In this document: one piece after another, positions 1-64,000 of the stretch | Numbering within the stretch: the first letter of the stretch is position 1 | Layout of the letters: each line of letters opens with the position of its first letter | NCBI GenBank assembly: GCA_025060695.1 | Contig: JANXBH010000001.1 | Location: 90,730-154,729, forward strand | Reading direction: 5' to 3' | DNA length: 64,000 nucleotides | DNA from: a candidate division WOR-3 bacterium | GTDB taxonomy: Bacteria; Hydrothermota; Hydrothermia; LBFQ01; DSFT01 | The notes under the pieces: model-generated | Database searches by the model: none | Told to the model about the DNA's origin: nothing | The model's input: only the letters and a program-made list of their open reading frames with translations | Program-made: the position numbers and the translations under genes

Positions 1-266
1 ATTTTGATATGTTAGTACCATATGTTGGTGAAATAATTGGTGGAAGCCAAAGAGAGGAAGATATTGAAACACTAATTAGTAGAATAAGGGAAGAAAATTT
101 ACCAATGGAACTATATATCTGGTATTTAGAAACAAGGAAGTATGGAGGTGTTCCACACTCAGGATTTGGTTTAGGAGTTGAAAGAACAGTGCTTTGGATT
201 ACTAAAGCACAACACATTAGGGAAACTATACCATTTCCAAGATTACTTGAAAAAATTTATCCTTAA
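1..266 (+). CDS. asnS: asparaginyl-tRNA synthetase, C-terminal fragment (gene begins upstream of the window)
   Basis: Class II aaRS motif 3 region: [10 protein letters not shown] ... [30 protein letters not shown] ... IPFPR. This is diagnostic of AsnRS rather than AspRS. The frame is open from the window edge. Confidence 0.8.
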
Positions 267-1210
267 TGAAATTAGTATTTCTAAACTCTGCTCCCTATTT
301 AGCAGGAAGCATTATATCGGACTTAAAACTTGCAAGACTATTATATAATAATGGGTTTGAAGTTGCTTTCTTCTCAAAAATAAAGCATATGATAAAAAAT
401 TTTGAAGACTTAAACATTTTAGATTTTAAGATTTTGGATATTTTTAAACATATCAAAAAATCACATGTAGTATTTCTTACAGAAAAAGAAGCAAGAAGAT
501 TAATTTTGCCAATAAGAATAGTAAATCCCAAAATAAAAATATTTTCAATAAGAAGAGCACTTCCGAAAAGCACTAAGATATCTTTATTAATTCAAAAGCT
601 ACTTAGCGATAAAATACTATGTGTAAGCAAAAGTGTAGCAAATTCTATAAATTCAAAGAAAACCTATGTAATATACGATTTTACAGAAAGTGTAAGTAAT
701 CCAAAAGAAAGTGTAAATAATGAAATAACATTTGGATATTTAGGAAGGAATGATTATGACAAAGGAACGGACATACTATTAAATAGTATAAAAATTAAGA
801 AGTTTAAGCTTATACTTGCAGGAAATTTTGAAAATTCAGAATTTTTAAAGTATGAAAATGTTAGCTACTTAGGATTTATTTACAATATAGAGGAATTTTT
901 TAGAAAGATAGATATACTTATACTACCATCAAGAAAAGATGCTTTTCCGAGAGTAATTCTTGAAGCGTTCTCCTTTGGTATTCCAGTAATAGCAAGTAAT
1001 GTTGGTGGTATTCCCGAGATTGTAAAGGAAAACTACAACGGTTTTATATTTGAAAGTGAGAATGTAAAAAATTTAATAGAAAAAATAGAAATGGTTGAAA
1101 ATAATCCAAGTATGATTTTGAACATGTCTAAAAACTGCATTAAAACTATAGAGGAAAACTTCCTTCCAAATCATATGCTAAAAAGAATATTACCTCTTTT
1201 ATCTTCATAG
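266..1210 (+). CDS. glycosyltransferase, family 4 / group 1 (GT-B fold)
   Basis: C-terminal GT1 signature EAFSFGIPVIASNVGGIPEIV. The start overlaps the asnS stop (taATGa). Confidence 0.75.
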   Translation: MKLVFLNSAPYLAGSIISDLKLARLLYNNGFEVAFFSKIKHMIKNFEDLNILDFKILDIFKHIKKSHVVFLTEKEARRLILPIRIVNPKIKIFSIRRALPKSTKISLLIQKLLSDKILCVSKSVANSINSKKTYVIYDFTESVSNPKESVNNEITFGYLGRNDYDKGTDILLNSIKIKKFKLILAGNFENSEFLKYENVSYLGFIYNIEEFFRKIDILILPSRKDAFPRVILEAFSFGIPVIASNVGGIPEIVKENYNGFIFESENVKNLIEKIEMVENNPSMILNMSKNCIKTIEENFLPNHMLKRILPLLSS

Positions 1211-1911
1211 TCAGTAAATAGCTTTATGTAAAATCTTATGATATTTGCATCTTTCGGAATATTAATCCTTTTAGCACTAAATAAATCATCTCCTACTTTA
1301 TATCTGCCCCTATCCAGTGTCCAAGCACTTTCGTAATTTGCTTTTTTTACATAACTAATTACTAAATCATTATATTTTCCATATGGATAACAAAAATGTC
1401 TGATTTTTACTTTGAACTTTCTTTCAAGTATAATTTTACTATTTAAAACTTCGTCCTCTATAGATTTTTCGTCTAAATCAGTTAGTATCGGATGGGTTCT
1501 TGTATGGCTTGCAATTTCCATACCACTATCTAACCATACTTTAATTTGGTCTTCATCCATAAGTGGCTTTATCATGTTAGCTTCCTTATAGTACCACTTA
1601 TTGTAACTTCCAATTAAATCACTAACTACAAATAAGGTTGCACTAAATCCGAATTTTTTCAATATAGGAAGTGCATTTTTAAAATTATCTACATATCCAT
1701 CATCAAAAGTAAGAATAACTACTTTTCCTACTTTCTTTCCAGTAATATATTCCCAACCATCTGAAATAGAAAGTCCTTTATATCCCAAAAATTTTAATAG
1801 TTTCATTTGAAGATAAAAATTTAATGTAGTTGTATGTAAACTTCTTTTTTTTACGTTAAAATAAGGTGCCCTGCTAATATTATGATAGCACAAAACTGGT
1901 ATTTTATTCAT
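1171..1911 (-). CDS. polysaccharide deacetylase (NodB-homology, CE4)
   Basis: VILTFDDGYVDN motif (TFDDG) and a His-containing downstream motif HTRTHP. Confidence 0.75.
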   Translation of the reverse strand: MNKIPVLCYHNISRAPYFNVKKRSLHTTTLNFYLQMKLLKFLGYKGLSISDGWEYITGKKVGKVVILTFDDGYVDNFKNALPILKKFGFSATLFVVSDLIGSYNKWYYKEANMIKPLMDEDQIKVWLDSGMEIASHTRTHPILTDLDEKSIEDEVLNSKIILERKFKVKIRHFCYPYGKYNDLVISYVKKANYESAWTLDRGRYKVGDDLFSAKRINIPKDANIIRFYIKLFTDYEDKRGNILFSI

Positions 1912-2371
1912 CCTTGTTTAAGTAGTATCTATATGCACTTTTTCCGTTTGAGTAGAATTTTTTTATTTCCTCAACCTTTCTAAAGCCAATGTTTTCATAG
2001 AACTTAATTGCAACTATATTATCATCCACAACTTCAAGATATATATCCTTTTTCAACTTTCTTACTTTATCTATAAGAAGACTTCCAATTCCTCTTCTTC
2101 TATGATTTGGATGAACAGCTATATTCTTAATATGAATAGAATTTCCTTCATCAGTATATGCACAATAACCTAAAATCTCACCATTTTTCTCTACTAATAT
2201 TATTCTGTTATAAGCATTTTCAATGAACTTCATGAAAAAATATAACCCCCACTTACCAAAGTTAAACGATAGTTCCTCTATTTTTGAAACTTCTATTAAA
2301 TCTTCTTTTTCAGCCTCTCTTATTGTATAGTGCATCAGGTTCTCTAATGTAGTTAGGTTCAAAAGTTTCAA
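1904..2371 (-). CDS. rimI: GNAT N-acetyltransferase, RimI-like (ribosomal-protein-alanine acetyltransferase)
   Basis: GNAT motif A HPNHRRRGIGSLLI. It is adjacent to, and co-oriented with, tsaB, which is the classical tsaB-rimI pairing. Its 5' end overlaps tsaB by 62 nt, so the real start may be an internal ATG. Confidence 0.6.
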   Translation of the reverse strand: MKLLNLTTLENLMHYTIREAEKEDLIEVSKIEELSFNFGKWGLYFFMKFIENAYNRIILVEKNGEILGYCAYTDEGNSIHIKNIAVHPNHRRRGIGSLLIDKVRKLKKDIYLEVVDDNIVAIKFYENIGFRKVEEIKKFYSNGKSAYRYYLNKDE

Positions 2372-2876
2372 TATCTACATAATTTTCAAATTTAGAAAGC
2401 CTTATTAAATTAGATGCGGTTGGATAATTCTCTAAAATTATAAAATTAGGAAAATCCATTTTTAGTTCCTCTAGGCTATATATTCCTTCTTCTAACACTA
2501 TATTGAAGTTTTCATCAAAAGCACAAGCATAAACTTTATTCTTTGGTGCTTTTAAAATAGGAATTACTCTATAGCCTTTGATGTTATATGCTATGTTTTT
2601 TAAAGAGCTTACTGCTTTAAATTTTACGTCATTGTATACAATTTTAAAAGCCTTTGAAAAGGCGGTAGAAATTCTTAAAGATGTAAAAAATCCGGGTCCT
2701 CTTGATATCACAACTTCTTCTATTTTTGAAAAATCTACCTCAAGCATAGAAAGAATTTTATTTAAATTCTCTGTATGAGAAAATTCAATAAATAAATTAT
2801 ACTCCCACATTACATTGTCATTCTCTCCAATAGCAATAGATAGAAATTCGGTAGATGTTTCTATTGCTAAAATCAT
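2310..2876 (-). CDS. tsaB: tRNA threonylcarbamoyladenosine biosynthesis protein TsaB (YeaZ)
   Basis: N-terminus MILAIETSTEFLSIAI and an ISRGPGFFTSLRI actin-like ATPase-fold motif typical of inactive Kae1 paralogs. 188 aa. Confidence 0.75.
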   Translation of the reverse strand: MILAIETSTEFLSIAIGENDNVMWEYNLFIEFSHTENLNKILSMLEVDFSKIEEVVISRGPGFFTSLRISTAFSKAFKIVYNDVKFKAVSSLKNIAYNIKGYRVIPILKAPKNKVYACAFDENFNIVLEEGIYSLEELKMDFPNFIILENYPTASNLIRLSKFENYVDIETFEPNYIREPDALYNKRG

Positions 2877-4099
2877 AAATTCTCAAACGCTTGTTTTAAA
2901 TCATTTATTAAATCGTCTACATTCTCTATTCCAATTGAAAGTCTTATCATACTATCACTAATTCCAATTTTTAATTTTTCTTCATTTTCTATATCTGAAT
3001 GCGTCATAGAATACGGATGTTCCGCTAATGATTCAGTTCCTCCAAGACTTACCGCAAGTTTAAATACTTTCAAATTATTTAAAAATTTAAAAGCTACTTT
3101 CTCATCACCATCTATATCAAATGAAATCATAGCACCAGGTCCAAGACACTGCTTTTTATATATTTCATATTGCTCACCTTCTAAAAGACCCAAATAGTAA
3201 ACTTTTCTTACTTTTGGATGATTTTTTAAAAAGTTTGCAATTTTTATAGCATTTTGTGTTTGTTTTTCAAATCTAATTTTTAGTGTTTCTAAACTCCTTA
3301 GAATAAGCCACGCATTTATCGGATCAGTTATAGTTCCAAGAAATGTCCTCGTTGTTTTTATTTGATTTATATACTTTGAATATCCAACTACCGCACCTGC
3401 TACGACATCACTATGTCCTGAAATATACTTAGTAGCAGAATATACTACTAAATCCGCTCCAAATCTTAATGGCTTTTGATATATTGGTCCAAGAAAAGTA
3501 TTGTCTACAATTAGAATTGCTCCTATTTCTTTTGATATTTTTGAAAATTTCTCCATATCTATAACCTCAAGCGTTGGATTTGCAGGCGTTTCAATATATA
3601 TAATCTTCGGCTTTTCTATCTTTATTCTTTCAAATATATTTTTATCGCTTATGTAGAATTTTATAACCTCTATGTCAAAATCTTTCAAAAAATGTTCAAA
3701 AAAATAGTAAGTACCACCGTATAGAGGAAAAGAATAAAAAATCTTATCTTTTGGCTTTAGAAATGTTAAAATAGTGGTAGATATAGCAGACATTCCACTA
3801 GAAAATACAGCGCTATCTTCCGCTTCATCGTAAAGAGTTAATCTATCCTCAAGTATTTCTATATTTGGATTATTCAATCTACTATATATAAGACCAATAC
3901 TTTCAGTAGGCTCTTTTTCTCTTAATCCATATGCAATTTCAAAGAACTTCTTTCCTTCTTCAGCACTTTTAAAGATAAATGTAGAAGTTTGATATATTGG
4001 TGGCTTCAGTGCATATTCTGACCATGCAGGGACATAACCATAACTTAAAATAAGCGTTTCAGGTTTTAAATTATTTTTCTTTTTATAATCTATACCCAT
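2873..4099 (-). CDS. PLP-dependent Cys/Met-metabolism enzyme (O-acetylhomoserine sulfhydrylase / methionine gamma-lyase family)
   Basis: Lys-PLP site YSATKYISGHSDVVAGAVV. At 408 aa it has the fold-type I trans-sulfuration family size. Substrate specificity cannot be decided from the sequence alone. Confidence 0.75.
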   Translation of the reverse strand: MGIDYKKKNNLKPETLILSYGYVPAWSEYALKPPIYQTSTFIFKSAEEGKKFFEIAYGLREKEPTESIGLIYSRLNNPNIEILEDRLTLYDEAEDSAVFSSGMSAISTTILTFLKPKDKIFYSFPLYGGTYYFFEHFLKDFDIEVIKFYISDKNIFERIKIEKPKIIYIETPANPTLEVIDMEKFSKISKEIGAILIVDNTFLGPIYQKPLRFGADLVVYSATKYISGHSDVVAGAVVGYSKYINQIKTTRTFLGTITDPINAWLILRSLETLKIRFEKQTQNAIKIANFLKNHPKVRKVYYLGLLEGEQYEIYKKQCLGPGAMISFDIDGDEKVAFKFLNNLKVFKLAVSLGGTESLAEHPYSMTHSDIENEEKLKIGISDSMIRLSIGIENVDDLINDLKQAFENL

Positions 4100-4134
4100 G
4101 GTCTTAAATTTTAAAGTTTGTACCTTAAAATTTA

Positions 4135-4614
4135 TTGAATTTGGAAAGAAAAAGGTTAGATATTAATATTTACTCACTCGCTGAGATAATAAAAAATAGT
4201 GAAGAACACATTTTAGATTTAGAAACTGGTAGATTATTCAAAATTGATGAAAATATCTTAGATGCTATTGAAAGTGACTATTACGATGACTTAAGTGTAA
4301 ATGAGTTGGAAGTAGTGGAAATTTTAAAAGAGGTTTATAATGGTTCTAAGAGGTTTGTTCAAGTTCCAAAAATTTCAGAGGGAGACATAATAAATATCAT
4401 TATGGAAATTAGAGAAAATTTGGATGATATGGATGAATTAAAAGAAAAACTTCTTGAAATTGCATCATCTGAAAAAGTGTATAGAAAAATTAGATATTTG
4501 ATAGATAAAAATGAGGAATTTGAAAAAATATGGAATTATTATCTTTGGTTGTATACAGTAAAAAAGGCAAAGGCTTGGCTTTTATCTCTTGGATTTGAAA
4601 TTAACCAACCATAA
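4135..4614 (+). CDS. hypothetical acidic protein
   Basis: 159 aa ORF with no recognisable motif. The TTG at 4135 lies only 3 nt after the upstream TAAAAT element; the TTG at 4141 fits the promoter spacing better. Confidence 0.35.
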   Translation: MNLERKRLDINIYSLAEIIKNSEEHILDLETGRLFKIDENILDAIESDYYDDLSVNELEVVEILKEVYNGSKRFVQVPKISEGDIINIIMEIRENLDDMDELKEKLLEIASSEKVYRKIRYLIDKNEEFEKIWNYYLWLYTVKKAKAWLLSLGFEINQP

Positions 4615-5274
4615 ATAAAGACCAGATAGCGTCATATGAGGTTCATATTTATAGTCCTTAAAGAACTTTAAAAATAAATTCGCATTTCCACCAGTTATAA
4701 ACTTATGCTTTACATTGAATTCTTTTTCCAATTTTAAAATTAGAGATTTATAGCTATTTAACAAACCAAGTAGTATAGCCTCTTCTGTTGAGTTAGCTAT
4801 TGGTTTTTCCTGAATATCAAAACATGTATTTTCTAAATTTGGTAAAAGCGAAGTACTTTCATGTAAGCATTTTAAATAGTTTTTATAACCAAGTAATATA
4901 AAACCACCTTTAAATTCGCTATCTACTATATCTATTACTGTTGCTGTCCCAAAGTCTACCACTATAGAAATTTCCCCTAACTTGTATGAAATGTAATGTG
5001 CCTTTGCTATTCTATCGCTACCAAGTGTTTTTGAATAGTTCAACTTGACTAAACTACTTTCATAATTAAGTTCATACAAACTCTTATTTTTTAGTACTTC
5101 ACTTAAGTTTATTTCTTTTAAAACACTACAATATGCAATTTCTTCTATTTCATGAAAAAATTCCTGAATTTTTGATATTTCTACTAAACTAAATGTATTA
5201 AATTTTATTAAATCACCACTACTTACTATACCGCACTTAATTAAACTATTTCCAATATCTACTAAACCGACTAT
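4582..5274 (-). CDS. coaX: type III pantothenate kinase
   Basis: CoaX motifs in frame: VGLVDIGNS (N-terminal phosphate-1 loop), LGSDRIAKAHY, DFGTATVIDIV, ITGGNA. The ORF track begins at an internal TTG (5079). My in-frame translation is open up to 5304 with no ATG/GTG/TTG. I propose an ATA start at 5272-5274, which is 8 nt after a TAAAAT element. Confidence 0.7.
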   Translation of the reverse strand: MVGLVDIGNSLIKCGIVSSGDLIKFNTFSLVEISKIQEFFHEIEEIAYCSVLKEINLSEVLKNKSLYELNYESSLVKLNYSKTLGSDRIAKAHYISYKLGEISIVVDFGTATVIDIVDSEFKGGFILLGYKNYLKCLHESTSLLPNLENTCFDIQEKPIANSTEEAILLGLLNSYKSLILKLEKEFNVKHKFITGGNANLFLKFFKDYKYEPHMTLSGLYLWLVNFKSKR

Positions 5275-5280
5275 TGACCT

Positions 5281-5316
5281 AAATTTTAAAGCAACATAAC
5301 TGCTTTAAAATTTTTA
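5281..5316. promoter_or_regulatory. two copies of the palindromic TTTAAAATTTTAAA-type element in a 46-bp divergent intergenic region (coaX / RNB exoribonuclease)
   Basis: AAATTTTAAAG at 5281-5291 faces coaX, with ATA 8 nt downstream on the minus strand. CTTTAAAATTTTTA at 5303-5316 faces the RNB gene, with ATG 5321 9 nt after TAAAAT. Confidence 0.45.
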
Positions 5317-5320
5317 CTTC

Positions 5321-6871
5321 ATGGAAGAGTTAAAGAAAGTGTGGAAAGATTTAGTAAATAAAAAAATAGAGCTTATAAATTATAATGAATTTGAAAAGAT
5401 GTATGGTGCAAGCATGCTTGAGATGGTAGCTAGTCCAAATCCTTATTTTTCTATAAGGGAAAATGTTATAAGGGTAAATAGTTGGGCAAAGAGATTTACA
5501 AATTTTGAAAGTGGGAAAAAAGATGAGGAGCTTGCACTAATTTTATCTGACTATATAAGAAATGGCTATAAAACAGAATATTTAGATATAATTGAAGAGA
5601 TAAAAAGTGAAGGTACAGATGACCAAAGGATATATAAAACACTTGGTAGAAAAGGTTATTTATACTACAAAGAATTGCCTTTTTTTTATAGGGAAGAACC
5701 ATGTAATCCTATAATAGTAGAGGATAACTATAAGAGAGTTGATTTAAGAAACTTATATACATTCTCTGTTGATGAGGAGGGAACGATAGAAGTAGATGAT
5801 GCAATTAGCATAAACGGAAATAAGGTATATATCCACGTAGCAGACGTTGCATCATCAATAAAATTATACAAAAACCTATCATTACTTGAAAAAGTAATGA
5901 GCTTGTACTTGCCTGAAGAAAATTTTTACTTATTTTCAAATAAGGTGATTGAGAGTTTTTCTCTATATAAAGGTGATAAAAAAGCATTAACTTTAGTTAT
6001 GGAATTTGATGAAAACTTAAATCTAAAAAGCTACAATTTTATAAGAACGATTATCAGCGTAAAAGATAGATTTGACTATAAAACCTTTGAAAAAGTTTTA
6101 TCTATAGAGCCATTTAAAAAACTTCTAACAATTTCAAGAAAATTTCAACTGATAAGATTAAATAATGGTGGCTATAACATAAATTTACCTATGAAAAAAT
6201 TCAAAATAGAGGACGATAGTATACACTACGAGCTTATAAATTTAAATTCAAAAAGTTATACTACAATTTCAGAACTTATGATACTTTATAACTACTTGGC
6301 TTCCAAACTACTAAGAAGACTGGAATTTTCTGCAGTATATAGAAATTATGAGGATAAAGGTCAAATCCAATTAGATGAGAATGATCCCTTATATTACTAT
6401 AAAATTATGAATTTATTCAAACCAACTGTTCTATCTTCTCAACCTAAAGCTCATACTATTATGGGTTTAGATGTATATGCACAATTTACTTCACCTTTAA
6501 GAAGAATTTACGATATCATAAATCAAGAGCAACTACATAGAGCATTAGATAACCAAGAACCAGTTTATCATGCAGAGAAAATAGAAGAGTTTATAAAAGT
6601 TGCAGTTAGAATTGAAAAGAGGAAGAAAAATATACAAAGAGATAGGCTAAACTTTTGGACTTATGTCTATTTGAAAAAATACCATAGTGAAAGAATTATA
6701 AGCGGAGTTGTTTCACAAGCAAATAATAAATGGTCGGAAATTTTCTTCCCAAAGTTTCTTATAACTGAAAAGGTATATTACAAAGGTCTTGAAGTTGGCA
6801 AAAAAATAAATTGTTTAATAAAAAATGTAGATCCATTCGGAAATAAAATGGAGATTTTCATAGTAAAATGA
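5321..6871 (+). CDS. RNB-domain 3'-5' exoribonuclease (RNase II/R family) with C-terminal S1 domain
   Basis: RNB catalytic region VDDAISINGNKVYIHVADVASSI and a C-terminal S1-like segment GVVSQANNKWSEIFFPKFLITEKVYYKGLEVGKK. 516 aa. Confidence 0.65.
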   Translation: MEELKKVWKDLVNKKIELINYNEFEKMYGASMLEMVASPNPYFSIRENVIRVNSWAKRFTNFESGKKDEELALILSDYIRNGYKTEYLDIIEEIKSEGTDDQRIYKTLGRKGYLYYKELPFFYREEPCNPIIVEDNYKRVDLRNLYTFSVDEEGTIEVDDAISINGNKVYIHVADVASSIKLYKNLSLLEKVMSLYLPEENFYLFSNKVIESFSLYKGDKKALTLVMEFDENLNLKSYNFIRTIISVKDRFDYKTFEKVLSIEPFKKLLTISRKFQLIRLNNGGYNINLPMKKFKIEDDSIHYELINLNSKSYTTISELMILYNYLASKLLRRLEFSAVYRNYEDKGQIQLDENDPLYYYKIMNLFKPTVLSSQPKAHTIMGLDVYAQFTSPLRRIYDIINQEQLHRALDNQEPVYHAEKIEEFIKVAVRIEKRKKNIQRDRLNFWTYVYLKKYHSERIISGVVSQANNKWSEIFFPKFLITEKVYYKGLEVGKKINCLIKNVDPFGNKMEIFIVK

Positions 6872-7644
6872 AAGCCCTTGTGCTTTCAGGTGGAGGTTCA
6901 AAAGGTCTTGCTCATATCGGTGTGATAAAAGCAATTGAGGAGAAGAAAATTGAATTAGATTTTATTGTAGGATGTTCAATGGGAGCTTTAGTAGGAAGTT
7001 TGTATGGACTTGGATATTCTTCACATGCTATGACTTCTATTGCAAGACTTATTATTTCAAAAAAGTTGCTAAATTTTAAGTTTTCATTGAGTGAGTTTTT
7101 TGATTCAAAGAAAATAGATAGTTTATTAGATGAAATATTTCAAGAAACCACATTTAGAGAGCTTAAAATTCCTGTTTATATAACTGCTGTGGACTTACTA
7201 AATTACAACTATATTGTTTTTAATGATGGATTGCTAAAGAATGCAATAAGAGCGTCTATTTCATTGCCTGTTATTTTTAAGCCTGTAATGATAAATGGCA
7301 GGGTCCTAATAGATGGTGGAATTATTGAAATACTTCCTCTAAGTGTTGCGAGGAAATTAGGAGCAAACTATATCATTGCTGTAAACGTTGTAGGTTCATT
7401 ATCAGAAGATATATACTTTGAAGATAGTAGCAATGTAAAAAGTATAGATTATGGACTTATTAGAACTGCTCTAAGTTCTATATATATTTTACAAAGGTCT
7501 CAAATTCAAAAGACTATAGAATCATTTAAGCCAGAGGTACTTATAAATGTAGATACAAGTGGTATTAGTCCTATAGACTTTAACCTTAATTTAGAAGATA
7601 TTATAAGTAGAGGCTATGAAAGTGCAAAGAATGCTTTAAAATGA
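6868..7644 (+). CDS. patatin-like phospholipase
   Basis: LVLSGGGSKGLAHIGV (oxyanion GGGxKG), GCSMGALVG (GxSxG nucleophile), and DGG in IDGGIIE (catalytic Asp). Confidence 0.75.
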   Translation: MKALVLSGGGSKGLAHIGVIKAIEEKKIELDFIVGCSMGALVGSLYGLGYSSHAMTSIARLIISKKLLNFKFSLSEFFDSKKIDSLLDEIFQETTFRELKIPVYITAVDLLNYNYIVFNDGLLKNAIRASISLPVIFKPVMINGRVLIDGGIIEILPLSVARKLGANYIIAVNVVGSLSEDIYFEDSSNVKSIDYGLIRTALSSIYILQRSQIQKTIESFKPEVLINVDTSGISPIDFNLNLEDIISRGYESAKNALK

Positions 7645-8006
7645 ATATAGGTATAGATATAGTTGAAGTTAAAAGAATTGAGAATTTATATAGAAAATTT
7701 GGTGAAAAGTTTTTACATCGCATCTTTACAGATGAAGAAATAAATTATTGTTTTTCAAGGAAAAATAGTTTCCATAGTTTTGCAGGTAGATTTGCTATAA
7801 AAGAGGCTGTTCTTAAGGCTCTTGGAATTGGTATGACATCTGGATTTTCATTTAAAGATATTGAAGTTGTAAATTTAGAAAAAGGAAAACCAGTGGTAAT
7901 ACTAAATGGTAAGCTAAAAGAAATGCTTGGAAATAGAAAAATAGAAATATCTATAAGTCATTCAGATAACTATGCAATAGGTGTATGTATAATTCACAAC
8001 CTTTAA
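7641..8006 (+). CDS. acpS: holo-[acyl-carrier-protein] synthase
   Basis: 121 aa with GIDIVEVKRI and FAGRFAIKEAVLKALG, the AcpS 4'-phosphopantetheinyl transferase signature. Start overlaps the patatin stop. Confidence 0.8.
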   Translation: MNIGIDIVEVKRIENLYRKFGEKFLHRIFTDEEINYCFSRKNSFHSFAGRFAIKEAVLKALGIGMTSGFSFKDIEVVNLEKGKPVVILNGKLKEMLGNRKIEISISHSDNYAIGVCIIHNL

Positions 8007-8015
8007 AATATAAGC

Positions 8016-9749
8016 ATGCTTCAGATTACTTTCGGACTTTTTGTTGATATTCCAAAAACGAAGTTCTTTGGCATAGGTGCTTACATAAATCCGCAGTTTC
8101 AAAATAGAACTATTGGGTATTGGGAAGTATCCTATACCCCATTTACAATGGGTCTTGTAGGCTTTACAACTGGAACTCAAATACTATTCGGTAATATCTA
8201 TGCATCCGAAATTTCTTCCTCCGATACACAATTATATTACCTACCAGGATTTCAAGTTTTCATTGGACCTGCAATTGGTAAGAAGTTTTTTTATATAGCT
8301 CCAACTTTAAGTATTACTTATTTTAATCCAAGGTCTATAAAAGTAATAAAGCCAACTTTTGGTGATACATTGAATTATGGACCAACACTTTCATCTTCAG
8401 TAGGTGTAAAAATTGGACTATTATATAAAGAACACTTTTCACTTATTACTGCATATTTTGGTTATGGACAGTACGTAATAAAGAGATACAATAATAATAA
8501 TTGGATAAGAAATCAAGATAGCTTATTAAGGAATTTTTATTTTTCTATAGCAATAAATCCTTTATTTTTCACAAGTACTTATCCATTTAGAGAGTGGGAT
8601 GAGGAAACATATACAAGATATTATCATGGAGATATAGTAGAAAAGGCAGAAGAAAGAAATTTCGTACTATTTTCAATATATACTCAAAGGATGTTTGAAG
8701 AAAAATCACACTTTGACTACATTTACGAATTGGGACTATATAGATACTTTCCTTTAAGAAAATATGGCAATGAGTTTACACTTGGTTTAAGAAGAACAAC
8801 TTATAATCCACTAAATCCTACATATAACCTTCCAACCTTTATATATTTTAAATTTAGACCATATTTCGGGACAAAAAATTACGATATTGGTCCTTATTTT
8901 TCGTTTGGTTATGCGACTGATGGAAAATTTTTAAGAGGAGGAGGTTATGACTTTGGTCTTGCAATAAGATGGCAGATATTTTATCTTGATGTAGGTATGA
9001 CAAAAGCATACTCAGGATTATTCTACGACCCTATGAAAACCTACATTTTAAGAAGCAAACCCGATACCAACTTATTTAGCGAATATAGAATATATCCCTC
9101 TAAACTATTACTAAAAGTTTCATTTGGTTTAAGAATTTTATATAACCATAGCGATTACGTTATAGCACCATTTATATTTAATCCTGCGAGTGAAAGGACA
9201 TTTTTACTATGGACATTGAGTTTAGGAACTAATTTTCAAGCAAGTAATGAACTAAAGATTGTTCCATTTGATTTTATATTCTTTAAATACATGAAAAATA
9301 AACCGATTGGTTTCGGAATAGGTATGGATTTTGAAAATATTACATTTAGTTTAAGAAGAGATACGACCTTACCTAAAGATATAAAAGAAGCAGTAAAAGA
9401 GTCAAGACTTTCATTTAAACTTGGTCCTTCACTTGGGGGAAGGGTAGCTTCAATTATGCCATATGGATTTGTAGGCACTGCATTTTATCCAAGAGATTTA
9501 ATATACGGCGGTGGCGTAAAAGTAGGTTTCGGTTCTTGGGGTAAAGCTTGGAATATGCCATTCTATGTTTTATCAGTTGATTTAAGATATGCAAACGATT
9601 ACTACTTTAATGGTTCAGAATATGTCCAAAATTTTGGATTTAGTCTAAAATTTGGTTTGAGTTATCATATTCCTATATGGATATTTACAAAGAAAACAGA
9701 AAGCGATATATACAAACCTGTAAAACCTGACTATATAAGAGGATATTGA
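8016..9749 (+). CDS. hypothetical aromatic/Gly-rich protein (possible beta-rich envelope protein)
   Basis: 577 aa, rich in Y/F/G/N with alternating hydrophobic patterns, ending in ...IRGY. No obvious signal peptide at the annotated ATG. No catalytic motif recognised. Confidence 0.3.
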   Translation: MLQITFGLFVDIPKTKFFGIGAYINPQFQNRTIGYWEVSYTPFTMGLVGFTTGTQILFGNIYASEISSSDTQLYYLPGFQVFIGPAIGKKFFYIAPTLSITYFNPRSIKVIKPTFGDTLNYGPTLSSSVGVKIGLLYKEHFSLITAYFGYGQYVIKRYNNNNWIRNQDSLLRNFYFSIAINPLFFTSTYPFREWDEETYTRYYHGDIVEKAEERNFVLFSIYTQRMFEEKSHFDYIYELGLYRYFPLRKYGNEFTLGLRRTTYNPLNPTYNLPTFIYFKFRPYFGTKNYDIGPYFSFGYATDGKFLRGGGYDFGLAIRWQIFYLDVGMTKAYSGLFYDPMKTYILRSKPDTNLFSEYRIYPSKLLLKVSFGLRILYNHSDYVIAPFIFNPASERTFLLWTLSLGTNFQASNELKIVPFDFIFFKYMKNKPIGFGIGMDFENITFSLRRDTTLPKDIKEAVKESRLSFKLGPSLGGRVASIMPYGFVGTAFYPRDLIYGGGVKVGFGSWGKAWNMPFYVLSVDLRYANDYYFNGSEYVQNFGFSLKFGLSYHIPIWIFTKKTESDIYKPVKPDYIRGY

Positions 9750-10288
9750 TATTTTTACCTGATATCCTTACAACGATTAGATTTATAATAACTTTTTTTG
9801 TGTTTTTTTCTATTGGAAAAAATAATTTACTTACATTGTTCTTATTATTTATTGCATTTATTACAGATATACTTGATGGACACATTGCGAGGAAATTGGG
9901 TATTCAAAATAGGGAGTTCGGTAAGGCATACGACCACTTAGTTGATAAACTTTTAGTTTTTGTAGTTATCTACGGACTTGTTTTATATAAGAATTTACCA
10001 AATTGGGCATTAATATTTTTCCTGATGAGAGAATTTCTTTTAATTATTGGTGTCATATTTCTATGGTTTTATAAAATGAAAATTCAAGGCTCTAATATTT
10101 TAGGTAAAATTTCAGGAGTGGTTTTTTATTTAATGGTAATTAGTTATCTTTTTAATTTAGATATTAGCTTCACAATGCTAATTATTTCAATTGTTTTTTC
10201 ATTACTTGCATTTTTAATCTACGCTATAAGAGGTATATCAGAATTTTATAAATATGTTGTTTCTAATAGCTCTAAAGTTAGATATTGA
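9746..10288 (+). CDS. CDP-alcohol phosphatidyltransferase (PgsA-like)
   Basis: DILDGHIARKLGIQNREFGKAYDHLVDKL matches D-G-x2-A-R-x8-G-x3-D-x3-D. It has an N-terminal PDILTTIRFII and multiple TM segments. 180 aa. Confidence 0.65.
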   Translation: MIFLPDILTTIRFIITFFVFFSIGKNNLLTLFLLFIAFITDILDGHIARKLGIQNREFGKAYDHLVDKLLVFVVIYGLVLYKNLPNWALIFFLMREFLLIIGVIFLWFYKMKIQGSNILGKISGVVFYLMVISYLFNLDISFTMLIISIVFSLLAFLIYAIRGISEFYKYVVSNSSKVRY

Positions 10289-10931
10289 GTTAAAAAGAAT
10301 AAAGTTCAATGGTGATTATATTGACGTATATAAGCCAAAGGAAAATGGAAGTTATCCATTTGTTATATTTTCAGGAGGTATGAATACACCTTCAAGAAGG
10401 TATGAATCCTTCGCAAGATACATATCAAGTTATGGTTATGTAGTGATTATTCCTGACTATAAAGGGTGGCTATTTTTAACTTTCATACCATCTAAGATTT
10501 TGAAAATTCTTGATAACTTATCTAAGATTGATAGTTCAATAAAAAATGAAGGATGTCTTGGTGGACATTCTCTCGGTGCATACTTTTCACTTTTAGTTTC
10601 TTATAAAAGAAGTTCTATAAAGTGTGTTTTTGTATTTTCTCCACCTGCTCTGTTATTAAGATATGATAAAATCAAAATTCCAGTTTTGATTTTTGCTGGG
10701 ACAAATGACGAAATTACAAAAATAGAGAGTAATCAAAAAATTATATATGATAATCTGAAAACTGATAAGAAACTTGTAATTATTGAAGGTGGTAATCATA
10801 ATGGTTATATGGATAGATGGGCTTTTGTAGAAGGAATAACAGATGGACATTTAAAGATTGAACATGCAAAACAGCTCAGTATAGTAAGGGATAGTGTGTT
10901 GGAGTTCTTAAATTCTATATTTAAGCATTAA
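10254..10931 (+). CDS. alpha/beta hydrolase (dienelactone hydrolase / chlorophyllase-like)
   Basis: GGHSLGAY nucleophile elbow (GxSxG) and an FSGGMNTP...YGYVVIIPDY hydrolase fold pattern. The 5' end overlaps the preceding gene, so the true start is probably an internal ATG. Confidence 0.5.
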   Translation: MLFLIALKLDIELKRIKFNGDYIDVYKPKENGSYPFVIFSGGMNTPSRRYESFARYISSYGYVVIIPDYKGWLFLTFIPSKILKILDNLSKIDSSIKNEGCLGGHSLGAYFSLLVSYKRSSIKCVFVFSPPALLLRYDKIKIPVLIFAGTNDEITKIESNQKIIYDNLKTDKKLVIIEGGNHNGYMDRWAFVEGITDGHLKIEHAKQLSIVRDSVLEFLNSIFKH

Positions 10932-10964
10932 AATTTTGTTCTTCTGGAAATTTATGTAGTTTTC

Positions 10965-11669
10965 TTGTATGCTTTAGTTTCAGATTTGGCAACAGGAATA
11001 GGAGCAATTCCTTTTTTTTTCATTAAAGACATCAAAAAGAAGATTTTAGGCTTTCTTGAAGCACTTGCAGGTGGTTTAATGATGGGTGCAAGTTTTAATT
11101 TAATATTTGAAGGGATAAATCTAAATATCTTGTTATTAAATATAGGAATGATTTTAGGAATACTTCTTGTTGTAGCTTCAAATAATTTTTTAAATGGTAA
11201 AGAGCTTGCACTTGGAAATATAAGAGGTATTTCAGCTAAAAGAGCTATATTGTTTTTATTTATAATGACCGCACATAGTTTCGCTGAAGGTATTGCAATT
11301 GGTGTTTCATTCGGTGGAAGGGAAAATCTTGGTATATTGACCTCTGTAGCTATAGCAATTCACAATATACCAGAGGGTCTTGCAATATCACTATACTTAA
11401 TTTCGCAAGGTGCAAGTCCAATCGCCTGCCTGTTTTGGAGTATATTCTCAAGTCTTCCTCAGCCAATTATGGCTGTCCCTTCTTATATCCTTGTTGAAAT
11501 CTTTAAACCAATTTTACCATTTGGTTTTGGCTTTGCAGCAGGAGCTATGATATATCTTGTATTATGGGATATTATACCAAGTTCCCTAAAATCAGTTTCA
11601 CAAGAATTTAACTCTATAACTATAATTTTAGGAACCTTATTAATGATAACTTTTTATAAATTACTCTAA
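10965..11669 (+). CDS. zupT: ZIP family zinc/metal transporter (ZupT-like)
   Basis: Signature AIAIHNIPEGLAISL (HNxPEG), the HSFAEGIAIG motif, and 8 predicted TM helices. Confidence 0.75.
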   Translation: MYALVSDLATGIGAIPFFFIKDIKKKILGFLEALAGGLMMGASFNLIFEGINLNILLLNIGMILGILLVVASNNFLNGKELALGNIRGISAKRAILFLFIMTAHSFAEGIAIGVSFGGRENLGILTSVAIAIHNIPEGLAISLYLISQGASPIACLFWSIFSSLPQPIMAVPSYILVEIFKPILPFGFGFAAGAMIYLVLWDIIPSSLKSVSQEFNSITIILGTLLMITFYKLL

Positions 11670-12056
11670 TTTCTTTACTGGAACTTTTATTTTTTTCTCG
11701 CCTGACTTTTTAAATTTTAATACCAGCTCAATAGTGTCATTTTCTCTTAAGTCTTCTTTTAAGTTTATAAGCATTACATGAAGACCCCCTGGCTCTAAGC
11801 TTAGTTTATCCTTTATCACTAAATAGTCTATTTTTTTCATCTCCATCATATCACCCTTTTTTATTGTCTCATGTAATTCGGTTATATTCGCACAATTGCA
11901 GTATGCTTCATACAAAGTATCCTCCATACCTTGATTATTCTTTATTTTCATATATACCGCACTTGAACCATCCTTAGGAGCTATTCTCGCATATGGATTC
12001 AATATCTCTATATCCTCACCTACCTTATTACATCCAACTATAAAAAGTAATATCAA
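11661..12056 (-). CDS. PCu(A)C-family periplasmic copper chaperone, lipoprotein
   Basis: Lipobox LFIVGC at the N-terminus. Cu(I)-binding pattern H..M...M..H.M (ELHETIKKGDMMEMKK ... GGLHVMLINLK) typical of DUF461/PCuAC. Confidence 0.6.
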   Translation of the reverse strand: MILLFIVGCNKVGEDIEILNPYARIAPKDGSSAVYMKIKNNQGMEDTLYEAYCNCANITELHETIKKGDMMEMKKIDYLVIKDKLSLEPGGLHVMLINLKEDLRENDTIELVLKFKKSGEKKIKVPVKKLE

Positions 12057-12088
12057 AATTTTTTGTCTTATGTTTTGATAAATTTTAA

Positions 12089-12105
12089 AGGGGGAACGGC
12101 CCCCT
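12089..12105 (-). terminator. GC-rich hairpin (GGGGG-AACGG-CCCCC) followed on the minus strand by a T-rich tract
   Basis: It immediately abuts the stop codon (12104-12106) of the TonB-dependent receptor gene. It is the only GC-only stem in an AT-rich intergenic region. Confidence 0.5.
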
Positions 12106-13921
12106 ATATAGAGATACTAATTGAGAAATTTCTGAAAGGTTCAAATGTTTTAAATGGATTGGTCGGTTCTATGTATTTTTCATTAAATAGATTATTTATA
12201 GAAAAGTTTAAACTTATTCTTCTAATGTTGTAATCTATCCCAAGAGAAAATATGGAAAATAGTTTTTTGCTTTTCTCATCAAAGAATGCTCTATGGTATA
12301 GCGTAATGAATTTATAACTTAGTCTCGTCCTTAACTGAGGTTTTGTATAAAATTCAATCTCAACCGAAGGTTTGGAGTATTCAAGTGTAGTACTAAGAAA
12401 AAAGTTATTAAACGGAATGAAATTCATATTAAGCAGCGAGTTGAAAATGTATATATCTTTATTTTCCCACGTATAGGCTGGATATCCTTCAATAGTATCA
12501 TTAGCAAACTTTAGTGAAATGTAGTTTTTTATATAACTTATAGACGGGTTAACATTAAGCATTATGAAATTTAAAGAATGCTTATAGTCTACATGAAAAC
12601 TAAGTAGAAGCTCCTCTTTTAAACTTGGATTTGGAATTTCGTATCTATTTGCTGTCTTGTGAATACCTTCAAATGTTAACTGCTGGAGTGATGGGTACTG
12701 AATTGACTGAGAAAGAGAAAAGTTAAAATCACTAAATTTCGTTCCAATTAAAAAGCTATAACCAATTTTCAGTTTCTCATCAAAGCTTGAGTAGCTTGGT
12801 ATTATTGAAAATGCATAATTAAGGTTCTTAAACTTGTTAGAATATAGAGTTGAAAGTATTATTCTGTTATAGTTATATTTATCTTCACCTTTTGAAAGAA
12901 AATCACTATAGTTTAAATTTAAGTAGAAGTTATTTGAATTATAAATAGTTTGGATTGTTCTTAGATTTAGCTGAGTTATTAGTTCATCTCCATCGTATTC
13001 TCTTTGGTCCGAGTTTTGAAAATCTAAAATAAAATTATTGTAGCTTAGTCTTGGATTTAGATATATATTTTTTGCTCTTGACTGACCATGAGCACCATGC
13101 ATAATTTTACTTTCTTCTAAGCTTGGCACGCCATAGTTTATAAAACTAAAATAGTTTCCAATCATAATTTTCTTATATTTTGCAGAAAGTATTGAGTATA
13201 TTGAACTATCGGAAGTGTTTTCTATTTCTGGATTTTTAAAGTCTCCACTTATTGAACCCTTAATACCAACTTTGTATGAGAAGTTTTTAAAGTTTCTATT
13301 ATCCTTAAAGAGCACAGAAAATCTGTCATTAGATGATAAATAGGAAAATTTACCCACATATCTATTCTCATTTGTTATATCAAATATCCTTAAGTCCAAG
13401 CCACCTGCTACAGAATTTATACCAAATATAGCGTTTGTAGATGTATTGCCTATATATATTTTATCCGCAAGTTCAAAGTCCATTACTATAGGATGGTCAA
13501 GGTAGTCGCTTTGGTCATGCAATATCGCACCATCTACAGTAATATTGTATTTATCCCTATTGAAACCGGAGATTATAGGCTTGTTCACTACACTACCATA
13601 CATTGTATTTTCAAGGTCAAAGTCCAATTTCCTTACCTCATTTAATCTTGTATATTTAGAAACGACTTCAACAGGTTTTAGGCTAATTCCTTCCACTTCA
13701 AGATATATTTCACTTGGAACATTTTCTTTAAATTTTAACATTTTATAGCCTATTCTATATATTATGATACTATCCTTATATTTCACATTAGCACAACCAC
13801 TATGGTCTGTAAAAGTAATACTTATTGGGCTATAAATCTTTACCGCTTCAAGCGGCTGTTTTGTCTCTTTATCATAAACACAAATTTTTAAGTTTTCTAA
13901 ATTTATAATTAAAGCTATCAT
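12104..13921 (-). CDS. TonB-dependent outer-membrane receptor (small, about 605 aa)
   Basis: Plug-domain pattern ...NITVDGAILHDQSDY... and IYIGNTSTNAIFGINSVAGGLDLRIFD, then a long beta-rich region rich in Y/N/S/F. Confidence 0.65.
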   Translation of the reverse strand: MIALIINLENLKICVYDKETKQPLEAVKIYSPISITFTDHSGCANVKYKDSIIIYRIGYKMLKFKENVPSEIYLEVEGISLKPVEVVSKYTRLNEVRKLDFDLENTMYGSVVNKPIISGFNRDKYNITVDGAILHDQSDYLDHPIVMDFELADKIYIGNTSTNAIFGINSVAGGLDLRIFDITNENRYVGKFSYLSSNDRFSVLFKDNRNFKNFSYKVGIKGSISGDFKNPEIENTSDSSIYSILSAKYKKIMIGNYFSFINYGVPSLEESKIMHGAHGQSRAKNIYLNPRLSYNNFILDFQNSDQREYDGDELITQLNLRTIQTIYNSNNFYLNLNYSDFLSKGEDKYNYNRIILSTLYSNKFKNLNYAFSIIPSYSSFDEKLKIGYSFLIGTKFSDFNFSLSQSIQYPSLQQLTFEGIHKTANRYEIPNPSLKEELLLSFHVDYKHSLNFIMLNVNPSISYIKNYISLKFANDTIEGYPAYTWENKDIYIFNSLLNMNFIPFNNFFLSTTLEYSKPSVEIEFYTKPQLRTRLSYKFITLYHRAFFDEKSKKLFSIFSLGIDYNIRRISLNFSINNLFNEKYIEPTNPFKTFEPFRNFSISISI

Positions 13922-13977
13922 TTTTTACCTCCTTTTTTTATTATTTACTTTCTATTTTTTAAAGCTCAAATTTAAAG

Positions 13978-14238
13978 TTAAAAATTAGGAGGAGAGCGAA
14001 TATTTGGAAAAATAAGACTATAAGTTTCGTGCTTTTTAGTTTTCATTGATATTGAAACAATGTATAGAACTCTCGGTTTTTCTATTTTTAATGAAAAACC
14101 TTCGATTTTAGGAGGATTGTTTTGATAGTGTAAGATAAGACATTCTTCTAATATTGAATGATGAATATGATTGTGAAAGCTTGAAATTACAATTGCATTT
14201 AATATAAATATTAATGTGAGAAATGAGAAAATCTTCAA
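13978..14238 (-). CDS. small secreted His-rich protein (possible metal-binding)
   Basis: 86 aa with an N-terminal hydrophobic signal-like segment then FHNHIHHS. It has its own upstream TTTTATAATTTTAAAG element. It sits in the copper/metal gene block. Confidence 0.35.
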   Translation of the reverse strand: MKIFSFLTLIFILNAIVISSFHNHIHHSILEECLILHYQNNPPKIEGFSLKIEKPRVLYIVSISMKTKKHETYSLIFPNIRSPPNF

Positions 14239-15050
14239 GGTTTTATAATTTTAAAGTCCGCATCTATCAAAAATACTCCTTTTTTTACAATTTTTTCACC
14301 ATTCTTTATACCTTCAATTAAATAACCATCTTTTACATCAGTAATAATCTTTACTTCTTTTGCTTTAAATGAGCCATCTTCAAAAACATATACTATATCA
14401 CTATTTCCTGTTCTAATTACTGAACTTTTCGGAACAATCTTTCCCCTTATTTCCTTCACTATCTTACCTACTTCATAATTATTCTCAAAGAAAGTATTAT
14501 CATTTTTAAGAATAACGATAATTTCAAAGTAGTTTGCACTATTGGAAGAAGGTAAAATCTCTACTACTCTACCCTTAGTATTTCTAATTTCAACTATATC
14601 TCCTTTTTGAACATATAAAAAATCGCTTTTTCTAACGCTACCTATAAACTGAACAATAGAATTATTTACAATTTCCATAACTACAGAACCAGCCTCAAAT
14701 TTTTCACCTTCTGTTATATCAATTTTCAAAACTCTTCCACTAATAGGACTTCTAAAAATTATACTATCCGAAAATATATCTTCAGGACTTATTTGTAATA
14801 ACTTAATCCTCTCAAGAATAAAACTATCTTTAGTAATATCGAACTCCGATTTTATTCTTAAAATTTCAGGAGAATAAAAACTAAAAATCTTCTCTCCTCT
14901 ATTTATATATTCTCCTTCGTTTTGAATATAGAGATTTAAAACGTATCCAGAAAATCTTGGAACAATTTTTGTAATTGCATTTTTTGGAAATTTTACTACA
15001 CCTTCTATGATTATTTCCTTATAACCAACTGTATCTTTAACTAAAAAAAA
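14235..15050 (-). CDS. RND membrane fusion protein (CusB/HlyD family), C-terminal two-thirds; frame lacks a start codon
   Basis: By my hand translation the frame is open from 15050 down to 14235, about 272 codons. It encodes MFP-like beta-barrel and membrane-proximal segments (RSPISGRVLKIDITEGEKFEAGSVVMEI; IVYVFEDGSFKAKEVKI...GEKIVKKGVFLIDAD). There is no ATG/GTG/TTG before the internal TTG at 14729. It joins the upstream ORF by a 1-nt shift in a T8 run. Confidence 0.6.
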   Translation of the reverse strand, partial: FFLVKDTVGYKEIIIEGVVKFPKNAITKIVPRFSGYVLNLYIQNEGEYINRGEKIFSFYSPEILRIKSEFDITKDSFILERIKLLQISPEDIFSDSIIFRSPISGRVLKIDITEGEKFEAGSVVMEIVNNSIVQFIGSVRKSDFLYVQKGDIVEIRNTKGRVVEILPSSNSANYFEIIVILKNDNTFFENNYEVGKIVKEIRGKIVPKSSVIRTGNSDIVYVFEDGSFKAKEVKIITDVKDGYLIEGIKNGEKIVKKGVFLIDADFKIIKP

Positions 15051-15445
15051 TCAATAAGTTTATTATCTATTTGAGAATGTGTATGCTTAACTTCCCCCTT
15101 AAATGGTATATTTATTAGCTTTTCAATTTTGTTTCCATCTAACTCTAAAATAATAAACCACTCACCACTCATAGAAACAAAAACTTTTCCTTCGTAATTT
15201 TTATTTAGTTCAAATACTTCTGTCATGGCAGGCATGCCTGGCATTTCCGGCATATACAAATACGCCTTAAATGACCTTGGTTTTGGTTCTATTATAAACT
15301 TTACCTTATTTTCTCTTTCCTTTAGCATTCCATCAGTAGTTAAGATTTTTACTTTATATCCTTTATCTACTATTTCAAGAACTTCTTTATAATTTTGACC
15401 ACAGGATATAAGAAAAAGTAATATAAAAATTTTCCTCATATTCAA
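15041..15445 (-). CDS. lipoprotein N-terminal segment of the same CusB-like adaptor; Met-rich putative Cu(I) site
   Basis: Lipobox LISCGQ and a Met-rich motif YMPEMPGMPAMTEV. The ORF stops (TAG 15041-15043) right after GAU UUU UUU, inside the T8 homopolymer 15043-15050. Confidence 0.55.
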   Translation of the reverse strand: MNMRKIFILLFLISCGQNYKEVLEIVDKGYKVKILTTDGMLKERENKVKFIIEPKPRSFKAYLYMPEMPGMPAMTEVFELNKNYEGKVFVSMSGEWFIILELDGNKIEKLINIPFKGEVKHTHSQIDNKLIDFF

Positions 15446-15449
15446 AATT

Positions 15450-16436
15450 TTAAAACATAAACTTTAACTTATAGTAGCTTAGGATTGCATTATATTTCAA
15501 CCTGTTTATTTCTCTTTCCATATTCAATATTTCGTTTAAATTATAGTAGTATTCTACTAAAGATATATCACCTAAAAGCTTTGAAATATTTAAAGTCGTC
15601 ATAAGTTCATCTCTTCGGCTTTTATATAACTCATATTGACTAACTGATAGTTTATATTCAGATATAGTTCTTTCAATTTCAAGCTTAATATATTCTATTG
15701 AAGAACTATAGTAATTTCTATATGCATCTTTCAATTTTACTCTTGTCTTTATTTCACCTAATGGAAATGTATTAATAGTAAATCCTATCATAAATCCATA
15801 TGTATTATCTTTTCTTATTAAAACCATAGGTTTTACATTAGGAACAAGCTTTATATAGCTTAATTTTAAAGAATTTTCAATTGTCTTAAGTTCATAGCTT
15901 AACATATTATAATCTACGGTCTCTTCCAACTTATAGTCTTTTAATTTTGGAATACTTTCAATATCTTCAATGCTATCTATCTTGGCATAGTAGTTTAGTG
16001 TAATCATTAAATTATTATATTTTGCCTTAAGAAAATCCAAGTTTATATTCAATTCTCTTATTTTTGCATTTATCTCTAATATTTTTGAAAATTCCGTAGT
16101 TTTATCATATTTATAAGCACTTAGTATTAGCTTCCTTATTTTTTCATAGTTTTCTAAAATTTTATATAGAATTTCCAATTCTTTTTTTAATTCAATAGCT
16201 TGTAAATAAGTCTCTATTGCTTCAAGTATGAATTCATTCCTTTCTTTTAAATTTTTATATTTCATCGCAACTATTTCATCTTTAATTATAAAAGACTCAT
16301 ATATCATATGGGGCGATATTTCAGTTCCTATACTTATATTTCCACTTTCAAACATTGCATTGTATTCTACCATAAGCTGTGGATTTAAAGCACTGTAAAT
16401 TTGATATTCGTAATACTTTACTTTTTTATGCTCCAT
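15450..16436 (-). CDS. outer-membrane efflux factor-like protein (TolC/OMF family?), short
   Basis: 328 aa, heavily coiled-coil (alternating heptads), ending with aromatic YKLKFMF. Its position next to MFP and RND genes suggests an OMF. No signal peptide at the annotated ATG, so the N-terminus is uncertain. Confidence 0.4.
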   Translation of the reverse strand: MEHKKVKYYEYQIYSALNPQLMVEYNAMFESGNISIGTEISPHMIYESFIIKDEIVAMKYKNLKERNEFILEAIETYLQAIELKKELEILYKILENYEKIRKLILSAYKYDKTTEFSKILEINAKIRELNINLDFLKAKYNNLMITLNYYAKIDSIEDIESIPKLKDYKLEETVDYNMLSYELKTIENSLKLSYIKLVPNVKPMVLIRKDNTYGFMIGFTINTFPLGEIKTRVKLKDAYRNYYSSSIEYIKLEIERTISEYKLSVSQYELYKSRRDELMTTLNISKLLGDISLVEYYYNLNEILNMEREINRLKYNAILSYYKLKFMF

Positions 16437-16513
16437 TACTTTCTTTATAAAATCCTCTATGTTCGTAAATATTAAGTAAATAATAATGAAAATTTTAGAG
16501 TTAAAATTTAAAA

Positions 16514-19507
16514 TTGCTTGAAAAAATTGTAAATTTTTCTCTGAAAAATAAAACTACAATTTCACTTATCGTTATACTTTTAACTATTGTTGGAATATAT
16601 TCCATATTTAAAGTTAATATAGATGCAATACCAGATATTTCAGAAAATCAAGTAATTATTACCGCAAGGTATGAAGGACAGGACCCCATTACTATTGAGG
16701 AGCAAGTTAGCTATAAGTTAGTATCAAGACTACTATCAATACCTAAAATTAGAACTATTAGAGCAATTTCAATGAATAATATTGCTTTTGTATACATAAT
16801 TTTTAAAGATGGTGTAAATATATATTGGGCAAGGTCTAGAGTTTTAGAGTATATTGCAGGATTAGATATTCCAAAAGAAGTAAATATACAAATTGGCCCT
16901 CCCTCATCTTCTATATCTTGGATAGTTCAATATGTACTAATATCAGATAAACATACTATTGATGAGTTAACTGCATTTAACGAGTTTATATTAAAACCAT
17001 ATCTACAGGCAACAGAAGGTGTATCAGAAATAGCTACAATAGGTGGTTTTATAAAGGAATATCAGATAGACGTTGACCCATATAAATTAAAATCTTATAA
17101 TTTAAGTTTTGAAGAAGTTTTAAAGGCTATTGAAAATGCCAACTTATCAACAGGTGGAAGGTTTATAGAAATAGCCGAAAGATATTATAACATAAGGGGA
17201 TACGGATATATTAGAACATTGGAAGATATTGAGAATATTTCTATAAAAGGCATAAAAATTAAGGATATAGGTATTGTTCAAATAGGTCCTTCAATAAGAG
17301 AAGGAGCTTTGGACTATAATGCAAAAGGTGAATCGGTAGGTGGTATTATTATTTCAACAATAGGAGAAAATGCGTATAAAGTAATTAGAAATGTAAAAGA
17401 AAAAATAAAGAAGATAAATTTGCCTGAAGGTATGAAAATAGAAATCGTTTACGATAGAAGTTATTTAATTGAGGAAAGCATTAAAACATTGATTAGCGCA
17501 ATATTAAAAGAAAGTCTTATAATCGCAATATTAGTTTATATTTTTTTAGTTTCAATAAAATCTTCTATTTCAATAATTATTATACTTCCTCTTTCGGTAA
17601 TTTTATCTATAATTTTTGTAAAAATTTTTAACATTACTTTAAACATAATGAGTCTTGGTGGTTTTATACTATCGCTTGGAGTTTTGATTGATATGGCGGT
17701 TGTTCTTGTAGAAAGCAGTCATAAGTATATTGAGCAAGGATATTCCAAAATAGAAGCAATAGAAAAATCAGTTAAGGAACTTTCAAGAAGTATTTTCTTT
17801 TCGCTATTAATCATTACAATATCATTTTTACCAGTTTTCTTTCTTACTGGTGAGGAAGGAAAACTATTTAAGCCATTAGCTATTACCAAAACCTTTTCCA
17901 TGTTAATAGCTTCAATACTTTCTATTTCTTTCATAATCATTTTAATATATTTCTTCCTCCCAAATAAAACCAAACCTGAAATGGAAAATCCTATAAATAG
18001 AATAATTTTGAAAACTTACGAGTTCACATTCAAAATTGTATATAAATATCCATTAGCTTTTATAGTGTTTTTTATTTTGTTTTCCGTTTTCGGTATTTTT
18101 ATTTATAAAACCATAAAAAGCGAATTCTTACCACCATTTAATGAAGGCTCAATTTTATATATGCCATCTACAACCTCAGGTATTTCTATACAAAAAGGTA
18201 TTGAAGTACTTAGATATATGGATTCTATTATTATAAGTAATGAAAATGTAAGAGCGGTTTTTGGAAAAATTTCAAGGGCAAACACAGCTACTGACCCTGC
18301 ACCACCTAGCATGATTGAAACTAATATAGAGCTAAAAGACCCAAAGAAAATATACGAAGTTATAAATGAATTAAGCCATAAACTAAATATCCCTGGATTT
18401 ATAAACACATTTAGTATGCCAATTAGAACAAGGATAGATATGTTAAAAACAGGCATTAGAACTCCACTTGGAATAAAAGTATATGGAAATGATCCTTATA
18501 TTACCGAAAGTTTAGCAATAGAGATAGAAAAATTATTAAGGAGTTTAAGAGAGACAAAATATGCCTATGCAGAAAGACTTTCAAATTCATACTACATTAT
18601 AATTAGTCCAAGAAGAGAAAGAATTTCCCAATACAATATAAGTATAAAGGAGATTATGGATATTATAAATTTTTACATTGGTGGAAATACTATTACTTAC
18701 AAGATTGAAAATAGATTTAGCTATCCAATTAGAGCAAGAATTCTAAGAGACTATAGAGAAATTGAATATATTAAGAGGATACCTATTTTTACAACTTCAG
18801 GTTTTGTAAGCTTAGAAGATATATGCGATATTCAAATTAAAAGAGGTTTTGAAATGATTAGAAATGAAAATGGATTTATTACAAGTTATATTTATCTTGA
18901 TAGTCATGACGACTATTTAAAATATATTCAAAAAGTAAATTCTATAATAAATTCATTCATAAAATTCCCCTCTGGATATTTTTATGAGGTTTCAGGTCAA
19001 TACGAAGACTTAAAGAGAGTTCAAAGCACACTTGTTTTTATTATTCCAATGACCATATTCATTATATTTATTTTGCTATATATGAACTTTAAGAGTTTAG
19101 TAAAGAGTATTTTAGTATTGATATTACTTATATTTCCACTTTCGGGAGCCTTTATTACTATAAAGTTATTAAACTACAATTTATCAATTGCGGTATGGAT
19201 TGGAATTGTTGCACTTTTAGGTATAAGTACGGAAATTATTGTAGTAAAAATTGCGTTTTTAGATTTAGGTTTTGAAAAGTTCAATAACAAATACGAGGCT
19301 ATACACTGGGCAGTGATAACAAGATTAAGACCAATTACAATTACTACACTAACCGCATTCTTTTCACTAATTCCTATAATGTTTGAATTTACACTTGGTG
19401 CAGATATTATAAAAAGAATAGTTGCACCCATGATAGGAGGTATATTCTTTACATTCATTTTAAGTTTATATATCTTGCCAAGTTTTTATGTAATGTTTAA
19501 AAAATAG
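16514..19507 (+). CDS. heavy-metal efflux RND transporter (CusA/CzcA family)
   Basis: N-terminus MLEKIVNFSLKNK...IDAIPDISENQVIITARYEGQDP is the hallmark HME-RND start. 997 aa with 12 TM and large periplasmic loops. TTG start. Confidence 0.8.
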   Translation: MLEKIVNFSLKNKTTISLIVILLTIVGIYSIFKVNIDAIPDISENQVIITARYEGQDPITIEEQVSYKLVSRLLSIPKIRTIRAISMNNIAFVYIIFKDGVNIYWARSRVLEYIAGLDIPKEVNIQIGPPSSSISWIVQYVLISDKHTIDELTAFNEFILKPYLQATEGVSEIATIGGFIKEYQIDVDPYKLKSYNLSFEEVLKAIENANLSTGGRFIEIAERYYNIRGYGYIRTLEDIENISIKGIKIKDIGIVQIGPSIREGALDYNAKGESVGGIIISTIGENAYKVIRNVKEKIKKINLPEGMKIEIVYDRSYLIEESIKTLISAILKESLIIAILVYIFLVSIKSSISIIIILPLSVILSIIFVKIFNITLNIMSLGGFILSLGVLIDMAVVLVESSHKYIEQGYSKIEAIEKSVKELSRSIFFSLLIITISFLPVFFLTGEEGKLFKPLAITKTFSMLIASILSISFIIILIYFFLPNKTKPEMENPINRIILKTYEFTFKIVYKYPLAFIVFFILFSVFGIFIYKTIKSEFLPPFNEGSILYMPSTTSGISIQKGIEVLRYMDSIIISNENVRAVFGKISRANTATDPAPPSMIETNIELKDPKKIYEVINELSHKLNIPGFINTFSMPIRTRIDMLKTGIRTPLGIKVYGNDPYITESLAIEIEKLLRSLRETKYAYAERLSNSYYIIISPRRERISQYNISIKEIMDIINFYIGGNTITYKIENRFSYPIRARILRDYREIEYIKRIPIFTTSGFVSLEDICDIQIKRGFEMIRNENGFITSYIYLDSHDDYLKYIQKVNSIINSFIKFPSGYFYEVSGQYEDLKRVQSTLVFIIPMTIFIIFILLYMNFKSLVKSILVLILLIFPLSGAFITIKLLNYNLSIAVWIGIVALLGISTEIIVVKIAFLDLGFEKFNNKYEAIHWAVITRLRPITITTLTAFFSLIPIMFEFTLGADIIKRIVAPMIGGIFFTFILSLYILPSFYVMFKK

Positions 19508-19508
19508 C

Positions 19509-21461
19509 TTATTTATTAAAGAGTGTTCGTGCTAATCTATTTCTTGCTCTTTTCTTTTCAGCTATAAATCTATATTCATTACTTTTTAAATTATTTCCAA
19601 TTAAGTAATACATAGCGGAAAATGTCCAGTATGCATCGTTTTCAGAAAGCAAAACTGAAACTTTTAATTTTTCCATAGCATCATTCCTTTTATCTAATTT
19701 CCACAAGGCTAATGCCCAAATATGATACATATATCCATTCATATAGCAATTTTTTAAAAGATATCTTGCAACACTGTCTACTTTTTCATATTCCTTCAAG
19801 TCATAAAGAAGACCTATCTGTCTTGCTCTTACATCTTCATTACAAGGCTCTTCGCGTAATATTTCATTTAATCTCTCTGAAAGTTTCTTAAAATCCCTAA
19901 ATTGAACAATTTCTAACTTGGAATAATTATAATGAACTGTCCTAAAGAAATTACTTTCCTTCATGATTTTCAAAAAACATATAAAACTAAAAATTCCAAA
20001 TAGTATTAAAAATAGAATTTCATAAAATTTTTTCTGAATAGCAAATAGAAAACATAAAATAGAAAAAGTCAGCCCTATGAGTATATTTATATTTAAAAGT
20101 AGTGAAACTATAACGAAAGACAATGATGCCAAAATTCCCTGAACGTATTTTCCAAAGCTTCCAAACATGGTATAAGCGGTAAATATATTACCTCTTTTAT
20201 CACCTTCTACATCGGACATATCCTTTAGACCAAATCCCAAGCTAATACCAAATAAAATAGAAAGTACCAATTTTTCATTCAATATTAAAATAGGATTTTC
20301 TTTATAAAAATAACCTATAGCTAAAACTACACTCATTAGAGCAATAAAGCTTAAGTTTAGTGTTGAAATTATCCAAAACCTCTTTAATCTAACAGGTTCA
20401 ATAGAATACAGAATAGAGGAAGAAAGAATTACTAAAATTATAACAAAAATACTATATGACGTAGAAAGTGCAATTGATAAATTGAGAATAGTAAGAATAG
20501 AAATATATCCAAAAAATTCGTTTTCTTTTAGTATACCTTCATTGAATACATTTCTTTTTTGGTTTATTTTATCTATTTCCCTATCAAAGTAGTCATTTAC
20601 TATAAGTGCTATCAAGAATGTTAAAAATAAGCATAATATAATATTAAAAATTCCAAGAAAGTCAAATATATTGGAAAATACAGATTGATAGGTAAATCTT
20701 ACAACTTTTAAACCAATAATAAAACCAAATACTAAAAATGGCAAATAGTATAGAAATTTATAAATTCTCATTTTGAAGATATTTTTTACATGGTGTGGAA
20801 ATAGAAAAATAAGCGATAGAATAATAAAATATAAGTTAATTAAAGCATACCTTTGAGTATCGGTTTCAATCAAGGAAAATGTTTTGAAATATTCTCTTGA
20901 GATAAATGAAGGAAATGAACCTATAACACCTGTAGTAATTAAAAAAATTAATACTATGAAAGTTGATTTTAAGATACTTTTTCCCCATGCAAACGACCAC
21001 AAGAAAATACCTAAAACAGCTACTAATAGTTCAATTCTCATACCAGGACTAAGTGCTCTAAGTTCTACAAATGGATTAAATAAGTTAAAAAGCGAATATA
21101 AAAATTCTTCGAAAGAAAATATATACTGTGGTCTAAAATTTCCTCCAAATATAGCATCAACTATCGGAGGAGTAATGATAATAATAGAAAACGAAAAAAC
21201 TATTTTTATTATATTAATCGTACTTTTGTATGGAAAGAAAAGTTTAATTATTGAAGAAAGTACTAAGTAAACCGCAAAGAAAAATGCATATTGATGTAAA
21301 AATATAAAAAGAGCTGACTTATATTCAATAGGATTAGTTAGCATGCGGTTGTGGTCTACTGCACCTTCAAGAACTCCTCTAATTATCGGAGATAGTAGTG
21401 CAATAACAAGAGCACTTAAAAAACTTGTATTTTCAATATATTCAATAATCTTCTTAATCAT
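19509..21461 (-). CDS. polytopic membrane protein with UbiA-type prenyltransferase motif and C-terminal soluble domain
   Basis: More than 12 TM segments. Asp-rich NDYFDREID (NDxxDxxxD) typical of UbiA-family prenyl/phosphoribosyl transferases. C-terminal ~150 aa is helical and TPR-like. Confidence 0.4.
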   Translation of the reverse strand: MIKKIIEYIENTSFLSALVIALLSPIIRGVLEGAVDHNRMLTNPIEYKSALFIFLHQYAFFFAVYLVLSSIIKLFFPYKSTINIIKIVFSFSIIIITPPIVDAIFGGNFRPQYIFSFEEFLYSLFNLFNPFVELRALSPGMRIELLVAVLGIFLWSFAWGKSILKSTFIVLIFLITTGVIGSFPSFISREYFKTFSLIETDTQRYALINLYFIILSLIFLFPHHVKNIFKMRIYKFLYYLPFLVFGFIIGLKVVRFTYQSVFSNIFDFLGIFNIILCLFLTFLIALIVNDYFDREIDKINQKRNVFNEGILKENEFFGYISILTILNLSIALSTSYSIFVIILVILSSSILYSIEPVRLKRFWIISTLNLSFIALMSVVLAIGYFYKENPILILNEKLVLSILFGISLGFGLKDMSDVEGDKRGNIFTAYTMFGSFGKYVQGILASLSFVIVSLLLNINILIGLTFSILCFLFAIQKKFYEILFLILFGIFSFICFLKIMKESNFFRTVHYNYSKLEIVQFRDFKKLSERLNEILREEPCNEDVRARQIGLLYDLKEYEKVDSVARYLLKNCYMNGYMYHIWALALWKLDKRNDAMEKLKVSVLLSENDAYWTFSAMYYLIGNNLKSNEYRFIAEKKRARNRLARTLFNK

Positions 21462-21463
21462 CT

Positions 21464-21889
21464 CTAAAATCTATAGTCTTTCAATATTATCACTTTATTT
21501 CTTACAACCTTTAGTTTATATGGCTTTTGAGATAGTTTTTTTATAAAGTATTGTCCCTCTATTAAATCTAATACACTATCATTTATCCATACACTACTTG
21601 GCTTTTCAGATATTCCTAAGGCTATCCAATATTTTCCTTGAAAAAATATAAGAAAATAGTTTGCACTTTTACCCTTTTCAAAGTATATTTTACCACTATC
21701 TACCTTCCCATTTTCGTATATAAGTTTATAACTTTTTGAACCTGATATAGCTCTTGTAGATAAAACTAAAGTATCCTTTTCCATTTTATATCCTGAAAAC
21801 TCAAACGATTTTACATTATTCTCAGTCCATATTTTAAGTGTATCTAAAGTTATGTGAAAAACTAAAACACTATCAATCAAAAAACTCAT
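21464..21889 (-). CDS. hypothetical protein
   Basis: 141 aa ORF packed between the UbiA-like gene and speE, with a 4-nt overlap with speE. No motif recognised. Confidence 0.3.
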   Translation of the reverse strand: MSFLIDSVLVFHITLDTLKIWTENNVKSFEFSGYKMEKDTLVLSTRAISGSKSYKLIYENGKVDSGKIYFEKGKSANYFLIFFQGKYWIALGISEKPSSVWINDSVLDLIEGQYFIKKLSQKPYKLKVVRNKVIILKDYRF

Positions 21890-22704
21890 TCTATTGCATC
21901 TTTTAAAAATTTCGGAATTTTAAACACTGCATCGTACATTTCATCATGATAGAATTTCAAATCTTCTATAAAATAATAATTTCTAATTTTAGGATATTCT
22001 AAAGACTGAAAGCTTATAGTAAATGACCAATATCCCCCAGGATAAGTAGGAATTGGTGCGGTATAAATATATGCATTTGAAAATATTTTCTTAAATCTTT
22101 GGTAAATAGTTCTAATTGTATCAATGTGATAGAATGGAGACTCACTTTGCATACAAACTATAGAGTTTTCAAAAACTAACTTTTTCAAATTAAATAGAAA
22201 CTCCTCACTTATCAAACCTTCAGCTATTTTAATAGGGTCAGTAGAGTCTATTAAAATTACATCAAATTTTCTACTTTCATTCTTTACCCATTTAATTGCA
22301 TCCATAATGATAACCTCTACTCTTTTATCATTAAATGAACTTGAAAGTTCGCTAAAGAATTTTTTTGAAACTTCAATAACTTTCTCATCTATCTCTACAA
22401 GCAAAACCTTATTAATAGGATATTTCAAAACTTCCCTCAGTGTACCACCATCACCCCCTCCTATTATAAGGATATTCTTAGGATTAGGATGTGACCTTAG
22501 TGATACATGCGCTAACATTTCATGATATATAAATTCATCTTTTGTAGTAGTCATAACAAGATTGTCTAATACTAAAACTTTACCAAAAAATTCATTTTCA
22601 AAAACTAATATTTCCTGATACTTACTTCTTTCACTATGAAGTATTTTATTTACTTTAAGATATAAACCTGATGAATTTGAATGATGCTCTATAAAACTGT
22701 CCAT
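21886..22704 (-). CDS. speE: polyamine aminopropyltransferase (spermidine synthase)
   Basis: ILIIGGGDGGTLREVLKY (SAM-binding GGGDG) and the VIDSTDP motif region. Confidence 0.8.
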   Translation of the reverse strand: MDSFIEHHSNSSGLYLKVNKILHSERSKYQEILVFENEFFGKVLVLDNLVMTTTKDEFIYHEMLAHVSLRSHPNPKNILIIGGGDGGTLREVLKYPINKVLLVEIDEKVIEVSKKFFSELSSSFNDKRVEVIIMDAIKWVKNESRKFDVILIDSTDPIKIAEGLISEEFLFNLKKLVFENSIVCMQSESPFYHIDTIRTIYQRFKKIFSNAYIYTAPIPTYPGGYWSFTISFQSLEYPKIRNYYFIEDLKFYHDEMYDAVFKIPKFLKDAIE

Positions 22705-23178
22705 TTAGAATATTGCAACTCCTGAAAAAACACAGGTCGGTCCATCAACAATAGCGGAAGAAGACTTAATTTCAATAAAGTCTATATCTATTTTTCTCCT
22801 TTGCATGGCTTCAATTGCCATATCGTATGCTAATTTTCTTGCCTCTTCTTCATTAAAATAACCACTTACTTCCATAATTACTCCTACACTCTGTCTATTT
22901 TTTGGAATAGCAACTGAAACCGCACATGAAATTACCCTCCCATACTCATTAGATATTAAATATCCATATGCAATAGGAAGAATTGAACCTTCTTTTAAAT
23001 CAATACTATCTACAATCTCTATATTAGGAGGAACTATACTTGAAACTTTTATAAGATTATAATTTCCTACACCTGCAGATATTAAAGCATCATCAAATGC
23101 ATTTAATAAAGTCTTTCCTCTTCCTATACCTGAGCAAAGATATATTCTTTTAAGCTCGCCAAATAAAGGGAACATCAT
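22705..23178 (-). CDS. pdaD: pyruvoyl-dependent arginine decarboxylase (PdaD family)
   Basis: 157 aa with KVSSIVPP containing the Ser-Ser self-cleavage site, and the conserved ALISAGVGNYNL region. Size and motifs match PdaD rather than SpeH. Confidence 0.7.
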   Translation of the reverse strand: MMFPLFGELKRIYLCSGIGRGKTLLNAFDDALISAGVGNYNLIKVSSIVPPNIEIVDSIDLKEGSILPIAYGYLISNEYGRVISCAVSVAIPKNRQSVGVIMEVSGYFNEEEARKLAYDMAIEAMQRRKIDIDFIEIKSSSAIVDGPTCVFSGVAIF

Positions 23179-24058
23179 CTTTTATAACTATACCTTTTTC
23201 CTCAGCAGCATTTCTTAAATATTTCGGTATAGCAAAAACTGCACTTTGAACAGCAGGATAGTAGTATTTAAATTGATTCTGAATTGACTTAAATCTTTCA
23301 TTTATAGATGAAAAACTAATATTTTCTGGATCTCTTGATTTACTTGCAATTACAAAAGCCCAAGGTAGTTGAAACGAGAACATAAAGGTCCAATATATTT
23401 TAACTATGGGAAATATTGTTTTCAATGTTTTTACTAAGCTTGCTGCAAAATTAGGATATAACGGATCTGCACTACCTGCTTGAGCAACAAATATACCATC
23501 CGAATTTAGTTTATTATACAGAATACTATAAAACTCCTTTGTAAACAACTTTATAGACGGTCCTTGCTCGATAGGTTCTGTTAAATCAGATATAATAACA
23601 TCATATATAATGCTTGTTTCTTCAACAAATCTTCTTGCATCTGTGTAGTATATTCTTGATTTTGGATTTTCAAATGCACCTTCACTCCACTCAGGTAAAT
23701 ATTCTTTACATAAATTTACTAACTCTTCATCTATATCTACCATGTAAGCTTCTTTTACACTTTCATGTTTTAAAACTTCCCTTAATGTCGCACCCTCACC
23801 TCCTCCCATAATTAAAACTCTTTTTGGGCTTGGATGTGAAAACATGGCTATATGTGTAAGTGCTTCATGATAAATATATTCGTCAACTTGTGCGGACTGA
23901 ATTTTATCATCTAAAAACAATGTTTTTCCGAAAGGCTCAACATCCAAAATCTCTACTTTTTGGTATTTAGTTCTACCACTGTAAATAATTTTTTTAATTT
24001 TATAAGAGAATAACAGGCTATCAGTATGTTTCTCTACAAACCACATTCCTCCAAGCAT
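23150..24058 (-). CDS. second aminopropyltransferase paralog (agmatine/long-chain polyamine aminopropyltransferase candidate)
   Basis: VLIMGGGEGATLREVLKH and ISDLTEP; 302 aa. Its 3' end overlaps pdaD by 29 nt. Confidence 0.75.
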   Translation of the reverse strand: MLGGMWFVEKHTDSLLFSYKIKKIIYSGRTKYQKVEILDVEPFGKTLFLDDKIQSAQVDEYIYHEALTHIAMFSHPSPKRVLIMGGGEGATLREVLKHESVKEAYMVDIDEELVNLCKEYLPEWSEGAFENPKSRIYYTDARRFVEETSIIYDVIISDLTEPIEQGPSIKLFTKEFYSILYNKLNSDGIFVAQAGSADPLYPNFAASLVKTLKTIFPIVKIYWTFMFSFQLPWAFVIASKSRDPENISFSSINERFKSIQNQFKYYYPAVQSAVFAIPKYLRNAAEEKGIVIKDDVPFIWRA

Positions 24059-24060
24059 AG

Positions 24061-24075
24061 TTTAAAATTTTAAAG
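24061..24075 (-). promoter_or_regulatory. TTTAAAATTTTAAAG element immediately upstream of the aminopropyltransferase paralog start
   Basis: Minus strand reads CTTTAAAATTTTAAACT-ATG, with TAAAAT ending 8 nt before the ATG at 24058. Confidence 0.45.
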
Positions 24076-24082
24076 TTAAGTG

Positions 24083-24364
24083 TTAAAACCAAGAAATTCT
24101 ATGCTGAGTAATTTCAAATCTTCTATCTTCTTCTAAAAATTTTAGAATTTCTAAAAGCTGACTATTTATATAATTAACATTGCTATTAAGACATGCAAAT
24201 CCAAGCTTACTTCTTTGCCAAGCATCATAATAATCTAATTCTGCAACAGAAACATTGAATTTTGACTTCACTTTATCTTTAATACTTTTGACAATATGTC
24301 TTTTTTCTTTAATTGATCTACTATAAGGTATAAATACTTCAACTTCAAGAACACCTACTATCAT
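24083..24364 (-). CDS. DUF503 protein (YlxP-like, infB-associated)
   Basis: LEVEVFIPYSRSIKEKRHIVKSI...FNVSVAELDYYDAWQRSKLGFA matches the conserved YlxP/DUF503 pattern. It lies immediately downstream of infB, as in Firmicutes. Confidence 0.6.
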   Translation of the reverse strand: MIVGVLEVEVFIPYSRSIKEKRHIVKSIKDKVKSKFNVSVAELDYYDAWQRSKLGFACLNSNVNYINSQLLEILKFLEEDRRFEITQHRISWF

Positions 24365-26469
24365 TCCAATTTAGGCAAAATCTTAACTACTTTGTAAACT
24401 TCAATAATATCCCCCTCTTTATAATCATTCCAATTAGTTAATCTTATACCGCATTCCATACCAGCACTTACTTCTTCTACATCAGTTTGAAAGTGTCTCA
24501 AGCTTTCAATTTTGCCTTCATATACTGCATTTCCATCTCTTAGTAATCTTACTTTATCTGCACTCTTTAAGACTTTACCTTCTAATGCATAACAACCTGC
24601 AACTTTTCCATACTTTGTCTTGAAAACCGCTTTTATTTCAAGCTTACCTAATAGTTCTTCTTTATACTCAGGTTCTAAAATACCTTGCATGAATTTAGTT
24701 AGGTCCTCAAGTAAGTGATATATAATTTTATGAACTTTTATTGGAACTTTCTTTGCATCTGCATAGGACTTTGCTCTGCTATCTATTTTTACTGAAAATC
24801 CAAGAACTACTCCTTCACTTGCCTCAGCTAACATTACATCACTTTCAGTTATATCACCTATTCCACTATGAACTATTATAGGTTTAATCTTTTCAAATTC
24901 CATCTTCAATACGCTATCCTTGATTGCTTCAAGTGTCCCATAGTTATCAGCTTTTAGAACAATTGCTAATTCCTTTTTCTCTCCTAATAGTATTTTTTCT
25001 TTTATTTTACTTGCTATTGATTCCATTTCACCTCTTGCAAGTTGAGCTTTTAGTGCTTTTCTTCTTTCTTCTACTATTTTTCTTGCTTCATTTATATCTT
25101 CAACAATCTCAAATTTATCACCTGCTCTTGGTAATTCTTCAAAACCTTGAACAAGAACAGGGTCGGATGGATATGCATTACTTAATTTTTCACCTCGGTC
25201 ATTGTATATTGCTCTAATTTTTGCATATGTATAACCAGCTACTACAATGTCCCCAGATTTTAAAACACCTCTTTGGACTATTAAAGTTGCAACTGGTCCC
25301 TTACCTTTATCCATTTTAGACTCTAAAACTATTCCTTTTGCAGTCCCCTTTATACTTGTCTTTAAATCCAACTCCTCACTCACAATTAATATTGCTTCCA
25401 ATAGGTCGTTTATTCCAATACCTTTATACGCAGAAACAGGAACAAATATTGTGCTCCCTCCCCAATCATCAGGTATTAAATTGTATTCTGAAAGCTGCCT
25501 TTTTACCATGTCAATATTTGCATCAGGAAGATCAATTTTGGTTATTGCAACTATGATTTTAACTCCTGCAGCTTTTGCATGATTTAGTGCCTCAATAGTT
25601 TGCTCCTTCACCCCTTCTCTCCCATCTACTACTAATATTACAATATCAGTAATTTGTGCTCCTCTTGCACGCATTGCTGTAAATGCTTCATGACCAGGGG
25701 TATCAATAAAAGTAATCTTTTTATTATTATAAACTACTTGATATGCACCAATCCTTTGAGTTATTCTACCTTCTTCTTTCTCAGCAATATTGGTATTTCT
25801 TATTTTATCAAGTAATGTAGTCTTTCCATGGTCAACATGTCCCATGATTGTAACTATAGGAGGCCTAATATAGTCATATTCAACTTCTTCCTTTACTTTT
25901 TCTTCTATTATTTCTTTCCTAACTACTTGAAAGCCAAAGTTTTCAGCCAATAACTCAATAACATCAAAAGGTAATGTTTGATTTATAGTTGCAATATATC
26001 CTATATCCATTAGGGTTTTTATAACCTCAGAAGGAGATAATCCTGCTATAGTAGAAAATTCTCCAACAGTCAAAGGACCTGGTATTTCTATAATTTTTCT
26101 CTCTAATACTTGCTCTTCTTTTATTAACTTCTTTGGCTTTAATTTTTGCTTTACGTGCTTTTTTATTGGCCTTTCCTCTTTAGTTATTTCTTCTCTTTTT
26201 TCCTGCCTTTGTTGTAGCCTCCTTGGAACTTTTTTTCTGGGAACTTCTAATTTTTGATATATCTCCTTTTTCTTCTCTATGTCCTTTTGAACTTCCTGTT
26301 TTTCCTTTTCTAATATTTTTCTCAAATAATCCTCCATTTCCTTATTTACTTTACTAAAACCAGATTTTACTTCATACCCTGCATCTTTAAGTAGTTCGAC
26401 TGCAGTCTTTACAGAAATACCTAAATCTTTAGCCAACTCTTTAAGTTGAACTGGTCCCTTTTTATTCAT
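24361..26469 (-). CDS. infB: translation initiation factor IF-2
   Basis: G-domain GHVDHGKTTLLD, DTPGHEAF, and the C-terminal beta-barrel domains. 702 aa. Confidence 0.9.
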   Translation of the reverse strand: MNKKGPVQLKELAKDLGISVKTAVELLKDAGYEVKSGFSKVNKEMEDYLRKILEKEKQEVQKDIEKKKEIYQKLEVPRKKVPRRLQQRQEKREEITKEERPIKKHVKQKLKPKKLIKEEQVLERKIIEIPGPLTVGEFSTIAGLSPSEVIKTLMDIGYIATINQTLPFDVIELLAENFGFQVVRKEIIEEKVKEEVEYDYIRPPIVTIMGHVDHGKTTLLDKIRNTNIAEKEEGRITQRIGAYQVVYNNKKITFIDTPGHEAFTAMRARGAQITDIVILVVDGREGVKEQTIEALNHAKAAGVKIIVAITKIDLPDANIDMVKRQLSEYNLIPDDWGGSTIFVPVSAYKGIGINDLLEAILIVSEELDLKTSIKGTAKGIVLESKMDKGKGPVATLIVQRGVLKSGDIVVAGYTYAKIRAIYNDRGEKLSNAYPSDPVLVQGFEELPRAGDKFEIVEDINEARKIVEERRKALKAQLARGEMESIASKIKEKILLGEKKELAIVLKADNYGTLEAIKDSVLKMEFEKIKPIIVHSGIGDITESDVMLAEASEGVVLGFSVKIDSRAKSYADAKKVPIKVHKIIYHLLEDLTKFMQGILEPEYKEELLGKLEIKAVFKTKYGKVAGCYALEGKVLKSADKVRLLRDGNAVYEGKIESLRHFQTDVEEVSAGMECGIRLTNWNDYKEGDIIEVYKVVKILPKLE

Positions 26470-27676
26470 TTAGTTTCTCCTCTATAAATTCTATAAGTTT
26501 TAACGAGGTTTTTTCATCAAGACCTATATTATATAAACTTGCTAAGGTTGGTTCCTCGTTAAATGAATAAAAACCATGCTTCCTTAAAATTTCTAAGACA
26601 GTAGGAGGAAAGCTTTTTTGTATTTCTAGTAATGTTACTATACCCTTTGGCTTTATATATTCTGAATAAGCTAATATAACTATGTCTTTTCCAATGAGTT
26701 TAGATGCAAGTATCACATTATAACCCTCTACCCCTTTTGTCTCTCCAACATGCTCGTCTTCTACTACTATATAAATTTTATCCTCAATTCTATATGCGGT
26801 TAAAACATATGGACTTTGAATAGCATTAACTGCAAACTTTATTAAATCATTATCCCACTTTACAATATCAACTTTTTCCCCACCAAGCTCCTTTTGAATT
26901 GGATTAAGTCTAGTTCCCTTGCTTCCTATGACTGTTCCTATAGGGTCTAATTTTAGCTCTCTTGAAAATACCGCTACTTTTGATCTTTTTCCGGGTATTC
27001 TTGCAACTTGCTTTATCTCAACAGTCCCATCCATAATTTCAGGTATCTCCCTTTCTAATAGTTTTTTTAGGAAATCAGGATGGGTTCTTGAAAGCAAAAT
27101 ATAGTTCTCCTTGTCATCAATACCAGTAATAACTGCAAGTTTCTTTTCACCCTGTTTAATCTTTTCAAACTCTCCTGGCAATAGTTCTGAAAAAGGTAAT
27201 TTACCCTCAGCATCTACTCTCTCTATTGCTAAAATTACCGAGTTCTCCTTCTTTATAATTCTCTGAACCTCGCCTCTTACAATCTCTCCAATTTTCTTAG
27301 AAAATTCCTTTACGATTATTTGTCTTTCCTTGTCTTTTAATCTCTGAGTAAATTTATTCATTATTTTATAAACTACTGCTCTTGGTAATTGTTCTATGGA
27401 AATTGGAACTCTTACCTCCGCTCCTTCTATTGCTTGACTGTCGTACTTTTTTGCATCTTGGATACTTATTTCGTTTGATGGTTCTTTAACCCTCTTTACT
27501 ACTTTCTTAGGCACCACCACTGTCCACTTATTATCCAGCTGAATTTCTACATTAGTTCTATAATAACTAGATGCAGCTTCAATTATAACACTTTTAAGAG
27601 TATTAATTATTTCTTCCCTATCTAAGTTTTTCGTTCTTACAAGCTGCTCTATCTTTTCTTCAAATTCCCTTGTCAT
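26462..27676 (-). CDS. nusA: transcription termination/antitermination factor NusA
   Basis: N-terminal domain, S1 (GEIVRGEVQRI) and KH regions (PGKRSKVAVFS...IGSKGTRLNPI). Sits in the canonical position between rimP and infB. Confidence 0.85.
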   Translation of the reverse strand: MTREFEEKIEQLVRTKNLDREEIINTLKSVIIEAASSYYRTNVEIQLDNKWTVVVPKKVVKRVKEPSNEISIQDAKKYDSQAIEGAEVRVPISIEQLPRAVVYKIMNKFTQRLKDKERQIIVKEFSKKIGEIVRGEVQRIIKKENSVILAIERVDAEGKLPFSELLPGEFEKIKQGEKKLAVITGIDDKENYILLSRTHPDFLKKLLEREIPEIMDGTVEIKQVARIPGKRSKVAVFSRELKLDPIGTVIGSKGTRLNPIQKELGGEKVDIVKWDNDLIKFAVNAIQSPYVLTAYRIEDKIYIVVEDEHVGETKGVEGYNVILASKLIGKDIVILAYSEYIKPKGIVTLLEIQKSFPPTVLEILRKHGFYSFNEEPTLASLYNIGLDEKTSLKLIEFIEEKLNE

Positions 27677-27679
27677 AGC

Positions 27680-28105
27680 TCATACCTCATCCAGTTTTAT
27701 TTTAGATATCTCAGATCTTTTGTATACTTTACCCGATACAACTACTTCATTTTCGTTAAATTGTTCCAATCTCCCACCAAAAGTGGCACCATTTTTTAAA
27801 AATAGTTTAACTTTCTTAGATACTGCCCATCTAAGTTCTCTGTCTTTATTTAATTCCCTGTCAAGACCGGGAGATGAAACTTCCAATACATACCTTTCTT
27901 CTATTATATTTTCAGCATCAAGTATAAGAGATATTTCTCTACTAAGTTTTTCTATTTCTTTTATAGTAATGCCACCATCTAAGCGATCTACGAATATTTT
28001 TAAAATGCCATACTTGCCACCTTTGTATTCAATATCCACTAAAACATAACCATATGCATCTATAATTGGTTTAATAGCTTTTTCTACTTCCAATTCAACT
28101 TGCAT
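27680..28105 (-). CDS. rimP: ribosome maturation factor RimP
   Basis: 141 aa, IIDAYGYVLVDIEY...LKIFVD pattern, upstream of nusA. Confidence 0.8.
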   Translation of the reverse strand: MQVELEVEKAIKPIIDAYGYVLVDIEYKGGKYGILKIFVDRLDGGITIKEIEKLSREISLILDAENIIEERYVLEVSSPGLDRELNKDRELRWAVSKKVKLFLKNGATFGGRLEQFNENEVVVSGKVYKRSEISKIKLDEV

Positions 28106-28129
28106 AACTTGAAAATTTTAAAGGTTTTA

Positions 28130-29587
28130 CTAAATTTCCCAAAAGCTAACTTTGTGCTTCCAAGAATGAGTCTTTTGTGTTTGCTGTATTGTTTTTTTAT
28201 TTAAATTTATAGAATTTGCAATATCTAAAAGGATTTTCGTTGGCTTCTTTTGAGAATATTTAAACTCTTCAACAAACTTAGTTGTATAGTTAGCACTTTT
28301 AAAATCTTCACTACTAAAGATTTCTATTAGATAATCAATATTAGTTTGAACTCCAAAAATTCTATATTCCTTTAATGCACATATAATTCTACTTATTGCC
28401 TCATTTCTATTATTTCCATATACTATAAGTTTGCTAATCATTGGATCGTAATATACTGGAATTTCATAACCCAAATATACTCCACTGTCTACTCTTATGT
28501 ATGGTCCCGCTGGTTCAATTAGAAATTCTATTTTTCCGGGACTTGGAATAAAGCCATTCATTGGATCTTCCGCATAAATTCTTGCTTCAATTGAATAACC
28601 TCTTGGAGTTATATTCTTTAAATAACTAATATCTTCCCCATTTGCAATTTTTATTTGTATTTCAACAAGGTCTATATTATATCTCCACTCAGTTATAGGA
28701 TGTTCTACTTGAAGTCTTGTGTTCATTTCTAAAAAGTAGAAGTTTTTGTTTTCATCAAATATAAACTCAACTGTCCCTACATTTTCATAATTTATAGCTC
28801 TTGCAAAATTTATTGCACTTTCAAACAGTTTCTCTCTTATTCTATCATCAATATATGGACTTGGTGATTCTTCTATAATCTTTTGGTGTCTTCTTTGAAT
28901 AGAACACTCCCTTTCTCCAAGTGCTAATACATTTTTATATTTATCAGCAACTATTTGAACTTCAATGTGTCTCGGTTTTGATATGTATTTTTCAAAATAG
29001 ATAGTTCCATCGCCAAATGCACTTTCCGCTTCTTTACTTGCTAACTCATATTTTTCCAAAAGTTCGTCCTTGTTATATACTATTCTCATACCCTTACCAC
29101 CACCACCCTTTGCTGCCTTTATCATAAGTGGAAATCCTATTTCCCTTGCATATTTTTCCGCATCATTAAAATTATTTATACCAGGAGAACTTGGCAATAT
29201 TGGAACATTTACTTTTTTTGCAATTTCCTTTGACATAATCTTATCACCTGCAAGTAATATACTCTCTATAGAAGGTCCTATGAATATTAATCCTGCTTCT
29301 TTTACTTTTTTTGCAAATTCAGGATTTTCCGATAAAAATCCATATCCGGGATGAATGGCATTAGAATTGGACTTTATTGCAATCTCTATAATTTTGTCCA
29401 TATTCAAATAACTCTTAATACTTTCAGGAGGTCCAATATAGTATGCTTCATCACTTAAAAGGACATGTAAGGAATTTTTGTCAGCATCTGAATATATAGA
29501 ACAATAAGGAATAGATAATCTCTTTAAGGTTCTAGCTATTCTTAAGGCTATTTCACCCCTATTTGCTATAAGGACCTTTTTTATCAT
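28130..29587 (-). CDS. accC: biotin carboxylase (AccC / pyruvate carboxylase subunit A family)
   Basis: MIKKVLIANRGEIALRIART, the ATP-grasp domain and the GGGGKGMRIV glycine loop. 485 aa. Confidence 0.85.
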   Translation of the reverse strand: MIKKVLIANRGEIALRIARTLKRLSIPYCSIYSDADKNSLHVLLSDEAYYIGPPESIKSYLNMDKIIEIAIKSNSNAIHPGYGFLSENPEFAKKVKEAGLIFIGPSIESILLAGDKIMSKEIAKKVNVPILPSSPGINNFNDAEKYAREIGFPLMIKAAKGGGGKGMRIVYNKDELLEKYELASKEAESAFGDGTIYFEKYISKPRHIEVQIVADKYKNVLALGERECSIQRRHQKIIEESPSPYIDDRIREKLFESAINFARAINYENVGTVEFIFDENKNFYFLEMNTRLQVEHPITEWRYNIDLVEIQIKIANGEDISYLKNITPRGYSIEARIYAEDPMNGFIPSPGKIEFLIEPAGPYIRVDSGVYLGYEIPVYYDPMISKLIVYGNNRNEAISRIICALKEYRIFGVQTNIDYLIEIFSSEDFKSANYTTKFVEEFKYSQKKPTKILLDIANSINLNKKTIQQTQKTHSWKHKVSFWEI

Positions 29588-29823
29588 TTTTTTAAAAATA
29601 AAATAATTAATGTGGCTAAAAATATAACTATGTTTAATATGGTAAGAAAAACTATTGCTGCAGATATATTTTTTATCATTGATATATCTTTCATAAGATT
29701 ATCACTTGTTTTGTGATAGTCCTGGACTGTTCGCTTGATGTCTATCCACATATCTTCTACTTCCTTTAAAACCAAATACAATGTTCTTAAATCATCTTTT
29801 TCTTTGTTTGGTTCGTTTTCCAC
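29584..29823 (-). CDS. small protein with C-terminal TM helix, translationally coupled to biotin carboxylase
   Basis: 79 aa with a GTG start 7 nt after a TAAAAT element. Overlaps the accC start by 4 nt. C-terminal AAIVFLTILNIVIFLATLIILFL helix. Confidence 0.35.
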   Translation of the reverse strand: MENEPNKEKDDLRTLYLVLKEVEDMWIDIKRTVQDYHKTSDNLMKDISMIKNISAAIVFLTILNIVIFLATLIILFLKK

Positions 29824-29827
29824 AAAT

Positions 29828-29859
29828 GAAATTTTAAAGCAACCTTAAAATTTTGAAAT
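29828..29859. promoter_or_regulatory. back-to-back TAAAAT elements serving the divergent small ORF (-) and ccdA (+)
   Basis: GAAATTTTAAAG at 29828-29839 gives TAAAAT 7 nt before GTG 29823 on the minus strand. CCTTAAAATTTTGAAAT-ATG gives TAAAAT 8 nt before ccdA ATG 29860. Confidence 0.45.
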
Positions 29860-30711
29860 ATGGAAGAAGTAAATATTATTAGTGCCCTTATTGCAGGTTT
29901 CTTGTCATTTCTATCACCTTGTGTATTTCCACTTATCCCTGCATATATTTCGTATATTTCAGGTATTTCCATTAAGGACCTTTCAAATTCAAGAATTTCA
30001 ACAAATACCATAGTAAATCTAATTTCCTTTATCTTCGGATTTTCAATTATATTTATATTATTTGGTGCAAGTGCAACATTTATCGGTCAAGTACTTGCAC
30101 AGAATAAGCTACTAATATCAAAGTTTGCAAGTTTAGTAATTATTGTTTTTGGTTTAAATTTTATTGGAATTTTCAGATATAAAATTCAACTTCAACACAA
30201 AAAACTTATCAAAATTCTATCTTGGATAGTGTTAGCACTATTAATTATAGCTTTTTACGATGTTTTCAAAAACTGGTTATTTCTTCTATTTTCAGTTATT
30301 TTAATTACTCTATTTAATTATTTGAATCTCATTGATTTTGAATTTTTAAACTATGAGAAGAAGCTAAATGTAAATACTACAAGAAGAGGTTTAGTATCTT
30401 CACTCATACTTGGAAGTTCATTTGCATTTGGCTGGACACCCTGCATAGGACCAATTTTAGCAAGTATATTATCACTTGCAGCAATTCAAGAGACTGTATA
30501 TCAAGGTATTATACTTTTATCGTTCTATTCACTTGGACTTGGTATTCCATTTTTCCTTGCAGGCATATTGACTGATGCTTTACTTAGAAGTGTAAAGTTT
30601 ATGAAAAAATTTTTCGGTATAATTGAAGTCATTAGTGGTATTTTACTGATAGTTATTGGTATACTTATATACAACGATGCATTCACAATATTTGCATCAT
30701 TTTCTTCTTAA
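29860..30711 (+). CDS. ccdA: cytochrome c-type biogenesis / thiol-disulfide transporter CcdA (DsbD family)
   Basis: LSFLSPCVFPLIPAYISYISG (first Cys motif) and GWTPCIGPIL (second Cys), with 6-8 TM. Confidence 0.75.
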   Translation: MEEVNIISALIAGFLSFLSPCVFPLIPAYISYISGISIKDLSNSRISTNTIVNLISFIFGFSIIFILFGASATFIGQVLAQNKLLISKFASLVIIVFGLNFIGIFRYKIQLQHKKLIKILSWIVLALLIIAFYDVFKNWLFLLFSVILITLFNYLNLIDFEFLNYEKKLNVNTTRRGLVSSLILGSSFAFGWTPCIGPILASILSLAAIQETVYQGIILLSFYSLGLGIPFFLAGILTDALLRSVKFMKKFFGIIEVISGILLIVIGILIYNDAFTIFASFSS

Positions 30712-32982
30712 TGAGAATAATAATATGGAAAAGACTAAAACCATAAAAGTAAAAATGGAAATTATTAAAGACGAAATTTCTAATTTTGGTTCATATTTAA
30801 AAACTACTACATGACTTCCTTTATCTAATGCAATAGCCATTTGAAGATAGTTAACTATATAAATTTTCTTTTCTTTCCCATTAACGAAAGCTTTCCACTG
30901 CTTATGGTAATTATTGGAAAAGACTAAATATGCAGGATTTTCTAAGTCAACTTTAAGCTTTGCATAATTTTCAGATAAATTCATAACCTCAATATTTCCA
31001 TTTATTTTATCTAAGTTTATTTTCTCAACCGGCTCACTTTCAAAAATAAGCTTTCCTTGATAATTTCTTACATCCGAAATAGGATTATTTGAAACTTTGT
31101 ACGAACTGGCTAAATAAAAAATAGGATAATAATTTGGATTTTCGTAAATTTCGTATATTCCATCATCGTATACCTTTTTATAGTTTCTTACATATTCCTG
31201 GAAAAGTTTTACAATTGGTTCGTCTGATACTTCTGGAAGTTTTTGTGTAATTACAAATCTAATAGATAGAACATCACTTAATTTAGGATTCTTTAGTATT
31301 TCAGTTGTTGTTGCAGGATTTAGCATAAGTCTATTTTCTGCTCCAATAATACTAAATAGTCTGTGAGGTTGAACTCCGTGATGACCACCAATTGTTCTAA
31401 TTTCTTTTAGTGTAAAATAATTGTCATCTGTTCTGTATGCAAATGGAAATACATTAAAATAACCTTTTTGATTTTTTAAAAACATTACCACACTATCACT
31501 TTTGAATATATGCTCTTCGTTATCTACATATCTAATAAAGTTCTTTGAAATTAAATATAGGTCAATACCACTTATAATGCTTAGAAATAAAACTAAGTTC
31601 CTATGGCTTATCCAATTATTTATGTGGGAAAGTATTAGAACTGATGCTAATGTAGAGAATAAAAATGTCATAAATATAGAAAATCTTATTTTGTCAATTT
31701 CATACAAAACTATTTGGGCTTTATCAATAGGATTATTAAATATGCCGTTTATCAAGGATTCAGATGAGAATAACCAGAAAATTAAAAGCGAAATTGGAAT
31801 TAAAAATAGAAGTTTAGTATAAACTCTTGGATTTTCCTTTAAATTTTTTAGTGTAATAGCGGAAATTAAAATTGCGGAAAATACGCAAAGATAAAAAGCC
31901 ATAGAAGGTGCTCTAAATTTTTGATATGCAGGTAGTACAGTCCATATGATTTTATATAAAAATGTAGAACCTCCAAGTGAAATAATTGAAAAGAAAACAA
32001 AAGAAAATATTAGAAAATTTCTTAGTCTGTTTTCTATCTTGTTTAAAAAACTTAAAATAAAGAGTAAAAATACTACTATACCAAAGTATTCGGAATTTAT
32101 TTTAAATGCATTAGGACCCCAATAGAATGAATAGTTAGTATCTTCTAATGAAAAACCACTAAATCCACCAATGAAAGAAGATATAAAATCTTGCCATCCA
32201 AGTGACCAAGTAGTAGCAAACTCATAACTTTCAATTTGTCCTCTTTGAGAATAGTTAATAGTATAATCGTATATAGGTAGGAATTGACCAAAGAAAATTA
32301 GTATAGAAAGAAGCAAACTAAAAATGCCAAGAGAAAAAACCCTTATAAGTTTTTTATTATTTTCTTTAAAAACAAAATAGCTTTCATATAATACATAGAA
32401 AAATGTAAAAAGGACTAAGTAATAAATCATTTGAATATGAGCATTTAGAGAAATTAAGCTTGTAAATAGTGATAAAAGCAAGGCATTTTTAAAGCTTGGA
32501 TTTATGAAGATTTCTCTTAAATATAGAAAGTAAAAGGGAAGAATTGAAACTATTGCAAATTTTCCAAGATGACCACTATATAAATAACCAAAAAATATAC
32601 CACTTAGCATAAAGGATACAGCGGAAAATAGTGCAATAACTTTATCACTCAATATTCTATTTACCAAAATGAACATCCCAATACCTGCAATAATTAAATG
32701 AAAAATTATCCAATAGTTTAAAAAGAACTTTGCAGGCAAAATAATAAGTAATAGAAAAAATGGATAAAAACCAAATTGTAATGTTGGTATTGTAGGCATG
32801 CCATAAAAGATATAAGGATTCCAAAAAGGAAAACTTCCGCTTAGTATTTCTTTTCTTATAAACTCATAGAGATATATGCCATCAGTTATCGCATCGGTCA
32901 TTATAAGTAGATTTCCAAGCAATGCTTTAAAAAGTAAAAATATTGGAATAATAGAAACTATTAGTATTTCTAAATTTTTCAT
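30697..32982 (-). CDS. YfhO-family polytopic membrane protein (putative glycosyltransferase)
   Basis: 761 aa, more than 12 TM. N-terminal EFIRKEILSGSFPFWNPYIFYGMP resembles the conserved YfhO start. Large C-terminal extracytoplasmic domain. Confidence 0.5.
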   Translation of the reverse strand: MKNLEILIVSIIPIFLLFKALLGNLLIMTDAITDGIYLYEFIRKEILSGSFPFWNPYIFYGMPTIPTLQFGFYPFFLLLIILPAKFFLNYWIIFHLIIAGIGMFILVNRILSDKVIALFSAVSFMLSGIFFGYLYSGHLGKFAIVSILPFYFLYLREIFINPSFKNALLLSLFTSLISLNAHIQMIYYLVLFTFFYVLYESYFVFKENNKKLIRVFSLGIFSLLLSILIFFGQFLPIYDYTINYSQRGQIESYEFATTWSLGWQDFISSFIGGFSGFSLEDTNYSFYWGPNAFKINSEYFGIVVFLLFILSFLNKIENRLRNFLIFSFVFFSIISLGGSTFLYKIIWTVLPAYQKFRAPSMAFYLCVFSAILISAITLKNLKENPRVYTKLLFLIPISLLIFWLFSSESLINGIFNNPIDKAQIVLYEIDKIRFSIFMTFLFSTLASVLILSHINNWISHRNLVLFLSIISGIDLYLISKNFIRYVDNEEHIFKSDSVVMFLKNQKGYFNVFPFAYRTDDNYFTLKEIRTIGGHHGVQPHRLFSIIGAENRLMLNPATTTEILKNPKLSDVLSIRFVITQKLPEVSDEPIVKLFQEYVRNYKKVYDDGIYEIYENPNYYPIFYLASSYKVSNNPISDVRNYQGKLIFESEPVEKINLDKINGNIEVMNLSENYAKLKVDLENPAYLVFSNNYHKQWKAFVNGKEKKIYIVNYLQMAIALDKGSHVVVFKYEPKLEISSLIISIFTFMVLVFSILLFSLRRK

Positions 32983-33007
32983 GATTTTGAGAATTTTAAA
33001 GTTTTAG

Positions 33008-33991
33008 CTAACATATAGGCTCGTACAGGTTTTTCTTTACACATTCCTTGAACTTGTTTACCCTTTCCAATCTTAAAACTTTCCTACTTTCAGCTGACTT
33101 AAATCTTTCAATCTCATAGTCCCTCCAAGGATTAAATTGCTTTAATGGCTCAACTGAAACAAAAGTCATATAACTACTTGCAACTTTATATCTTGTTGAA
33201 GTAAGTGGCTCTTCTTTTATTATTTTTACACCAACTTCAATAGAGCGATGACCTACATAGTTTATACCAAGGTAGAAATGCAAGATATCTCCAGTTCTTA
33301 CAGGACAAATAAAGTCAAACTCATCGATTGATGCAGTAAACGACGGGCTTTTCGCATACTGAACACTTAAAATTCCACCAAGCTCATCTAACTTCTCAAA
33401 CAAATAACCTGCAAACATTGTATTAGAATATATAGTTTCATATGGAAAAACAAGTTTTGCAGAATACAAACTATAGGTAGGGACTTTTGATGTATCTAAG
33501 TCATTTATGTCTAATTTTCTATTCTTTATCCTTTCTAATCTATACGCCCTTTTTTTAAGACCCCATTCGTATATTTGTTTTTCTTTTTCATCCTTTGGGA
33601 CAACTTTTATGTCTAGCTTTCTTGGTTTTCCGCTTTCATCCACTGCAACGTATCCAAAATGAGCAAGTGTGACTACTTTTAATTCATTATCCTTTGTTCT
33701 TTTAAATACAGTAACACCTACTTCTAAAGAACTATTAAAAGTTGCCTGCACTCTTGATCTAAAAATAAGTGTATCTCCACTATGTACAGGTTCTATAAAA
33801 TCTACGCTATCCATAGAGCCAATTACAACTGGTCCTTGTGCTACTTTATTTGCAGAAAGAAGACTTGCCTGACTTATAAGATATAACATTTTACCGCCAA
33901 ACATTGTATTTGCAGGATTTATAAAATAAGGAAACACATATTCGTATATTTCTATAACTGTATCAGAAATATTTATTTCCTTCATCTTCAA
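33008..33991 (-). CDS. acyl-CoA thioesterase, tandem hot-dog domains
   Basis: Two repeats of the hot-dog thioesterase pattern (PANTMFGGKMLYLISQAS...GDTLIF and NTMFAGYLFEKLDELG...GDILHF). Confidence 0.65.
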   Translation of the reverse strand: MKMKEINISDTVIEIYEYVFPYFINPANTMFGGKMLYLISQASLLSANKVAQGPVVIGSMDSVDFIEPVHSGDTLIFRSRVQATFNSSLEVGVTVFKRTKDNELKVVTLAHFGYVAVDESGKPRKLDIKVVPKDEKEKQIYEWGLKKRAYRLERIKNRKLDINDLDTSKVPTYSLYSAKLVFPYETIYSNTMFAGYLFEKLDELGGILSVQYAKSPSFTASIDEFDFICPVRTGDILHFYLGINYVGHRSIEVGVKIIKEEPLTSTRYKVASSYMTFVSVEPLKQFNPWRDYEIERFKSAESRKVLRLERVNKFKECVKKNLYEPIC

Positions 33992-34565
33992 ATTTTAAAC
34001 TTAGAAAATCTCTAAGCTTTTTTAATGCAATAGCTCTATGACTAATTTTATTTTTAACTTCCATTTCTATTTCCCCAAATGTTTTTCCAATTGGTTTATA
34101 GTAAAATATTGGGTCATAACCAAAACCTTTATCTCCTCTTATTTGAAAACCAATTTCACCCTCCACCTTTCCCTCAAATACATGGCTTTCACCGTTGTTA
34201 TTTATAAACACAATGACACAATGAAAATACGCACTTCTATTTTCTTTATCTTTCATAAGTTCTAAGATTTTTTCTAAATAGTCTGGATTTCCTTTTTGAA
34301 ACTCAGCTGAATGAACACCGGGAAAACCACCTAACGCCTCTATAAAAATACCAGAATCATCAGATATTACTGGCATTCCTGTTATTTCATGAACTTTCTT
34401 TGCCTTAATTAGTGCATTTTCTAATAGCGTCTTTCCAGTTTCCTCTATTTGAATATCTAAACTTATATCTTCCAAAGACAGAAATTCTATATCCTTAAAG
34501 TCCTTGAAAAAATTTTTAATTTCTTCTATTTTATGTTTATTTCTTGAAGAAATTAGAATTTTCAG
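33963..34565 (-). CDS. rdgB: non-canonical purine NTP pyrophosphatase (RdgB/Ham1 family)
   Basis: GFGYDPIFY C-terminal motif. The in-frame N-terminus (L)KILISSRNKHKIEEIK aligns to the family start MKIVLATGNxGK. The ORF track starts at an internal TTG (34475). The frame is open up to the tRNA-Tyr 3' end with no ATG/GTG/TTG. Start assigned to CTG 34563-34565; ATT 34557-34559 is the alternative. Confidence 0.65.
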   Translation of the reverse strand: MKILISSRNKHKIEEIKNFFKDFKDIEFLSLEDISLDIQIEETGKTLLENALIKAKKVHEITGMPVISDDSGIFIEALGGFPGVHSAEFQKGNPDYLEKILELMKDKENRSAYFHCVIVFINNNGESHVFEGKVEGEIGFQIRGDKGFGYDPIFYYKPIGKTFGEIEMEVKNKISHRAIALKKLRDFLSLKFEDEGNKYF

Positions 34566-34568
34566 TAG

Positions 34569-34653
34569 TGGGCAGGGTAGGATTTGAACCTACGTAGGGC
34601 GTTAGCCCAGCAGGTTTACAGCCTGCCCCCGTTGGCCGCTTGGGTACCTGCCC
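34569..34653 (-). tRNA. tRNA-Tyr (anticodon GTA), long variable arm, CCA not encoded
   Basis: Acceptor GGGCAGG/CCTGCCC. Anticodon stem-loop GCAGG-CTGTAAA-CCTGC. T-arm GTAGGTTCAAATCCTAC. Confidence 0.85.
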
Positions 34654-34657
34654 AAAA

Positions 34658-34730
34658 AGCCAGCGGGCGGACTCGAACCGCCGACCTGCTGATTACAAAT
34701 CAGCCGCTCTACCAACTGAGCTACGCTGGC
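34658..34730 (-). tRNA. tRNA-Thr (anticodon TGT), CCA not encoded
   Basis: GCCAGCGTAGCTCAGTTGGTAGAGC...GCTGA-TTTGTAA-TCAGC...GGCGGTTCGAGTCCGCC-CGCTGGC. It is 4 nt upstream of tRNA-Tyr. Confidence 0.85.
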
Positions 34731-34734
34731 AAGG

Positions 34735-34750
34735 CTTTATAATTTTAAAG
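34735..34750 (+). promoter_or_regulatory. CTTTATAATTTTAAAG element; TATAAT 8 nt upstream of the ATG of the 1381-aa gene
   Basis: GGCTTTATAATTTTAAAGT-ATG at 34752. No Shine-Dalgarno is possible in the 1-nt gap after the element. Confidence 0.45.
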
Positions 34751-34751
34751 T

Positions 34752-37700
34752 ATGCTTACATTACTTTTTAACCTTTCGTTTTATTATAACGAGCAAAATA
34801 TTAAAAAACTTCCCATTCTATTTGAAGAAGGTTATCCACAAATTCCATATGACTATAGACTTATTGAAATTCCTGAAAATGCAAAGAATATAAAAATTAA
34901 AAACACTTACTACCAGAAAAGTTTATACCAGTCCAATGCTATTTTAAAATACAACGACAAGATATACTACTTTGATAGAACAGGAGCGTTAAAGACTATT
35001 GATATTCCAAGAATAAACATAGGAAATAGGTTTCCGAAATCTCCTATTGAAATAAGAAGTATTGGTTATTTCAGAGAAAAGAAATATGTTCTTGTTTTTA
35101 TCTATCCTATCGTTTATGAAAATGGAAATTTGTATTTAAATGAAGTTATTTCCTTTGATATTGAATATGAAGAAGAACAAAGGAACTATAGTATTAGACC
35201 ATTGCCCGATAGCTTGGACTATGCGATATTAACGATAAGTTTGTTAAAAGAGCCTTTCGATTCTATTGCGCACCTTTCAAGAATAAGAGGCTTTAGAACT
35301 GAAGTTTTTTTAGTAGATACTATAAAAGAAAATCCTGAGAAAATAAGAAACTTCATAATTGAGCTTTATAGAACATTTGGTATAAAATATTTACTAATTG
35401 GAGCGGATGCAAGTATAGTTAAGCCTTGGAGATTTCAAGTAAGTTTTTATGATGCCGATCAATCCTTTTTGACAGGTCCTGATGTCCATACGGACTATCC
35501 ATATTCCGCACTTGATGGAAACTATATAAATGGTAAAAAGTGGAAAATGGGAGATAGTGTAATAGACCCGTTTGCAGACATTGGCATAGGTAGATTACCT
35601 GTAATTAATACCTACGAAGTTTTTAACTACTATAGAAAATTAAAGGACTGGACATTTAACTTTCAAGGAAATACCAATAGCTTTGCTTGTCTTGAAAGTG
35701 AAATTGCACTTAACTACTTCGGTAATTATTGCGAACATATTGTATTAGCCTCCAATTTACCAAAAATCACAAGACTTTATGAACCTTTCTTCAATGGTCA
35801 ACTAACTCCTCAAATACTTTTTGACTCACTAAATACAAACAAACCACAATTTTTCTTCTATATAGGACATGCTAATGGTTTTTATATTGCGTCAAGCTAT
35901 GCAAATCCAACCTATTATGTAGGGATACAGGACTTCTATAATGCTTCTTTAAACTATAGTGCTCCATATATTGCGATGTTTGGAGGATGTTGGACAGGAG
36001 ACTTGGAACATACTGCACTCGTAAAGAACATACTTACTATGCCTGAAAGAGGTTCTATATTTTCTATTGGAGCAAGCAAACTTGATAATACAGGTTCTGA
36101 AACTGCAAGAGGTATGAATTTCTTTTACGCATTCAACAGTTATAATGCTAAAACAATAGGAGATGCATATTTGCATATGGTTATGGGATTTGCAGGCTCA
36201 CTATTTGGTGTATATTCTAAATTGAACATGTTCGGAGATCCTACTATTGAACCTTATTTCAATGGGAAAAATTACATTAGTGCAAACCATGACAATTCAT
36301 TTTCAGATTCGCTTATTATAAATACAATACCTAATGCAAGAGTTTTGCTATATGATGGAGAATTATATGTCTATACTAAATCTAACAATTCAGGTAAAGC
36401 AATTTTAAGATATAATAGTAATCAAGCGAAAACACTATTGCTCTCTATTTCAAAACCATCGCATATTCCATATTATACTTATGTAAACTACTATCCTTCA
36501 GAAGTTATATTAGATAGTATTTCACTAAATTCAAATTCTGTAATTCCGGGAAATACGTACGAATTGAAATTCTATCTTTCTAATATTAGTTCAAATAATA
36601 TAAATGTAAACTTTAAGGTAAAATTCAATAATGCTATTCCTGACAGTATAGTTCAAAACTTAGATTTTAGCCCTCAAGAAAGTCAAATTATTAGCTCAAC
36701 AATTACAATCAAACCTGATGCAAAGAACCTTTTAGTATCTATATTTATAAATAACAATCTGATTAAGAGATTCTCCTATATAGTGCAAAAACCTGAAATA
36801 AAGTTAGTTGGAGTAAAATGGGAAAATGATAGTATAGCCTTGGACATTTATAACAAATCAAATATTAATATATATAATATTGAACTGAAGTTCCTGTCCT
36901 CAAATGTAAGCAAAACACTTGATTCTATAAGTGCAAAATCCAATACTTCTTATACTACCAAATTACCAAGAATATCAAATAATCCAAAACTCGTAATATC
37001 TTACGCAGGGAAACAAGATACCTACAATTTAAACTACCAGCTTCCATTAAATCCTCCTCAATTTTACTTATTTCCAAGAAGAGAGGGTATATATATAACT
37101 TTTGATACTTTGGACAATAGCTCAAGGTTCTATAAAATTTACAGAGCAAAGAGTCCAAATGGAGAATATAAATTTATTGATATAACCAATGAACTCTCAA
37201 AACTACATATGGATTATGTAGATAGCTTTGAGTTTTACTATTACAAAATTTCAAGCTTAGATTTTTACTACAACGAAGGGTATATATCTAACTACAAATC
37301 TCAAATAAAGAGTCCAAACTATAGTATATATAGACCTACCTATTTACCACAGCAGGGAGAAGTTCCACCGATAATTGGGAAATTTAATAGTTTAGAACAA
37401 AACAAGCAAGTTTTAGTATTTTCACCGATTTATGCAAGTTTTTATAACCATCAAGGTATTAATTTTAATGACTATCCAAAAGAACTAAAATTTAGGGCAC
37501 TTTCAAGCGCTCTTTCAGACATTGATGGAGATGGAATAAATGAAGCAATAGTTTCAGCACAGAAAGATGGAAAGTCATTTCTACTATTGGTAAAATTAGA
37601 CAAAATTGATACTATATTTATATCAAACTATTGGGGTGATGTTTCAATATATAACAAAGGTTTAGTTATTGCTAACTTTATAGGTGATACACTTCCTGAG

Positions 37701-38897
37701 ATAGCACTTAAAACTTATTACTCTGACGGTAATAACTATAAACAAAGAATTATTATAATCGACCCAAGAACAGAGAGTATAGTAAATGAATTTAAGTATT
37801 TCAAAGGAAACGTATCAGCCAATTGGGATATATGTGCAAGTGATTTTGATTATGATAAGATGTATGAAGTAGTGTTTTTGGACTCAATGGGTTTTCTTCA
37901 TATTAAAAAAACAAACGGACAAAGTATAAATAATTTTCCAATTGATATAAAACCTTATCTTCCATCTTCAAATATTGATAACTTGGGTCAGTTTTCTTGT
38001 GCGATAGATGCCAAGAACAATAAAATAATATTAGGAAGTACGATGTCAGGAACACTTAACATCATTCTCATAAATGTGAATAGTGGAATGGTTGAGATGG
38101 TCCAAAGTATAAATCAATTTATAAATAATAATCCTATTGACAATTTTGCACTATCACTTGGAGACTTAGATAACAATCAAATACCAGAAATTATTCTAAT
38201 TACAAATCACAATTACTATCATTCAAAATACATACTTATTATTAAACAAAATGGTAGTTTACTTACAAAATTTACTGGTCCTGAAAAAGATTGGGTTTGG
38301 TATTCACCTGCAAGCATAGTAGATATATGGAATGACAACAAAATAGAGTTGGTAATTAGTCTTCCAAGAAGAGTATTTATACTAACTTATCAAGATAGTC
38401 TATTTCATAATTTTGGTTCACCTATATTACTTGCGGACGACACACTACCTGAAGGTTATCCATATTATTCACCTATATTTGAGGATATAGATAATAATAA
38501 CAAAGTAGAAATGTTCGTAATGCAGTTATCAAATCCCTTATACTCTTTTGATTTGGGAATAGCTGGGAAAATTCAATGGAATGGAAATAGAGCAAATCCT
38601 TTAAATACAGCGGAATGGGGGAAAAGAGAGTATACCACAGTGGAAGAAAAACTTTCTAACTATGTAAAGTTTAACTCCAAGTTATTCGCAATTGAATATA
38701 ACTTAATTAGAACTGAAAACTATGTGCTTAGAATTTATGATATTTCAGGAAGAGAAGTTTATGAAGACAAAGGAAATATAGAAGGAAAGGGTGTTTTGGA
38801 ACTTAGAAAATTAAAATTAAAGACTGGAATTTACATAGTAGATTTTCATTCGGATAATTATAAATTAAGGACAAAAGCCTTAAATCTTGGTTTATAA
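34752..38897 (+). CDS. large secreted protein: C25-like cysteine peptidase core, FG-GAP-like repeats, T9SS C-terminal sorting domain
   Basis: 1381 aa. Candidate catalytic dyad contexts FFFYIGHANGF and IAMFGGCWTGD. DIDGDGINEAIV-type repeats. C-terminal approximately 80 aa (NYVKFNSK...VLRIYDISGREVYED...GIYIVDF...KLRTKALNLGL) matches the Por/T9SS type-A CTD pattern. Confidence 0.55.
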   Translation: MLTLLFNLSFYYNEQNIKKLPILFEEGYPQIPYDYRLIEIPENAKNIKIKNTYYQKSLYQSNAILKYNDKIYYFDRTGALKTIDIPRINIGNRFPKSPIEIRSIGYFREKKYVLVFIYPIVYENGNLYLNEVISFDIEYEEEQRNYSIRPLPDSLDYAILTISLLKEPFDSIAHLSRIRGFRTEVFLVDTIKENPEKIRNFIIELYRTFGIKYLLIGADASIVKPWRFQVSFYDADQSFLTGPDVHTDYPYSALDGNYINGKKWKMGDSVIDPFADIGIGRLPVINTYEVFNYYRKLKDWTFNFQGNTNSFACLESEIALNYFGNYCEHIVLASNLPKITRLYEPFFNGQLTPQILFDSLNTNKPQFFFYIGHANGFYIASSYANPTYYVGIQDFYNASLNYSAPYIAMFGGCWTGDLEHTALVKNILTMPERGSIFSIGASKLDNTGSETARGMNFFYAFNSYNAKTIGDAYLHMVMGFAGSLFGVYSKLNMFGDPTIEPYFNGKNYISANHDNSFSDSLIINTIPNARVLLYDGELYVYTKSNNSGKAILRYNSNQAKTLLLSISKPSHIPYYTYVNYYPSEVILDSISLNSNSVIPGNTYELKFYLSNISSNNINVNFKVKFNNAIPDSIVQNLDFSPQESQIISSTITIKPDAKNLLVSIFINNNLIKRFSYIVQKPEIKLVGVKWENDSIALDIYNKSNINIYNIELKFLSSNVSKTLDSISAKSNTSYTTKLPRISNNPKLVISYAGKQDTYNLNYQLPLNPPQFYLFPRREGIYITFDTLDNSSRFYKIYRAKSPNGEYKFIDITNELSKLHMDYVDSFEFYYYKISSLDFYYNEGYISNYKSQIKSPNYSIYRPTYLPQQGEVPPIIGKFNSLEQNKQVLVFSPIYASFYNHQGINFNDYPKELKFRALSSALSDIDGDGINEAIVSAQKDGKSFLLLVKLDKIDTIFISNYWGDVSIYNKGLVIANFIGDTLPEIALKTYYSDGNNYKQRIIIIDPRTESIVNEFKYFKGNVSANWDICASDFDYDKMYEVVFLDSMGFLHIKKTNGQSINNFPIDIKPYLPSSNIDNLGQFSCAIDAKNNKIILGSTMSGTLNIILINVNSGMVEMVQSINQFINNNPIDNFALSLGDLDNNQIPEIILITNHNYYHSKYILIIKQNGSLLTKFTGPEKDWVWYSPASIVDIWNDNKIELVISLPRRVFILTYQDSLFHNFGSPILLADDTLPEGYPYYSPIFEDIDNNNKVEMFVMQLSNPLYSFDLGIAGKIQWNGNRANPLNTAEWGKREYTTVEEKLSNYVKFNSKLFAIEYNLIRTENYVLRIYDISGREVYEDKGNIEGKGVLELRKLKLKTGIYIVDFHSDNYKLRTKALNLGL

Positions 38898-38926
38898 ATA
38901 AACATATCCTTTATAATTTCAACACT

Positions 38927-39406
38927 ATGAAACTTTTAGGTTGGTCATTTGTATTAAGTCCTCTGGTAATTGGTGGCATTATGATGCCTTTCGCATGGCT
39001 ATCTTTGGCTAAAAAGACAAACGAGAATATTTACAAATGGGCAGGTATCTTCGGAATAATAACTATTGCTATTGCAATAATCTCGGCTCCTTTTCTATTC
39101 GTTTCACTATATGAATTCTTTACTAATAACTACTCAATCGAAGATCTCGCTAGCACGACGACTTTTCTATCACTTCTGGGTATTGCATCTATAGCAGGAA
39201 TTATCTACTTGGTTTTTACAATAATGTCACTCTTTAAGGTATCCCAAATACATAATGTTCAAAATTTAAAAAATCTCACAATTGCTCTTATTGTATGCCT
39301 TGTTTTAACTTTAATTCCATTCATAGGGTTTCTTGCCTCTATAGCTCTTATAGTAGTGTATGTTTTAATAGGAATTCAGATTCTTAATATTAAAGAAGCA
39401 CAATAG
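38927..39406 (+). CDS. small integral membrane protein (4 TM)
   Basis: 159 aa with four hydrophobic helices. No motif recognised. Confidence 0.35.
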   Translation: MKLLGWSFVLSPLVIGGIMMPFAWLSLAKKTNENIYKWAGIFGIITIAIAIISAPFLFVSLYEFFTNNYSIEDLASTTTFLSLLGIASIAGIIYLVFTIMSLFKVSQIHNVQNLKNLTIALIVCLVLTLIPFIGFLASIALIVVYVLIGIQILNIKEAQ

Positions 39407-39532
39407 CAGAAAAGCTTATTACAAAATTTTCCATATCAAAGTTCTTTGGACATTTTCTAGAGTTTTCTCTATTGTTATTCTACCTGATTTATCTGAATCT
39501 CACAACAGCTGTAATTCTTTTAGAAGTGTAGC

Positions 39533-39573
39533 AAATGCTGAAATATTATACTTTCAAAATATTTGAGCATTTT
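39533..39573. terminator. 14/15-bp inverted repeat (AAATGCTGAAATATT ... AATATTTGAGCATTT) straddling the pyrF stop codon
   Basis: A near-perfect palindrome with a 11-nt loop, followed on the plus strand by TTTTAAT. Possible bidirectional terminator between convergent genes, or a regulatory hairpin. Confidence 0.3.
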
Positions 39574-40240
39574 TAATCTCCAATATAACTTTGTTTATTG
39601 CTTCAACAGGGTCTTCAGAATTTGTAATAGCTCTCCCAATTACCAAAAAGTCAGCTCCATTCTTTATAGCCTCCCTCGGAGTTATTATTTGTTTTTGGTC
39701 ATTAGCTTTAGAATAAAATTCTAGTCTAACCCCAGGAACAATAGTTAGAAAATTTCTTCCAATTGTTTCCTTTATCTTTTTTACATATATTCCTGAAACT
39801 ACGACACCATCAAGACCACACTCTTTAGCTAAAAAACTTCTTTTAATAGTTAGAGCACTCATAGGCAAACTTATGCCTATATCCTTTAAATCTTCTTGAT
39901 TTAAACTAGTTAAAACAGTAACACCAAGTAATTTTATCCTATCAGTGCTTTCCCTTGCTGAGACTAACATATCCCTACCTCCTGAAACATGAAGTGTCAA
40001 ATAGTCAATATCAAAATTATTTAGAACCTTAATTGTCCTACTAACTGTATTTGGAATATCTTCTAATTTTAAATCTAAAAAAACGGTAGCACCCCTAATT
40101 TTTAAATATTCTATAACTTTAAAACCTTCTGCTGAAAAAAGCTCAAGTCCAACTTTATAGAGTTTGTGAATATCAATAGTTTTATCTACAAAAGACTTAA
40201 ATGATTTAAAATCACTAAAATCAAGAGCTATGAAAAACAC
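39554..40240 (-). CDS. pyrF: orotidine 5'-phosphate decarboxylase
   Basis: DLKLEDIPNTV (DxKxxDIPNT) and the N-terminal FIALDF. GTG start 2 nt after a CTTTAAAATTTTG element. Confidence 0.8.
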   Translation of the reverse strand: MFFIALDFSDFKSFKSFVDKTIDIHKLYKVGLELFSAEGFKVIEYLKIRGATVFLDLKLEDIPNTVSRTIKVLNNFDIDYLTLHVSGGRDMLVSARESTDRIKLLGVTVLTSLNQEDLKDIGISLPMSALTIKRSFLAKECGLDGVVVSGIYVKKIKETIGRNFLTIVPGVRLEFYSKANDQKQIITPREAIKNGADFLVIGRAITNSEDPVEAINKVILEIKNAQIF

Positions 40241-40241
40241 A

Positions 40242-40254
40242 CAAAATTTTAAAG
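40242..40254 (-). promoter_or_regulatory. CTTTAAAATTTTG element abutting the pyrF GTG start
   Basis: Minus strand: ATAACTTTAAAATTTTGT-GTG-TTT-TTC. Confidence 0.4.
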
Positions 40255-40289
40255 TTATTAGCTTGTCCTTTAAAATTGTAATACTTTTT

Positions 40290-40375
40290 GGAGGGGTGCG
40301 CCGAACTGGTAAGGCAGCGGATTTGAAATCCGCCGGGGCTTAGGCCCCTTAGGGGTTCGAGTCCCCTCCCCTCCG
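40290..40375 (+). tRNA. tRNA-Ser (anticodon TGA), long variable arm
   Basis: GGAGGGG...GCGGA-TTTGAAA-TCCGC...variable arm GGGGCTTAGGCCCC...GGGGTTCGAGTCCCCT-CCCCTCC-G. Confidence 0.8.
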
Positions 40376-40380
40376 TTTCT

Positions 40381-40472
40381 GGAGAGGTGGCCGAGCGGTC
40401 GAAGGCGGGGGCTTGCTAAGCCTTTTCTCAGGTTAAAAGCCTGAGACGAGGGTTCAAATCCCTCCCTCTCCG
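40381..40472 (+). tRNA. tRNA-Ser (anticodon GCT), long variable arm
   Basis: GGAGAGGTGGCCGAGCGGTCGAAGGCG, anticodon loop TTGCTAA, variable arm CTCAGGTTAAAAGCCTGAG, T-arm GAGGGTTCAAATCCCTC. Confidence 0.8.
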
Positions 40473-40473
40473 C

Positions 40474-41712
40474 TTACAGTTTCTTTACTTTATAAATATA
40501 TGGATTTTCAGTAGCTTCTATGGTTTCATTATCTGAAAAAAGTTTTTCTTCCAGCTTTTCACCCTTTCTCAAGTCAGTAAAAATTATCTGAATATCTTTA
40601 TAAGGTTCATAACCGAGAAGCTTTAATAAGTTTTCAATTGCACTTCTAACATTTATCGGTTCTCCCATATCAAGAATAAGAATATCTCCACCATTTGAAA
40701 TAATTGGAGAATATAAGACTAACAAAACCGCTTCTTTCGGAGTTATAAAGTATCTCTTTGCATCTTTATGAGTAATTTTTACATAACCCTTTTGAACCTG
40801 TTTCAATATAGTAGGAATTAAACTTCCTCTTGAACCAATAACATTACCAAACCTTACCGCTATGTAATTATTTTCAATCACTAAATCCTCTGCTATACTT
40901 TTTGTCTTACCCATTATGCTTGTAGGCTCCACTGCCTTATCAGTGGATATAAATACAAATTTTTTAATACCATTCCTTTTTGAAAACTCTACTAATTTCT
41001 TAGTCCCAATGAAATTTACTTTATATGCCATATATTCAAAGTTTTCTAATATTGGAACATGTTTATATGCAGCACAATGAAATACTAAATCAATATGATT
41101 CTGAAAAACATCATAAAGACAATAATCATCAGTAATATCTCCAAGATAAATAATCAATCTATCATCATCTAAGTCATTTGACAATTCGTATAATCTGGTC
41201 TCATCTATATCCATAGCTATTACTTTTCTTACATTGAAATTTAGAACTTCCTTTACTAAATATGAACCAATTGAACCCGCTCCACCTGTTATTAAAATAT
41301 TTTTATTTTCATAAAATAGCTTTAAAGCTTCATAGTCTATCTGCATCTCTCTTTTTTTGAAAACGTCAAAAATATCAATTTCTACAACATGTTTTAAAAA
41401 TACTCTATCCTCCTTTACATAATAACTCGGCACAATCTTAATATCCTTAATACCTAATCTTAAAGAGAGCATTTCTATTTCTCTTATTCTTTGAATACTT
41501 GCAGAAGGCATAGCAATTATCAGACTATCTATATTCTTGAGTTTCCCAATAGAATTTATATCTCCAATTACTTTTATATTTTTATACTCTAAGTTCCACT
41601 TATTTTTATCGTCGTCCAAAAAACCAACTATTTTATAGTTTCCATTTTTCAATATATCATCTGCTACTTGTTTGCCTGCTTCTCCAAAACCATATATTAT
41701 AACTCTTTTCAT
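40474..41712 (-). CDS. nucleoside-diphosphate-sugar 4,6-dehydratase/epimerase (CapD/PglF/WbpM-like, Polysacc_synt_2)
   Basis: Rossmann ILITGGAGSIGSYLV. 412 aa soluble form of the CapD family. Confidence 0.7.
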   Translation of the reverse strand: MKRVIIYGFGEAGKQVADDILKNGNYKIVGFLDDDKNKWNLEYKNIKVIGDINSIGKLKNIDSLIIAMPSASIQRIREIEMLSLRLGIKDIKIVPSYYVKEDRVFLKHVVEIDIFDVFKKREMQIDYEALKLFYENKNILITGGAGSIGSYLVKEVLNFNVRKVIAMDIDETRLYELSNDLDDDRLIIYLGDITDDYCLYDVFQNHIDLVFHCAAYKHVPILENFEYMAYKVNFIGTKKLVEFSKRNGIKKFVFISTDKAVEPTSIMGKTKSIAEDLVIENNYIAVRFGNVIGSRGSLIPTILKQVQKGYVKITHKDAKRYFITPKEAVLLVLYSPIISNGGDILILDMGEPINVRSAIENLLKLLGYEPYKDIQIIFTDLRKGEKLEEKLFSDNETIEATENPYIYKVKKL

Positions 41713-42664
41713 AACCTAAAACTCCTACAATTATAAAACATAAAAATGCTATCAACCATAGATAAATTTCATCAAGCTTATATGTAAGTATTGCTAATAC
41801 ACTAAAAAACAGCTGTAAAGTAGAAATTATGAAAACCGTCATAAATTTACCAAATCTTCTATATAGAATGTGATGTAAGTGTCTCTTATCTGAATAAAAT
41901 ATAGGATATTTAGAGAGAATTCTTCTAATGATTGTCCAAATGGTATCAAATATTGGTATTGAAAGAATAATAACAGGAACTATAGGATATATGGAATTTT
42001 TTCCTTGAGTTAGGAATAATGAAAATGAAGCGGACAGAAAACCAAGAGTAAGTGCTCCCACATCTCCCATAAACACTCTTGCAATTGGAAAATTAAAGAA
42101 AAGAAATCCAAGCAAAGCAGAAATTATCCCAATAGAAAAAATAAAAAGCTCGGTATTTCCTAAAATAGAGAAGAAATAAGAAAATGTTGAGAATATAATA
42201 ATACTAACTAAGGTTAATAATCCATCTAATCCATCAAGCATATTGAATGCATTTATAACACCAACAAAGCCAATAATAGTAATTACAAATCCAATAGCTG
42301 GATGTAAAACTACATCAAATCCAATAGTTTTTATACCATAACCTGATAGAAATATAAAACTTGCAGAAAAAAATTCAAATGTAAACTTTTGTGAAAAATG
42401 TAAATTAGCAATATCATCAAACAAACCTTCAAACACAATGATTAAAAGGGCAATTGTGAAAAGGGTCAATTTTTCTAATATATCTGTGAATAAGAAGGTT
42501 GATAGAATTATAGGAAGAATAAATCCAAGACCGCCAATTCTTGGAACTGGATAATTATGCATCTTTCTACCGTTTGGATAGTCATAAATCTTTAGTTTAT
42601 GCGAAATCTTTATGATAATTAATGTGAAAATTATTGAAAGTATTAAATTTATCAAAAATATCAT
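41657..42664 (-). CDS. polyprenyl-phosphate N-acetylhexosamine-1-phosphate transferase (WecA/MraY family)
   Basis: NAFNMLDGLDGL (DxxD Mg site region), the IARVFMGDVGAL motif, and 10-11 TM. Confidence 0.75.
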   Translation of the reverse strand: MIFLINLILSIIFTLIIIKISHKLKIYDYPNGRKMHNYPVPRIGGLGFILPIILSTFLFTDILEKLTLFTIALLIIVFEGLFDDIANLHFSQKFTFEFFSASFIFLSGYGIKTIGFDVVLHPAIGFVITIIGFVGVINAFNMLDGLDGLLTLVSIIIFSTFSYFFSILGNTELFIFSIGIISALLGFLFFNFPIARVFMGDVGALTLGFLSASFSLFLTQGKNSIYPIVPVIILSIPIFDTIWTIIRRILSKYPIFYSDKRHLHHILYRRFGKFMTVFIISTLQLFFSVLAILTYKLDEIYLWLIAFLCFIIVGVLGYEKSYNIWFWRSRQTSSR

Positions 42665-43428
42665 ATTTTTTTCATTCTGACAGTTTTTATTTTATATCCG
42701 TCTATCTCCAATATTTCAAAAACAAATCCATCCAACTCTATAGTATCTCCAACTTTTGGGACTTTGCCGAGTTTTTCCAAAAGAAGTCCTGAAAGTGTAG
42801 CATAAGTGCTATTAGGTTCAATTTCTATATTAACGCTAAAGTTTTCTTTTATAAATTCTGAAAATTCATCGATAGAAATGGAAGAGGATATTTTATATTC
42901 ATCGTCGGAAATTCTTACAATATCTGAAAATTCATATTCATTCTTTATATCACCTACTATTTCTTCTAATAAATCTTCCATAGTAACCATACCGATAACC
43001 ATACCATTCTCATCTACCACAAGTGCAATGGAGACTCGTTTTTCCCTTAAAAACTCTATGGCATCAATTATACTATAACTATATGGAATATAGTGAGCAG
43101 GTTTAGTTAATTTTCTTATAGTAGTTTCGTTCATCTTATCAATATTCCTTATTAAGTCCCTTATATAAAAAATACCTACAAACTCACTATCGTCATTTAC
43201 TACAGGATACTTTGTATAATTTAGATCCCTTATCTTTTCATACGCAAATGAGAGCAAGTTATTTTCATTCAAAGTTATAATAGATGACTTTGGTTTCATA
43301 GCCTTAAGTAAATTAGTTTCAGTTAACTTAATTAAATTTCTAATTAGTTTAGCAAATCGCTTATCTTTTTTGGCATATCTAAAAATTTTAAGTATGAAAC
43401 TAAGTCTTTTACCTAACGAACCTTCCAT
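42661..43428 (-). CDS. CBS-pair plus CorC/HlyC transporter-associated domain protein (CorC-like)
   Basis: Two CBS repeats followed by MEDLLEEIVGDIKNEYE, the CorC_HlyC C-terminal domain signature. No DUF21 membrane domain. Confidence 0.65.
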   Translation of the reverse strand: MEGSLGKRLSFILKIFRYAKKDKRFAKLIRNLIKLTETNLLKAMKPKSSIITLNENNLLSFAYEKIRDLNYTKYPVVNDDSEFVGIFYIRDLIRNIDKMNETTIRKLTKPAHYIPYSYSIIDAIEFLREKRVSIALVVDENGMVIGMVTMEDLLEEIVGDIKNEYEFSDIVRISDDEYKISSSISIDEFSEFIKENFSVNIEIEPNSTYATLSGLLLEKLGKVPKVGDTIELDGFVFEILEIDGYKIKTVRMKKI

Positions 43429-43429
43429 A

Positions 43430-44347
43430 CTAAGCTATCTGAAGCATTCTTCTAATTGGAATAGATGCTTTTTGAATAATCTCACTACTTAAATCTATCT
43501 CGTATTTCAGTTCTTTTAATGATAGAAAAACTTTTTCAAGTGTTATCATTTTCATGTATTTACATATAGCATTTTCATCTGCAGGTATAAACTCCTTTTG
43601 AGGACTTGCTTTTTTTAATGGATATAAAATACCTGTTTCAGTTACTACTATAAACTTATTACTTTTACTTTCCTTTGCATTTCTTATCATACCACTCGTA
43701 GAAAGGACTTTTACATTACCATTAAAATGATATAAACATTGGGTAGTGCATCCGCACTCAGGGTGAAGCATTACTTCCGCATCAGGGTTTTCTTCCATCT
43801 TTCTTAATAAATCTTCATATCTAAAACCTGCATGAACATGACATTCACCTGGCCAAATATGAATATTTTCTCTACCTGTTTGCTTTTTTATCCACATACC
43901 TAAATACATATCGGGCAAAAATAGTATTTCCTTATCTTCAGGTATAGATTGGATAACTCTTATTGCGTTAGAAGAGGTGCAACAATAATCACATTCAGTT
44001 TTAATATCCGCATTAGTATTTATATAACAAACAACTATCGCATTTGGATGCTCACTTTTCCATTTTCTTAGTTGTTCTAAATTTATTGAGTCAGCAAGTG
44101 AACAACCTGCATCTAAATCAGGTATTAAAACTTTCTTGTCTGGATTTAATATCTTAGCAGTTTCTGCCATAAACTTTACACCGCAAAATACTATAACGTT
44201 CGCATCTACTTGACTTGCCTTTCTTGAAAGTTCCAAACTATCTCCTACAAAATCCGCAATATCTTGAACTTCTGGGACTTGATAATTATGTGCTAAGATA
44301 ATTGCATTTCTTTCTTTTTTTAATTTTAATATCTCTTCTTTTAACAT
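43430..44347 (-). CDS. nadA: quinolinate synthase A
   Basis: ILAHNYQVPEVQDIADFVGDSLELSRKA, and Cys residues in the CxxC...C pattern. 305 aa. Confidence 0.85.
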   Translation of the reverse strand: MLKEEILKLKKERNAIILAHNYQVPEVQDIADFVGDSLELSRKASQVDANVIVFCGVKFMAETAKILNPDKKVLIPDLDAGCSLADSINLEQLRKWKSEHPNAIVVCYINTNADIKTECDYCCTSSNAIRVIQSIPEDKEILFLPDMYLGMWIKKQTGRENIHIWPGECHVHAGFRYEDLLRKMEENPDAEVMLHPECGCTTQCLYHFNGNVKVLSTSGMIRNAKESKSNKFIVVTETGILYPLKKASPQKEFIPADENAICKYMKMITLEKVFLSLKELKYEIDLSSEIIQKASIPIRRMLQIA

Positions 44348-44357
44348 CTATTAAATT

Positions 44358-44930
44358 TTAAAGGCTGTCATAAAGATTTTCTAATGCCTCTTTTCTAATT
44401 ACATTTCTTTCGAATTCTCCAAACTTTACCAAGACTTGATTGTTTAAAATCTTAAATACTAAGGCAATTGAAACAAATGGCTTTAGATATTCTAAAAACT
44501 TATATAAACTCGGATTAAAATTTAAAATACCTTCACTTTCGCTATGCAAAACTCCCTCAGGGAATATAAAAAAATAGTACTTTTGAGGATATGTATTTAG
44601 CAGTTCTATTGTTTTTCTCATTGAAATTATTTTTTCATGAGTAGTTTTAAATGGTAATACTTTTGCGAATTTTTCAAAATAAGGATAATTTCTATATTCC
44701 TCCATCCAAATAAGAATCTTCCTATCTTTCAAAATGGTTTTTCTCAGCCTATTTAATATATGAACATCGTAGTAGTAAAAATGGTTAGAATAGATAATAA
44801 TTTTTTGTTCCTTATATAAGCTAAACTCTGGTGCATTTAATACCTTAAATGACTTAAATCTACTTAGCTGACTCTCAAGAGTAAAATCTACTAAAAACTT
44901 TGGATAAAACTTTTTAAAATATTCTAACAT
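44358..44930 (-). CDS. lysophospholipid acyltransferase-family protein (PlsC-like)
   Basis: HxxxxD motif NHFYYYD and an FPEG motif (FIFPEGVLHSE). Confidence 0.5.
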   Translation of the reverse strand: MLEYFKKFYPKFLVDFTLESQLSRFKSFKVLNAPEFSLYKEQKIIIYSNHFYYYDVHILNRLRKTILKDRKILIWMEEYRNYPYFEKFAKVLPFKTTHEKIISMRKTIELLNTYPQKYYFFIFPEGVLHSESEGILNFNPSLYKFLEYLKPFVSIALVFKILNNQVLVKFGEFERNVIRKEALENLYDSL

Positions 44931-45744
44931 TAATGTATCTACTCGGATTTTTCTTTATATCTTCAATTAATTCTTGAACTTTCTTTATGGAAGATTTTAA
45001 TTCTAAATATAGTGAATCACTTTGGGTTAATTTGCCTACAGTTCCTCTATATCTAATACTATCAACTTCAATTTTTATTTTATCTATCAACGAGTCTATA
45101 GAATTTAAAGTTAGTCTTCCAGCACTTATTAATGAATTTACATTGTGCCAAGTACTATCTAAATTCTCATTTTGATTATCAACGAGATATTTTACTTTAT
45201 ATACAAGACTATTTAAATTATTTAAAGATGTTTTCAGTTCGGAGGATATAATAATAATCTCGCTATTAGTAGACTTTACTAAATTATTGACATTTGATAA
45301 AATAGTATCAACTTTATCGTATAACTTTAAAACAATGTTCATTACTTCATCAAAGGATGGACTATCGTATCCAACTATAGTATCGTTCATGTTTAAAAAT
45401 TCACCATTTCCTGGTTCAATATCAATTAGCCTATTACCAAGTGCTGAAGGAGAAATAATCTGAGCATAAGCATTTTTTCTTAACCTATAGTCCTTTAATC
45501 CAAATTTTACTATTACAAAATTCTCTTTAATTTCAACACTGATGACACTACCTATTGGAACTCCTTTCACTAAAACTCTTGTCCCGGGTGATATTAATGT
45601 CGCTCTTGGGAGCTTTATATAATAGGTATAATTATGTTTTTGTCTCTTTTGAGTACTTATCCAATTATATCCAATAAAAAAAGCGACTAACATAACTAAG
45701 ACAAAAATTCCTACTTTTATATAATCTAATCTATTAACTTCCAT
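44914..45744 (-). CDS. MCE-domain protein (MlaD-like)
   Basis: N-terminal TM (VGIFVLVMLVAFFIG), an MCE domain (LISPGTRVLVKGVPIGSVISVEIK...ISPSALGNRLIDIEPG), and a C-terminal coiled coil. Confidence 0.65.
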   Translation of the reverse strand: MEVNRLDYIKVGIFVLVMLVAFFIGYNWISTQKRQKHNYTYYIKLPRATLISPGTRVLVKGVPIGSVISVEIKENFVIVKFGLKDYRLRKNAYAQIISPSALGNRLIDIEPGNGEFLNMNDTIVGYDSPSFDEVMNIVLKLYDKVDTILSNVNNLVKSTNSEIIIISSELKTSLNNLNSLVYKVKYLVDNQNENLDSTWHNVNSLISAGRLTLNSIDSLIDKIKIEVDSIRYRGTVGKLTQSDSLYLELKSSIKKVQELIEDIKKNPSRYINVRIF

Positions 45745-46915
45745 ATACCTCTAATATCATGCTTGCACCCATACCTCCACCTACACAAGCACTAACTATA
45801 CCATAACCACCACCTCTTTTTCTTAATTCATGTATTAATTTCGTTGTTAAAATAGCACCAGTTGCACCAAGTGGATGTCCAAGCGATATTGCTCCACCAT
45901 TTACATTTAACTTCTCCAACGGTATGGGTAGTTCTCTTAATACCGCAATAACTTGTGTAGCAAATGCTTCATTTAGTTCAATAAGCTTTATATCATCTAA
46001 TTTTAAGTTTGCTTTTCGTAATGACTTTGGAATAGCATATGCGGGTGCTATGCCCATTATTTCCGCAGGAACCCCAACAACTTGAAATGTAATAAATCTT
46101 GCAAGTGGCTTTAAACCAAGTTCTTTAGCTTTTCTCTCACTCATCATTAAAACCGCACTTGCACCATCACTCCTTTGAGAAGCATTACCTGCTGTAACAG
46201 TCCCATCTACCTTAAAATATGGTTTTAAACTCAGAAGTCCCTCTAATGTAGTATCTGGTCTTGGACATTCATCATGTTCAAAAATTTTTTCAATTAATTG
46301 ACTATTTCCATCTTCATCTTCTATTCTAACTTTCACTTTTATTGGGACAATTTCTTCTTTAAATTTTCCACTTAATACTGCCTGAGCTCCTCTTGTGTGA
46401 GATAAATATGCAAATTCGTCTACTTCCCTTCTTGTAATATTATAAATAGGAACTAAGTTTTCCGCAGTTAGTCCCATATTTAAATAGTAGTGTGGAAAAT
46501 TTTGAGCAACATATGGCTCAGGTCTAAATTTATAACCCGGCATAGGAACTAAACTCATATTTTCAACACCACCCGCTATTGCAACATCTATTTCACCAAC
46601 TATAATCCTATGAGCAGTCTGAGCTATAGTTTGTATAGATGATGCACAGTATCTATTAACTGTTACAGCAGGAATTGAGTTTGGAAGCCCTGCTCTGTAA
46701 ATTACTGTTCTTGCAAGGTTCATACCCTGATATGCCTCAGGAAACGCACATCCAATAGACACGTCTTCTATTATATATGGTTCTATTTTCGTTTCATCCA
46801 ATATAGCTTTAATTACTTCAGATAGTAGATATTCTGGTCTTGTGTCCTTTAGTGTTCCTTTAATTGCTTTTCCTATAGCTGTTCGCTTTGCACTAACAAT
46901 TACAGCGTTGTTCAC
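45734..46915 (-). CDS. acetyl-CoA C-acetyltransferase (thiolase)
   Basis: AVIVSAKRTAIGK N-terminus, RYCASSIQ (active-site Cys), NGGAISLGHPLGATG, CVGGGMGAS. Confidence 0.85.
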   Translation of the reverse strand: MNNAVIVSAKRTAIGKAIKGTLKDTRPEYLLSEVIKAILDETKIEPYIIEDVSIGCAFPEAYQGMNLARTVIYRAGLPNSIPAVTVNRYCASSIQTIAQTAHRIIVGEIDVAIAGGVENMSLVPMPGYKFRPEPYVAQNFPHYYLNMGLTAENLVPIYNITRREVDEFAYLSHTRGAQAVLSGKFKEEIVPIKVKVRIEDEDGNSQLIEKIFEHDECPRPDTTLEGLLSLKPYFKVDGTVTAGNASQRSDGASAVLMMSERKAKELGLKPLARFITFQVVGVPAEIMGIAPAYAIPKSLRKANLKLDDIKLIELNEAFATQVIAVLRELPIPLEKLNVNGGAISLGHPLGATGAILTTKLIHELRKRGGGYGIVSACVGGGMGASMILEVYGS

Positions 46916-46957
46916 AACTGAAAGTTTAAAGTAGATGCTTTAAAATTTTGGAAAATT

Positions 46958-47031
46958 GGGCGGGTAGCTCAGCTGGTGAGAGCGCTGCCCTTACAAGGCA
47001 GAGGTCAGAGGTTCAAGTCCTCTCCCGCCCA
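46958..47031 (+). tRNA. tRNA-Val (anticodon TAC)
   Basis: GGGCGGGTAGCTCAGCTGGTGAGAGC...CTGCC-CTTACAA-GGCAG...AGAGGTTCAAGTCCTCT-CCCGCCC-A. Confidence 0.85.
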
Positions 47032-47033
47032 TA

Positions 47034-47699
47034 ATAAAATATATTATCATTGTCCCAACTTATAATGAATTTCCTAAGATAATCCAAACAATTGAAAATC
47101 TAAAAAACTATAATTACGATGTATTATTCATAGATGATGGATCAAGCGATGGAACATTTGAAGTTATTAAAAGTTCTGGTTTTAAATATATAAAAAATCA
47201 AAAAAATTTTGGAAAGGGTTATAGTATAAAAAGGGGTTTAGAATATGCTATCTTAAATAACTATCAAGTAGTAATCACATTAGATGCGGATGGACAACAT
47301 CCAATAGAATACATTCCGAAATTCATAGAGAAGATTCAAAACTACGATATTGTTATTGGTTCAAGAAGAAAACTTATGCATCCAAAAAATATGCCATTTG
47401 ATAGGTATATTTCCAATAGACTAAACTCTTCAATTGTTTCAATTTTTTGCAATAAAATTATACCAGATGCACTCTGTGGCTATAGGGCAATTAGAACCAA
47501 GATTTTAAAGGATATTAACTTTAATTGTAATAGATTTGAATTTGAAATAGAGTTCATAGTAAAAGCTTGTAAATATGGATTTAGTATTGGATTCTTAGAT
47601 ATACCTTTAATTTATAAGGATGAAAAAAGCCATATAAGAAAAGTCTTAGATACATTAAGAGTAATGAAATTATACTTCAGCTTTATCTTGTTTTCTTAG
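47034..47699 (+). CDS. family 2 glycosyltransferase (dolichyl/polyprenyl-phosphate glycosyltransferase-like)
   Basis: In-frame N-terminus IKYIIIVPTYNEF...FIDDGSSDGT...ITLDADGQHP (GT2 DxD/DAD motifs). The ORF track only reports from the internal ATG 47376. The frame is open back into tRNA-Val with no ATG/GTG/TTG. First codon after the tRNA is ATA 47034-47036. Confidence 0.65.
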   Translation: MKYIIIVPTYNEFPKIIQTIENLKNYNYDVLFIDDGSSDGTFEVIKSSGFKYIKNQKNFGKGYSIKRGLEYAILNNYQVVITLDADGQHPIEYIPKFIEKIQNYDIVIGSRRKLMHPKNMPFDRYISNRLNSSIVSIFCNKIIPDALCGYRAIRTKILKDINFNCNRFEFEIEFIVKACKYGFSIGFLDIPLIYKDEKSHIRKVLDTLRVMKLYFSFILFS

Positions 47700-47724
47700 T
47701 TATAGCTTTAAACTTTAGGGCTTT

Positions 47725-48681
47725 ATGAAAACATTGGAATATCTTATTAATTTTGAAGGCAAGATATGTCTTATTGCACATAGTAATCCCGACCCTGATT
47801 GTATTGGGAGTATGTTAGCACTATATAATTACCTTAATAAGTTTAATAAAGATGTTATTATGATTTCAAAAGACGAGCCTATAGGAACTATAAAATATTT
47901 AAAAGGTTTTGACAAAATAATTAGAATAGGGAATTTACCTGAGACGGATTTATACGTACTAATTGACCAGTCTGAAGTGGAAAGAAGCGGAATAAATCCA
48001 GAGGAATTTAAAGATAAAAACATAATAAAAATTGACCATCATATTACAAATAAAAAATATAGTGAATATGACTATATAGATGAAAATGCTCCATCAACAA
48101 CTTCATTAATGTTAGAACTTATGAGAAACTACAATGAAGAATTAATAGATGAAAATATAGCTGAGTGTATATTCGTAGGCTTGTCAGCAGATACAGGAAA
48201 CTTTTCGTTCTCTAATTTAAAAGTAGCATTTGAAAATGCTCTATATTTAGCAAATAGGGGATTTAATATAAATAGATTTTCTGAGAAGTTTTTAAGAAAT
48301 CAGTCCATAAATAGAATGGAGTTAATAAGATTAGCACTATCTACATTAAGGTATGAAGATAACATTGGATATATTATAATAAGAAAAAAATTTTATGAAA
48401 TTTCAGGAGCAAAGAAATATGAAAATTATGGAATAGTAGATATTCCTTTATCTTTAAGTAATGTGAAAGTTGCTCTGAAATTTGAAGAAATGGAAAATGG
48501 CTGGAAAGTGAATTTAAGAAGTAAAGAAAATATTGATGTTCAGAAATTTGCTGAAAAGCACAATGGTGGTGGTCATAAAAATGCATCCGCTTTTAGAATT
48601 AATGAGAAAATTCCTGAAAGTGAACTTATAGAGCGTATTATTGAAGATTTGAAAAACTACTTAAAAACTATTCATGAATAA
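47725..48681 (+). CDS. nrnA: DHH/DHHA1 phosphoesterase (NrnA-like oligoribonuclease / pAp phosphatase)
   Basis: IAHSNPDPDCIGS, DHH motif (KIDHHITN), DHHA1 GGGHKNASAF. Confidence 0.7.
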   Translation: MKTLEYLINFEGKICLIAHSNPDPDCIGSMLALYNYLNKFNKDVIMISKDEPIGTIKYLKGFDKIIRIGNLPETDLYVLIDQSEVERSGINPEEFKDKNIIKIDHHITNKKYSEYDYIDENAPSTTSLMLELMRNYNEELIDENIAECIFVGLSADTGNFSFSNLKVAFENALYLANRGFNINRFSEKFLRNQSINRMELIRLALSTLRYEDNIGYIIIRKKFYEISGAKKYENYGIVDIPLSLSNVKVALKFEEMENGWKVNLRSKENIDVQKFAEKHNGGGHKNASAFRINEKIPESELIERIIEDLKNYLKTIHE

Positions 48682-49795
48682 TAGCTTTGATTTCTTTTAT
48701 TTCTTCGCCATTTTTAACATTTAAAACTTCTAATAGTCTATCAAGGTCATTGTTAAGAAATTCATAAATAAAGCGAATAATATTTTTAAAGTTTCTGTCA
48801 GTTAATTGTTTTAACTCATTATAGCTAATACTTCTTAAATGAAAGAGCATAATTTTGGAAAAGAAATCAATAATATTTAAGTTATAATCCTTTTCAAAGA
48901 AAGCTTTTATGTGAATAGGTAAATTTTTAAACTTTAAAAGTTTTTTCTCAATTGATAGTGCATATCTAATAGCATTTTCTATCTCACTAAAATTTCCAAA
49001 CCAAGGATAAGTTAAGTACGCTCTATAAAAGTCCTCTTCAATTTCTACCATTTCATTCGTAATATTTCTTAAAAAGTGCTCTAATATAAGTAGTTTCTCT
49101 TTATGGTTTCTTTCAGAGATAGATGGTATATAGATTGATGGTACTGTAGAAAGATTTATAGGTGGAGAGATATTGTCCGTAATGAATACAATTCTTCCTT
49201 TCTTTTTATATATACTATTTACAGCAAAATTAAATTCAAGAATACTTTCAAATAGGTCTATATTCATTATAATTATTGACTTAGTCTTTTCTTTTTCTTT
49301 TCTAAAACCCACTTCCTTTTCCTCAATTTCAAAATAGTCTACTGCTCTATCTCCAATTATAGAGCGTATAATTGTATATTTACCAACACCCCTTTGACCA
49401 TATATCAAAATCCAAGGTTCATACTCACTATTTAGTAGTATTTCAAGTTTTCTATATATGTCATCTGTTTTTCCATAATAGCAAACAAAGTTTACATTTG
49501 CAGGCTTTAAATCGTTTATAGCATAGTATTTATTATAAAATTCTATCATTCTTTGTCTAATAGTTTTTTTTGAATAGACTTCAAGAAAGTTATTTAAATC
49601 ATCTTCGTTTTCAAAAGAATAGTCTATAGTTTGTAAGTTAGAAGAGCCTATAGTTATAGTTGTAAAATTCAGAGATATTTCATACAGTTCCTTGTAATTA
49701 TTATCAGCAATTACAACGTCTGGGAATTCATCTATGTTTACTTGATTGTAGCTTTCCTTTATTTTAATATTTTTAGATAAATTAAGAATTTTCAA
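48668..49795 (-). CDS. AAA+ ATPase related to sigma-54 activator domains (degenerate)
   Basis: Walker A ILIYGQRGVGKYT and the C-terminal PWFGNFSEIENAIRYA resembling the WPGNVRELEN signature. No GAFTGA, no receiver domain and no obvious HTH. Start taken as TTG 49793-49795, 4 nt after tRNA-Gly. The ORF track began at a TTG inside the tRNA. Confidence 0.4.
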   Translation of the reverse strand: MKILNLSKNIKIKESYNQVNIDEFPDVVIADNNYKELYEISLNFTTITIGSSNLQTIDYSFENEDDLNNFLEVYSKKTIRQRMIEFYNKYYAINDLKPANVNFVCYYGKTDDIYRKLEILLNSEYEPWILIYGQRGVGKYTIIRSIIGDRAVDYFEIEEKEVGFRKEKEKTKSIIIMNIDLFESILEFNFAVNSIYKKKGRIVFITDNISPPINLSTVPSIYIPSISERNHKEKLLILEHFLRNITNEMVEIEEDFYRAYLTYPWFGNFSEIENAIRYALSIEKKLLKFKNLPIHIKAFFEKDYNLNIIDFFSKIMLFHLRSISYNELKQLTDRNFKNIIRFIYEFLNNDLDRLLEVLNVKNGEEIKEIKAIIHE

Positions 49796-49798
49796 AAG

Positions 49799-49870
49799 AG
49801 CGAGCGACGGGACTTGAACCCGCAACCCCCAGCTTGGAAGGCTGGCGCTCTACCGTTGAGCTACGCTCGC
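49799..49870 (-). tRNA. tRNA-Gly (anticodon TCC)
   Basis: GCGAGCGTAGCTCAACGGTAGAGC...CCAGC-CTTCCAA-GCTGG...GCGGGTTCAAGTCCCGT-CGCTCGC-T. Confidence 0.85.
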
Positions 49871-49883
49871 TAAGTATAAAATT

Positions 49884-50744
49884 TTAAAGCATAGATAAAA
49901 TTCTTTGAGAATCATAAACTTGTAAATCAATGTCCAAGTAGTATATATTTTCTTTATTTTCAATTTTTACAAAGTCCTTTAAAGTGGTTATTATAGGAAG
50001 GTTGAATTTCCTTAATGGTTTTAAATCACTTTCTTTATAGTAGTGATGGTCAGGAAATTCTTTAAAATATATAAGATTAAATGTTTTACTTACTATATTC
50101 TTAAAACTCCTACTATCCGCAATGCCACAGAAAGCCACAACATCTTTAAAGTTATATGGATTTATTATTTTATATCTTATGCTGACAGCAGGCTTTCCAT
50201 AAAATTCAGAAATCTCAAAAAACTCAGAAAATTTAAAATTTATTACTATAAAATCTACCCTCTTTATTTCAGTTATAGGTTCTCTATATTTCCCAAATGG
50301 AAATACTTTCCAACCCCTAAGTTCATTGTAGTTTATAATCAATATTTTTTTATCAAAGTCTATCCTCCAATACTGTAATGCATCATCAAATAGTAAAATA
50401 TGAGGTTTAAATAGTTCAATGCCAATTTTTGATGCAAGAAATCTGTCTTTATATACAAGAACTTTCAAACCTGTTTTAAGATGTATTAAATATGGCTCAT
50501 CACCTACTAAGCTGACATCTATATCTTTGTCCCTAATTAACTGAACATGCTTGTTTTTCCTCTTATAACCTCTACTTAGAACAATTACATTATACCTCTG
50601 TTTTAGCTTATTTGCTAAGAATATAGTAAATGGAGTTTTCCCTGTTCCACCAAATGAAAAATTTCCAATAGCTATTGTTTTTGCATCTAACTTTTCTGGC
50701 TTTATTAAAGATCTATGTATCTTAGAGATATAGTAGTAAATCAC
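49884..50744 (-). CDS. lpxK: tetraacyldisaccharide 4'-kinase
   Basis: P-loop IAIGNFSFGGTGKTPF. 286 aa. Confidence 0.8.
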   Translation of the reverse strand: MIYYYISKIHRSLIKPEKLDAKTIAIGNFSFGGTGKTPFTIFLANKLKQRYNVIVLSRGYKRKNKHVQLIRDKDIDVSLVGDEPYLIHLKTGLKVLVYKDRFLASKIGIELFKPHILLFDDALQYWRIDFDKKILIINYNELRGWKVFPFGKYREPITEIKRVDFIVINFKFSEFFEISEFYGKPAVSIRYKIINPYNFKDVVAFCGIADSRSFKNIVSKTFNLIYFKEFPDHHYYKESDLKPLRKFNLPIITTLKDFVKIENKENIYYLDIDLQVYDSQRILSML

Positions 50745-51328
50745 ATTATTTCTTTTTCATCTATAAGATGACCCATTTTTTTAATCTTCGTTAAAATGTA
50801 ATTTTTATTGTATTTATTTGCTTTTACATAAACTGGTATTCTCTCCACAATTTCAATACCACATATACTAAGATGTTTTATCTTTTGTGGATTATTCGTC
50901 ATTAATCTTACCTTTTTTACACCTATATCTTTTAGAATTTCACATGCAACTTTATAGTTTCTTAAATCAGCTTCAAAACCAAGCTGGTGATTTGCTAAAA
51001 CTGTATCATATCCCAAGTCCTGTAAATAGTAAGCTTTTACTTTATTTATAAGTCCTATTCCTCTACCCTCTTGGTTTAAATATATCAAAATTCCTCTTCC
51101 TTCACTTGAAATTTTTTCTAATGCATATTTTAATTGAGCTCCACAATCACATCTTAAAGAGCCAAATGTATCCCCCGTAATACATTGCGAATGTACCCTT
51201 ACTAATATATTATCTCCAACTTCACCCATAATCAATGCAATGTGCTCTTTACCACCTTCAGAGTATACTCTTATAGTAAATTCACCAAAAATTGTAGGAA
51301 GACTTGCTTGAGCTTCAAATTTCACCAT
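50741..51328 (-). CDS. ribA: GTP cyclohydrolase II
   Basis: Zn site VHSQCITGDTFGSLRCDCG, and the LNQEGRGIGL and LMTNNPQK motifs. 195 aa monofunctional form. Confidence 0.85.
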   Translation of the reverse strand: MVKFEAQASLPTIFGEFTIRVYSEGGKEHIALIMGEVGDNILVRVHSQCITGDTFGSLRCDCGAQLKYALEKISSEGRGILIYLNQEGRGIGLINKVKAYYLQDLGYDTVLANHQLGFEADLRNYKVACEILKDIGVKKVRLMTNNPQKIKHLSICGIEIVERIPVYVKANKYNKNYILTKIKKMGHLIDEKEIM

Positions 51329-52172
51329 AGAAAACTTTATCCGCTCTATATGAGCTTCTTACGAGTGGTCCTGAGAATACTTCTTTAAATCCAATTTCTA
51401 ATGCTCTATCTCTATACCATTTGAATTTATACGGCGGAACATATTCTACTACGCTTAAGTGTCTTTTTGAGGGTTGTAAATATTGTCCAATTGTTAATAT
51501 ATCCACACCCACATTTCTTAAGTCTTTCATAGTTTGAATAACCTCCTCCTCAGTTTCTCCAAGTCCAACCATAATTGAACTTTTAGTTAATATATTGCTA
51601 CTTTGATTCTTTGCATGTTCCAAAACAAAAAGTGATTGTTTATAGCTTGCCCTTGGGTCTCTTACTATAGACGTTAGTCTTTCTACCGTTTCTATGTTAT
51701 GTGCAAATACATCAAGTGGAGATTTTGCTACTAAACTAATAGAGTTTCTATTTGCTTGAAAATCTCCAACAAGTGCCTCAATTTTAATATCTGGGAAATT
51801 CTTTCTTATTTCTAATATAGTTCTATATACGTGAAATGCACCACCATCTACTAAATCATCCCTATCAACCATAGTAATTACTACATATCTTAGATTTAGA
51901 TGTCTAATAGTTTCTACTACGTGAATAGGTTCTAATGGATCAATCCAACCTTTTGGATTTCCAGTTTTTACAGCACAAAATTTACAATTTCTGGTACAAG
52001 TATCTCCAAGTATCATTATAGTAGCTGTCCCGTGCGACCAACATTCGTTTATATTTGGACACTTCGCTTCTTCACAAACTGTATACAGTTTTTTATTTCT
52101 TAATATATCCTTGACTTCATAAAATTTATCATTATATTCAAGCTTAATTTTTAACCACTCAGGTTTGTTCAT
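51315..52172 (-). CDS. lipA: lipoyl synthase
   Basis: CEEAKCPNINEC (auxiliary cluster) and LGDTCTRNCKFC (radical-SAM CxxxCxxC). Confidence 0.9.
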   Translation of the reverse strand: MNKPEWLKIKLEYNDKFYEVKDILRNKKLYTVCEEAKCPNINECWSHGTATIMILGDTCTRNCKFCAVKTGNPKGWIDPLEPIHVVETIRHLNLRYVVITMVDRDDLVDGGAFHVYRTILEIRKNFPDIKIEALVGDFQANRNSISLVAKSPLDVFAHNIETVERLTSIVRDPRASYKQSLFVLEHAKNQSSNILTKSSIMVGLGETEEEVIQTMKDLRNVGVDILTIGQYLQPSKRHLSVVEYVPPYKFKWYRDRALEIGFKEVFSGPLVRSSYRADKVFYGEI

Positions 52173-52174
52173 TA

Positions 52175-52219
52175 TTTTAAAATTTTAAAACACATTTATT
52201 CACTTTAAAATTTAAAAAG
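52175..52219. promoter_or_regulatory. tandem TTTTAAAATTTTAAAA / CTTTAAAATTTAAAAA elements between lipA (-) and the + strand operon start
   Basis: lipA ATG 52172 is preceded on the minus strand by TAAAAT-containing sequence. The + gene GTG 52219 lies 7 nt after TAAAAT. Confidence 0.45.
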
Positions 52220-53037
52220 TGTCAAAAATTGTATACGATAAAATAAAATATGATGGGATTTCAAGTAGTTTTATTATTACACATGCGTTTGAAAAATTTC
52301 TAAAAGTCAACGTTTTTAATGGTTATATAATATTTAATAACAAGGATTTTGTATATGTACTAAACGGTGAACTCTATGGAATTAAGAAACTTGAAGATGC
52401 AAAGCAACCATGGATTGCTAATGTATACGAATTAAATTCAAAAACACTAATACTATTTATGAACTTTAAAAACTCAAAAAATTTAGAAAGTTTAAAGATA
52501 TCTTCAAGACTTTTTGATACACTAATATCTGAAACTCTTGAAATTACTAAATTTTTTTGGATTGAGATAAAAGATGGTAATAATCTTTACGATTTGGCAT
52601 ACTTTTTAGGAGAAGTTGTAGGGATTTATAGGAATTCTGTAAGGATCTTAGAATTACCCGAAAACGAATTATCAAACAGAATTGAGGTAAATGTTTTTGA
52701 TTTTAATGAATATCTTGAAACAAAAAAGGCAGAGATACTTAAGAACTTCTATATAAAAAGGTTTGAAAACATTTGGCAAAAATACAAAGAGACATTAATT
52801 ATAGAATATAGTAAGGAGAAGGCTGAAGTGGAATTTAGAAAATTACAAAAAGAATTATCAAAAAAATACTCAATTTTAGACCCATTGCTTGGTATTGTGG
52901 ACATAGATAAGAACTTTGACTTAAAAGTCCAATCACTAAATGAAGATGAGGTCTTCATAGTTAGAGAACTACTTCTGAATTTTTATTCAAAAACTATACC
53001 GAAGAAACTTGAAAAGATAAAAGAAGAGTTAGCATGA
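52219..53037 (+). CDS. hypothetical protein; first gene of a long + strand operon
   Basis: 272 aa with no motif recognised. GTG start 7 nt after CTTTAAAATTTAAAAA. Confidence 0.3.
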   Translation: MSKIVYDKIKYDGISSSFIITHAFEKFLKVNVFNGYIIFNNKDFVYVLNGELYGIKKLEDAKQPWIANVYELNSKTLILFMNFKNSKNLESLKISSRLFDTLISETLEITKFFWIEIKDGNNLYDLAYFLGEVVGIYRNSVRILELPENELSNRIEVNVFDFNEYLETKKAEILKNFYIKRFENIWQKYKETLIIEYSKEKAEVEFRKLQKELSKKYSILDPLLGIVDIDKNFDLKVQSLNEDEVFIVRELLLNFYSKTIPKKLEKIKEELA

Positions 53038-53753
53038 GAAAATTCTCAGATATTGTATTTTCAAGATTATCAAATGTTTTTAGAAGTTTATTTATAGCAA
53101 TTATAGTAATAAATGGTGTTTTGTTATTTTCTCTTTCTAAAATTTTTGAAAAATCTTCAGATATTGGCTTTTTAAGAGGACAATTAACCTCATTTTCTCT
53201 AATGATTTATGATATTATTGCAGGGATACACTCAAAGGAGTTTGCAAAATTATCACTTTCTGAAAGTATAAATAAAACTGAGCCAATATTAAAGAAATAT
53301 AGAGATGATGTTTGGTCAAAGGATTTTGGAAGATTCATTGAAAAATTTAAACTTTTTATAGAAAATCCAACTCAAAAAGCAGCAAATGAAATATTTCTAT
53401 TAGCTGAAAATTTAAATAGAAAACTGATTGAAATTGATGAAGAAAGCAGAAAAATTAGTTCAATGGGGGTTATTGTAGTAATAGCTTTAAATATCTTTTT
53501 TCTCGGTGCTTTAGGATTCTTTATGATAAACTACACTTATAAACTGTCTTCAGAGTTTTCCGCACCACTTATTGAAATAAGGAACATTATTTCAAAAATA
53601 GCCATAGGTAGTATAGATAAAGCGGTAAAATATGAGGGTAATATAGAGGAAGTTTATGATATATTCCAGAGTATTGAAACCTTAAGGGAAGATTTGTATC
53701 AAAGTAAGCTTAGGATACAAGAAATATTAAAGAAATACAGAGAAGGGAAATAG
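53034..53753 (+). CDS. membrane protein: TM, periplasmic helical domain, TM, HAMP-like domain, no output domain
   Basis: Two hydrophobic helices (LFIAIIVINGVLLFSL; GVIVVIALNIFFLGALGFFMI) and an approximately 50-aa amphipathic segment after TM2 (APLIEIRNIISKIAIGSIDKAVKYEG...) typical of HAMP. Confidence 0.4.
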   Translation: MRKFSDIVFSRLSNVFRSLFIAIIVINGVLLFSLSKIFEKSSDIGFLRGQLTSFSLMIYDIIAGIHSKEFAKLSLSESINKTEPILKKYRDDVWSKDFGRFIEKFKLFIENPTQKAANEIFLLAENLNRKLIEIDEESRKISSMGVIVVIALNIFFLGALGFFMINYTYKLSSEFSAPLIEIRNIISKIAIGSIDKAVKYEGNIEEVYDIFQSIETLREDLYQSKLRIQEILKKYREGK

Positions 53754-53768
53754 CTTTAAAATTATAGT
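53754..53768 (+). promoter_or_regulatory. CTTTAAAATTATAGT element 6 nt upstream of the recN ATG (possible internal promoter)
   Basis: TAGCTTTAAAATTATAGT-ATG at 53769. Confidence 0.35.
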
Positions 53769-55454
53769 ATGATATTAAATTTGAAAGTGAAAAATTTCTT
53801 GCTATTAAAGGAAGCACATATAGAATTTGATAAGGGTTTTAATGTGCTAACAGGTGAAACTGGAGCAGGAAAGTCATTATTACTAAAAGCATTAAGTTTA
53901 GCACTTGGAGATAGAATTGATTGGGAAATATTTACTGAAGAAAAGTCCTTAATTGAAGTTCAAGTTTTAGTTCCAGACGAGTTTTTAAGTCTCTTTGAAA
54001 ATTATGGTATAGAATTAGATGGAAATTTACTAATAATAAGAAGAATTATAGAAGGTGATAAAAGAAGAAGTAGAATATATGCAAATGACAATCTTGTTCT
54101 TTCAAAGACTATAAATGAAATAATAAGAAATCTGATAGAAATTCACGGACAATACGATACATATAAGTTATTCAATGAAGAGTATCAGATGGAAGTAATT
54201 GATAGATATGCAAAATCAAGAGTTTTTGAGAACGATTATCAAGCCAATATTTTAGATAAATATGCAAACAATGAAAACTTAATAGAAAGCTACAGAAAAA
54301 TTTATAAAGATTGGCTTTACTTAAATAATATCTATAACGAATATAAGGAAAAGGAAGAGAAATATATTCAAGAACTTGAGTTTTTAAAATATCAATTGAA
54401 TGAATTAGAAGAAGCAAATTTAAAAATAAATGAAGAGCAAGAATTGTTAAGGAAATTAGAATATTTAAGAAAAATAGAGGAAATTAGAGAAATAAAGCAA
54501 CTAATTAAAAATATTGTTTTTGAAGGAGAAGAGAATGTAATTTCTAAGTTATACTTTATTTTAAGAAAACTTGAGAATTTAGAAGATATTCAGGAATTTA
54601 GGGAATTAAAGGAAAAATTCGAGAATATTATATATGAACTAAAGGAGCTAAAACACTACTATAAAGATAACAATTTGGAAGAATACGAAAGCTTAGACTT
54701 TATACAAGAAAGGTTATTTTTACTAAATAGACTAAAAAAGAAATATTCAAAAAGTATTGAAGAATTACTAAACTATAAGGAGGAACTAAAGGAGAAAATA
54801 AAAAAGATAGAGAATTTACCTTTTGAAATTAAGAATTTATCTGAGAAAATTAAAGATTTAAGTAAAAATTTAGAAAACTTGGCAAATGAAATAAGTAAGC
54901 GTAGAAAGAACGCAAGCAAGAATTTTAGAGAAGAAATTATTAAAACTTTAAAGGAACTTGGAATGCCAGATGCGGAGTTTTTAACAAAATTTGAAGAAAT
55001 ACCTTTAGGTTATAATGGTAAGGATAGGGTTGAATTTTTGTTTTCTGCTAATAAAAATTTTCCACCAAGACCATTAAGGAAAATAGTATCAGGTGGAGAG
55101 CTTTCGCGCTTTGCTCTTTCACTAAAACTTGCAATAGCAGGTAAAGAAAGTCCCACAACATTAATATTTGATGAGATTGATACAGGTATAGGTGGAGAAA
55201 CTGCTCTAAAAGTTGCACAAAAACTGCAAGAACTTTCAAAATTCTACCAAGTTATAGTAATTACACATTTACCTCAAATTGCAAGCAAATCAAACAAGCA
55301 CTTTTTAATAATGAAAAAAGACGGTATAGCCCAAATAAATGAATTAGATGAAAAAGAAAGAGTTTTAGAAATTGCAAGAATGCTATCTGGTATAGTTTCA
55401 GATGAAAGTTTAAAACATGCAAAGTTTTTACTTTCTAACAGAAGTGCTTTATAA
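53769..55454 (+). CDS. recN: DNA repair protein RecN
   Basis: N-terminal LKVKNFLLLKEAHIEFDKGFNVLTGETGAGKSLLLKAL (Walker A), a long coiled coil, and a C-terminal SGGELSRFALSLKLA signature plus Walker B LIFDEIDTGIGG. Confidence 0.85.
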   Translation: MILNLKVKNFLLLKEAHIEFDKGFNVLTGETGAGKSLLLKALSLALGDRIDWEIFTEEKSLIEVQVLVPDEFLSLFENYGIELDGNLLIIRRIIEGDKRRSRIYANDNLVLSKTINEIIRNLIEIHGQYDTYKLFNEEYQMEVIDRYAKSRVFENDYQANILDKYANNENLIESYRKIYKDWLYLNNIYNEYKEKEEKYIQELEFLKYQLNELEEANLKINEEQELLRKLEYLRKIEEIREIKQLIKNIVFEGEENVISKLYFILRKLENLEDIQEFRELKEKFENIIYELKELKHYYKDNNLEEYESLDFIQERLFLLNRLKKKYSKSIEELLNYKEELKEKIKKIENLPFEIKNLSEKIKDLSKNLENLANEISKRRKNASKNFREEIIKTLKELGMPDAEFLTKFEEIPLGYNGKDRVEFLFSANKNFPPRPLRKIVSGGELSRFALSLKLAIAGKESPTTLIFDEIDTGIGGETALKVAQKLQELSKFYQVIVITHLPQIASKSNKHFLIMKKDGIAQINELDEKERVLEIARMLSGIVSDESLKHAKFLLSNRSAL

Positions 55455-55469
55455 TTTTGGCACATAATT

Positions 55470-56678
55470 ATGATAAGTAAAATTAGTGAAAGTAAAGTTC
55501 TAGCAAATAGTCTAAGGAGCATTTCTGTGGGATTTTCTAATAACGAAAAACCTTATATGGCAGGTATAGAAGCTGTAAAGGAAGCAATGGAATTGCTTAT
55601 GATAAAAGACATTTCATTTGCAATAGCTGTAATTTCAAAAGATTACGAATATAAAAAAGTTATAGAAGGAATAAAGCAGATTATTCCAAAAGCAACACTA
55701 ATTAGTTTATTTTCAGATAACATAACTACTTATAGCTTCATGTCTAACAAGGGAGTTGCAGTTTTGCTATTTACAAGTGAGATAAATGTCAATTATCACA
55801 TAGCAAAAGGATTTTCTTTAAGTGTAAAAAAATCCTTAAGTGAACTATTTTCCGAAATAGACCTTGAAAAAAAATCATACAAGAATGATATACTTATATT
55901 TTTCATACCCGGCTCTATACCACTGCCTGGGCAAAATAGTATATCGGTTATTGAAAATTATATTAAGGACTTTAACTGCATAGTAGGTGGGGTGTTTGGA
56001 ACTCTCAATTTAGTTGAATATCAAACATTTATCATAGACGAGAAAGTTTTAACTGACCACGCAATAGCTCTAAGAATACAAACGAATAATAATTATACAG
56101 TTTCACAAAGTTATGGTTTTCATCCTGTTAGACCATTCGTAGTATCGAGTGTAAAAGGGGATATGATAATTAGTTTAGATGATGGATCTGCATTTTATTC
56201 ATTAGCAAATGTTCTCACAAAAAGAGGAATAGACGATGGAATACTTAAAGACCCCATAAAAGCACAAAGACTCCTATCTAAATATCAGTTTGCAGTTGCT
56301 AACAAGGAAAAACCTGGTCTATTTAGGTCAATAGTTCCCTTGGCTATTACGGAAAGGGGTATAAAGGTTAACTCGTTTATAGAAAAAGATTCTACAATCT
56401 GGCTCATGGAATTTAGTAAAGAAGAGATATTTGAAGGCGTAGATAAAATGTCAAGTAGAGTTTTAAATAGTTTAAAGTCTATATCAGGAGGCATCATCTT
56501 TGAGAATGTTGTGAGAAAATATCTACTTGGTGAAGATTATGTGAAAGAAAAAAGAATTATTTGGGATAATCTAAAAGTTCCATTTATTGTTCTTGAGACG
56601 ATTGAAGAAATTGTATATAGTGAAAACACATATGGAGGTTCGCATAGTGGTTCAATATTAGGACTGTTTTTTGAATAA
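55470..56678 (+). CDS. hypothetical protein (possible FIST-type sensory domain; unverified)
   Basis: 402 aa soluble protein with no catalytic motif. Its size and placement directly upstream of, and overlapping, mglB suggest an input module. The FIST assignment is a guess that needs an HMM search. Confidence 0.25.
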   Translation: MISKISESKVLANSLRSISVGFSNNEKPYMAGIEAVKEAMELLMIKDISFAIAVISKDYEYKKVIEGIKQIIPKATLISLFSDNITTYSFMSNKGVAVLLFTSEINVNYHIAKGFSLSVKKSLSELFSEIDLEKKSYKNDILIFFIPGSIPLPGQNSISVIENYIKDFNCIVGGVFGTLNLVEYQTFIIDEKVLTDHAIALRIQTNNNYTVSQSYGFHPVRPFVVSSVKGDMIISLDDGSAFYSLANVLTKRGIDDGILKDPIKAQRLLSKYQFAVANKEKPGLFRSIVPLAITERGIKVNSFIEKDSTIWLMEFSKEEIFEGVDKMSSRVLNSLKSISGGIIFENVVRKYLLGEDYVKEKRIIWDNLKVPFIVLETIEEIVYSENTYGGSHSGSILGLFFE

Positions 56679-57147
56679 GGAGGAGGTTATGGAAAAAATA
56701 GAGGAACTTTTGAATCAACTTATAAGGAAGGTTCCACAAATAAGAGCAGCAGCGGTAGTAAATACTGAAGGCATAGTTATTGCATCAGTATTAGAAGGAA
56801 ACATAAGTGAAGAGAATTTTGGAGCAATGTCTGCTGCTTTACTGGGTCTTGGAGATAGCGTGCTTTCAGAAGTAAAAGGAGGAAAGCTTTCGGAAATATA
56901 TGTAAAGGGCAATGAAAAGATGATACTACTTTCAAAGATATCAAAAGACCAATTACTATCCCTCTCTATTTCATCTGATGCACCATTAGGTTTGCTTTTA
57001 GTAGAAGTTAGAAAAACTGCTAAGATGATTGGTGCTATTCTCTCAGAAATGGAGAAAACACAAACTGTTACGGATATAAGCGAACTATTAGGTGGAGATA
57101 CCTCTATAATAGAGGGCTTGTCATTCAAGGATTTATTAGAAGAATGA
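56671..57147 (+). CDS. mglB: Roadblock/LC7 domain protein (MglB-like GTPase-activating protein)
   Basis: VPQIRAAAVVNTEGIVIASV...GAMSAALLGLGDSV is the roadblock fold signature. Immediately upstream of mglA. Confidence 0.7.
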   Translation: MNKEEVMEKIEELLNQLIRKVPQIRAAAVVNTEGIVIASVLEGNISEENFGAMSAALLGLGDSVLSEVKGGKLSEIYVKGNEKMILLSKISKDQLLSLSISSDAPLGLLLVEVRKTAKMIGAILSEMEKTQTVTDISELLGGDTSIIEGLSFKDLLEE

Positions 57148-57159
57148 GGAGAATTTGAA

Positions 57160-57750
57160 ATGTTTATAGATACTAAGAAGAAAGAAATCAATGTGAAAAT
57201 TGTGTATTATGGTCCTGCCCTCTCTGGTAAAACTACTAATTTGAAAGTAATATATGCAAAACTAAATCCAAAATTTAGGGGTGATCTTGTTACTGTTGAT
57301 ACAAAAGGTGAAAGAACGCTCTATTTTGATTTTTTACCTATTGAAATAACATTGGCCGGTGGATTTAAGGTGAAATTTCACGTATACACAGTGCCAGGGC
57401 AAGTTTTTTATAAAGCGTCAAGAAAGTTAGTTCTAAAAGGTGCGGATGGCATAGTTTTTGTAGCGGATTCCTCACCTGAAAGAAGAGAATCAAACATTCA
57501 AATAATGCAAGAACTTATTGAAACTCTTGAGGAACAAGGCATATCATTAAATTCCATTCCACTTGTGATACAATACAACAAGCGAGATATTCCTAATGCT
57601 ATGAGCATAGATATAATGAATGCGGATATAAATCATTTAAATAATCCCTACTTTGAAGCCATAGCAAGTCAAGAAAAGGGAGTTTTTGAAACCTTGGATG
57701 CAATTGTAAAACTCGTAATTAAAAAGCTAACTACGAAAACCCCTGTATGA
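57160..57750 (+). CDS. mglA: Ras-like small GTPase MglA
   Basis: KIVYYGPALSGKTTNL (P-loop), TLYFDFLP...FHVYTVPGQVFY and IQYNKRD. Near-identical to the canonical MglA motifs. Confidence 0.85.
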   Translation: MFIDTKKKEINVKIVYYGPALSGKTTNLKVIYAKLNPKFRGDLVTVDTKGERTLYFDFLPIEITLAGGFKVKFHVYTVPGQVFYKASRKLVLKGADGIVFVADSSPERRESNIQIMQELIETLEEQGISLNSIPLVIQYNKRDIPNAMSIDIMNADINHLNNPYFEAIASQEKGVFETLDAIVKLVIKKLTTKTPV

Positions 57751-59042
57751 TTACAACAATAGGAAATTTAATAGACCTAAGTTCAGATATATTGGTTGAA
57801 CTTGATAACAATTTTAATATTAAACTATGCAATGCAAAATTTAAGGATTACTTTGGGGACATTACGAACTTTTTTAGTATCTTTCCATTAGCATATAGGG
57901 AAGTTATACTAAGGCTTATAGAAAATGCACAAAAAACCTTAACCCCGCTCAATATTAGAATACCTATTTTAAGAGGAGAAAAACAAGAAATAGTTTATAT
58001 GAAAGTATTTCCTGTTGAGAAGGGTTTATTTATTTCCATAAGACCACAAAAATCATCAAGTATCTCTGAAGATATAATAAATTCAATTGATTATGGAGTA
58101 ATACTAATTTCAAAGGAAGGTAATTTAATATACAACAACAACTATGCCAAGAATTATGAAGAATATTGGAACGAGCTAATAAAGGAAAGCTTAAAGCAAC
58201 AAGATAGAAACTTTGAAGTTAATGTCAAAGGCAAAACATTTGAAGTATTTCAAAAAGAATTTGAAAGAAAAATTTCAGGCAAAATATTACTTTTTAGAGA
58301 TATTACTCAAATCAAGAGGATGCATGATTTAATGTCACTTGTTGATAGGTTAAGTTCAGTAGGTCTCATAGCAGCATCACTTGCCCATGAAATAAAAAAT
58401 CCACTAACAAGCATAAAAGTTCTATCACAAGTTTTAGCTAATGACTTAAGCAATGATAAAAAAGAAATAGCTTTAAGGATCTCAAGACAAATAGATAGAG
58501 TAAATGAGCTTATTTCAAAACTTCTTATATACACAAAGCCTTCAAAGTCAAAACCAGTCTATGTAAATCCAACCGAGATTATAAATGAGCTTGAAGGTAT
58601 CATTTATGGACAACTTATAAGTAAAAAAATTAGGCTTTATAAAGATATAGATACGAACGTTGAGATATTTGTTGATCCGAAAGACTTACACCAGATATTA
58701 CTAAATTTAGTTCTAAATTCAATAGACGCGTTAAGTGAAGGTGGATATATTAAAATAGAGGCTGGCATATCAGGTATAGTTTCAACTGAATTAGAACCAT
58801 TAGCATACATTAAAGTAATAGATAATGGTTGTGGTATTCCAAGAGAAAAACTAAAGGAGATATTCTATCCATTTTACACAACCAAAAAAAGTGGCACAGG
58901 ATTAGGACTATTTGTTGTTCATAAACTTGTAAAAGATAATGGAGGAATGATAGAAGTAGAGAGTGAAGTGGGACAAGGAACCACATTTACAATTTACTTT
59001 AAAGGGAGGGTAAAAAATGCGAAGAATAATGATAGTAGATGA
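57747..59042 (+). CDS. sensor histidine kinase (PAS-like N-terminus, HisKA, HATPase_c)
   Basis: H-box LAHEIKNPLTSIKVLSQVL, N-box LNLVLNSIDAL, G-boxes DNGCGIP and GTGLGLFVVHKLV. No TM, so cytoplasmic. Confidence 0.8.
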   Translation: MITTIGNLIDLSSDILVELDNNFNIKLCNAKFKDYFGDITNFFSIFPLAYREVILRLIENAQKTLTPLNIRIPILRGEKQEIVYMKVFPVEKGLFISIRPQKSSSISEDIINSIDYGVILISKEGNLIYNNNYAKNYEEYWNELIKESLKQQDRNFEVNVKGKTFEVFQKEFERKISGKILLFRDITQIKRMHDLMSLVDRLSSVGLIAASLAHEIKNPLTSIKVLSQVLANDLSNDKKEIALRISRQIDRVNELISKLLIYTKPSKSKPVYVNPTEIINELEGIIYGQLISKKIRLYKDIDTNVEIFVDPKDLHQILLNLVLNSIDALSEGGYIKIEAGISGIVSTELEPLAYIKVIDNGCGIPREKLKEIFYPFYTTKKSGTGLGLFVVHKLVKDNGGMIEVESEVGQGTTFTIYFKGRVKNAKNNDSR

Positions 59043-60063
59043 CGAAGAAGATATAGTTTTAGGTCTTTCTAGATATTTAAAGAAAAATGGATATGATGTT
59101 GTACATGAAACAAGTCCTAAAAAAGCTTTAGAAATACTGTCAGCGGAACCAGTTGATATTTTAATAGCGGATGTCAAAATGGATGAGATGTCGGGTTTAG
59201 AATTAATAAATCAAGCAAGACAAAAAAATTCAGATATTAAAGTAATTATCATGACCGCAAGGGGTTCAGAAGAAGTAGAGAGAATAAGCTATGAAAGAGG
59301 GGCATTGGAATACCTTGAAAAACCATTTGATGTGAGCTATCTTTTAGAAGTTTTAAAGAAAATAGAGGTAGGTGGCTTTAAAGGTGTTGTAAAGGAGTTA
59401 GGCTTAGTAGATTTTTTGAACATACTAAATATGGAAAGAGCTATAGCTGTTGTAAATGTTACATCCGCTATAGGTAGTGGAAAGATTTATTTTGAAAATG
59501 GAGAAATAGTACACTCACAATTTCAAGACAAAGAAGGTATAAATGCATTAAAAGAAATATTAAATTTAAAAGGAGGTTCATTTAGTGTAGAAAGGAATGT
59601 TAAAACACCAAAGAAAACAATAAATATGCCATTTAGTAATCTCATGCTTGAAGTTTATGCAAGGACCGATGAGGAAAAAGTAGATATACCATTTGAAGAT
59701 TGGAGTATTATAACGGAAGAGGTTAAAGTTTTAAGTGATGAAGTATATACTAAACTTGACAAGGAGATTAACTCAATTTTTAGTTTTGATACAAATCTTA
59801 AGGGCATATCGATATACGATTTTCAAGGAAATACTTTATATTTAAAGGGTAATGACTATAAGTCGTTAGTATTGGAAATCACAAAAATAGAAGCATTTAG
59901 TGAGGGAGTATTGGAGTTATATAATAATCAGATTATATACATTAAAAGGGATAATGAACTATTTTTTGTCATTGAAATATCGAATACTTCCTTATCTCTT
60001 GTGAAGGTGAGATTTAACAAGATTATAGCAAACCTAAGTGAGATTATAAAAGGAGGAAAGTGA
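59017..60063 (+). CDS. response regulator with C-terminal PATAN/DUF4388 domain
   Basis: REC domain (IMIVDDEEDI...DILIADVKMDEMSG...IMTA). Then GFKGVVKELGLVDFLNILNMERAIAVVNV...GKIYFENGEIVHSQF...GINALKEIL, which matches the DUF4388/PATAN pattern. Confidence 0.7.
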   Translation: MRRIMIVDDEEDIVLGLSRYLKKNGYDVVHETSPKKALEILSAEPVDILIADVKMDEMSGLELINQARQKNSDIKVIIMTARGSEEVERISYERGALEYLEKPFDVSYLLEVLKKIEVGGFKGVVKELGLVDFLNILNMERAIAVVNVTSAIGSGKIYFENGEIVHSQFQDKEGINALKEILNLKGGSFSVERNVKTPKKTINMPFSNLMLEVYARTDEEKVDIPFEDWSIITEEVKVLSDEVYTKLDKEINSIFSFDTNLKGISIYDFQGNTLYLKGNDYKSLVLEITKIEAFSEGVLELYNNQIIYIKRDNELFFVIEISNTSLSLVKVRFNKIIANLSEIIKGGK

Positions 60064-60064
60064 T

Positions 60065-60451
60065 ATGGATAAGATTCAAGAAATACTATATGAAATGTCA
60101 AAGGATATACCTGGTTATGTTGCAGGTGCTGTTGTTGAAAACGAAGAAGGACTAACCATTGTAGAAGAAAGAAACGTCCCAGATATAGATATACAAATAT
60201 CCGCAGCTTATAGTGTAGAGGCCTTAAAATTTCAAGAAAGAGTGGTTAGTGCACTAAATTCTAATGACAAAGCAAGAGCAATTATATCAATTAGTGGAAA
60301 TTACTTAATAATTACACAACCAATAGGAAGTAGTAATTTTTGCTTACACATAATAACAAATAGAGAAAAGAGTGCTCTTGGTATAATCTTGGCTTTACTT
60401 TCAAAATATGAGCAAATATTGAACAAAGCAGTTTCAGAATGGGTCTTATGA
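60065..60451 (+). CDS. second Roadblock/LC7 domain protein (MglC-like)
   Basis: 128 aa. IPGYVAGAVVENEEGLTIVEE...ISAAYSVEAL is a roadblock-fold pattern distinct from the first copy. Confidence 0.5.
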   Translation: MDKIQEILYEMSKDIPGYVAGAVVENEEGLTIVEERNVPDIDIQISAAYSVEALKFQERVVSALNSNDKARAIISISGNYLIITQPIGSSNFCLHIITNREKSALGIILALLSKYEQILNKAVSEWVL

Positions 60452-61227
60452 AAGGGAGGGCATATGGTATAACTGACTTAGGGAAAAAACGTGTAAAAAA
60501 TGAAGATTTTTTTGCAGTTGATCCTTCTATTGGGCTATTTATAGTAGCAGATGGTCTTGGTGGAAGAATGTCAGGTGATAAAGCCAGTTATGAAGCAACA
60601 CAAACATTTATTGAAAAATTAAAAAGCTTAATAAATATCTATAATGAGCCTAAAATCATTTTAGAAAGTGCATTTAAAGAAGCAAGTAAAAAGGCTTATG
60701 AAATAAGCAATTCAGATGAATATTATGGAGCTATGACTACATTTACAGCTTTATTTCTATATAAATCAAAATACTATATAGTTCATGTAGGAGACACAAG
60801 AGCATATTTACTTAGATTAAATAGATTTTTTTATCAAATTACTGAGGATGACACACAAGCACAAATATTAGTAAGAAAAAAAGCACTATCACCGAAAGAA
60901 GCAGAACATCACCCGTCAAAACACGTTCTTACAAAAGCACTCGGTCATAAACCCCTAATAAGACCTAAACTTTATGTTGGACATGTAATGGATGGAGATA
61001 AGTTTCTTCTATGTTCGGATGGTCTATATATTTACTTTTCAAATGACGAGATGAGAGAAATTCTTATGAAATACAAACCAAAGGAGGCAATAGAAATACT
61101 CGTAAAACTTGCAAACGATAGAGGTGGTGAGGACAACGTAACAGGCATAGTTATTGAGTTAATTAAATCTGATAGTGGTATAGTAAGTCAATTTAAAGCA
61201 ATTTTAGAAACAATCCTAAGAAGATGA
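60439..61227 (+). CDS. PP2C-family Ser/Thr protein phosphatase
   Basis: GITDLGKKRVKNEDFF, FIVADGLGGRMSGDKAS, HVGDTRAYL, LCSDGL, and GGEDNVTGIV near the C-terminus. Confidence 0.8.
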   Translation: MGLMKGRAYGITDLGKKRVKNEDFFAVDPSIGLFIVADGLGGRMSGDKASYEATQTFIEKLKSLINIYNEPKIILESAFKEASKKAYEISNSDEYYGAMTTFTALFLYKSKYYIVHVGDTRAYLLRLNRFFYQITEDDTQAQILVRKKALSPKEAEHHPSKHVLTKALGHKPLIRPKLYVGHVMDGDKFLLCSDGLYIYFSNDEMREILMKYKPKEAIEILVKLANDRGGEDNVTGIVIELIKSDSGIVSQFKAILETILRR

Positions 61228-62279
61228 TAGGTACAGTTATCGCAGATAAATATAAAATTACAAGAAAAATAGCTTCAGGTGGTATGGCAGAAGTTTATGA
61301 AGCAATACAACCTATAGTAAGAAGAAAAGTTGCAATAAAAATACTATATCCACAATATTCAAAAGATGAAAAAGCCAGAGAATTATTTTTTAGAGAAGCA
61401 AGAATCGTAGCACAAGAGCTTGAACATCCTAACATAGTAAAGGTGTACGATTTTGGTATAATTGACGACAACCTTTATCTTGTAATGTACTACGTAAGCG
61501 GAGAGACACTTGAAAGAATAATTAAAAGAGAAGGGAAATTGGATATTAAAGAAGCTTGCTATATAGTCTTAGAAGTTTTAAAAGCATTAGACTATGCACA
61601 CCAAAAAAATATAATACACAGGGATATTAAACCTGGGAATATTATGATAACTCCTGAAAAAAGAGTTTATTTATTAGACTTTGGTATTGCTGCACTTTTA
61701 ACAGAAGATAGAGAGAAAGGAAGAGTTCCTGGTACACCTGAGTATATGTCGCCCGAGCAATTTAGAGGGAAAATAGACAAAAGAAGCGACCTATATTCAC
61801 TCGGTGTAGTTCTATATGAAACTCTTACAGGACAATTACCATTTAAAGGAAATGATATTTGGGAATTACAAAGGAAAATATTTACAGAACCACCTATCCC
61901 TCCATCCCATCATAATCCAAACGTTCCAAAATCATTAGACGATATCGTTCTAAAAGCTTTAAATAAAATTCCATCTGAAAGATTTCAAACAGCATATGAA
62001 TTTGCAAATGCTATATTAGATACCAATATTATTGAAAATTACTATATAGAATTTAAAAAGACTGATGTGAAAAATGAAGTTATAAGAGGTGGTATAGTTC
62101 AAGAGGAAGAAACTGAAAAAGGGAAAAAAACTCAATTTGTCCCAATTTCAGATGATAGCGAAACCGAATTTGAATTTATAGAGGAAAAAACAAAATTCAA
62201 TAAAAACATAATAATTTTAGTAATTTTAGGGATTTTAGTCTTAGGAGGATTTCTATGGTTTTTATTATTTTCTCGATAG
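61224..62279 (+). CDS. Hanks-type Ser/Thr protein kinase with C-terminal TM anchor
   Basis: GGMAEVY, VAIKIL, HRDIKPGNIMI, DFGIA, GTPEYMSPEQ, and a terminal hydrophobic helix IIILVILGILVLGGFLWFLLF. Confidence 0.85.
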   Translation: MIGTVIADKYKITRKIASGGMAEVYEAIQPIVRRKVAIKILYPQYSKDEKARELFFREARIVAQELEHPNIVKVYDFGIIDDNLYLVMYYVSGETLERIIKREGKLDIKEACYIVLEVLKALDYAHQKNIIHRDIKPGNIMITPEKRVYLLDFGIAALLTEDREKGRVPGTPEYMSPEQFRGKIDKRSDLYSLGVVLYETLTGQLPFKGNDIWELQRKIFTEPPIPPSHHNPNVPKSLDDIVLKALNKIPSERFQTAYEFANAILDTNIIENYYIEFKKTDVKNEVIRGGIVQEEETEKGKKTQFVPISDDSETEFEFIEEKTKFNKNIIILVILGILVLGGFLWFLLFSR

Positions 62280-62593
62280 ATACGATAAATTTAGATAATA
62301 AAGTATTTGAAATAGCTAAAAAATTAAATTGTCAAGTTTGTGCAGGTGAAAATGTAGCATATTCACAAAGTGATTTAGCAGTAGACATGAGAAACAAAAT
62401 AAGAGAATTGCTAAGGGAAGGAAAGACAGAAAAAGAAATATTGGATTATTTTGTATCCGTATATGGTGAGCAGGTTTTAGCAGAACCACCTAAAAAAGGT
62501 TTCTTTAATTTTCTTTGGATTATTCCCAATGTAGTTATAATACTATCTATCTTAGGTATCTTGTTATACTTTGCAATAAAGAAGAAGAACTAA
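62255..62593 (+). CDS. CcmH/CycL/NrfF-family CXXC protein
   Basis: LNCQVCAGENVAYSQSDLAVDMRNKIRELLREGKTEKEILDYFVSVYGEQVLAEPP is the CcmH motif pattern, followed by a TM helix. The start is uncertain because it overlaps the kinase 3' end. Confidence 0.5.
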   Translation: MVFIIFSIDTINLDNKVFEIAKKLNCQVCAGENVAYSQSDLAVDMRNKIRELLREGKTEKEILDYFVSVYGEQVLAEPPKKGFFNFLWIIPNVVIILSILGILLYFAIKKKN

Positions 62594-62594
62594 T

Positions 62595-63335
62595 ATGTTC
62601 ATCAAGTTTAAAAAAATGGATGCTTGTGGAAATAATTTTATAGCAATGACAGAAGATGAATTTGAAAAAATAGATGATCCATATCTTTTTACAACTGAAA
62701 TATGCAATAGTAAAAAATACATCGGGGCGGATGGGTTAATAGTAGCAATGAAAGATGAAAACTACGACTTTAGATTTAAATATATTAACTATTTAGGAAA
62801 GGACGTGCCATTTTGCGGTCATGCTATAAGATGCTTAACATTTCTTGCATACTACGAAGGATTTGTCAAGAAGAAAGAAATGCATATTTTAACAGAAATT
62901 GGAGTTAAGAAAACAATTATAAGGAATATTTCTGGCTGGAAGGCATTTATAGGTTTAGAGTTTGAGAATTTTGAAATTGGAGTAAAGCACTATGTAAAAA
63001 GTGTAGAAAATGTAGAAAGTTATAATATTAAGGAAACTGCTATGGAATTTTTTAAAAATTCAGAGAAGCATTTTAATGTATATAGTGAAATAGAAGAAGG
63101 TAAAATTATGATTAGGACTTGGGAATATGGAAGAGATAGGGAGGAACTTAGTTGTGCAACAGGTGGTCTTGCTTGTGCATTAGATTATAATAAAGCAAAA
63201 AAATTAAACTCAATAGAAGTTATCCCAAAATCTAAAATACCCATATATATTGAAATACTAAAAAACAAAGCCATTCTATGGTCAGATGTAAGAATAGTTC
63301 TTCAAGGGGAAATATATGAACCTATTAATTTTTGA
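62595..63335 (+). CDS. dapF: diaminopimelate epimerase
   Basis: KMDACGNNFIA (first catalytic Cys motif) and a second Cys near SCATGGLAC. Confidence 0.8.
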   Translation: MFIKFKKMDACGNNFIAMTEDEFEKIDDPYLFTTEICNSKKYIGADGLIVAMKDENYDFRFKYINYLGKDVPFCGHAIRCLTFLAYYEGFVKKKEMHILTEIGVKKTIIRNISGWKAFIGLEFENFEIGVKHYVKSVENVESYNIKETAMEFFKNSEKHFNVYSEIEEGKIMIRTWEYGRDREELSCATGGLACALDYNKAKKLNSIEVIPKSKIPIYIEILKNKAILWSDVRIVLQGEIYEPINF

Positions 63336-63762
63336 TAGAGATGGGACCATAATAGAAAATTCACATTATCCAGGCTATCCATGGCAAATAAAATTAAAAA
63401 AGGGTATAAAGGAAAAACTCATGAAATATAGCAAAGAATATAAATTTTTTATAATTAGTAATCAATCGGGTATAAAAAGAGGATATTTTTCTCTAAACCA
63501 TCTAAATACCATTCAAAGATATATTGACCTAATGCTTTATCCTATAAAATTCGAAAGGGTATACTATTGCACACATCATCCAAATGAAAACTGCTCTTGT
63601 AGAAAACCAAAGAACTATTTTTTAAGGAAAATTTTATATTCATATAATTTTAATAAATGCTATGTGGTAGGAGATAGAGAAAGTGATGAATTACTTGCAA
63701 AAAGTCTAAATATTAGATTTATTCATATAAATGAATTTTTACTACTTCCAAACCTTCCTTGA
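63316..63762 (+). CDS. gmhB: HAD-family D,D-heptose-1,7-bisphosphate phosphatase (GmhB-like)
   Basis: FDRDGTI (HAD motif I), ISNQSG (motif II), and the Zn-binding CTHHPNENCSCRKPK typical of the GmhB/HisB-N subfamily. Confidence 0.7.
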   Translation: MNLLIFDRDGTIIENSHYPGYPWQIKLKKGIKEKLMKYSKEYKFFIISNQSGIKRGYFSLNHLNTIQRYIDLMLYPIKFERVYYCTHHPNENCSCRKPKNYFLRKILYSYNFNKCYVVGDRESDELLAKSLNIRFIHINEFLLLPNLP

Positions 63763-64000
63763 ATAAGCATATCCATATAGTGCGTAAATCAAAATACCAA
63801 TAACAAGCCAAATAATAAATCTCATCCAAGTTAAGGGTGGAAGTCCTGAAGTTACAAAAATTATCAGTCCAAGATTTATGGGTATAAGTATCCAAGGAAT
63901 GGGAACTCTATAAGTCCCACCTGGTTCCTTTTTAATTCTTAAATATAAAACCGCTAAACCCACTACAAAGTAAGCAAACAGTGTCCCTATGTTTACAAGC
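63742..64000 (-). CDS. C-terminal fragment of an APC-family amino-acid permease (gene continues past the window end)
   Basis: Terminal TM helices. The frame is open to the window edge. Tail ...WLVIGILIYALYGYAYSRKVWK is typical of APC permease C-termini. Confidence 0.4.
   Translation of the reverse strand, partial: LVNIGTLFAYFVVGLAVLYLRIKKEPGGTYRVPIPWILIPINLGLIIFVTSGLPPLTWMRFIIWLVIGILIYALYGYAYSRKVWK

Follow-up and report, generated by a model that had tools for sequence, protein, structure and literature searches.

An oriented -10-like motif next to start codons and tRNA genes suggests leaderless transcription in a candidate division WOR-3 bacterium

Bacteroidota promoters are built from a -7 element TAnnTTTG and a -33 element TTTG, with translation that is independent of the Shine-Dalgarno (SD) sequence, and the extended -10 promoters of E. 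coli and Firmicutes read TGnTATAAT. In the genome class that GeneMarkS-2 defines as group C, which includes Actinobacteria and Deinococcus-Thermus, a Pribnow-type box ends 6–10 nt before the start codons of first genes in about a quarter to half of transcription units, and SD sites serve internal and leadered genes (PMC6028130). Mycobacterial and actinobacterial sigma-A leaderless promoters combine a -10 TANNNT with a weak or absent -35, abut the coding sequence and tolerate GUG as a leaderless start (PMC4633059). Mitochondrial tRNA punctuation involves leaderless mRNAs initiated at AUA or AUU, as described in passages of PMC8459731 and PMC11775629 and in references of PMC4633059.

We analysed a 64,000-nt stretch of DNA (the window) from a heat-loving, uncultured bacterium with a metagenome-assembled genome of 29% GC, which belongs to candidate division WOR-3 and not, as a preliminary description of the sequence had implied, to the Bacteroidetes. 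Counting 7-mers without bias in the 25 nt that precede each of 66 CDSs placed tiles of one motif at the top (TTAAAAT in 18 upstream regions against 1.1 expected, p=4e-17) and returned AAGGAGG as a second, independent upstream signal. The element is an oriented 11-mer, CTTTAAAATTT, with the layout C-T-T-TAAAAT-T-T, which numbered as a promoter would place C-15 T-14 T-13 ahead of a hexamer TAAAAT at -12 to -7 followed by T-6 T-5. Across sites the hexamer reads TAAAAT, TATAAT or TAAACT with A-11 and T-7 invariant; information content in the core columns is inflated because sites were picked by the motif, and columns outside the selection are also conserved (T-6 in 27/28 sites, T-5 in 23/28), with T at -16 in 0/28.

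Comparison with shuffled sequence, proposed in the preliminary description, finds the motif enriched: the oriented core CTTTAAAAT has 22 copies in the window against 7.0±2.5 in 200 dinucleotide shuffles (never more than 13), CTTTAAAATTT has 12 against 1.1±1.1, and a 14-mer with at most two mismatches has 35 against 15.0±4.3. The bare hexamers match their shuffles (TAAAAT 281 versus 277, TATAAT 170 versus 187), as they would if the pattern arose by chance, simply because a genome at 29% GC is full of AT-rich words close to gene ends. However, the 9- and 11-mers exceed dinucleotide shuffles 3- to 11-fold, composition-matched control 9-mers precede starts in 0/35 cases compared to 14/28 for the motif (Fisher p=1e-6), AT-rich loci from other phyla yield only 0–1 motif–start pairs, and the pattern recurs in WOR-3 genomes of 53% GC, where TAAAAT, TATAAT or TAAGAT lies 6–9 nt ahead of starts. 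The probability of a chance origin is therefore vanishingly small.

The preliminary description had presented the element as a perfect palindrome containing AAATTTTAAAG, which is the reverse complement of the copies serving minus-strand genes. All 15 coordinates it listed contain the element, but the 14-mer is perfect only twice (24061 and 52176) and the conserved unit is oriented with the gene. The palindromic appearance arises because divergent gene pairs each carry their own copy in opposite orientation: the sites at 4104, 5281, 29828 and 52175 each consist of two distinct copies in inverted orientation, each belonging to one gene of the pair, and the suggestion that one copy serves both genes is not supported, as each gene normally has its own. 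Further copies at 8001, 34000, 38909, 40268, 46931, 46938, 47706 and 55447 had been overlooked. A palindromic operator to which a global regulator binds as a dimer, or one bidirectional element used by both genes of a divergent pair, would account for the two perfect 14-bp palindromes and for the overlap of opposed copies at 34735–34750. Yet conservation is restricted to the gene-oriented half, CTTTAAAATTT, with less than 0.35 bit beyond -4; the 24061 palindrome is flanked by a target only on one of its sides, six back-to-back pairs are separate copies with 3–14 bp between their 9-mers, and the genes behind the copies are tRNAs and housekeeping genes with no relation to one another, making such an operator extremely unlikely.

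About a third of genes carry the motif 5–10 nt ahead of the start codon, with the start codons of motif genes set by Pfam/NCBIfam N-terminal alignments. Several sites lie between divergent genes. CTTTAAAATTT at 4106..4116 (-) stands 8 nt before ATG 4099 of a Cys/Met PLP enzyme (2873–4099; Pfam match from residue 27, HMM position 14) and is kept with an equal gap in the relative L056; back-to-back with it, CCTTAAAATTT at 4123..4133 (+) stands 9 nt before TTG 4141 of a gene whose 157-aa product is called on the source contig and whose L056 counterpart reads CCTTAAAAT, 9 nt and TTG. Motifs at 5281..5291 (-) and 5303..5313 (+) serve a type III pantothenate kinase (CoaX) and, after a 9-nt gap, an RNB-domain exoribonuclease (ATG 5321). 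At 29829..29839 (-) the motif stands 7 nt before GTG 29823 of a 79-aa ORF followed by biotin carboxylase, and at 29843..29853 (+) CCTTAAAATTT precedes by 8 nt ATG 29860 of a DsbD-type membrane protein (residue 6 at HMM 5). The variant TTTTAAAATTT at 52180..52190 (-) lies 9 nt before ATG 52172 of lipoyl synthase, and a motif at 52203..52213 (+) lies 7 nt before GTG 52219 of a 272-aa protein.

Most of the remaining protein-gene sites show the same spacing. On the minus strand, the motif precedes a TTG-initiated 86-aa ORF (14246..14256, 9-nt gap, TTG 14238), a YtkA-like gene (variant TTTTAAAATTT, 15445..15455, 7 nt, ATG 15439), spermidine synthase (24065..24075, 8 nt, ATG 24058; residue 5 at HMM 1), the rimP-nusA-infB operon (28113..28123, 9 nt, ATG 28105), a 761-aa YfhO-like membrane protein (32991..33001, 10 nt, ATG 32982), a thioesterase (variant GTTTAAAATTT, 33990..34000, 6 nt, ATG 33985), pyrF (40244..40254, 5 nt, GTG 40240; residue 2 at HMM 3), nadA (44353..44363, 7 nt, ATG 44347; residue 4 at HMM 1) and thiolase (variant CTTTAAACTTT, 46921..46931, 7 nt, GTG 46915; residue 5 at HMM 2). 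On the plus strand it precedes a 577-aa protein (8001..8011, 6 nt, ATG 8016), where it overlaps the end of the upstream gene in a layout identical in L056, a C25 peptidase of 1381 aa (CTTTATAATTT, 34735..34745, 8 nt, ATG 34752), ATG 38927 (CTTTATAATTT, 38909..38919, 9 nt), a DHH phosphoesterase (variant CTTTAAACTTT, 47706..47716, 10 nt, ATG 47725) and recN (53754..53764, directly past the upstream stop codon, 6 nt, ATG 53769; residue 2 at HMM 2). A FIST-domain gene has CTTTATAATTT at 55447..55457 (+), 14 nt from ATG 55470 and 8 nt from an in-frame ATA at 55464. In the relatives L001, L002, L049, L050, L053 and L056 (60–88% amino acid identity), motif and gap are kept at orthologous genes, including CTTTAAAAT plus 9 nt at rimP-nusA-infB in L001 and L002 and CTTTAAAAT, 10 nt and ATG at the DHH phosphoesterase in L050.

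Gaps between hexamer and start codon in the window are 5 nt (1 case), 6 (3), 7 (5), 8 (3), 9 (5) and 10 (2), and pooled with the relatives 5 (1), 6 (5), 7 (9), 8 (4), 9 (9) and 10 (5), in agreement with the spacing first proposed. Among the 22 exact CTTTAAAAT copies, 12 are followed at 5–10 nt by a start codon opening a reading frame of 60 aa or more, four lie 10–13 nt before all four tRNA units of the window, and four (7634, 15871, 47510 and 50060) are intragenic with no obvious target, which counts against a promoter reading. Behind each of the two other, 'orphan' copies stands an ATA codon, after 8 nt in one case and 10 nt in the other, that is the true N-terminus of the protein, so that the described succession to ATG, GTG or TTG holds at most sites but not at 5281–5291 and 12080–12090, both on the original list. 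CoaX has no canonical start within 65 codons of ATA 5274–5272, 8 nt past its motif, and in L056 a TTG replaces the TCA of the window ahead of an identical ATA GTC GG. The motif at 12080..12090 (-), directly after a GC hairpin, is followed after 10 nt by ATA 12071–12069, the start of a PCu(A)C copper-chaperone lipoprotein, (M)RQKILILLFIVGC; the orthologous start codon in L056 is ATG, 6 nt past the hexamer.

The same motif precedes every tRNA transcription unit in the window by 10–13 nt. Gaps of 11 nt separate 34740..34750 (-) from the mature 5′ end of tRNA-Thr (34730), with tRNA-Tyr behind it, and 46938..46948 (+) from tRNA-Val (46958–47031), a site also present in L050 and L053; 40268..40278 (+) lies 12–13 nt before tRNA-Ser(TGA), followed by tRNA-Ser(GCT), and 49879..49889 (-) lies 10 nt before tRNA-Gly (49870). 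The sites listed earlier as gene 5′ ends thus include 49876–49890, which precedes tRNA-Gly, and 34735–50, one arm of which serves tRNA-Thr, the -10 there sharing 2 bp with that of the opposing C25 peptidase. Flanking parts of this contig that had been held out add two tRNA units (Glu and Leu), each with an exact CTTTAAAAT 10–11 nt upstream, and new CDS starts fall there 6–11 nt past CTTTAAAAT, bringing the oriented motif to 6/6 tRNA units examined in this genome plus five in relatives. Because tRNA units are never translated, the motif is a transcription signal and not a ribosome-binding site.

These tRNA sites, at a fixed distance, bear directly on whether the motif could instead act in RNA, as an AU-rich, non-SD element of leadered mRNAs that binds the ribosome or enhances translation, as in GeneMarkS-2 group B. 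The group B pattern characterizes Bacteroidota and other members of the FCB group, near which WOR-3 is usually placed, and 90% of FCB genomes belong to group B (PMC6028130); the motif is AU-rich, sits at ribosome-binding distance and occurs in 12 copies at same-strand junctions shorter than 40 nt (10/12 in gaps of 9–29 nt). However, GGAGG is clearly used at many internal genes of this host, and SD-like 4-mers occur at 1/22 motif genes versus 17/45 genes without the motif (Fisher p=0.003), in line with the SD absence originally noted. The motif is also almost entirely missing from overlapping or tightly coupled internal junctions, and its variation obeys a TAnnnT rule. A ribosome-binding role is therefore very unlikely. 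In three copies the TAA also terminates the reading frame of the gene upstream (15452–15450, 44360–44358 and 49886–49884).

We consider it likely that CTTTAAAATTT serves this bacterium as the -10 region of its principal, housekeeping-sigma promoter and drives leaderless genes. No informative -35 was found with the motif. RNA polymerase would start about 6–9 nt downstream of the hexamer, so that in about a third of protein genes, with gaps of 5–10 nt, the start codon would fall exactly at the transcription start site; these mRNAs would then lack a leader altogether or carry one no longer than 3–4 nt, and would have to be translated without an SD interaction. We infer where transcription starts, which sigma factor acts and that translation is leaderless, and as far as sequence allows this bears out the early proposal of a -10 box whose transcripts begin at or within a few nucleotides of the start codon. 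For many messages the first nucleotide is probably that of the start codon. In tRNA operons the element would leave a short leader for RNase P, and operon-internal and a few leadered genes would rely on GGAGG or on overlap-coupled starts.

Two observations weigh against strictly leaderless mRNAs. Gaps of 9–10 nt come near the upper limit of the distance between -10 and +1, and some transcripts probably carry 1–4 nt leaders, which in Caulobacter lower leaderless translation about two-fold per nt (PMC8459731); several motif genes also start with GUG, UUG or even AUA, poor starts on leaderless mRNAs in studied bacteria (PMC8459731). The motif might then be a promoter of short-leadered transcripts (~3–8 nt), translated for example through unstructured AU-rich 5′ ends and the 30S subunit and not by 70S ribosomes on a 5′-terminal start codon. 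Gaps of 9–10 nt at 14/33 canonical-start copies in the window and five relatives would suit such leaders, as would the unfavourability of UUG for transcription initiation and the 10–15 nt tRNA gaps, by which polymerase need not start as far downstream as 10 nt. Against this, the 5–7 nt gaps (15/33 in the same set) are too short for a leader, an SD fits in none of the gaps, and the start codon tracks the hexamer in rimP orthologues despite changed N-terminal sequence. We judge such short leaders unlikely, and favour a -10 element driving leaderless genes.

Genes directly behind tRNAs show a second unusual arrangement. Wherever a tRNA unit has a same-strand gene behind it, the start codon lies 1–3 nt past the discriminator base (up to 8 nt in relatives) and is almost always non-AUG. 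A GT2 glycosyltransferase starts at ATA 47034..47036 (+), 2 nt past the tRNA-Val discriminator base, with its earliest canonical start 114 codons downstream; the corresponding position is occupied by ATA or ATT in L049, L050 and L053, an AUA/AUU start kept in four genomes. An RdgB/HAM1 pyrophosphatase starts at CTG 34563..34565 (-), 3 nt past the tRNA-Tyr discriminator base (TIGR00042, residues 2–188 aligned to HMM 1–183), and a 375-aa protein starts at TTG 49793..49795 (-), 3 nt past that of tRNA-Gly, its L050 counterpart using a TTG 8 nt past tRNA-Gly. The apparent placement of coding sequences 1–3 nt past a tRNA 3′ end, with no promoter or SD between and mostly non-AUG starts including AUA and AUU, resembles mitochondrial tRNA punctuation. 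Unlike mitochondria, the host is a bacterium that lives freely and has ordinary promoters, the arrangement is confined to genes behind tRNA operons, and AUA is presumably still an internal Ile codon.

Compared to other promoter systems, the motif shares with extended -10 promoters conserved bases just upstream of the hexamer and a dispensable -35, but these bases are C-15 T-14 T-13 and not T-15 G-14, and TG appears only sometimes, at -17/-16. With Bacteroidota, a possibly related superphylum, the WOR-3 clade shares AT-rich signals near gene starts and secreted proteins carrying a C-terminal domain of T9SS type (Por_Secre_tail in L049; a weak, sub-threshold match in the window), whereas TAnnTTTG occurs at only 1/28 sites, the host uses SD, and the element behaves as a classical -10 hexamer. 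Mycobacterial and actinobacterial sigma-A promoters likewise abut coding sequences with a -10 only and tolerate GUG, but lack the additional C-15 T-14 T-13 and T-6 T-5 and the AUA, AUU and CUG found here at predicted 5′-terminal starts. Group C genomes agree in box position, in SD use and in the fraction of transcription units affected; the WOR-3 host differs in belonging to a candidate phylum, in its very low GC content, in a consensus, CTTTAAAATTT, much longer and more rigid than TANNNT, and in the many copies within 9–29 nt gaps between same-strand genes. In the library searched, no paper combined 'leaderless' with 'WOR-3', and the leaderless arrangement, already known elsewhere, is not yet reported for this phylum. 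The architecture fits the group C leaderless type, in a new phylum.

The preliminary description had proposed a recurrent palindromic element at gene starts, and we found the element at every site it had reported. Within the window, a 14-mer search allowing up to two mismatches returned 35 occurrences against 15.0 ± 4.3 in shuffled sequence; for CTTTAAAAT the counts were 22 observed and 7.0 ± 2.5 shuffled, and for CTTTAAAATTT 12 and 1.1 ± 1.1, all far above chance. TAAAAT or TATAAT by themselves were not enriched in the window, and the signal therefore resides in the longer word. A prior-free count of 7-mers over the upstream regions of 66 CDSs (25 nt each) put tiles of CTTTAAAATTT at the top, with TTAAAAT in 18 of these regions against 1.1 expected (p=4e-17) and AAGGAGG as a second, independent signal. 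Taken on the strand of the gene it precedes, the motif invariably has the consensus C-T-T-T-A-A-A-A-T-T-T, and the form AAATTTTAAAG seen at minus-strand genes is its reverse complement. The conserved unit is oriented to the gene and only 2 among about 28 sites are perfect 14-bp palindromes, so the characterization of the element as a perfect palindrome was not supported, and neither was an operator for a dimeric regulator, since conservation follows the gene-proximal orientation only and shows no two-fold symmetry of half-sites. It had also been suggested that one copy could serve divergent genes. Six divergent pairs instead have two separate back-to-back copies each, 3–14 bp apart on the two strands (4116−/4123+, 5291−/5303+, 29839−/29843+, 40254−/40268+, 46931−/46938+ and 52190−/52203+). 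The suggestion retains some substance only at 34735–34750, the single place where opposed copies overlap (34735+ toward a C25 peptidase gene and 34750− toward tRNA-Thr); the opposed −10 hexamers there have 2 bp in common, and RNA polymerase binding at the two promoters should be mutually exclusive.

The 22 exact CTTTAAAAT copies fall into four groups: 12 end 5–10 nt ahead of the start codon of an ORF of 60 aa or longer, 4 sit 10–13 nt ahead of mature tRNA 5′ ends, 2 are intergenic "orphans" and 4 are intragenic. All four tRNA units in the window (Thr-Tyr, Ser-Ser, Val and Gly) have the motif. In a held-out test on about 9.7 kb flanking the window on each side of the same contig, both new tRNA units (Glu and Leu) had an exact CTTTAAAAT 10–11 nt upstream, bringing the count to 6/6 tRNA units known from the window genome, and the motif stood 6–11 nt before genes for a thioredoxin-fold protein, a TetR-family protein, adenylate kinase, an aminoacyl-tRNA synthetase and V-ATPase subunit I. 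Five tRNA units in related genomes also have the motif, with a gap of 12–15 nt (three with the exact 9-mer and two with one mismatch). Because tRNAs are untranslated, the motif must act at the level of transcription, as a transcription signal and not a ribosome-binding site. A non-Shine-Dalgarno (SD) ribosome-binding motif, the arrangement that defines GeneMarkS-2 "group B" and is assigned to 90% of FCB-group genomes (PMC6028130), was disfavoured on the same ground, and also because the motif is missing at overlapping internal genes and SD sequences are used elsewhere. Composition-matched control 9-mers preceded starts in 0/35 cases versus 14/28 for the motif (Fisher p=1e-6), and each AT-rich locus taken from Firmicutes, Patescibacteria or Bacteroidota contained 0–1 motif–start pairs. 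The four copies inside coding regions, at 7634, 15871 (−), 47510 (−) and 50060, have no start or RNA gene at promoter distance and may represent antisense or internal promoters or be fortuitous (7 expected by chance).

We aligned 28 sites, numbered with the hexamer at −12 to −7, and found that the hexamer variants (TAAAAT, TATAAT and TAAACT) match those of a −10 hexamer. All 28 sites have A−11 and T−7, 25/28 have C at −15 and 26/28 have T at −14, with the conservation of core columns being partly circular as the motif itself served to find the sites; among columns unused for site choice, T occupies −6 in 27/28 sites, −5 in 23/28 and −16 in 0/28. The motif matches the TAnnnT −10 element of sigma-70-type promoters, likewise standing before RNA genes, but lacks their TTGACA −35 element: the 28 aligned sites, like 11 tRNA promoters, yielded no convincing −35 or other upstream motif, every column further upstream than −16 stayed at or below 0.45 bit in the 28 sites, and TTGACA at 17±1 bp with up to two mismatches occurred at 32% of sites versus 14.5% of random positions, a weak trend at best. 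It differs from extended −10 (TGn) promoters in missing their TG at −15/−14, and from the Bacteroidota sigma-ABfr −7 element TAnnTTTG, which is found in 1/28 sites only. We infer the sigma factor assignment from the housekeeping and tRNA targets.

The hexamer had been described as ending 6–10 nt before starts, and the measured range is 5–10 nt. Gaps of 5, 6, 7, 8, 9 and 10 nt occur 1, 3, 5, 3, 5 and 2 times in the window (19/66 CDSs) and 1, 5, 9, 4, 9 and 5 times when pooled with five relatives (33 motif copies). A −10 box lies this far from +1, which argues for a leaderless reading, with some transcripts at 9–10-nt gaps perhaps having 1–4-nt leaders. The start codons of motif genes are not artefacts, as stops close off upstream extension, domain models begin at the predicted N-termini (PyrF residue 2 at HMM position 3, NadA 4 at 1, thiolase 5 at 2, RecN 2 at 2, SpeE 5 at 1 and RimP 11 at 2), and for many of these genes the next alternative start is more than 40 codons away. 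SD-like 4-mers precede 1/22 motif genes versus 17/45 others (p=0.003), confirming nearly throughout the reported absence of SD sequences from the motif gaps, and clear GGAGG sites occur at leadered or internal genes (for example 12104–13921, 56689, 57160, 59017, 60065 and 62255). The motif is present at 10/21 first genes of the window, and its same-strand junction copies lie in 9–29-nt gaps in 10/12 cases and never at overlapping gene pairs. Together, spacing, tRNA units and SD exclusion leave the proposed leaderless transcription of motif genes well supported from sequence.

At 15450–15452, 44358–44360 and 49884–49886 (all −), the TAA within the CTT-TAA-AAT of the motif also terminates the upstream gene, a sharing of stop codon and promoter that saves space in a very compact genome. 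At 12072–12103 (−), the GC hairpin GGGGGCCGTTCCCCC closes a 605-aa gene and is directly followed by the motif of the next gene, where the likely terminator T-tract and the −10 region of this downstream promoter overlap. At 55447–55472 (+), CTTTATAAT is followed by tttggcac ATA ATT ATG, all in the frame of a FIST-domain gene, which could start at the ATA at 8 nt (leaderless) or the ATG at 14 nt (short leader).

The two orphan copies, 5291(−) and 12090(−), have no ATG, GTG or TTG behind them and were considered as promoters of noncoding RNAs or as terminator T-tract; both options were rejected on finding ATA starts behind the copies, checked against orthologues. For CoaX, a stretch of 65 codons contains no ATG, GTG or TTG though it encodes the conserved N-terminus IVGLVDIGNS, and the putative ATA start at 5272–5274 (−) lies 8 nt after the hexamer. 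The orthologue in L056, a Logan-assembled locus of a related genome with 88% identical CoaX, reads TTG-ATA-GTC versus TCA-ATA-GTC in the window, placing a TTG one codon before the conserved ATA. For a PCuAC lipoprotein, the putative ATA start at 12069–12071 (−) lies 10 nt after the hexamer, the lipoprotein signal (M)RQKILILLFIVGC starts from this codon, and the orthologous codon in L056 is ATG. ATA thus appears to be the start codon of both promoter-proximal genes, whose starts seem to have drifted to AUA in the window genome.

Unusual start codons also occur at genes abutting tRNAs. In 5/5 tRNA units of the window genome with a same-strand gene behind them, the start codon lies 1–3 nt past the discriminator base, and in 5/5 such units of relatives it lies 1–8 nt past; no promoter or SD sequence separates tRNA and start codon, and 9/10 start codons are non-ATG (TTG ×4, ATA ×2, ATT ×2 and CTG ×1). 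In the window, tRNA-Val leads into a GT2 gene starting with ATA (47031–47036, +), tRNA-Tyr into RdgB starting with CTG (34563–34569, −; TIGR00042, residues 2–188 matching HMM 1–183) and tRNA-Gly into the gene of a 375-aa protein starting with TTG (49793–49799, −). In the flanks, tRNA-Glu precedes an Ank lipoprotein gene and tRNA-Leu the gene of an 84-aa membrane protein, each starting with TTG (L063, a locus of the window genome, 5677–5681 (+) and 5447–5453 (−)). Junctions in relatives lie at L049 10059–10065 and 17948–17956, L050 9842–9847 and 12562–12572, and L053 9778–9784. The tRNA-Val–GT2 junction is kept in three of them, where the GT2 (55–62% identity to the window protein) starts with ATT, ATA and ATT, 1–3 nt past the discriminator base, and distant GT2 homologues have Met at the same column; the other two junctions lead from tRNA-Gly to TTG (+8) and from tRNA-Gln to ATG (+5).

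CCA is encoded by 0/6 tRNA genes of the window. Endonucleolytic 3′ processing of tRNAs without an encoded CCA is expected just after the discriminator base, so a cut is expected at this position in the window tRNAs, compatible with RNase Z-type 3′ processing, and the mRNA set free in this way would have a leader of 1–3 nt. The arrangement resembles mitochondrial tRNA punctuation, in which starts likewise lie within a few nt of the tRNA 3′ end and AUA and AUU serve as start codons. Leaderless mRNAs starting with near-cognate codons are poorly translated in Caulobacter, and common use of such codons is limited to mitochondria (PMC8459731). A literature search for bacterial tRNA punctuation returned mitochondrial descriptions only and no bacterial precedent. 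On the strength of these junctions we tentatively suggest that the WOR-3 clade may possess a second class of leaderless mRNA, cut from tRNA 3′ ends and read from 5′-terminal near-cognate codons (UUG, CUG, AUA and AUU).

Conservation extends across relatives of the window genome. L056 shares gene order with the first 15 kb of the window, and its metC-like, 157-aa, RNB, 577-aa, CoaX and PCuAC genes retain both motif and gap; L001 and L002 keep CTTTAAAAT plus 9 nt before rimP, with differing N-terminal residues; L050 keeps the motif before the DHH gene; and L049, L050 and L053 (26–30% GC) provide further examples. A metagenome contig scan with the DHH protein as query found no relatives. In WOR-3 MAGs at 53% GC, TAAAAT, TATAAT or TAAGAT ends 6–9 nt before starts, often with flanking T's, and the habit of placing a hexamer before the start thus looks phylum-wide, with the rigid 11-mer a trait of the low-GC clade.

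The window itself (64 kb, 29% GC) encodes a dense bacterial housekeeping set including rimP-nusA-infB, pyrF, nadA, lipA, recN, speE and an AcrB-type pump, together with six tRNA genes forming four units; an Rfam scan at gathering thresholds returned only these six tRNAs and no riboswitch or leader RNA at motif sites. The Bacteroidete host implied by the preliminary description was not upheld: IF-2 shares 77–78% identity with two MAGs of "candidate division WOR-3" and about 45% with further WOR-3 MAGs, although T9SS-type C-terminal sorting domains exist within the WOR-3 clade, the match in the window being weak and sub-threshold. An exact protein match puts the window on contig JAOAEM010000001.1 (300,011 bp; GCA_026416795.1), where the CoaX gene carries the NCBI label "candidate division WOR-3 bacterium"; the cultured WOR-3 strain sy37 was rejected as the source on GC content (60.6% versus 29%). 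A reverse gyrase gene in the close relative L050 (5344–8712; zf_Rg, helicase, Toprim and topoisomerase domains) indicates a (hyper)thermophilic lifestyle of the low-GC clade. A long one-strand cluster at 56689–63762 (+), with GGAGG sites and overlaps in place of the motif, codes for a Roadblock/LC7 protein, a small Ras/Arf-like GTPase, a histidine kinase, a PatA-type response regulator, a PP2C phosphatase, a Ser/Thr kinase, CcmH and DAP epimerase (domains named as in the L061 gene table). At 15035–15057 (−), a YtkA-like ORF terminates in GAT TTT TTT TAG and the −1 frame runs on for 107 codons, membrane-fusion-protein-like and with no canonical start; L056 (about 225–247) shares the T8 run and both frames unchanged, making this a candidate for programmed −1 frameshifting or transcriptional slippage joining the two ORFs.

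The proposed leaderless architecture has a counterpart in GeneMarkS-2 "group C", common in Actinobacteria and Deinococcus-Thermus, in which a Pribnow box lies about 6–10 nt from the start of first genes and SD sequences serve the others (PMC6028130). Both features are matched in the window, with a box spacing of 5–10 nt and SD sequences at other genes, and WOR-3 is probably a further phylum with this known architecture, its consensus unusually long and rigid and without a −35 element. A literature search for leaderless transcription in WOR-3 found no prior description. Standard gene callers mis-start genes of this lineage: the CoaX product on record (P0043, 224 aa) starts six codons further in, 6 residues short and apparently from an ATT, and five close GT2 homologues are all mis-started, with up to 96 residues cut off or the protein extended into the tRNA. 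A leaderless-aware gene model that includes the motif would correct a substantial fraction of the start codons assigned in WOR-3 MAGs, and the rigid 11-nt promoter offers a handle for transcription-unit prediction and expression-tool design. We know of no earlier bacterial analogue of mitochondrial mRNA 5′-end formation; if confirmed, the tRNA-abutting non-AUG genes would be the first one known to us to be reported, and, if real, they and the putative AUA starts of CoaX and PCuAC would mean a ribosome and initiation factors unusually tolerant of non-AUG 5′-terminal codons in a free-living thermophile. With these findings a deep, mostly uncultured thermophilic phylum would join the short list of bacteria relying heavily on leaderless translation, and its use of SD sequences at some genes, versus the non-SD RBS motif of 90% of FCB-group genomes, bears on a possible ancestral origin of leaderless initiation.

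Follow-up and report, generated by a model that had tools for sequence, protein, structure and literature searches.

A conserved one-base frame break at a T8 run in a CusB-like copper-efflux adaptor gene of WOR-3 bacteria, probably rescued by recoding

Conserved homopolymer frameshifts that are rescued by transcriptional slippage are known from Blochmannia and Buchnera (Tamas 2008; Wernegreen 2010; both as summarised in PMC3017870). In E. coli, it was found that the single copA gene gives rise by −1 frameshifting to a putative copper chaperone, CopA(Z), in addition to the pump (PMC5009743). In parallel, dnaX, with its tau and gamma products, and the Shigella mxiE/spa genes were experimentally proven to yield two products per chromosomal locus through slippage on an A/T run, and it should be kept in mind that the orthologues of such genes may differ between species in whether the ribosome or the polymerase slips (PMC5009743; PMC3711429). 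We report here a frame break in a copper-efflux adaptor gene located on the minus strand of the window, that is, the whole 64-kb stretch of candidate division WOR-3 DNA that was analysed, and we found this break to be real, to amount to one base, and to lie at a run of eight T (T8).

The locus resembles the Buchnera and Blochmannia cases, as summarised in PMC3017870, in its AT-rich genome, in the single indel placed inside a coding poly(A/T) tract, in the conservation of the frameshift between diverged lineages without further decay, and in the independent events or reversions at the same tract. It differs from them in that the host is a WOR-3 bacterium from hot-spring/hydrothermal samples and not a reduced endosymbiont, in that the tract has 7–9 bases where theirs usually have 9–12, in the rarity of other long runs in this window, and in the position of the break at a domain boundary, which leaves a truncated product that is itself plausibly functional. 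With copA it shares the combination of a short N-terminal metal-binding protein with a long transport component and a frame change at the domain boundary, but the arrangement is reversed, given that the long product of copA comes from the zero frame and the short one from the frameshift (PMC5009743). Moreover, copA relies on efficient −1 ribosomal frameshifting (PMC5009743), whereas the present locus has a bare U run for which no stimulator was found, and the proteins are unrelated, namely a P-type ATPase with its metal-binding domain in copA and an RND adaptor with a YtkA-like domain here. The ribosomal site of dnaX is A AAA AAG accompanied by SD-like and hairpin stimulators, unlike the site described here, and the proven polymerase-slippage runs of the dnaX and mxiE/spa class typically have at least 9 bases compared with 8 (PMC5009743; PMC3711429). 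In contrast to those proven cases, this locus is known from sequence alone, and both slippage and recoding in general are computational readings of consensus DNA.

The junction reads ATT GAT TTT TTT TAG from 5' to 3' on the minus strand (15055–15041). The T8 run occupies 15043–15050 (A8 on the plus strand) and comprises U UUU UUU plus the U of the zero-frame stop TAG (15041–15043), the latter standing directly 3' of two Phe codons, as the earlier note had claimed. Immediately 5' of the run, a TGA in the −1 frame (15051–15053) shuts the downstream frame, which after this stop reads TTT TTT TTA GTT AAA and continues for 271 sense codons until a TGA at 14237–14235. Because of these flanking stops, T8 is the sole stretch open in both frames and is therefore the obligatory site of any frame correction. 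The run also presents, in zero-frame phase, a slippery heptamer of the X XXY YYZ type (GA-U UUU UUU-UAG), where both tRNA-Phe are able to re-pair perfectly in the −1 frame. The joined protein has 401 aa, instead of the approximately 406 aa estimated before, and it aligns end to end with 400-aa single-ORF homologues at 60–61% identity and without any gap at the junction; the frame break at T8 is thus more than chance. One of these homologues carries AAT TTT TTT TAT GTA (NFFYVK) at this position, and a U9 run restores DFFLVKDT with no gap relative to the NFFYVKDT of in-frame homologues. The T run lies exactly at the boundary between the YtkA-like lipoprotein domain and the CusB-like adaptor body, and in the AF2 model it falls where a disordered linker has just ended and the adaptor's first strand lies, so that the short product is a complete domain plus a tail.

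The zero-frame ORF (15041–15439, minus strand) encodes a lipoprotein with a YtkA-like beta-sandwich and a His-containing tail that ends in ...KLIDFF before the TAG. Translation probably begins at the ATG at 15439, which agrees with the 132 aa of the publicly annotated protein, while the 134 aa given in the earlier note hold if the alternative TTG at 15445 is used. PF13115 (YtkA-like) matches residues 27–98 with 29.8 bits against a gathering cut-off of 25.9, and the AF2 model places strands over residues 18–111 at pLDDT ~85–90, with residues 115–126 disordered. A lipobox, L-I-S-C (residues 10–13; 15401–15412), follows a short hydrophobic signal, was identified by inspection against the consensus [LVI][ASTVI][GAS]C, and is the only export signal in either half of the gene. 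The Met-rich motif YMPEMPGMPAM (residues 62–72; 15224–15256), a putative Cu(I) site, is kept as YLYMPxMPGMPxM throughout the family alignment, and its region matches PDB 9ll2, a “Copper resistance protein”, at E 1e-14; both this motif and the lipobox had been pointed out beforehand and are present in the short ORF. Copper binding by the YtkA-like domain is suggested by the motif, by the 9ll2 match, and by the copper-gene context. An identical 132-aa protein exists in public databases as a “FixH family protein” of WOR-3 MAGs. The product looks like a natural free-standing periplasmic copper protein of the YtkA/CtaK type, whose free-standing homologues have 125–141 aa, one of them (129 aa) sitting directly upstream of a fused gene, and we infer that it has a role of its own. 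It shares with B. subtilis YtkA (CtaK) the PF13115 domain, the lipoprotein signal, the conserved Met and His, and the His-containing C-terminal tail (PMC9145763). CtaK is, however, encoded by a free-standing gene and works in the assembly of the cytochrome oxidase CuA site (PMC9145763), whereas the domain found here usually forms part of a fusion with an efflux adaptor and has a putative function.

The −1 frame (14235–15050, minus strand) encodes a CusB-like RND periplasmic adaptor with barrel-sandwich, beta-barrel, and membrane-proximal domains. Pfam PF16576 (HlyD_D23) matches it with 62.5 bits against a cut-off of 30, a profile search of the PDB finds CusB at E 1e-23, the best Foldseek match is 3ne5_C (E 4e-17, TM 0.62), and the AF2 model used to assess the adaptor fold has a pLDDT of 84. 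The curated family models are not reached, with NF007303, the NCBIfam CusB model, at 28.9 against 390, TIGR00999 at 79.1 against 319.3, and TIGR01730 at 59.6 against 94.9. E. coli CusB (CusCBA; PDB 3ne5, 3h94) is nonetheless the best structural and profile match of this part, and it likewise adjoins a CusA/CzcA-family pump and an OEP-like protein and carries Met-rich sequence N-terminal to the adaptor body. The differences are an identity of only ~18%, an alpha-helical hairpin region that is short in our model (helices 191–214 only), and the nature of the protein here as a lipoprotein. The CusB-type adaptor with an N-terminal Met cluster proposed in the earlier note stands as regards the fold, but in place of the disordered Met triad of CusB the metal site at the N-terminus consists of a folded beta-sandwich of the YtkA-like type (PF13115). 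The downstream frame is open, as had been stated, and its first canonical start in the window is a TTG only at codon 108 (position 14729); neither a signal peptide nor a lipobox is present in this half. All six full-length split loci have this frame open.

Upstream of the gene, 15450–16436 (minus strand) encodes a 328-aa product resembling outer-membrane efflux proteins (PF02321, 33.8 bits against 22, a weak match), and next to it a divergent, intact CusA/CzcA-family heavy-metal RND pump of 997 aa is encoded on the plus strand (16514–19507; TIGR00914, 744.8 against 701.45 bits; PF00873 at E 6e-169). The adaptor gene thus keeps company with genes for a CusA/CzcA-type pump and for an outer-membrane factor, and in relatives the pump gene comes directly after the adaptor gene. 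A gene for a PCu(A)C-type periplasmic copper chaperone lies downstream (11661–12056, minus strand; PF04314, 90.2 bits) as supporting context for copper handling.

Comparison of orthologous loci, which had been proposed as a check, revealed the identical T8 plus TAG in at least 7 independent assemblies of three diverged lineages (dS 0.27–0.41), namely the window, GCA_026416795.1, and the Logan assemblies of SRR15826900, SRR15826899, SRR28200759, SRR28200752, and SRR7039829, with the same T8 in the window and in loci L001/L003, L002, L004, L005, L006, and L007. An in-frame version of the window's clade was absent among 5.8 billion proteins, where the closest full-length matches are 61% identical. 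A metagenome-wide scan with the 19-mer GATTTTTTTTAGTTAAAGA gave 68 loci, none of them encoding the protein, and was discarded as the pattern is too AT-rich and unspecific. In more distant relatives this T run (T7, T8, T9) is likewise the place of the break, which can go in either direction: L101 has T8 and needs −1, L099, L100, and L018 have T7 and need −1, and L096 needs +1. These other broken lineages retain intact downstream ORFs of 264–265 codons with dN/dS of 0.12–0.20, and only the closely related loci L008 and L017 are in frame among the relatives bearing the T run. The neighbour-joining placement of L101 relative to the window's clade has a bootstrap of 14.5% and is uninformative on whether the shared T8/−1 state was inherited.

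The shift site is kept among orthologues and both frames are under purifying selection. Across the three lineages, dN/dS is 0.14–0.17 for the downstream frame, 0.11–0.15 for its codons 1–107, which precede any conserved canonical start, and 0.07–0.14 for the upstream half, compared with 0.8–1.7 in wrong-frame controls, bearing in mind that recent independent breaks in each lineage would also yield low values between lineages. A pair of in-frame relatives shows the same level (N part 0.11, C part 0.17) as the split loci. Variable sites in the downstream frame are distributed 26/16/71 over the three codon positions, and there are no indels in 816 nt even though the lineages differ at ~10% of sites. 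Given that in simulations with the observed transition-rich spectrum 17% of random substitution placements leave the frame open, its openness is weak on its own, and for that reason we rely on dN/dS and codon-position bias. Synonymous change near the site is the lowest in the gene (0 in 20 codons where 4.5 would be expected; P 0.006, uncorrected for multiple testing), a modest and only nominally significant suppression around T8. Since the adaptor half has no start codon or export signal and yet evolves under purifying selection of ordinary strength, it would have to be produced as a fusion, and the locus probably represents an old frameshift, maintained by selection and rescued at the RNA or translation level to give this fusion besides the short lipoprotein.

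The main rival to recoding is phase variation at the DNA level, in which slipped-strand mispairing at the T run would turn the full-length adaptor ON and OFF and selection would act during the ON periods, and we regard it as improbable. Run length does vary among related lineages (T7, T8, T9, and C+T8), with both frame errors and two in-frame states, the T7/T8/T9 states occurring among lineages separated by dS ~0.4–0.5. Furthermore, cell-envelope products are the typical class of phase-variable genes, and poly-A/T tracts of at least 7 bases are counted as candidate phase-variation repeats (PMC3711429). Classical contingency tracts, however, differ between very close strains, whereas the out-of-frame T8 is uniform at the assembly level in at least 6 samples of the window's clade (three lineages, dS ~0.3–0.4), the database holds no in-frame protein of this clade, and L099 and L018 are both T7 at dS 0.37. 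A T8 tract is also short for high-frequency switching.

Quite unlikely, in our opinion, is an inactivating mutation at a hot spot, which would make the adaptor half a young pseudogene, broken recently and independently in each lineage, with only the short lipoprotein remaining functional. Homopolymers are indeed indel hot spots, the short product is similar to natural free-standing homologues, and in the L097/L098 lineage the gene has plainly become a pseudogene, carrying another frameshift in an A6 run and a 16-aa deletion; as this lineage decayed further, a break at the T run can also be the first step of gene loss. Nevertheless, at least 6 or 7 parallel and very recent events would be needed, the further lesion is found in one lineage only, a single closely related pair is in frame among the bearers of the T run, and the neighbouring CusA-type pump, itself intact, would lack an adaptor. 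The downstream dN/dS equals that of intact relatives and 816 nt are free of indels in three lineages that are ~10% divergent, and the inactivation considered in the earlier note is unlikely.

Very unlikely is a true split into two genes, where the C-terminal part would be translated separately from a non-canonical start. NCBI annotates such a protein of 257 aa from an ATA, read as “MEGVVKF”, and AAGGAA stands a few bases upstream of this ATA, but the first 107 codons contain no conserved ATG, GTG, or TTG (none at all in the window), and the starts that exist are not shared, with a TTG at codon 85 in L005 and an ATG at codon 55 in L007. The gene callers differ by lineage (164, 187, 217, or 257 aa), and a product from such a start would lack the first beta-strands of the adaptor in the AF2 model and, from established adaptor biology, could not reach the periplasm without a signal peptide or lipobox. 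Lastly, a homopolymer error hiding a true T9 and an ordinary single ORF is hardly credible, even for a metagenome-assembled genome and with homopolymers being error-prone on some platforms, given that T8 plus TAG is shared by diverged lineages and by pipelines independent of one another, namely those behind the NCBI MAGs and the Logan assemblies of five different runs, that SPAdes-type assemblies of related lineages reproduce their own T-run states in several samples, and that the five other runs of at least 8 bases in the window (6 in total, against ~20 expected from composition) all lie in frame inside intact ORFs, a scan of the window for other homopolymer-split genes giving only ordinary overlapping gene pairs.

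Under recoding, standard decoding would end at the UAG to give the 132-aa lipoprotein, and the adaptor half would be made as a fusion through correction inside the U8 run. In one route, RNA polymerase would add one U (U8 to U9); in the other, which may act instead or in addition, the ribosome would slip by −1 on U UUU UUU with the UAG in the A site. Either route would yield ...LIDFF-LVKDT..., and the predicted outcome is a short chaperone-like lipoprotein plus a minor full-length adaptor. Both the making of the fusion and its mechanism are inferences. Slippage by the RNA polymerase of E. coli occurs on runs of 7 T or more and favours poly(T) (PMC6260861), a length that T8 and the T7–T9 of relatives reach; a change of ±1 nt in the run restores the frame and leaves the homology unbroken at the junction, and the frameshift is kept across diverged lineages without further decay, with the exception of L097/L098. 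A consistent 3' stimulatory structure was not found when five segments around the site, and the downstream 60 nt of nine loci, were folded. The downstream hairpins are weak overall (−3 to −9 kcal/mol; z −0.4 to −2.5), those a few bases 3' of the site being AU-rich with −5 to −7 kcal/mol and z −0.4 to −2.0, and similarly weak folds are equally present in in-frame relatives. The 121-nt fold (z −2.5) contains a long-range stem that was judged by inspection to be unsupported by the substitutions of L005/L007. At about 10–14 nt upstream, no SD-like 5' stimulator exists in the window, L005, L007, or L101, while L099 and L018 alone have an AAGGAG, 11 nt before their T7 run; an Rfam search at the locus gave no match, and a terminator scan was negative.

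Because no stimulator was found, RNA-polymerase slippage is favoured over a dedicated −1 ribosomal signal, and since some relatives need the opposite (+1) correction, slippage or a simple tolerance of indels at the run fits better; we therefore lean somewhat toward transcriptional slippage on these sequence features. Of the programmed −1 shift that had been proposed to set the ratio of the short to the full-length product, the recoding part is thus the best supported, while stimulators were not found in the window and the relatives that need +1 fit a dedicated −1 signal less well. In length, T8 is close to the minimum at which bacterial RNA polymerases slip (PMC6260861), and U_UUU_UUU performs rather poorly among −1 sites in E. 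coli (PMC5009743), so the yields at T8 may be low.

It is possible, although doubtful, that the T run is a selected recoding switch setting the ratio between a free YtkA-type chaperone (major) and a chaperone–adaptor fusion (minor). Such a fusion would dock on the CusA-type pump, making the gene the RND-system counterpart of copA/CopA(Z), and the switch would have been maintained or re-created in several WOR-3 lineages. Its output might vary with temperature or growth rate, as U-run slippage has such a dependence. If recoding is true, a phylum that has hardly been studied would provide a case that is chromosomal and non-mobile, and the first in an RND efflux adaptor, our literature search having found no paper combining CusB, frameshift, and slippage. 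It would also mean that ancient frameshifts kept by selection are not restricted to degenerate endosymbiont genomes, and that a second, independent copper-export gene encodes both a chaperone and a transport component.

Public annotation presents the gene as two, a “FixH family protein” and an adaptor that lacks its N-terminus and is given an invented start, thereby misrepresenting the efflux system in these genomes.

The copper-efflux adaptor gene is split at a T8 run as the earlier note had described, and re-reading of the sequence corrects that description in two details only, since the gene sits on the minus strand and the joined protein has 401 aa instead of about 406. On that strand, positions 15055-15041 read 5'->3' ATT GAT TTT TTT TAG. 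The zero frame, starting at ATG 15439 (alternatively TTG 15445), encodes 132 aa, in which residues 10-13 form the lipobox LISC and residues 62-72 the motif YMPEMPGMPAM, and the -1 frame reads TTT TTT TTA GTT AAA... for 271 sense codons up to the TGA at 14237-14235. Because a -1-frame TGA (15053-15051) directly abuts the 5' side of the run (15050-15043) and the zero-frame stop closes its 3' side, the T8 is the sole stretch open in both frames. The downstream frame has its earliest canonical start, a TTG, at codon 108. The run itself arises from two Phe codons and the T's on either side of them, in a genome of 29% G+C. We consider it moderately likely, judging from comparison of the homologous loci, that this is a long-maintained frame break rescued by slippage on the U run, where termination at the zero-frame stop would give a short putative copper-binding lipoprotein and slippage would give a minor full-length adaptor. 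Selection-maintained homopolymer frameshifts and recoding are a known kind of phenomenon, the novelty being the protein family and the phylum.

A YtkA-like domain (PF13115, 29.8 bits vs. a cut-off of 25.9) is present in the upstream half and a CusB/HlyD barrel-sandwich domain (PF16576, 62.5 bits) in the downstream half, which falls far short of the cut-offs of NCBIfam for CusB, CzcB, and generic RND adaptors. In a search with a family profile, the best match of known structure was E. coli CusB (E 1e-23), and the N-terminal motif region matched the "Copper resistance protein" 9ll2 (E 1e-14). The AlphaFold model of the joined protein (mean pLDDT 84), which matches chains of CusB best in the PDB (3ne5_C, E 4e-17), has a beta-sandwich spanning residues 18-111 and, beyond a disordered linker (115-126), an adaptor body opening with the strand 130-133 (IDFF), a predicted layout that places the T run exactly at the domain boundary and would make the 132-aa product a complete domain plus tail.

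The locus was recovered from GCA_026416795.1 and from the Logan assemblies SRR15826900, SRR15826899, SRR28200759, SRR28200752, and SRR7039829, in three lineages differing at about 8-11% of sites, and every recovered locus of the window's clade reads GATTTTTTTTAG. Fusion in one ORF is the usual arrangement across the wider family, of which the searches gave about 18 fused YtkA-adaptor proteins, and the joined sequence aligns over its full length with single-ORF proteins of 400 aa from metagenome-assembled genomes (MAGs) of WOR-3 at 60-61% identity, with the junction ungapped. Two relatives with a T run, L008 (T8; AAT TTT TTT TAT GTA AAA GAT, NFFYVKD) and L017 (T9), are intact and in frame with no correction, as is a further clade without a long run (L009-L016; AAC ATT TTT AAT or CAA ACT TTT GAC). 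A search with the 132-aa product returned more short proteins, all terminating at the same ...NFF site. L101 (T8; AAT TTT TTT TAA TAA), configured as in the window, and L099, L100, and L018, the last a Ca. Hydrothermia MAG (T7; AAT TTT TTT ATG TAA), would need a -1 shift and L096 (AAT TCT TTT TTT TGT AAA) a +1 shift, with intact downstream frames of 265 codons in L101 and 264 in the others. L097:980-2131 and L098:780-1931, a state found in two independent samples, have a T9 needing +1. About 72 codons further on, an A6 run holds a second frameshift that compensates for the first, and the lipoyl-like domain has lost 16 aa; this relative is probably a true pseudogene. Most T-run-bearing lineages are thus out of frame at this site, in both directions, with the gene nonetheless intact, and downstream dN/dS among the broken lineages is 0.12-0.20. 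In a neighbor-joining tree, the window's clade is sister to all others, with the position of L101 unresolved, and therefore the breaks would either have arisen several times independently or represent an old state that has since reverted in some lineages. L027:3001-4107 (Ca. Caldipriscus CON-C-r02) was left out, as its homologous gene runs over frames 1, 2, 3, and 1, which means that the copy is heavily degraded or the assembly rich in errors. We also observed AAGGAG (codons AAG GAG) 11 nt 5' of the T7 in L099 and L018, a spacing resembling that of the SD-like stimulator in dnaX frameshifting; at this position the in-frame L008 reads AAAGAG and the window's clade shows nothing similar, and the motif, present in two lineages only, may be chance.

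The frame could be restored at the T run by RNA-polymerase slippage, by ribosomal slippage, or by a DNA-level change of run length, and both RNA-level routes would yield the same protein, ...LIDFF-LVKDT.... We lean towards the polymerase as the agent, given that runs of 7 or more T's make the E. coli enzyme slip, poly(T) being favored (PMC6260861), and that such slippage both inserts and deletes bases. A passage of PMC3017870 citing Tamas 2008 and Wernegreen 2010 documents this kind of rescue for conserved homopolymer frameshifts in Blochmannia and Buchnera. The main rival, phase variation by T-run length change, has against it an out-of-frame state stable over a dS of about 0.3-0.4 in two groups and the lack of any in-frame protein of the window's clade among 5.8 billion proteins. 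A dedicated -1 ribosomal signal, the programmed frameshift of the earlier note, could also act, and its heptamer U UUU UUU is indeed correctly phased and followed by a stop codon that could slow the A site. However, the 3' folds (-3 to -9 kcal/mol, z -0.4 to -2.5) are not notable and are alike in in-frame relatives, the window has no SD-like element, the search gave no Rfam match, in E. coli U_UUU_UUU shifts far less readily than A_AAA_AAG (PMC5009743), and such a signal would be unable to serve the lineages needing +1.

Simple inactivation, also put forward in the earlier note, or a decaying pseudogene is unlikely in the window's clade. At a dS of 0.27-0.41 among its three lineages, dN/dS is 0.07-0.14 upstream and 0.14-0.17 downstream, with no indels in 816 nt of the downstream part, and the in-frame relatives L009 and L014 give the same values (0.11 in the N part, 0.17 in the C part), so that downstream constraint is not detectably relaxed. 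The 107 codons before the window's first canonical start show a dN/dS of 0.11-0.15 vs. 0.8-1.7 in the two wrong frames, contain no ATG, GTG, or TTG conserved across the three lineages, and the downstream frame has 26/16/71 variable sites by codon position (chi-square about 45, hand calculation). RND adaptors act in the periplasm, and neither a signal peptide nor a lipobox is present in the downstream half; therefore, we infer that it is useful only when joined to the upstream half. Within 10 codons on each side of the site, synonymous changes number 0/20 vs. 4.5 expected (nominal P 0.006), a suppression that is suggestive only. GCA_026416795.1 and at least one further NCBI WOR-3 MAG annotate the 132-aa protein and a truncated adaptor separately, and the database entries for the downstream half are annotation artefacts of the frame break, other gene callers giving 164, 187, or 217 aa with start choices that differ from lineage to lineage. 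The entry MCX7947034.1 (L001:4001-4774) starts "MEGVVKF" where the DNA reads ATA GAA GGT, a non-canonical start chosen by the pipeline.

A homopolymer sequencing error, the remaining earlier suggestion, is rejected by the identical T8 in independent assemblies of all three lineages and by the other long runs being in frame. The window holds 6 homopolymers of at least 8 bases vs. about 20 estimated from base composition, which suggests general avoidance and makes the retained junction T8 stand out; the other five lie in frame within intact long ORFs, and a scan of the window found no further homopolymer-split genes. Its longest homopolymer, a T9 at 11012-11020 (+), is in frame (IPFFFIK) in an intact ZIP-family transporter gene and is an internal control for the correct assembly of long T runs in the window.

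The family is small, with 18 cluster representatives among 1.84 billion proteins, and includes YtkA-like lipoproteins of 125-141 aa that are free-standing. In L020:2971-4642 (JBDRWW010000005.1, WOR-3 MAG ZZQ_201803_bins_59), one of 129 aa, ending ...ENEKHSH, follows the C-terminus of a P-type ATPase and is itself the next gene upstream of a fused, full-length YtkA-adaptor gene with its own lipobox, and therefore short and long forms are encoded there as two genes. The window's short product combines a beta-sandwich, a Met motif, and a ...KHTHS... tail, the layout of B. subtilis YtkA/CtaK, which is a copper-related lipoprotein whose tail is rich in His (PMC9145763). The closest conceptual parallel to the split gene is E. 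coli copA, where a single gene, through -1 frameshifting, yields both the pump and a putative copper chaperone (PMC5009743).

The predicted gene neighborhood is consistent with copper handling, including, besides the ZIP transporter, a divergent CusA/CzcA-family pump (16514-19507; TIGR00914, 744.8 bits, above cut-off) and a PCu(A)C copper chaperone (11661-12056; domain match). The same holds for an OEP-like outer-membrane gene upstream of the adaptor gene (15450-16436, minus strand; weak Pfam match, one OEP repeat), whose product has 328 aa vs. 344 aa in the L005, L006, and L007 lineages (compared with L005:1076-2110), both short for a TolC-type protein. An 86-aa ORF (13978-14238, minus strand) overlapping the adaptor stop by 4 nt, called again at 85-86 aa in L001, L005, and L007, had no match in a Pfam search; with its hydrophobic N-terminus and HNHIHH motif, it is possibly a small membrane protein with a metal-related role. 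Between the adaptor and PCu(A)C genes, a 605-aa ORF (12104-13921, minus strand) conserved in related loci gave no Pfam hit even at E 10 and, judged by eye, looks like an outer-membrane beta-barrel.

Follow-up and report, generated by a model that had tools for sequence, protein, structure and literature searches.

Where does translation begin in a gene whose reading frame opens directly behind a tRNA and whose N-terminal half holds no ATG, GTG or TTG? The question is raised by a GT2 glycosyltransferase gene in the window, the whole stretch of 64,000 nucleotides of WOR-3 DNA that was analysed. We think it probable, though by no means assured, that transcription from the tRNA promoter followed by cleavage at the tRNA 3′ end yields a near-leaderless GT2 mRNA that is translated from a near-cognate start codon.

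Structure of the junction and integrity of the GT2 gene

The tRNA-Val gene (anticodon TAC) spans 46957–47032 according to ARAGORN and 46958–47031 according to Rfam; it encodes no CCA, and its discriminator is A47031. The codons 3′ of the discriminator read (A)TA ATA AAA TAT ATT ATC, and the in-frame translation of the junction passes from W and a stop codon through ERCPYKAEVRGSSPLPP-I-IKYIIIVPTYNEF to IDDGSSDG and DADGQH. An earlier note on this DNA had claimed that the GT2 frame abuts tRNA-Val and contains no ATG, GTG or TTG before 47376. Both claims were borne out: the tRNA ends at 47031 and the complete frame runs from ATA 47034, 114 codons ahead of the first such codon in an in-frame scan (Table 1). 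Among 78 stop-to-stop frames with 100 or more codons, those that contain a canonical start reach it after a median of 6 codons; the GT2 frame reaches it latest, after 132. We found no promoter-like site between tRNA-Val and ATA 47034, no terminator-like site within 46700–47900 and no GGAGG-like motif upstream of the GT2 start, where only 2 nt are available for a leader. The first 14 nt past the predicted cut, start codon included, are predicted to be unpaired, and folding of the first 60 nt gives a minimum-free-energy structure with one weak hairpin (7 pairs, −3.7 kcal/mol, z −0.98). The promoter-like site that precedes tRNA-Val contains a GCTTTAAAATTT box, which recurs 10–13 nt before the 5′ end of the first tRNA in 4/4 tRNA clusters of the window and in all relatives. 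The DHH/DHHA1 gene downstream of GT2 has a −10-like box of its own, so GT2 is probably the sole CDS that relies on the tRNA-Val transcript.

Table 1. Coordinates of the tRNA junctions and associated features in the window.
Feature	Position	Strand	Details
coaX (type III pantothenate kinase)	4582–5274	−	No canonical start; likely ATA 5274, 8 nt past GCTTTAAAAT box
rdgB (Ham1-family NTP pyrophosphatase)	33963–34565	−	Start CTG 34565–34563, 3 nt past tRNA-Tyr discriminator
tRNA-Thr(TGT) and tRNA-Tyr(GTA)	34569–34730	−	34658–34730 and 34569–34653, 4 nt apart; promoter box upstream
Promoter-like site 5′ of tRNA-Val	46918–46946	+	CTGAAA, 17 nt, TAAAAT; 9/12 matches; contains GCTTTAAAATTT box
tRNA-Val(TAC)	46958–47031	+	Rfam RF00005, 76.2 bits, model positions 1–71 of 71; ARAGORN
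Spacer TA, tRNA discriminator to proposed start codon	47032–47033	+	2 nt
GT2 glycosyltransferase CDS	47034–47699	+	221 aa and TAG stop; proposed start ATA 47034
First canonical start (ATG) in GT2 frame	47376–47378	+	Internal Met, residue 115
DHH/DHHA1 (NrnA-like) gene downstream of GT2	47725–48681	+	−10-like box TAAACT 10 nt before ATG
AAA+-lid-domain protein	48668–49795	−	375 aa; start TTG 49795–49793, 3 nt past tRNA-Gly discriminator
tRNA-Gly(TCC)	49799–49870	−	Promoter box upstream

The encoded protein matches Pfam PF00535 from frame residue 6 over profile positions 2–167 of 168 (98.4 bits against a gathering cut-off of 23.3, E 5.6e-28) and carries the DDGS and DXD motifs of the GT2 family in its N-terminal half; IDDGS (residues 33–37) and DAD (residues 84–86) are invariant in six orthologues. 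It resembles polyprenyl-phosphate sugar transferases, its best NCBIfam matches being AglJ, PpgS, dolichyl-P hexose transferase and ArnC. All of these fall under their cut-offs, the best score for a polyprenyl-phosphate glycosyltransferase equivalog (AglJ, PpgS, ArnC) being 85 bits against a cut-off of 325, so only a family-level assignment is justified. The protein aligns over its full length with five orthologues, without stops. For codons 2–115, dN/dS ranged from 0.06 to 0.43 and was 0.15 and 0.13 in the two pairs with least saturation, close to the C-terminal values; purifying selection thus acts on the N-terminal half as it does on the remainder of the gene.

Conservation of the junction and start codons at other loci

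GT2 orthologous loci were found in six diverged lineages (55–64% amino acid identity). In 6/6 of them tRNA-Val, near-identical in sequence throughout, lies 1–3 nt before GT2, and all other neighbour genes differ. The aligned start codons are ATA, ATT, ATC, ATT, ATA and ATT; a near-cognate start is thus conserved among orthologues, as in infC, for both GT2 (AUH in 6/6) and rdgB (5/5). The frame of GT2 relative to the tRNA varies with spacers of 1, 2 and 3 nt, which argues against any reading of the protein from within the tRNA. Together with the purifying selection on the N-terminal half, AUH at the aligned codon in six lineages supports the earlier preference for ATA 47034 over the internal ATG; the real start could also lie at the in-frame ATT/ATC codons 47043–47051. 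The alignment to a family consensus that had suggested this start holds as well, since 80/80 distant GT2 homologues among the matches listed begin equivalently, with M-K-x-L-I-I-I-P-x-Y-N-E. These 80 loci, drawn from a metagenome scan with the orthologue alignment whose patterns proved too generic, serve as a negative control: among the matches listed, a canonical start is present in 80/80 and a same-strand tRNA within 60 nt in only 1/80. The same scan gave no new close GT2 orthologues among the matches listed, and representative genomes scanned with the GT2 protein yielded two remote GT2s only, the exact 8-mer patterns being too strict at 60% identity.

The same juxtaposition had been proposed for three of three tRNA loci with a co-directional downstream gene, and all three (tRNA-Val/GT2, tRNA-Tyr/rdgB and tRNA-Gly/AAA+) were recovered, the AAA+ start being TTG, a standard alternative. 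The fourth tRNA cluster, of two tRNA-Ser, faces a convergent gene, and 0/6 tRNAs of the window encode CCA. At the tRNA-Tyr junction, which reads cta CTG AAA ATT, the Ham1 profile matches rdgB over positions 1–186 of 186 from the codon after CTG, and NCBI record MCS7244629.1 begins M-KILISS at this CTG. The tRNA-Thr/Tyr pair precedes rdgB in 5/5 lineages, with CTG, CTG, TTG and ATA at the orthologue junctions; CTG is kept in three rdgB lineages despite a genome of 29% G+C. The tRNA-Gly junction reads ctt TTG AAA ATT, and a gene caller places the same TTG start in assembly L003. The AAA+ orthologue in L009–L011 begins with TTG 8 nt past tRNA-Gly, which thus precedes this gene in 2/2 lineages, both with TTG. 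Over 13 junctions, which represent fewer than 13 independent events because the lineages are phylogenetically related, the start codons are AUH (7), CUG (3) and UUG (3), with AUG and GUG at 0, and each is one substitution from ATG. The tRNA gene directly abuts the 5′ end of the CDS, with a spacer of 1–4 nt, in 12/13. Compaction of the genome is pronounced: many genes overlap, and a stop codon directly adjoins tRNA-Ser.

Elsewhere in the window, a TAWAAT/TAAACT hexamer ends 5–11 nt before the start in 20/61 genes, compared with 3.7% of all NTG triplets. Judged by this −10 spacing, about a third of the genes appear to be of leaderless type; GGAGG is often present at internal operon genes. The 20 promoter-derived leaderless-type genes start with ATG (14), GTG (4) or TTG (2), and this predominance of ATG indicates that the ribosome here does not use near-cognate codons as a general rule. 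The coaX gene is likely a promoter-derived leaderless gene with an AUA start and no tRNA: the Pan_kinase profile matches positions 3–201 of 205 from open-frame residue 14, and NCBI record MDW8149914.1 (230 aa) uses the ATA. As a further case of conservation it is of partial use only, since its ATA start arose recently in the window lineage; relatives have TTG or ATG, and an 88%-identical relative carries TTG where the window has TCA. A lipoprotein candidate may use ATA at 12071.

A possible route of expression and its alternatives

In the reading that we favor, GT2 would be an intact, translated gene lacking its own promoter, 5′ UTR and Shine-Dalgarno sequence, and it would be transcribed from the tRNA-Val promoter as the 3′ trailer of the tRNA. 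Because tRNA-Val has no encoded CCA, its 3′ end would require an endonucleolytic cut just past the discriminator. RNase Z, which is known to process CCA-less pre-tRNAs, would be the candidate here. The cut would free an mRNA with its 5′ end 2 nt ahead of ATA 47034. Ribosomes would then load at the 5′-terminal start, of which they are presumably capable given that about a third of the genes look leaderless, and the initiator tRNA would read a near-cognate codon: AUA in the window GT2, AUU or AUC in its relatives, CUG, UUG or AUA for rdgB and UUG for AAA+. Such a weak start codon probably limits protein output from an mRNA that would be produced at tRNA-like levels and may make expression sensitive to IF3. 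GT2 shares with leaderless mRNAs the absent Shine-Dalgarno sequence and the lack of room for a leader; its putative 5′-terminal codon is ATA in the window, and AUG or GUG stands at 0/13 junctions. In the bacteria studied, among them E. coli and mycobacteria, leaderless initiation strongly prefers AUG/GUG, so a near-leaderless mRNA that starts with AUH or CUG would be unusual.

A broader proposal, which we put forward with rather more doubt than belief, is that WOR-3 thermophiles use a mitochondria-like "tRNA punctuation" for a set of housekeeping genes, expressed as near-leaderless mRNAs with a 5′-monophosphate. AUH, CUG and UUG might then be positively selected over AUG, either balancing tRNA-strength transcription or coupling enzyme output to IF3 and tRNA synthesis, and would form a distinct, predictable class of starts that gene finders miss.

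Several simpler accounts of the locus were weighed. An assembly or sequencing indel at the junction, or a recent 5′-truncated pseudogene left by a tRNA landing beside the gene, would agree with the 107-aa GT2 fragment that gene callers yield and with a search that returned no full-length protein record identical to the window GT2. We hold this to be extremely improbable. The indel, which the earlier note had named as capable of refuting its own proposal, fails against the independent assembly L003 (Logan SRR15826900), where the junction is identical, and no upstream ATG in any frame could be reached by a single indel; moreover, the layout is common to six diverged lineages in unrelated assemblies, the GT2 domain is complete and free of stops, and its N-terminal half is under purifying selection. 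By these comparisons, GT2 is neither an assembly error nor a pseudogene. Translation of a C-terminal fragment from ATG 47376, the sole canonical start in frame, or from another canonical codon is very improbable: such a product would be missing the motifs that bind nucleotide sugar and metal, DDGS and DAD (DXD), which lie within residues 34–86, the first canonical codon differs in position among orthologues, and the N-terminal codons are conserved as protein with synonymous sites near saturation. Somewhat more can be said for translation on the unprocessed tRNA-mRNA precursor or from within the tRNA, with the tRNA body as a ribosome-recruiting or standby element and AUH as an internal Ile codon. 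The aligned GT2 codon is always Ile (ATA/ATT/ATC), as for a conserved internal Ile, the frame is open back into the tRNA, and some NCBI and ENA calls begin inside the tRNA (P0001, P0082, P0212). However, the differing spacers shift the frame, so that any extension would be unrelated sequence; the window frame has no ATG, GTG or TTG in the tRNA after its TGA; an in-frame TAA separates tRNA and TTG at the L009 AAA+ junction; the aligned codon of rdgB is CTG, TTG or ATA, which do not encode one amino acid; tRNA 3′ halves share no consistent Shine-Dalgarno-like motif; and a folded, processed tRNA is, on general knowledge, an implausible coding leader. On this evidence we consider such an origin improbable.

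The most serious alternative, still an unlikely one in our judgment, is that this lineage broadly tolerates near-cognate starts, for instance owing to relaxed proofreading by IF3 or to mutational pressure towards AT; initiation would then not depend on tRNA processing, and tRNA adjacency would be a by-product of compaction. The apparent use of ATA without a tRNA by coaX, its possible use by the lipoprotein candidate and the compactness of the genome are in keeping with this. Nevertheless, 61 other window genes have canonical starts and only one or two do not, whereas two of the three tRNA-adjacent genes lack ATG, GTG and TTG and none of the three has ATG. The ATA of coaX is a recent change in a single lineage, while the tRNA-linked near-cognate starts have been kept over about 40% protein divergence, the tRNA linkage has outlasted rearrangement of all other neighbours, and GT2 has no promoter apart from that of the tRNA transcript. 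Two further ideas were discarded: A-to-I editing of AUA to AUI is ruled out by the AUU and AUC that relatives carry at this position, and an IRES-like action of the tRNA as a P-site mimic by geometry, as the CDS follows the acceptor end and not the anticodon.

Relation to known systems and consequences for annotation

Nearest to the WOR-3 junctions among known systems is tRNA punctuation in animal mitochondria: there, tRNAs abut coding sequences, mRNAs are leaderless, and AUA and AUU serve in initiation. The WOR-3 junctions resemble this arrangement in that the tRNA abuts the CDS with a leader of 0–4 nt, no Shine-Dalgarno sequence and AUA/AUU starts, in the mRNA 5′ end that presumably derives from tRNA 3′ cleavage, and in tandem tRNAs only 4–5 nt apart. 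In contrast to mitochondria, the host is a free-living diderm bacterium, with LpxK and MlaD, whose genome is large and ordinary and supplies most genes with promoters of their own; CUG and UUG occur among the starts as well, and processing is predicted from sequence. Only the 5′ side of the mRNA is bounded by a tRNA: 3′ of GT2 lies the promoter box of the DHH gene rather than a tRNA, and most window genes are not tRNA-flanked, unlike the genome-wide tRNA-delimited 3′ ends of mitochondria.

Bacterial leaderless mRNAs, known from Actinobacteria and Deinococcus-Thermus, for example mycobacteria (PMC4633059), likewise start at or within a few nucleotides of the 5′ end and have no Shine-Dalgarno sequence. 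Their 5′ ends arise by transcription initiation and carry AUG/GUG, whereas a processed 5′-monophosphate end with AUH, CUG or UUG is proposed here. Conserved non-canonical starts exist in E. coli, where infC and pcnB both begin with AUU behind normal leaders with a Shine-Dalgarno sequence. Start-codon discrimination by IF3 is described in PMC9723500. The WOR-3 genes share with infC and pcnB a near-cognate start conserved over evolutionary time and a weak, probably IF3-sensitive initiation; those two genes are not tRNA-linked, whereas here three unrelated gene families share near-cognate starts, which we attribute to their position behind tRNAs. The E. coli thrU-tyrU-glyT-thrT-tufB operon offers a protein gene expressed from a tRNA promoter and freed by tRNA processing, with a spacer of about 100 nt, a Shine-Dalgarno sequence and ATG ahead of tufB. 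The co-transcription with tRNAs proposed here would be alike, but the spacer is 1–4 nt, without Shine-Dalgarno sequence or ATG. The literature searched yielded no bacterial precedent: the matches dealt either with mitochondria or, in general terms, with leaderless mRNAs or IF3, and where Streptomyces and P. acnes transcriptome papers bring up RNase Z, it is in contexts other than mRNA 5′ ends.

Model-organism work suggests that leaderless initiation from a processed 5′ end with AUH or CUG would be very inefficient. If the favored reading is true, bacterial leaderless initiation could work from a processed monophosphate 5′ end with these codons, providing a bacterial counterpart of mitochondrial tRNA punctuation and bearing on whether the mitochondrial system is a late oddity or draws on an existing bacterial capacity. 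For annotation, the tRNA-adjacent near-cognate layout makes gene finders truncate intact enzyme genes of these heat-loving, uncultured WOR-3 bacteria, and a repair rule would be to accept a near-cognate start wherever a homologous open frame lies at most 4 nt from a same-strand tRNA. Gene callers reduce the window GT2 to a 107-aa fragment and give its orthologues lengths of 148, 169, 205, 209, 215, 222 or 242 aa; for one and the same rdgB DNA, NCBI records list proteins of 196, 200 and 206 aa.

The glycosyltransferase gene and its relatives

The bases 3' of tRNA-Val(TAC) read TA ATA AAA TAT ATT ATC ATT GTC CCA ACT TAT AAT GAA, and their translation gives IKYIIIVPTYNEF...IDDGSSDG...DADGQH, in a frame that ends at TAG 47697-47699. 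The Pfam GT2 profile PF00535 matched over positions 2-167 of 168, from the sixth residue past the tRNA. No in-frame ATG, GTG or TTG was found from the TGA within tRNA-Val to ATG 47376, 114 codons beyond ATA 47034. Among the frames that have a canonical start (ATG, GTG or TTG), GT2 shows the widest gap to it, 132 codons versus a median of 6, in a comparison of 78 stop-to-stop frames of at least 100 codons within the window. An earlier note, made from the sequence alone, had described this frame as opening 2 nt past the tRNA and lacking a canonical start before 47376; the sequence, the profile match and our frame scan agree with it in every detail.

Features of the window, with coordinates and strand
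Feature	Coordinates	Strand	Description
tRNA-Val(TAC)	46958-47031	+	Rfam full-length match, 76.2 bits
GT2	47034-47699	+
AAA+ gene		-	begins TTG AAA ATT CTT AAT behind tRNA-Gly; 375-aa product with AAA+ lid domain
coaX	5274-4582	-	no canonical start; Pan_kinase profile starts three codons past ATA 5274
tRNA-Ser pair	40290-40375, 40381-40472		Rfam matches, 5 nt apart
TAA of 412-aa convergent gene	complement of 40474-40476		at most 1 base from the 3' end of the second tRNA-Ser (region 40290-40476)
Peptidase C25 gene	34752-38897	+	1381 aa; peptidase C25 (gingipain-like) domain and FG-GAP repeats
GCTTTAAAATTT box, examples	4108-4135, 5280-5311, 24061-24074, 29830-29860, 52176-52211		about 20 sites, partly palindromic
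131-aa ORF, start region	12056-12089	-	called from TTG 12056
Split adaptor region	14235-15445	-	YtkA-like ORF 15445-15041; eight-T run 15043-15050

The five best GT2 matches in the protein collection, at 55-62% identity, were called at 242, 209, 205, 169 and 148 aa. Their alignment showed N-termini truncated at differing places, and the N-terminal extension of P0001, the protein record of one orthologue, is merely a translated tRNA. On the contigs of all five, tRNA-Val(TAC) lies immediately 5' of the gene. At the aligned start position, an AUH codon (AUA, AUU or AUC) is present in 6/6 lineages and a canonical start in 0/6. Read from that codon, all six proteins can be aligned over their whole length with no stop, and the DDGS and DAD motifs are invariant; dN/dS over codons 2-115 is 0.06-0.43 (0.15 and 0.13 in the two least saturated pairs), and the C-terminal half falls in the same range. 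These junctions, alignment and ratios support the earlier proposal of an intact gene starting at ATA. The genes upstream of the tRNA-GT2 pair vary by lineage (thiolase, ferredoxin, DUF92, NADH dehydrogenase subunit, MnmA, methyltransferase), as do those downstream (DHH, ZnuA, Uma2, P-type ATPase), indicating that selection rather than general synteny keeps the pair together.

As a control, we considered 80 distant GT2 homologues among the metagenome matches listed, all 80 of which have a canonical start. It typically lies five codons ahead of the IIP motif (M-K-x-L-I-I-I-P-x-Y-N-E), exactly at the window's ATA, where the family consensus had led the earlier note to place it. A same-strand tRNA occurs within 60 nt in 1/80 of these listed matches: on an unrelated metagenome contig (L058, 485-640), GT2 follows tRNA-Leu(TAA), with an ordinary TTG 11 nt and ATG 26 nt past the tRNA.

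Other tRNA-gene junctions

The window (G+C 26-33%) holds six tRNA genes in four clusters, and an encoded CCA is absent from all six. Past the end of tRNA-Tyr (34569, minus strand) come CTA and then CTG AAA ATT CTA ATT TCT TCA AGA AAT AAA; the Ham1/RdgB profile matched rdgB over 1-186 of 186, its first codon being one past CTG. Past the end of tRNA-Gly (49799, minus strand), CTT precedes the AAA+ gene. The fourth cluster consists of two tRNA-Ser genes, and a convergent gene runs up to it, its stop codon touching the tRNA. Thus, as previously claimed, a coding sequence starts 2-3 nt past the discriminator in 3/3 clusters with a same-strand downstream gene. tRNA-Thr and tRNA-Tyr lie 4 nt apart; this packing and that of the tRNA-Ser pair are so tight that they leave no space for terminators.

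Junctions between tRNA and gene, written as discriminator, bar (/), spacer in lower case, start codon and, for GT2, next codons
Gene	Locus	Junction
GT2	window	A/ta ATA AAA TAT
GT2	L004	A/t ATT AAA AAG
GT2	L005	A/t ATC AAA AGA
GT2	L006-L008	A/ttt ATT AAA ACA
GT2	L009-L010	A/tt ATA AAG TAT
GT2	L012-L014	A/tcc ATT AGA ACA
rdgB	window	A/cta CTG
rdgB	L015	A/ttt CTG
rdgB	L016-L017	A/cttt CTG
rdgB	L102	A/ctt TTG
rdgB	L103	A/ttt ATA
AAA+	window	T/ctt TTG
AAA+	L009-L011	T/cttaatta TTG

Across these 13 junctions in the window and in contigs of its relatives, the start codons are AUH in seven, CUG in three and UUG in three, with no AUG or GUG, and the spacer measures 1-4 nt in 12. Every start codon is one substitution from ATG. 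CTG, TTG and ATA are two steps from one another except for CTG/TTG, a pattern which suggests that tRNA-linked starts moved away from ATG repeatedly. The rdgB CTG is kept in three lineages, and as a leucine codon it is expected to be rare at this G+C; its retention suggests that it is kept for initiator-anticodon pairing, not for leucine.

Public annotations of these sequences conflict over the start. For the window's rdgB the records give 200 aa (CTG), 196 aa (downstream ATT) or 206 aa (ATC inside tRNA-Tyr), and for GT2 of the L009 lineage they give 222 aa (ATT overlapping the discriminator of the tRNA), 215 aa or 169 aa. No full-length record of the window's GT2 was returned from the protein collection search. 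NCBI records of coaX give 224 aa from a downstream ATT, losing the conserved Asp of DIGNS, or 230 aa from ATA.

Promoter geometry and a proposed route to translation

Upstream of the first tRNA, 10-13 nt from its 5' end, stands the box GCTTTAAAATTT (-10-like TAAAAT); it recurs at every one of the four clusters and in all relatives. A TAWAAT or TAAACT hexamer ends 5-11 nt before the start in 20/61 genes versus 3.7% of all NTG triplets, and GGAGG is often present at genes inside operons, which together suggest that first cistrons are typically leaderless. The promoter-derived leaderless genes start with ATG (14), GTG (4) or TTG (2). GT2 has no box of the TAWAAT/TAAACT type, no promoter-like site was found between tRNA-Val and its start codon, and no terminator-like site around the pair; DHH (47725), the gene that follows, carries a box of its own 10 nt ahead of its ATG. 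When the 60 nt past the putative cut are folded in silico, the first 14 nt, start codon included, are predicted unpaired, and the sole structure is a weak 7-pair hairpin (-3.7 kcal/mol, z -0.98).

Adjacency, conservation, selection, promoter geometry and CCA absence are demonstrated by computation; what follows on co-transcription, cleavage, how initiation occurs, which codon is the start and why dosage would matter is our inference. As tRNA-Val lacks CCA, its 3' end must come from an endonucleolytic cut past the discriminator, and RNase Z is the usual 3' endonuclease for CCA-less tRNA precursors. The GT2 mRNA would derive from the tRNA-Val transcript as its 3' trailer, left by the cut with the 5' end UA-AUA-AAA. 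Ribosomes accustomed to 5'-terminal starts would initiate there, the initiator tRNA reading the near-cognate codon. One mRNA would be freed per matured tRNA, so that a weak start would prevent overproduction of a low-abundance enzyme; it might also tie GT2 output to IF3.

Assembly error, pseudogenization or internal initiation could in principle account for GT2, yet the comparative data on six lineages contradict all three, and L003, an independent assembly of the window's population, is identical at the junction, which settles the assembly concern raised in the earlier note. The tRNA-Val/GT2 arrangement is real, neither artefact nor pseudogene. Translation out of the tRNA is likewise contradicted: spacer length shifts the frame relative to the tRNA between lineages, so the protein cannot be tRNA read-through, the window's tRNA frame has no start codons, and one junction carries an in-frame stop (the TAA separating tRNA from TTG at the AAA+ gene of L009-L011). 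The most serious rival, less probable but still credible, takes near-cognate starts to be tolerated throughout the genome and tRNA adjacency to be mere compaction; against it, canonical starts prevail elsewhere in the window, the tRNA-gene linkage survives rearrangements, and GT2 lacks any other promoter. The most likely mechanism appears to be a bacterial form of tRNA punctuation, with near-leaderless translation from start codons that are deliberately weak.

The closest known system is animal mitochondrial gene expression, in outline one in which tRNAs punctuate transcripts, mRNA leaders measure 0-3 nt and AUA and AUU serve as starts. Bacterial leaderless mRNAs, conserved AUU starts (infC) and tRNA-mRNA operons (tufB) each have one feature in common with tRNA-GT2. 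In searches of open-access papers and bioRxiv preprints, a scope in which absence is no proof of novelty, we came across no account of bacterial genes that directly follow tRNAs and conserve near-cognate starts.

A probable ATA start without a tRNA, and minor observations

ATA 5274 of coaX lies 8 nt past a promoter box. A relative with 88% identity has TTG at the window's TCA, followed by the same ATA (region 4582-5304), and more distant relatives have ATG. The window's lineage has recently lost the start, a loss seemingly tolerated via the next codon, ATA, and AUA can thus probably serve at a 5' end in this organism. Unlike the tRNA-linked starts, the coaX AUA is not conserved.

The GCTTTAAAATTT boxes often form back-to-back divergent pairs, driving leaderless genes on both strands. 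The peptidase C25 gene is divergent from the tRNA-Thr/Tyr promoter region, and a TATAAT box of its own lies 8 nt ahead of the ATG. For the 131-aa ORF, ATA 12071 may be the real start; it lies 10 nt past a TTTAAAAT box, itself preceded by the G+C-rich, hairpin-like GGGGGCCGTTCCCCC, and would yield a typical lipoprotein signal, (M)RQKILILLFIVGC.

LpxK and MlaD are signs of a diderm cell, and G+C-rich tRNAs at ~29% genome G+C, together with reverse gyrase in the related contig L009, point to a thermophilic lineage. Finally, the YtkA-like ORF ends in the eight-T run, and an HlyD_D23 membrane-fusion domain carries on in a different frame, which lacks a canonical start for 107 codons. Together they resemble a single CusB-type adaptor of ~405 aa that a frameshift at the homopolymer has split; the split could stem from an error in sequencing, from pseudogene formation or from programmed slippage.
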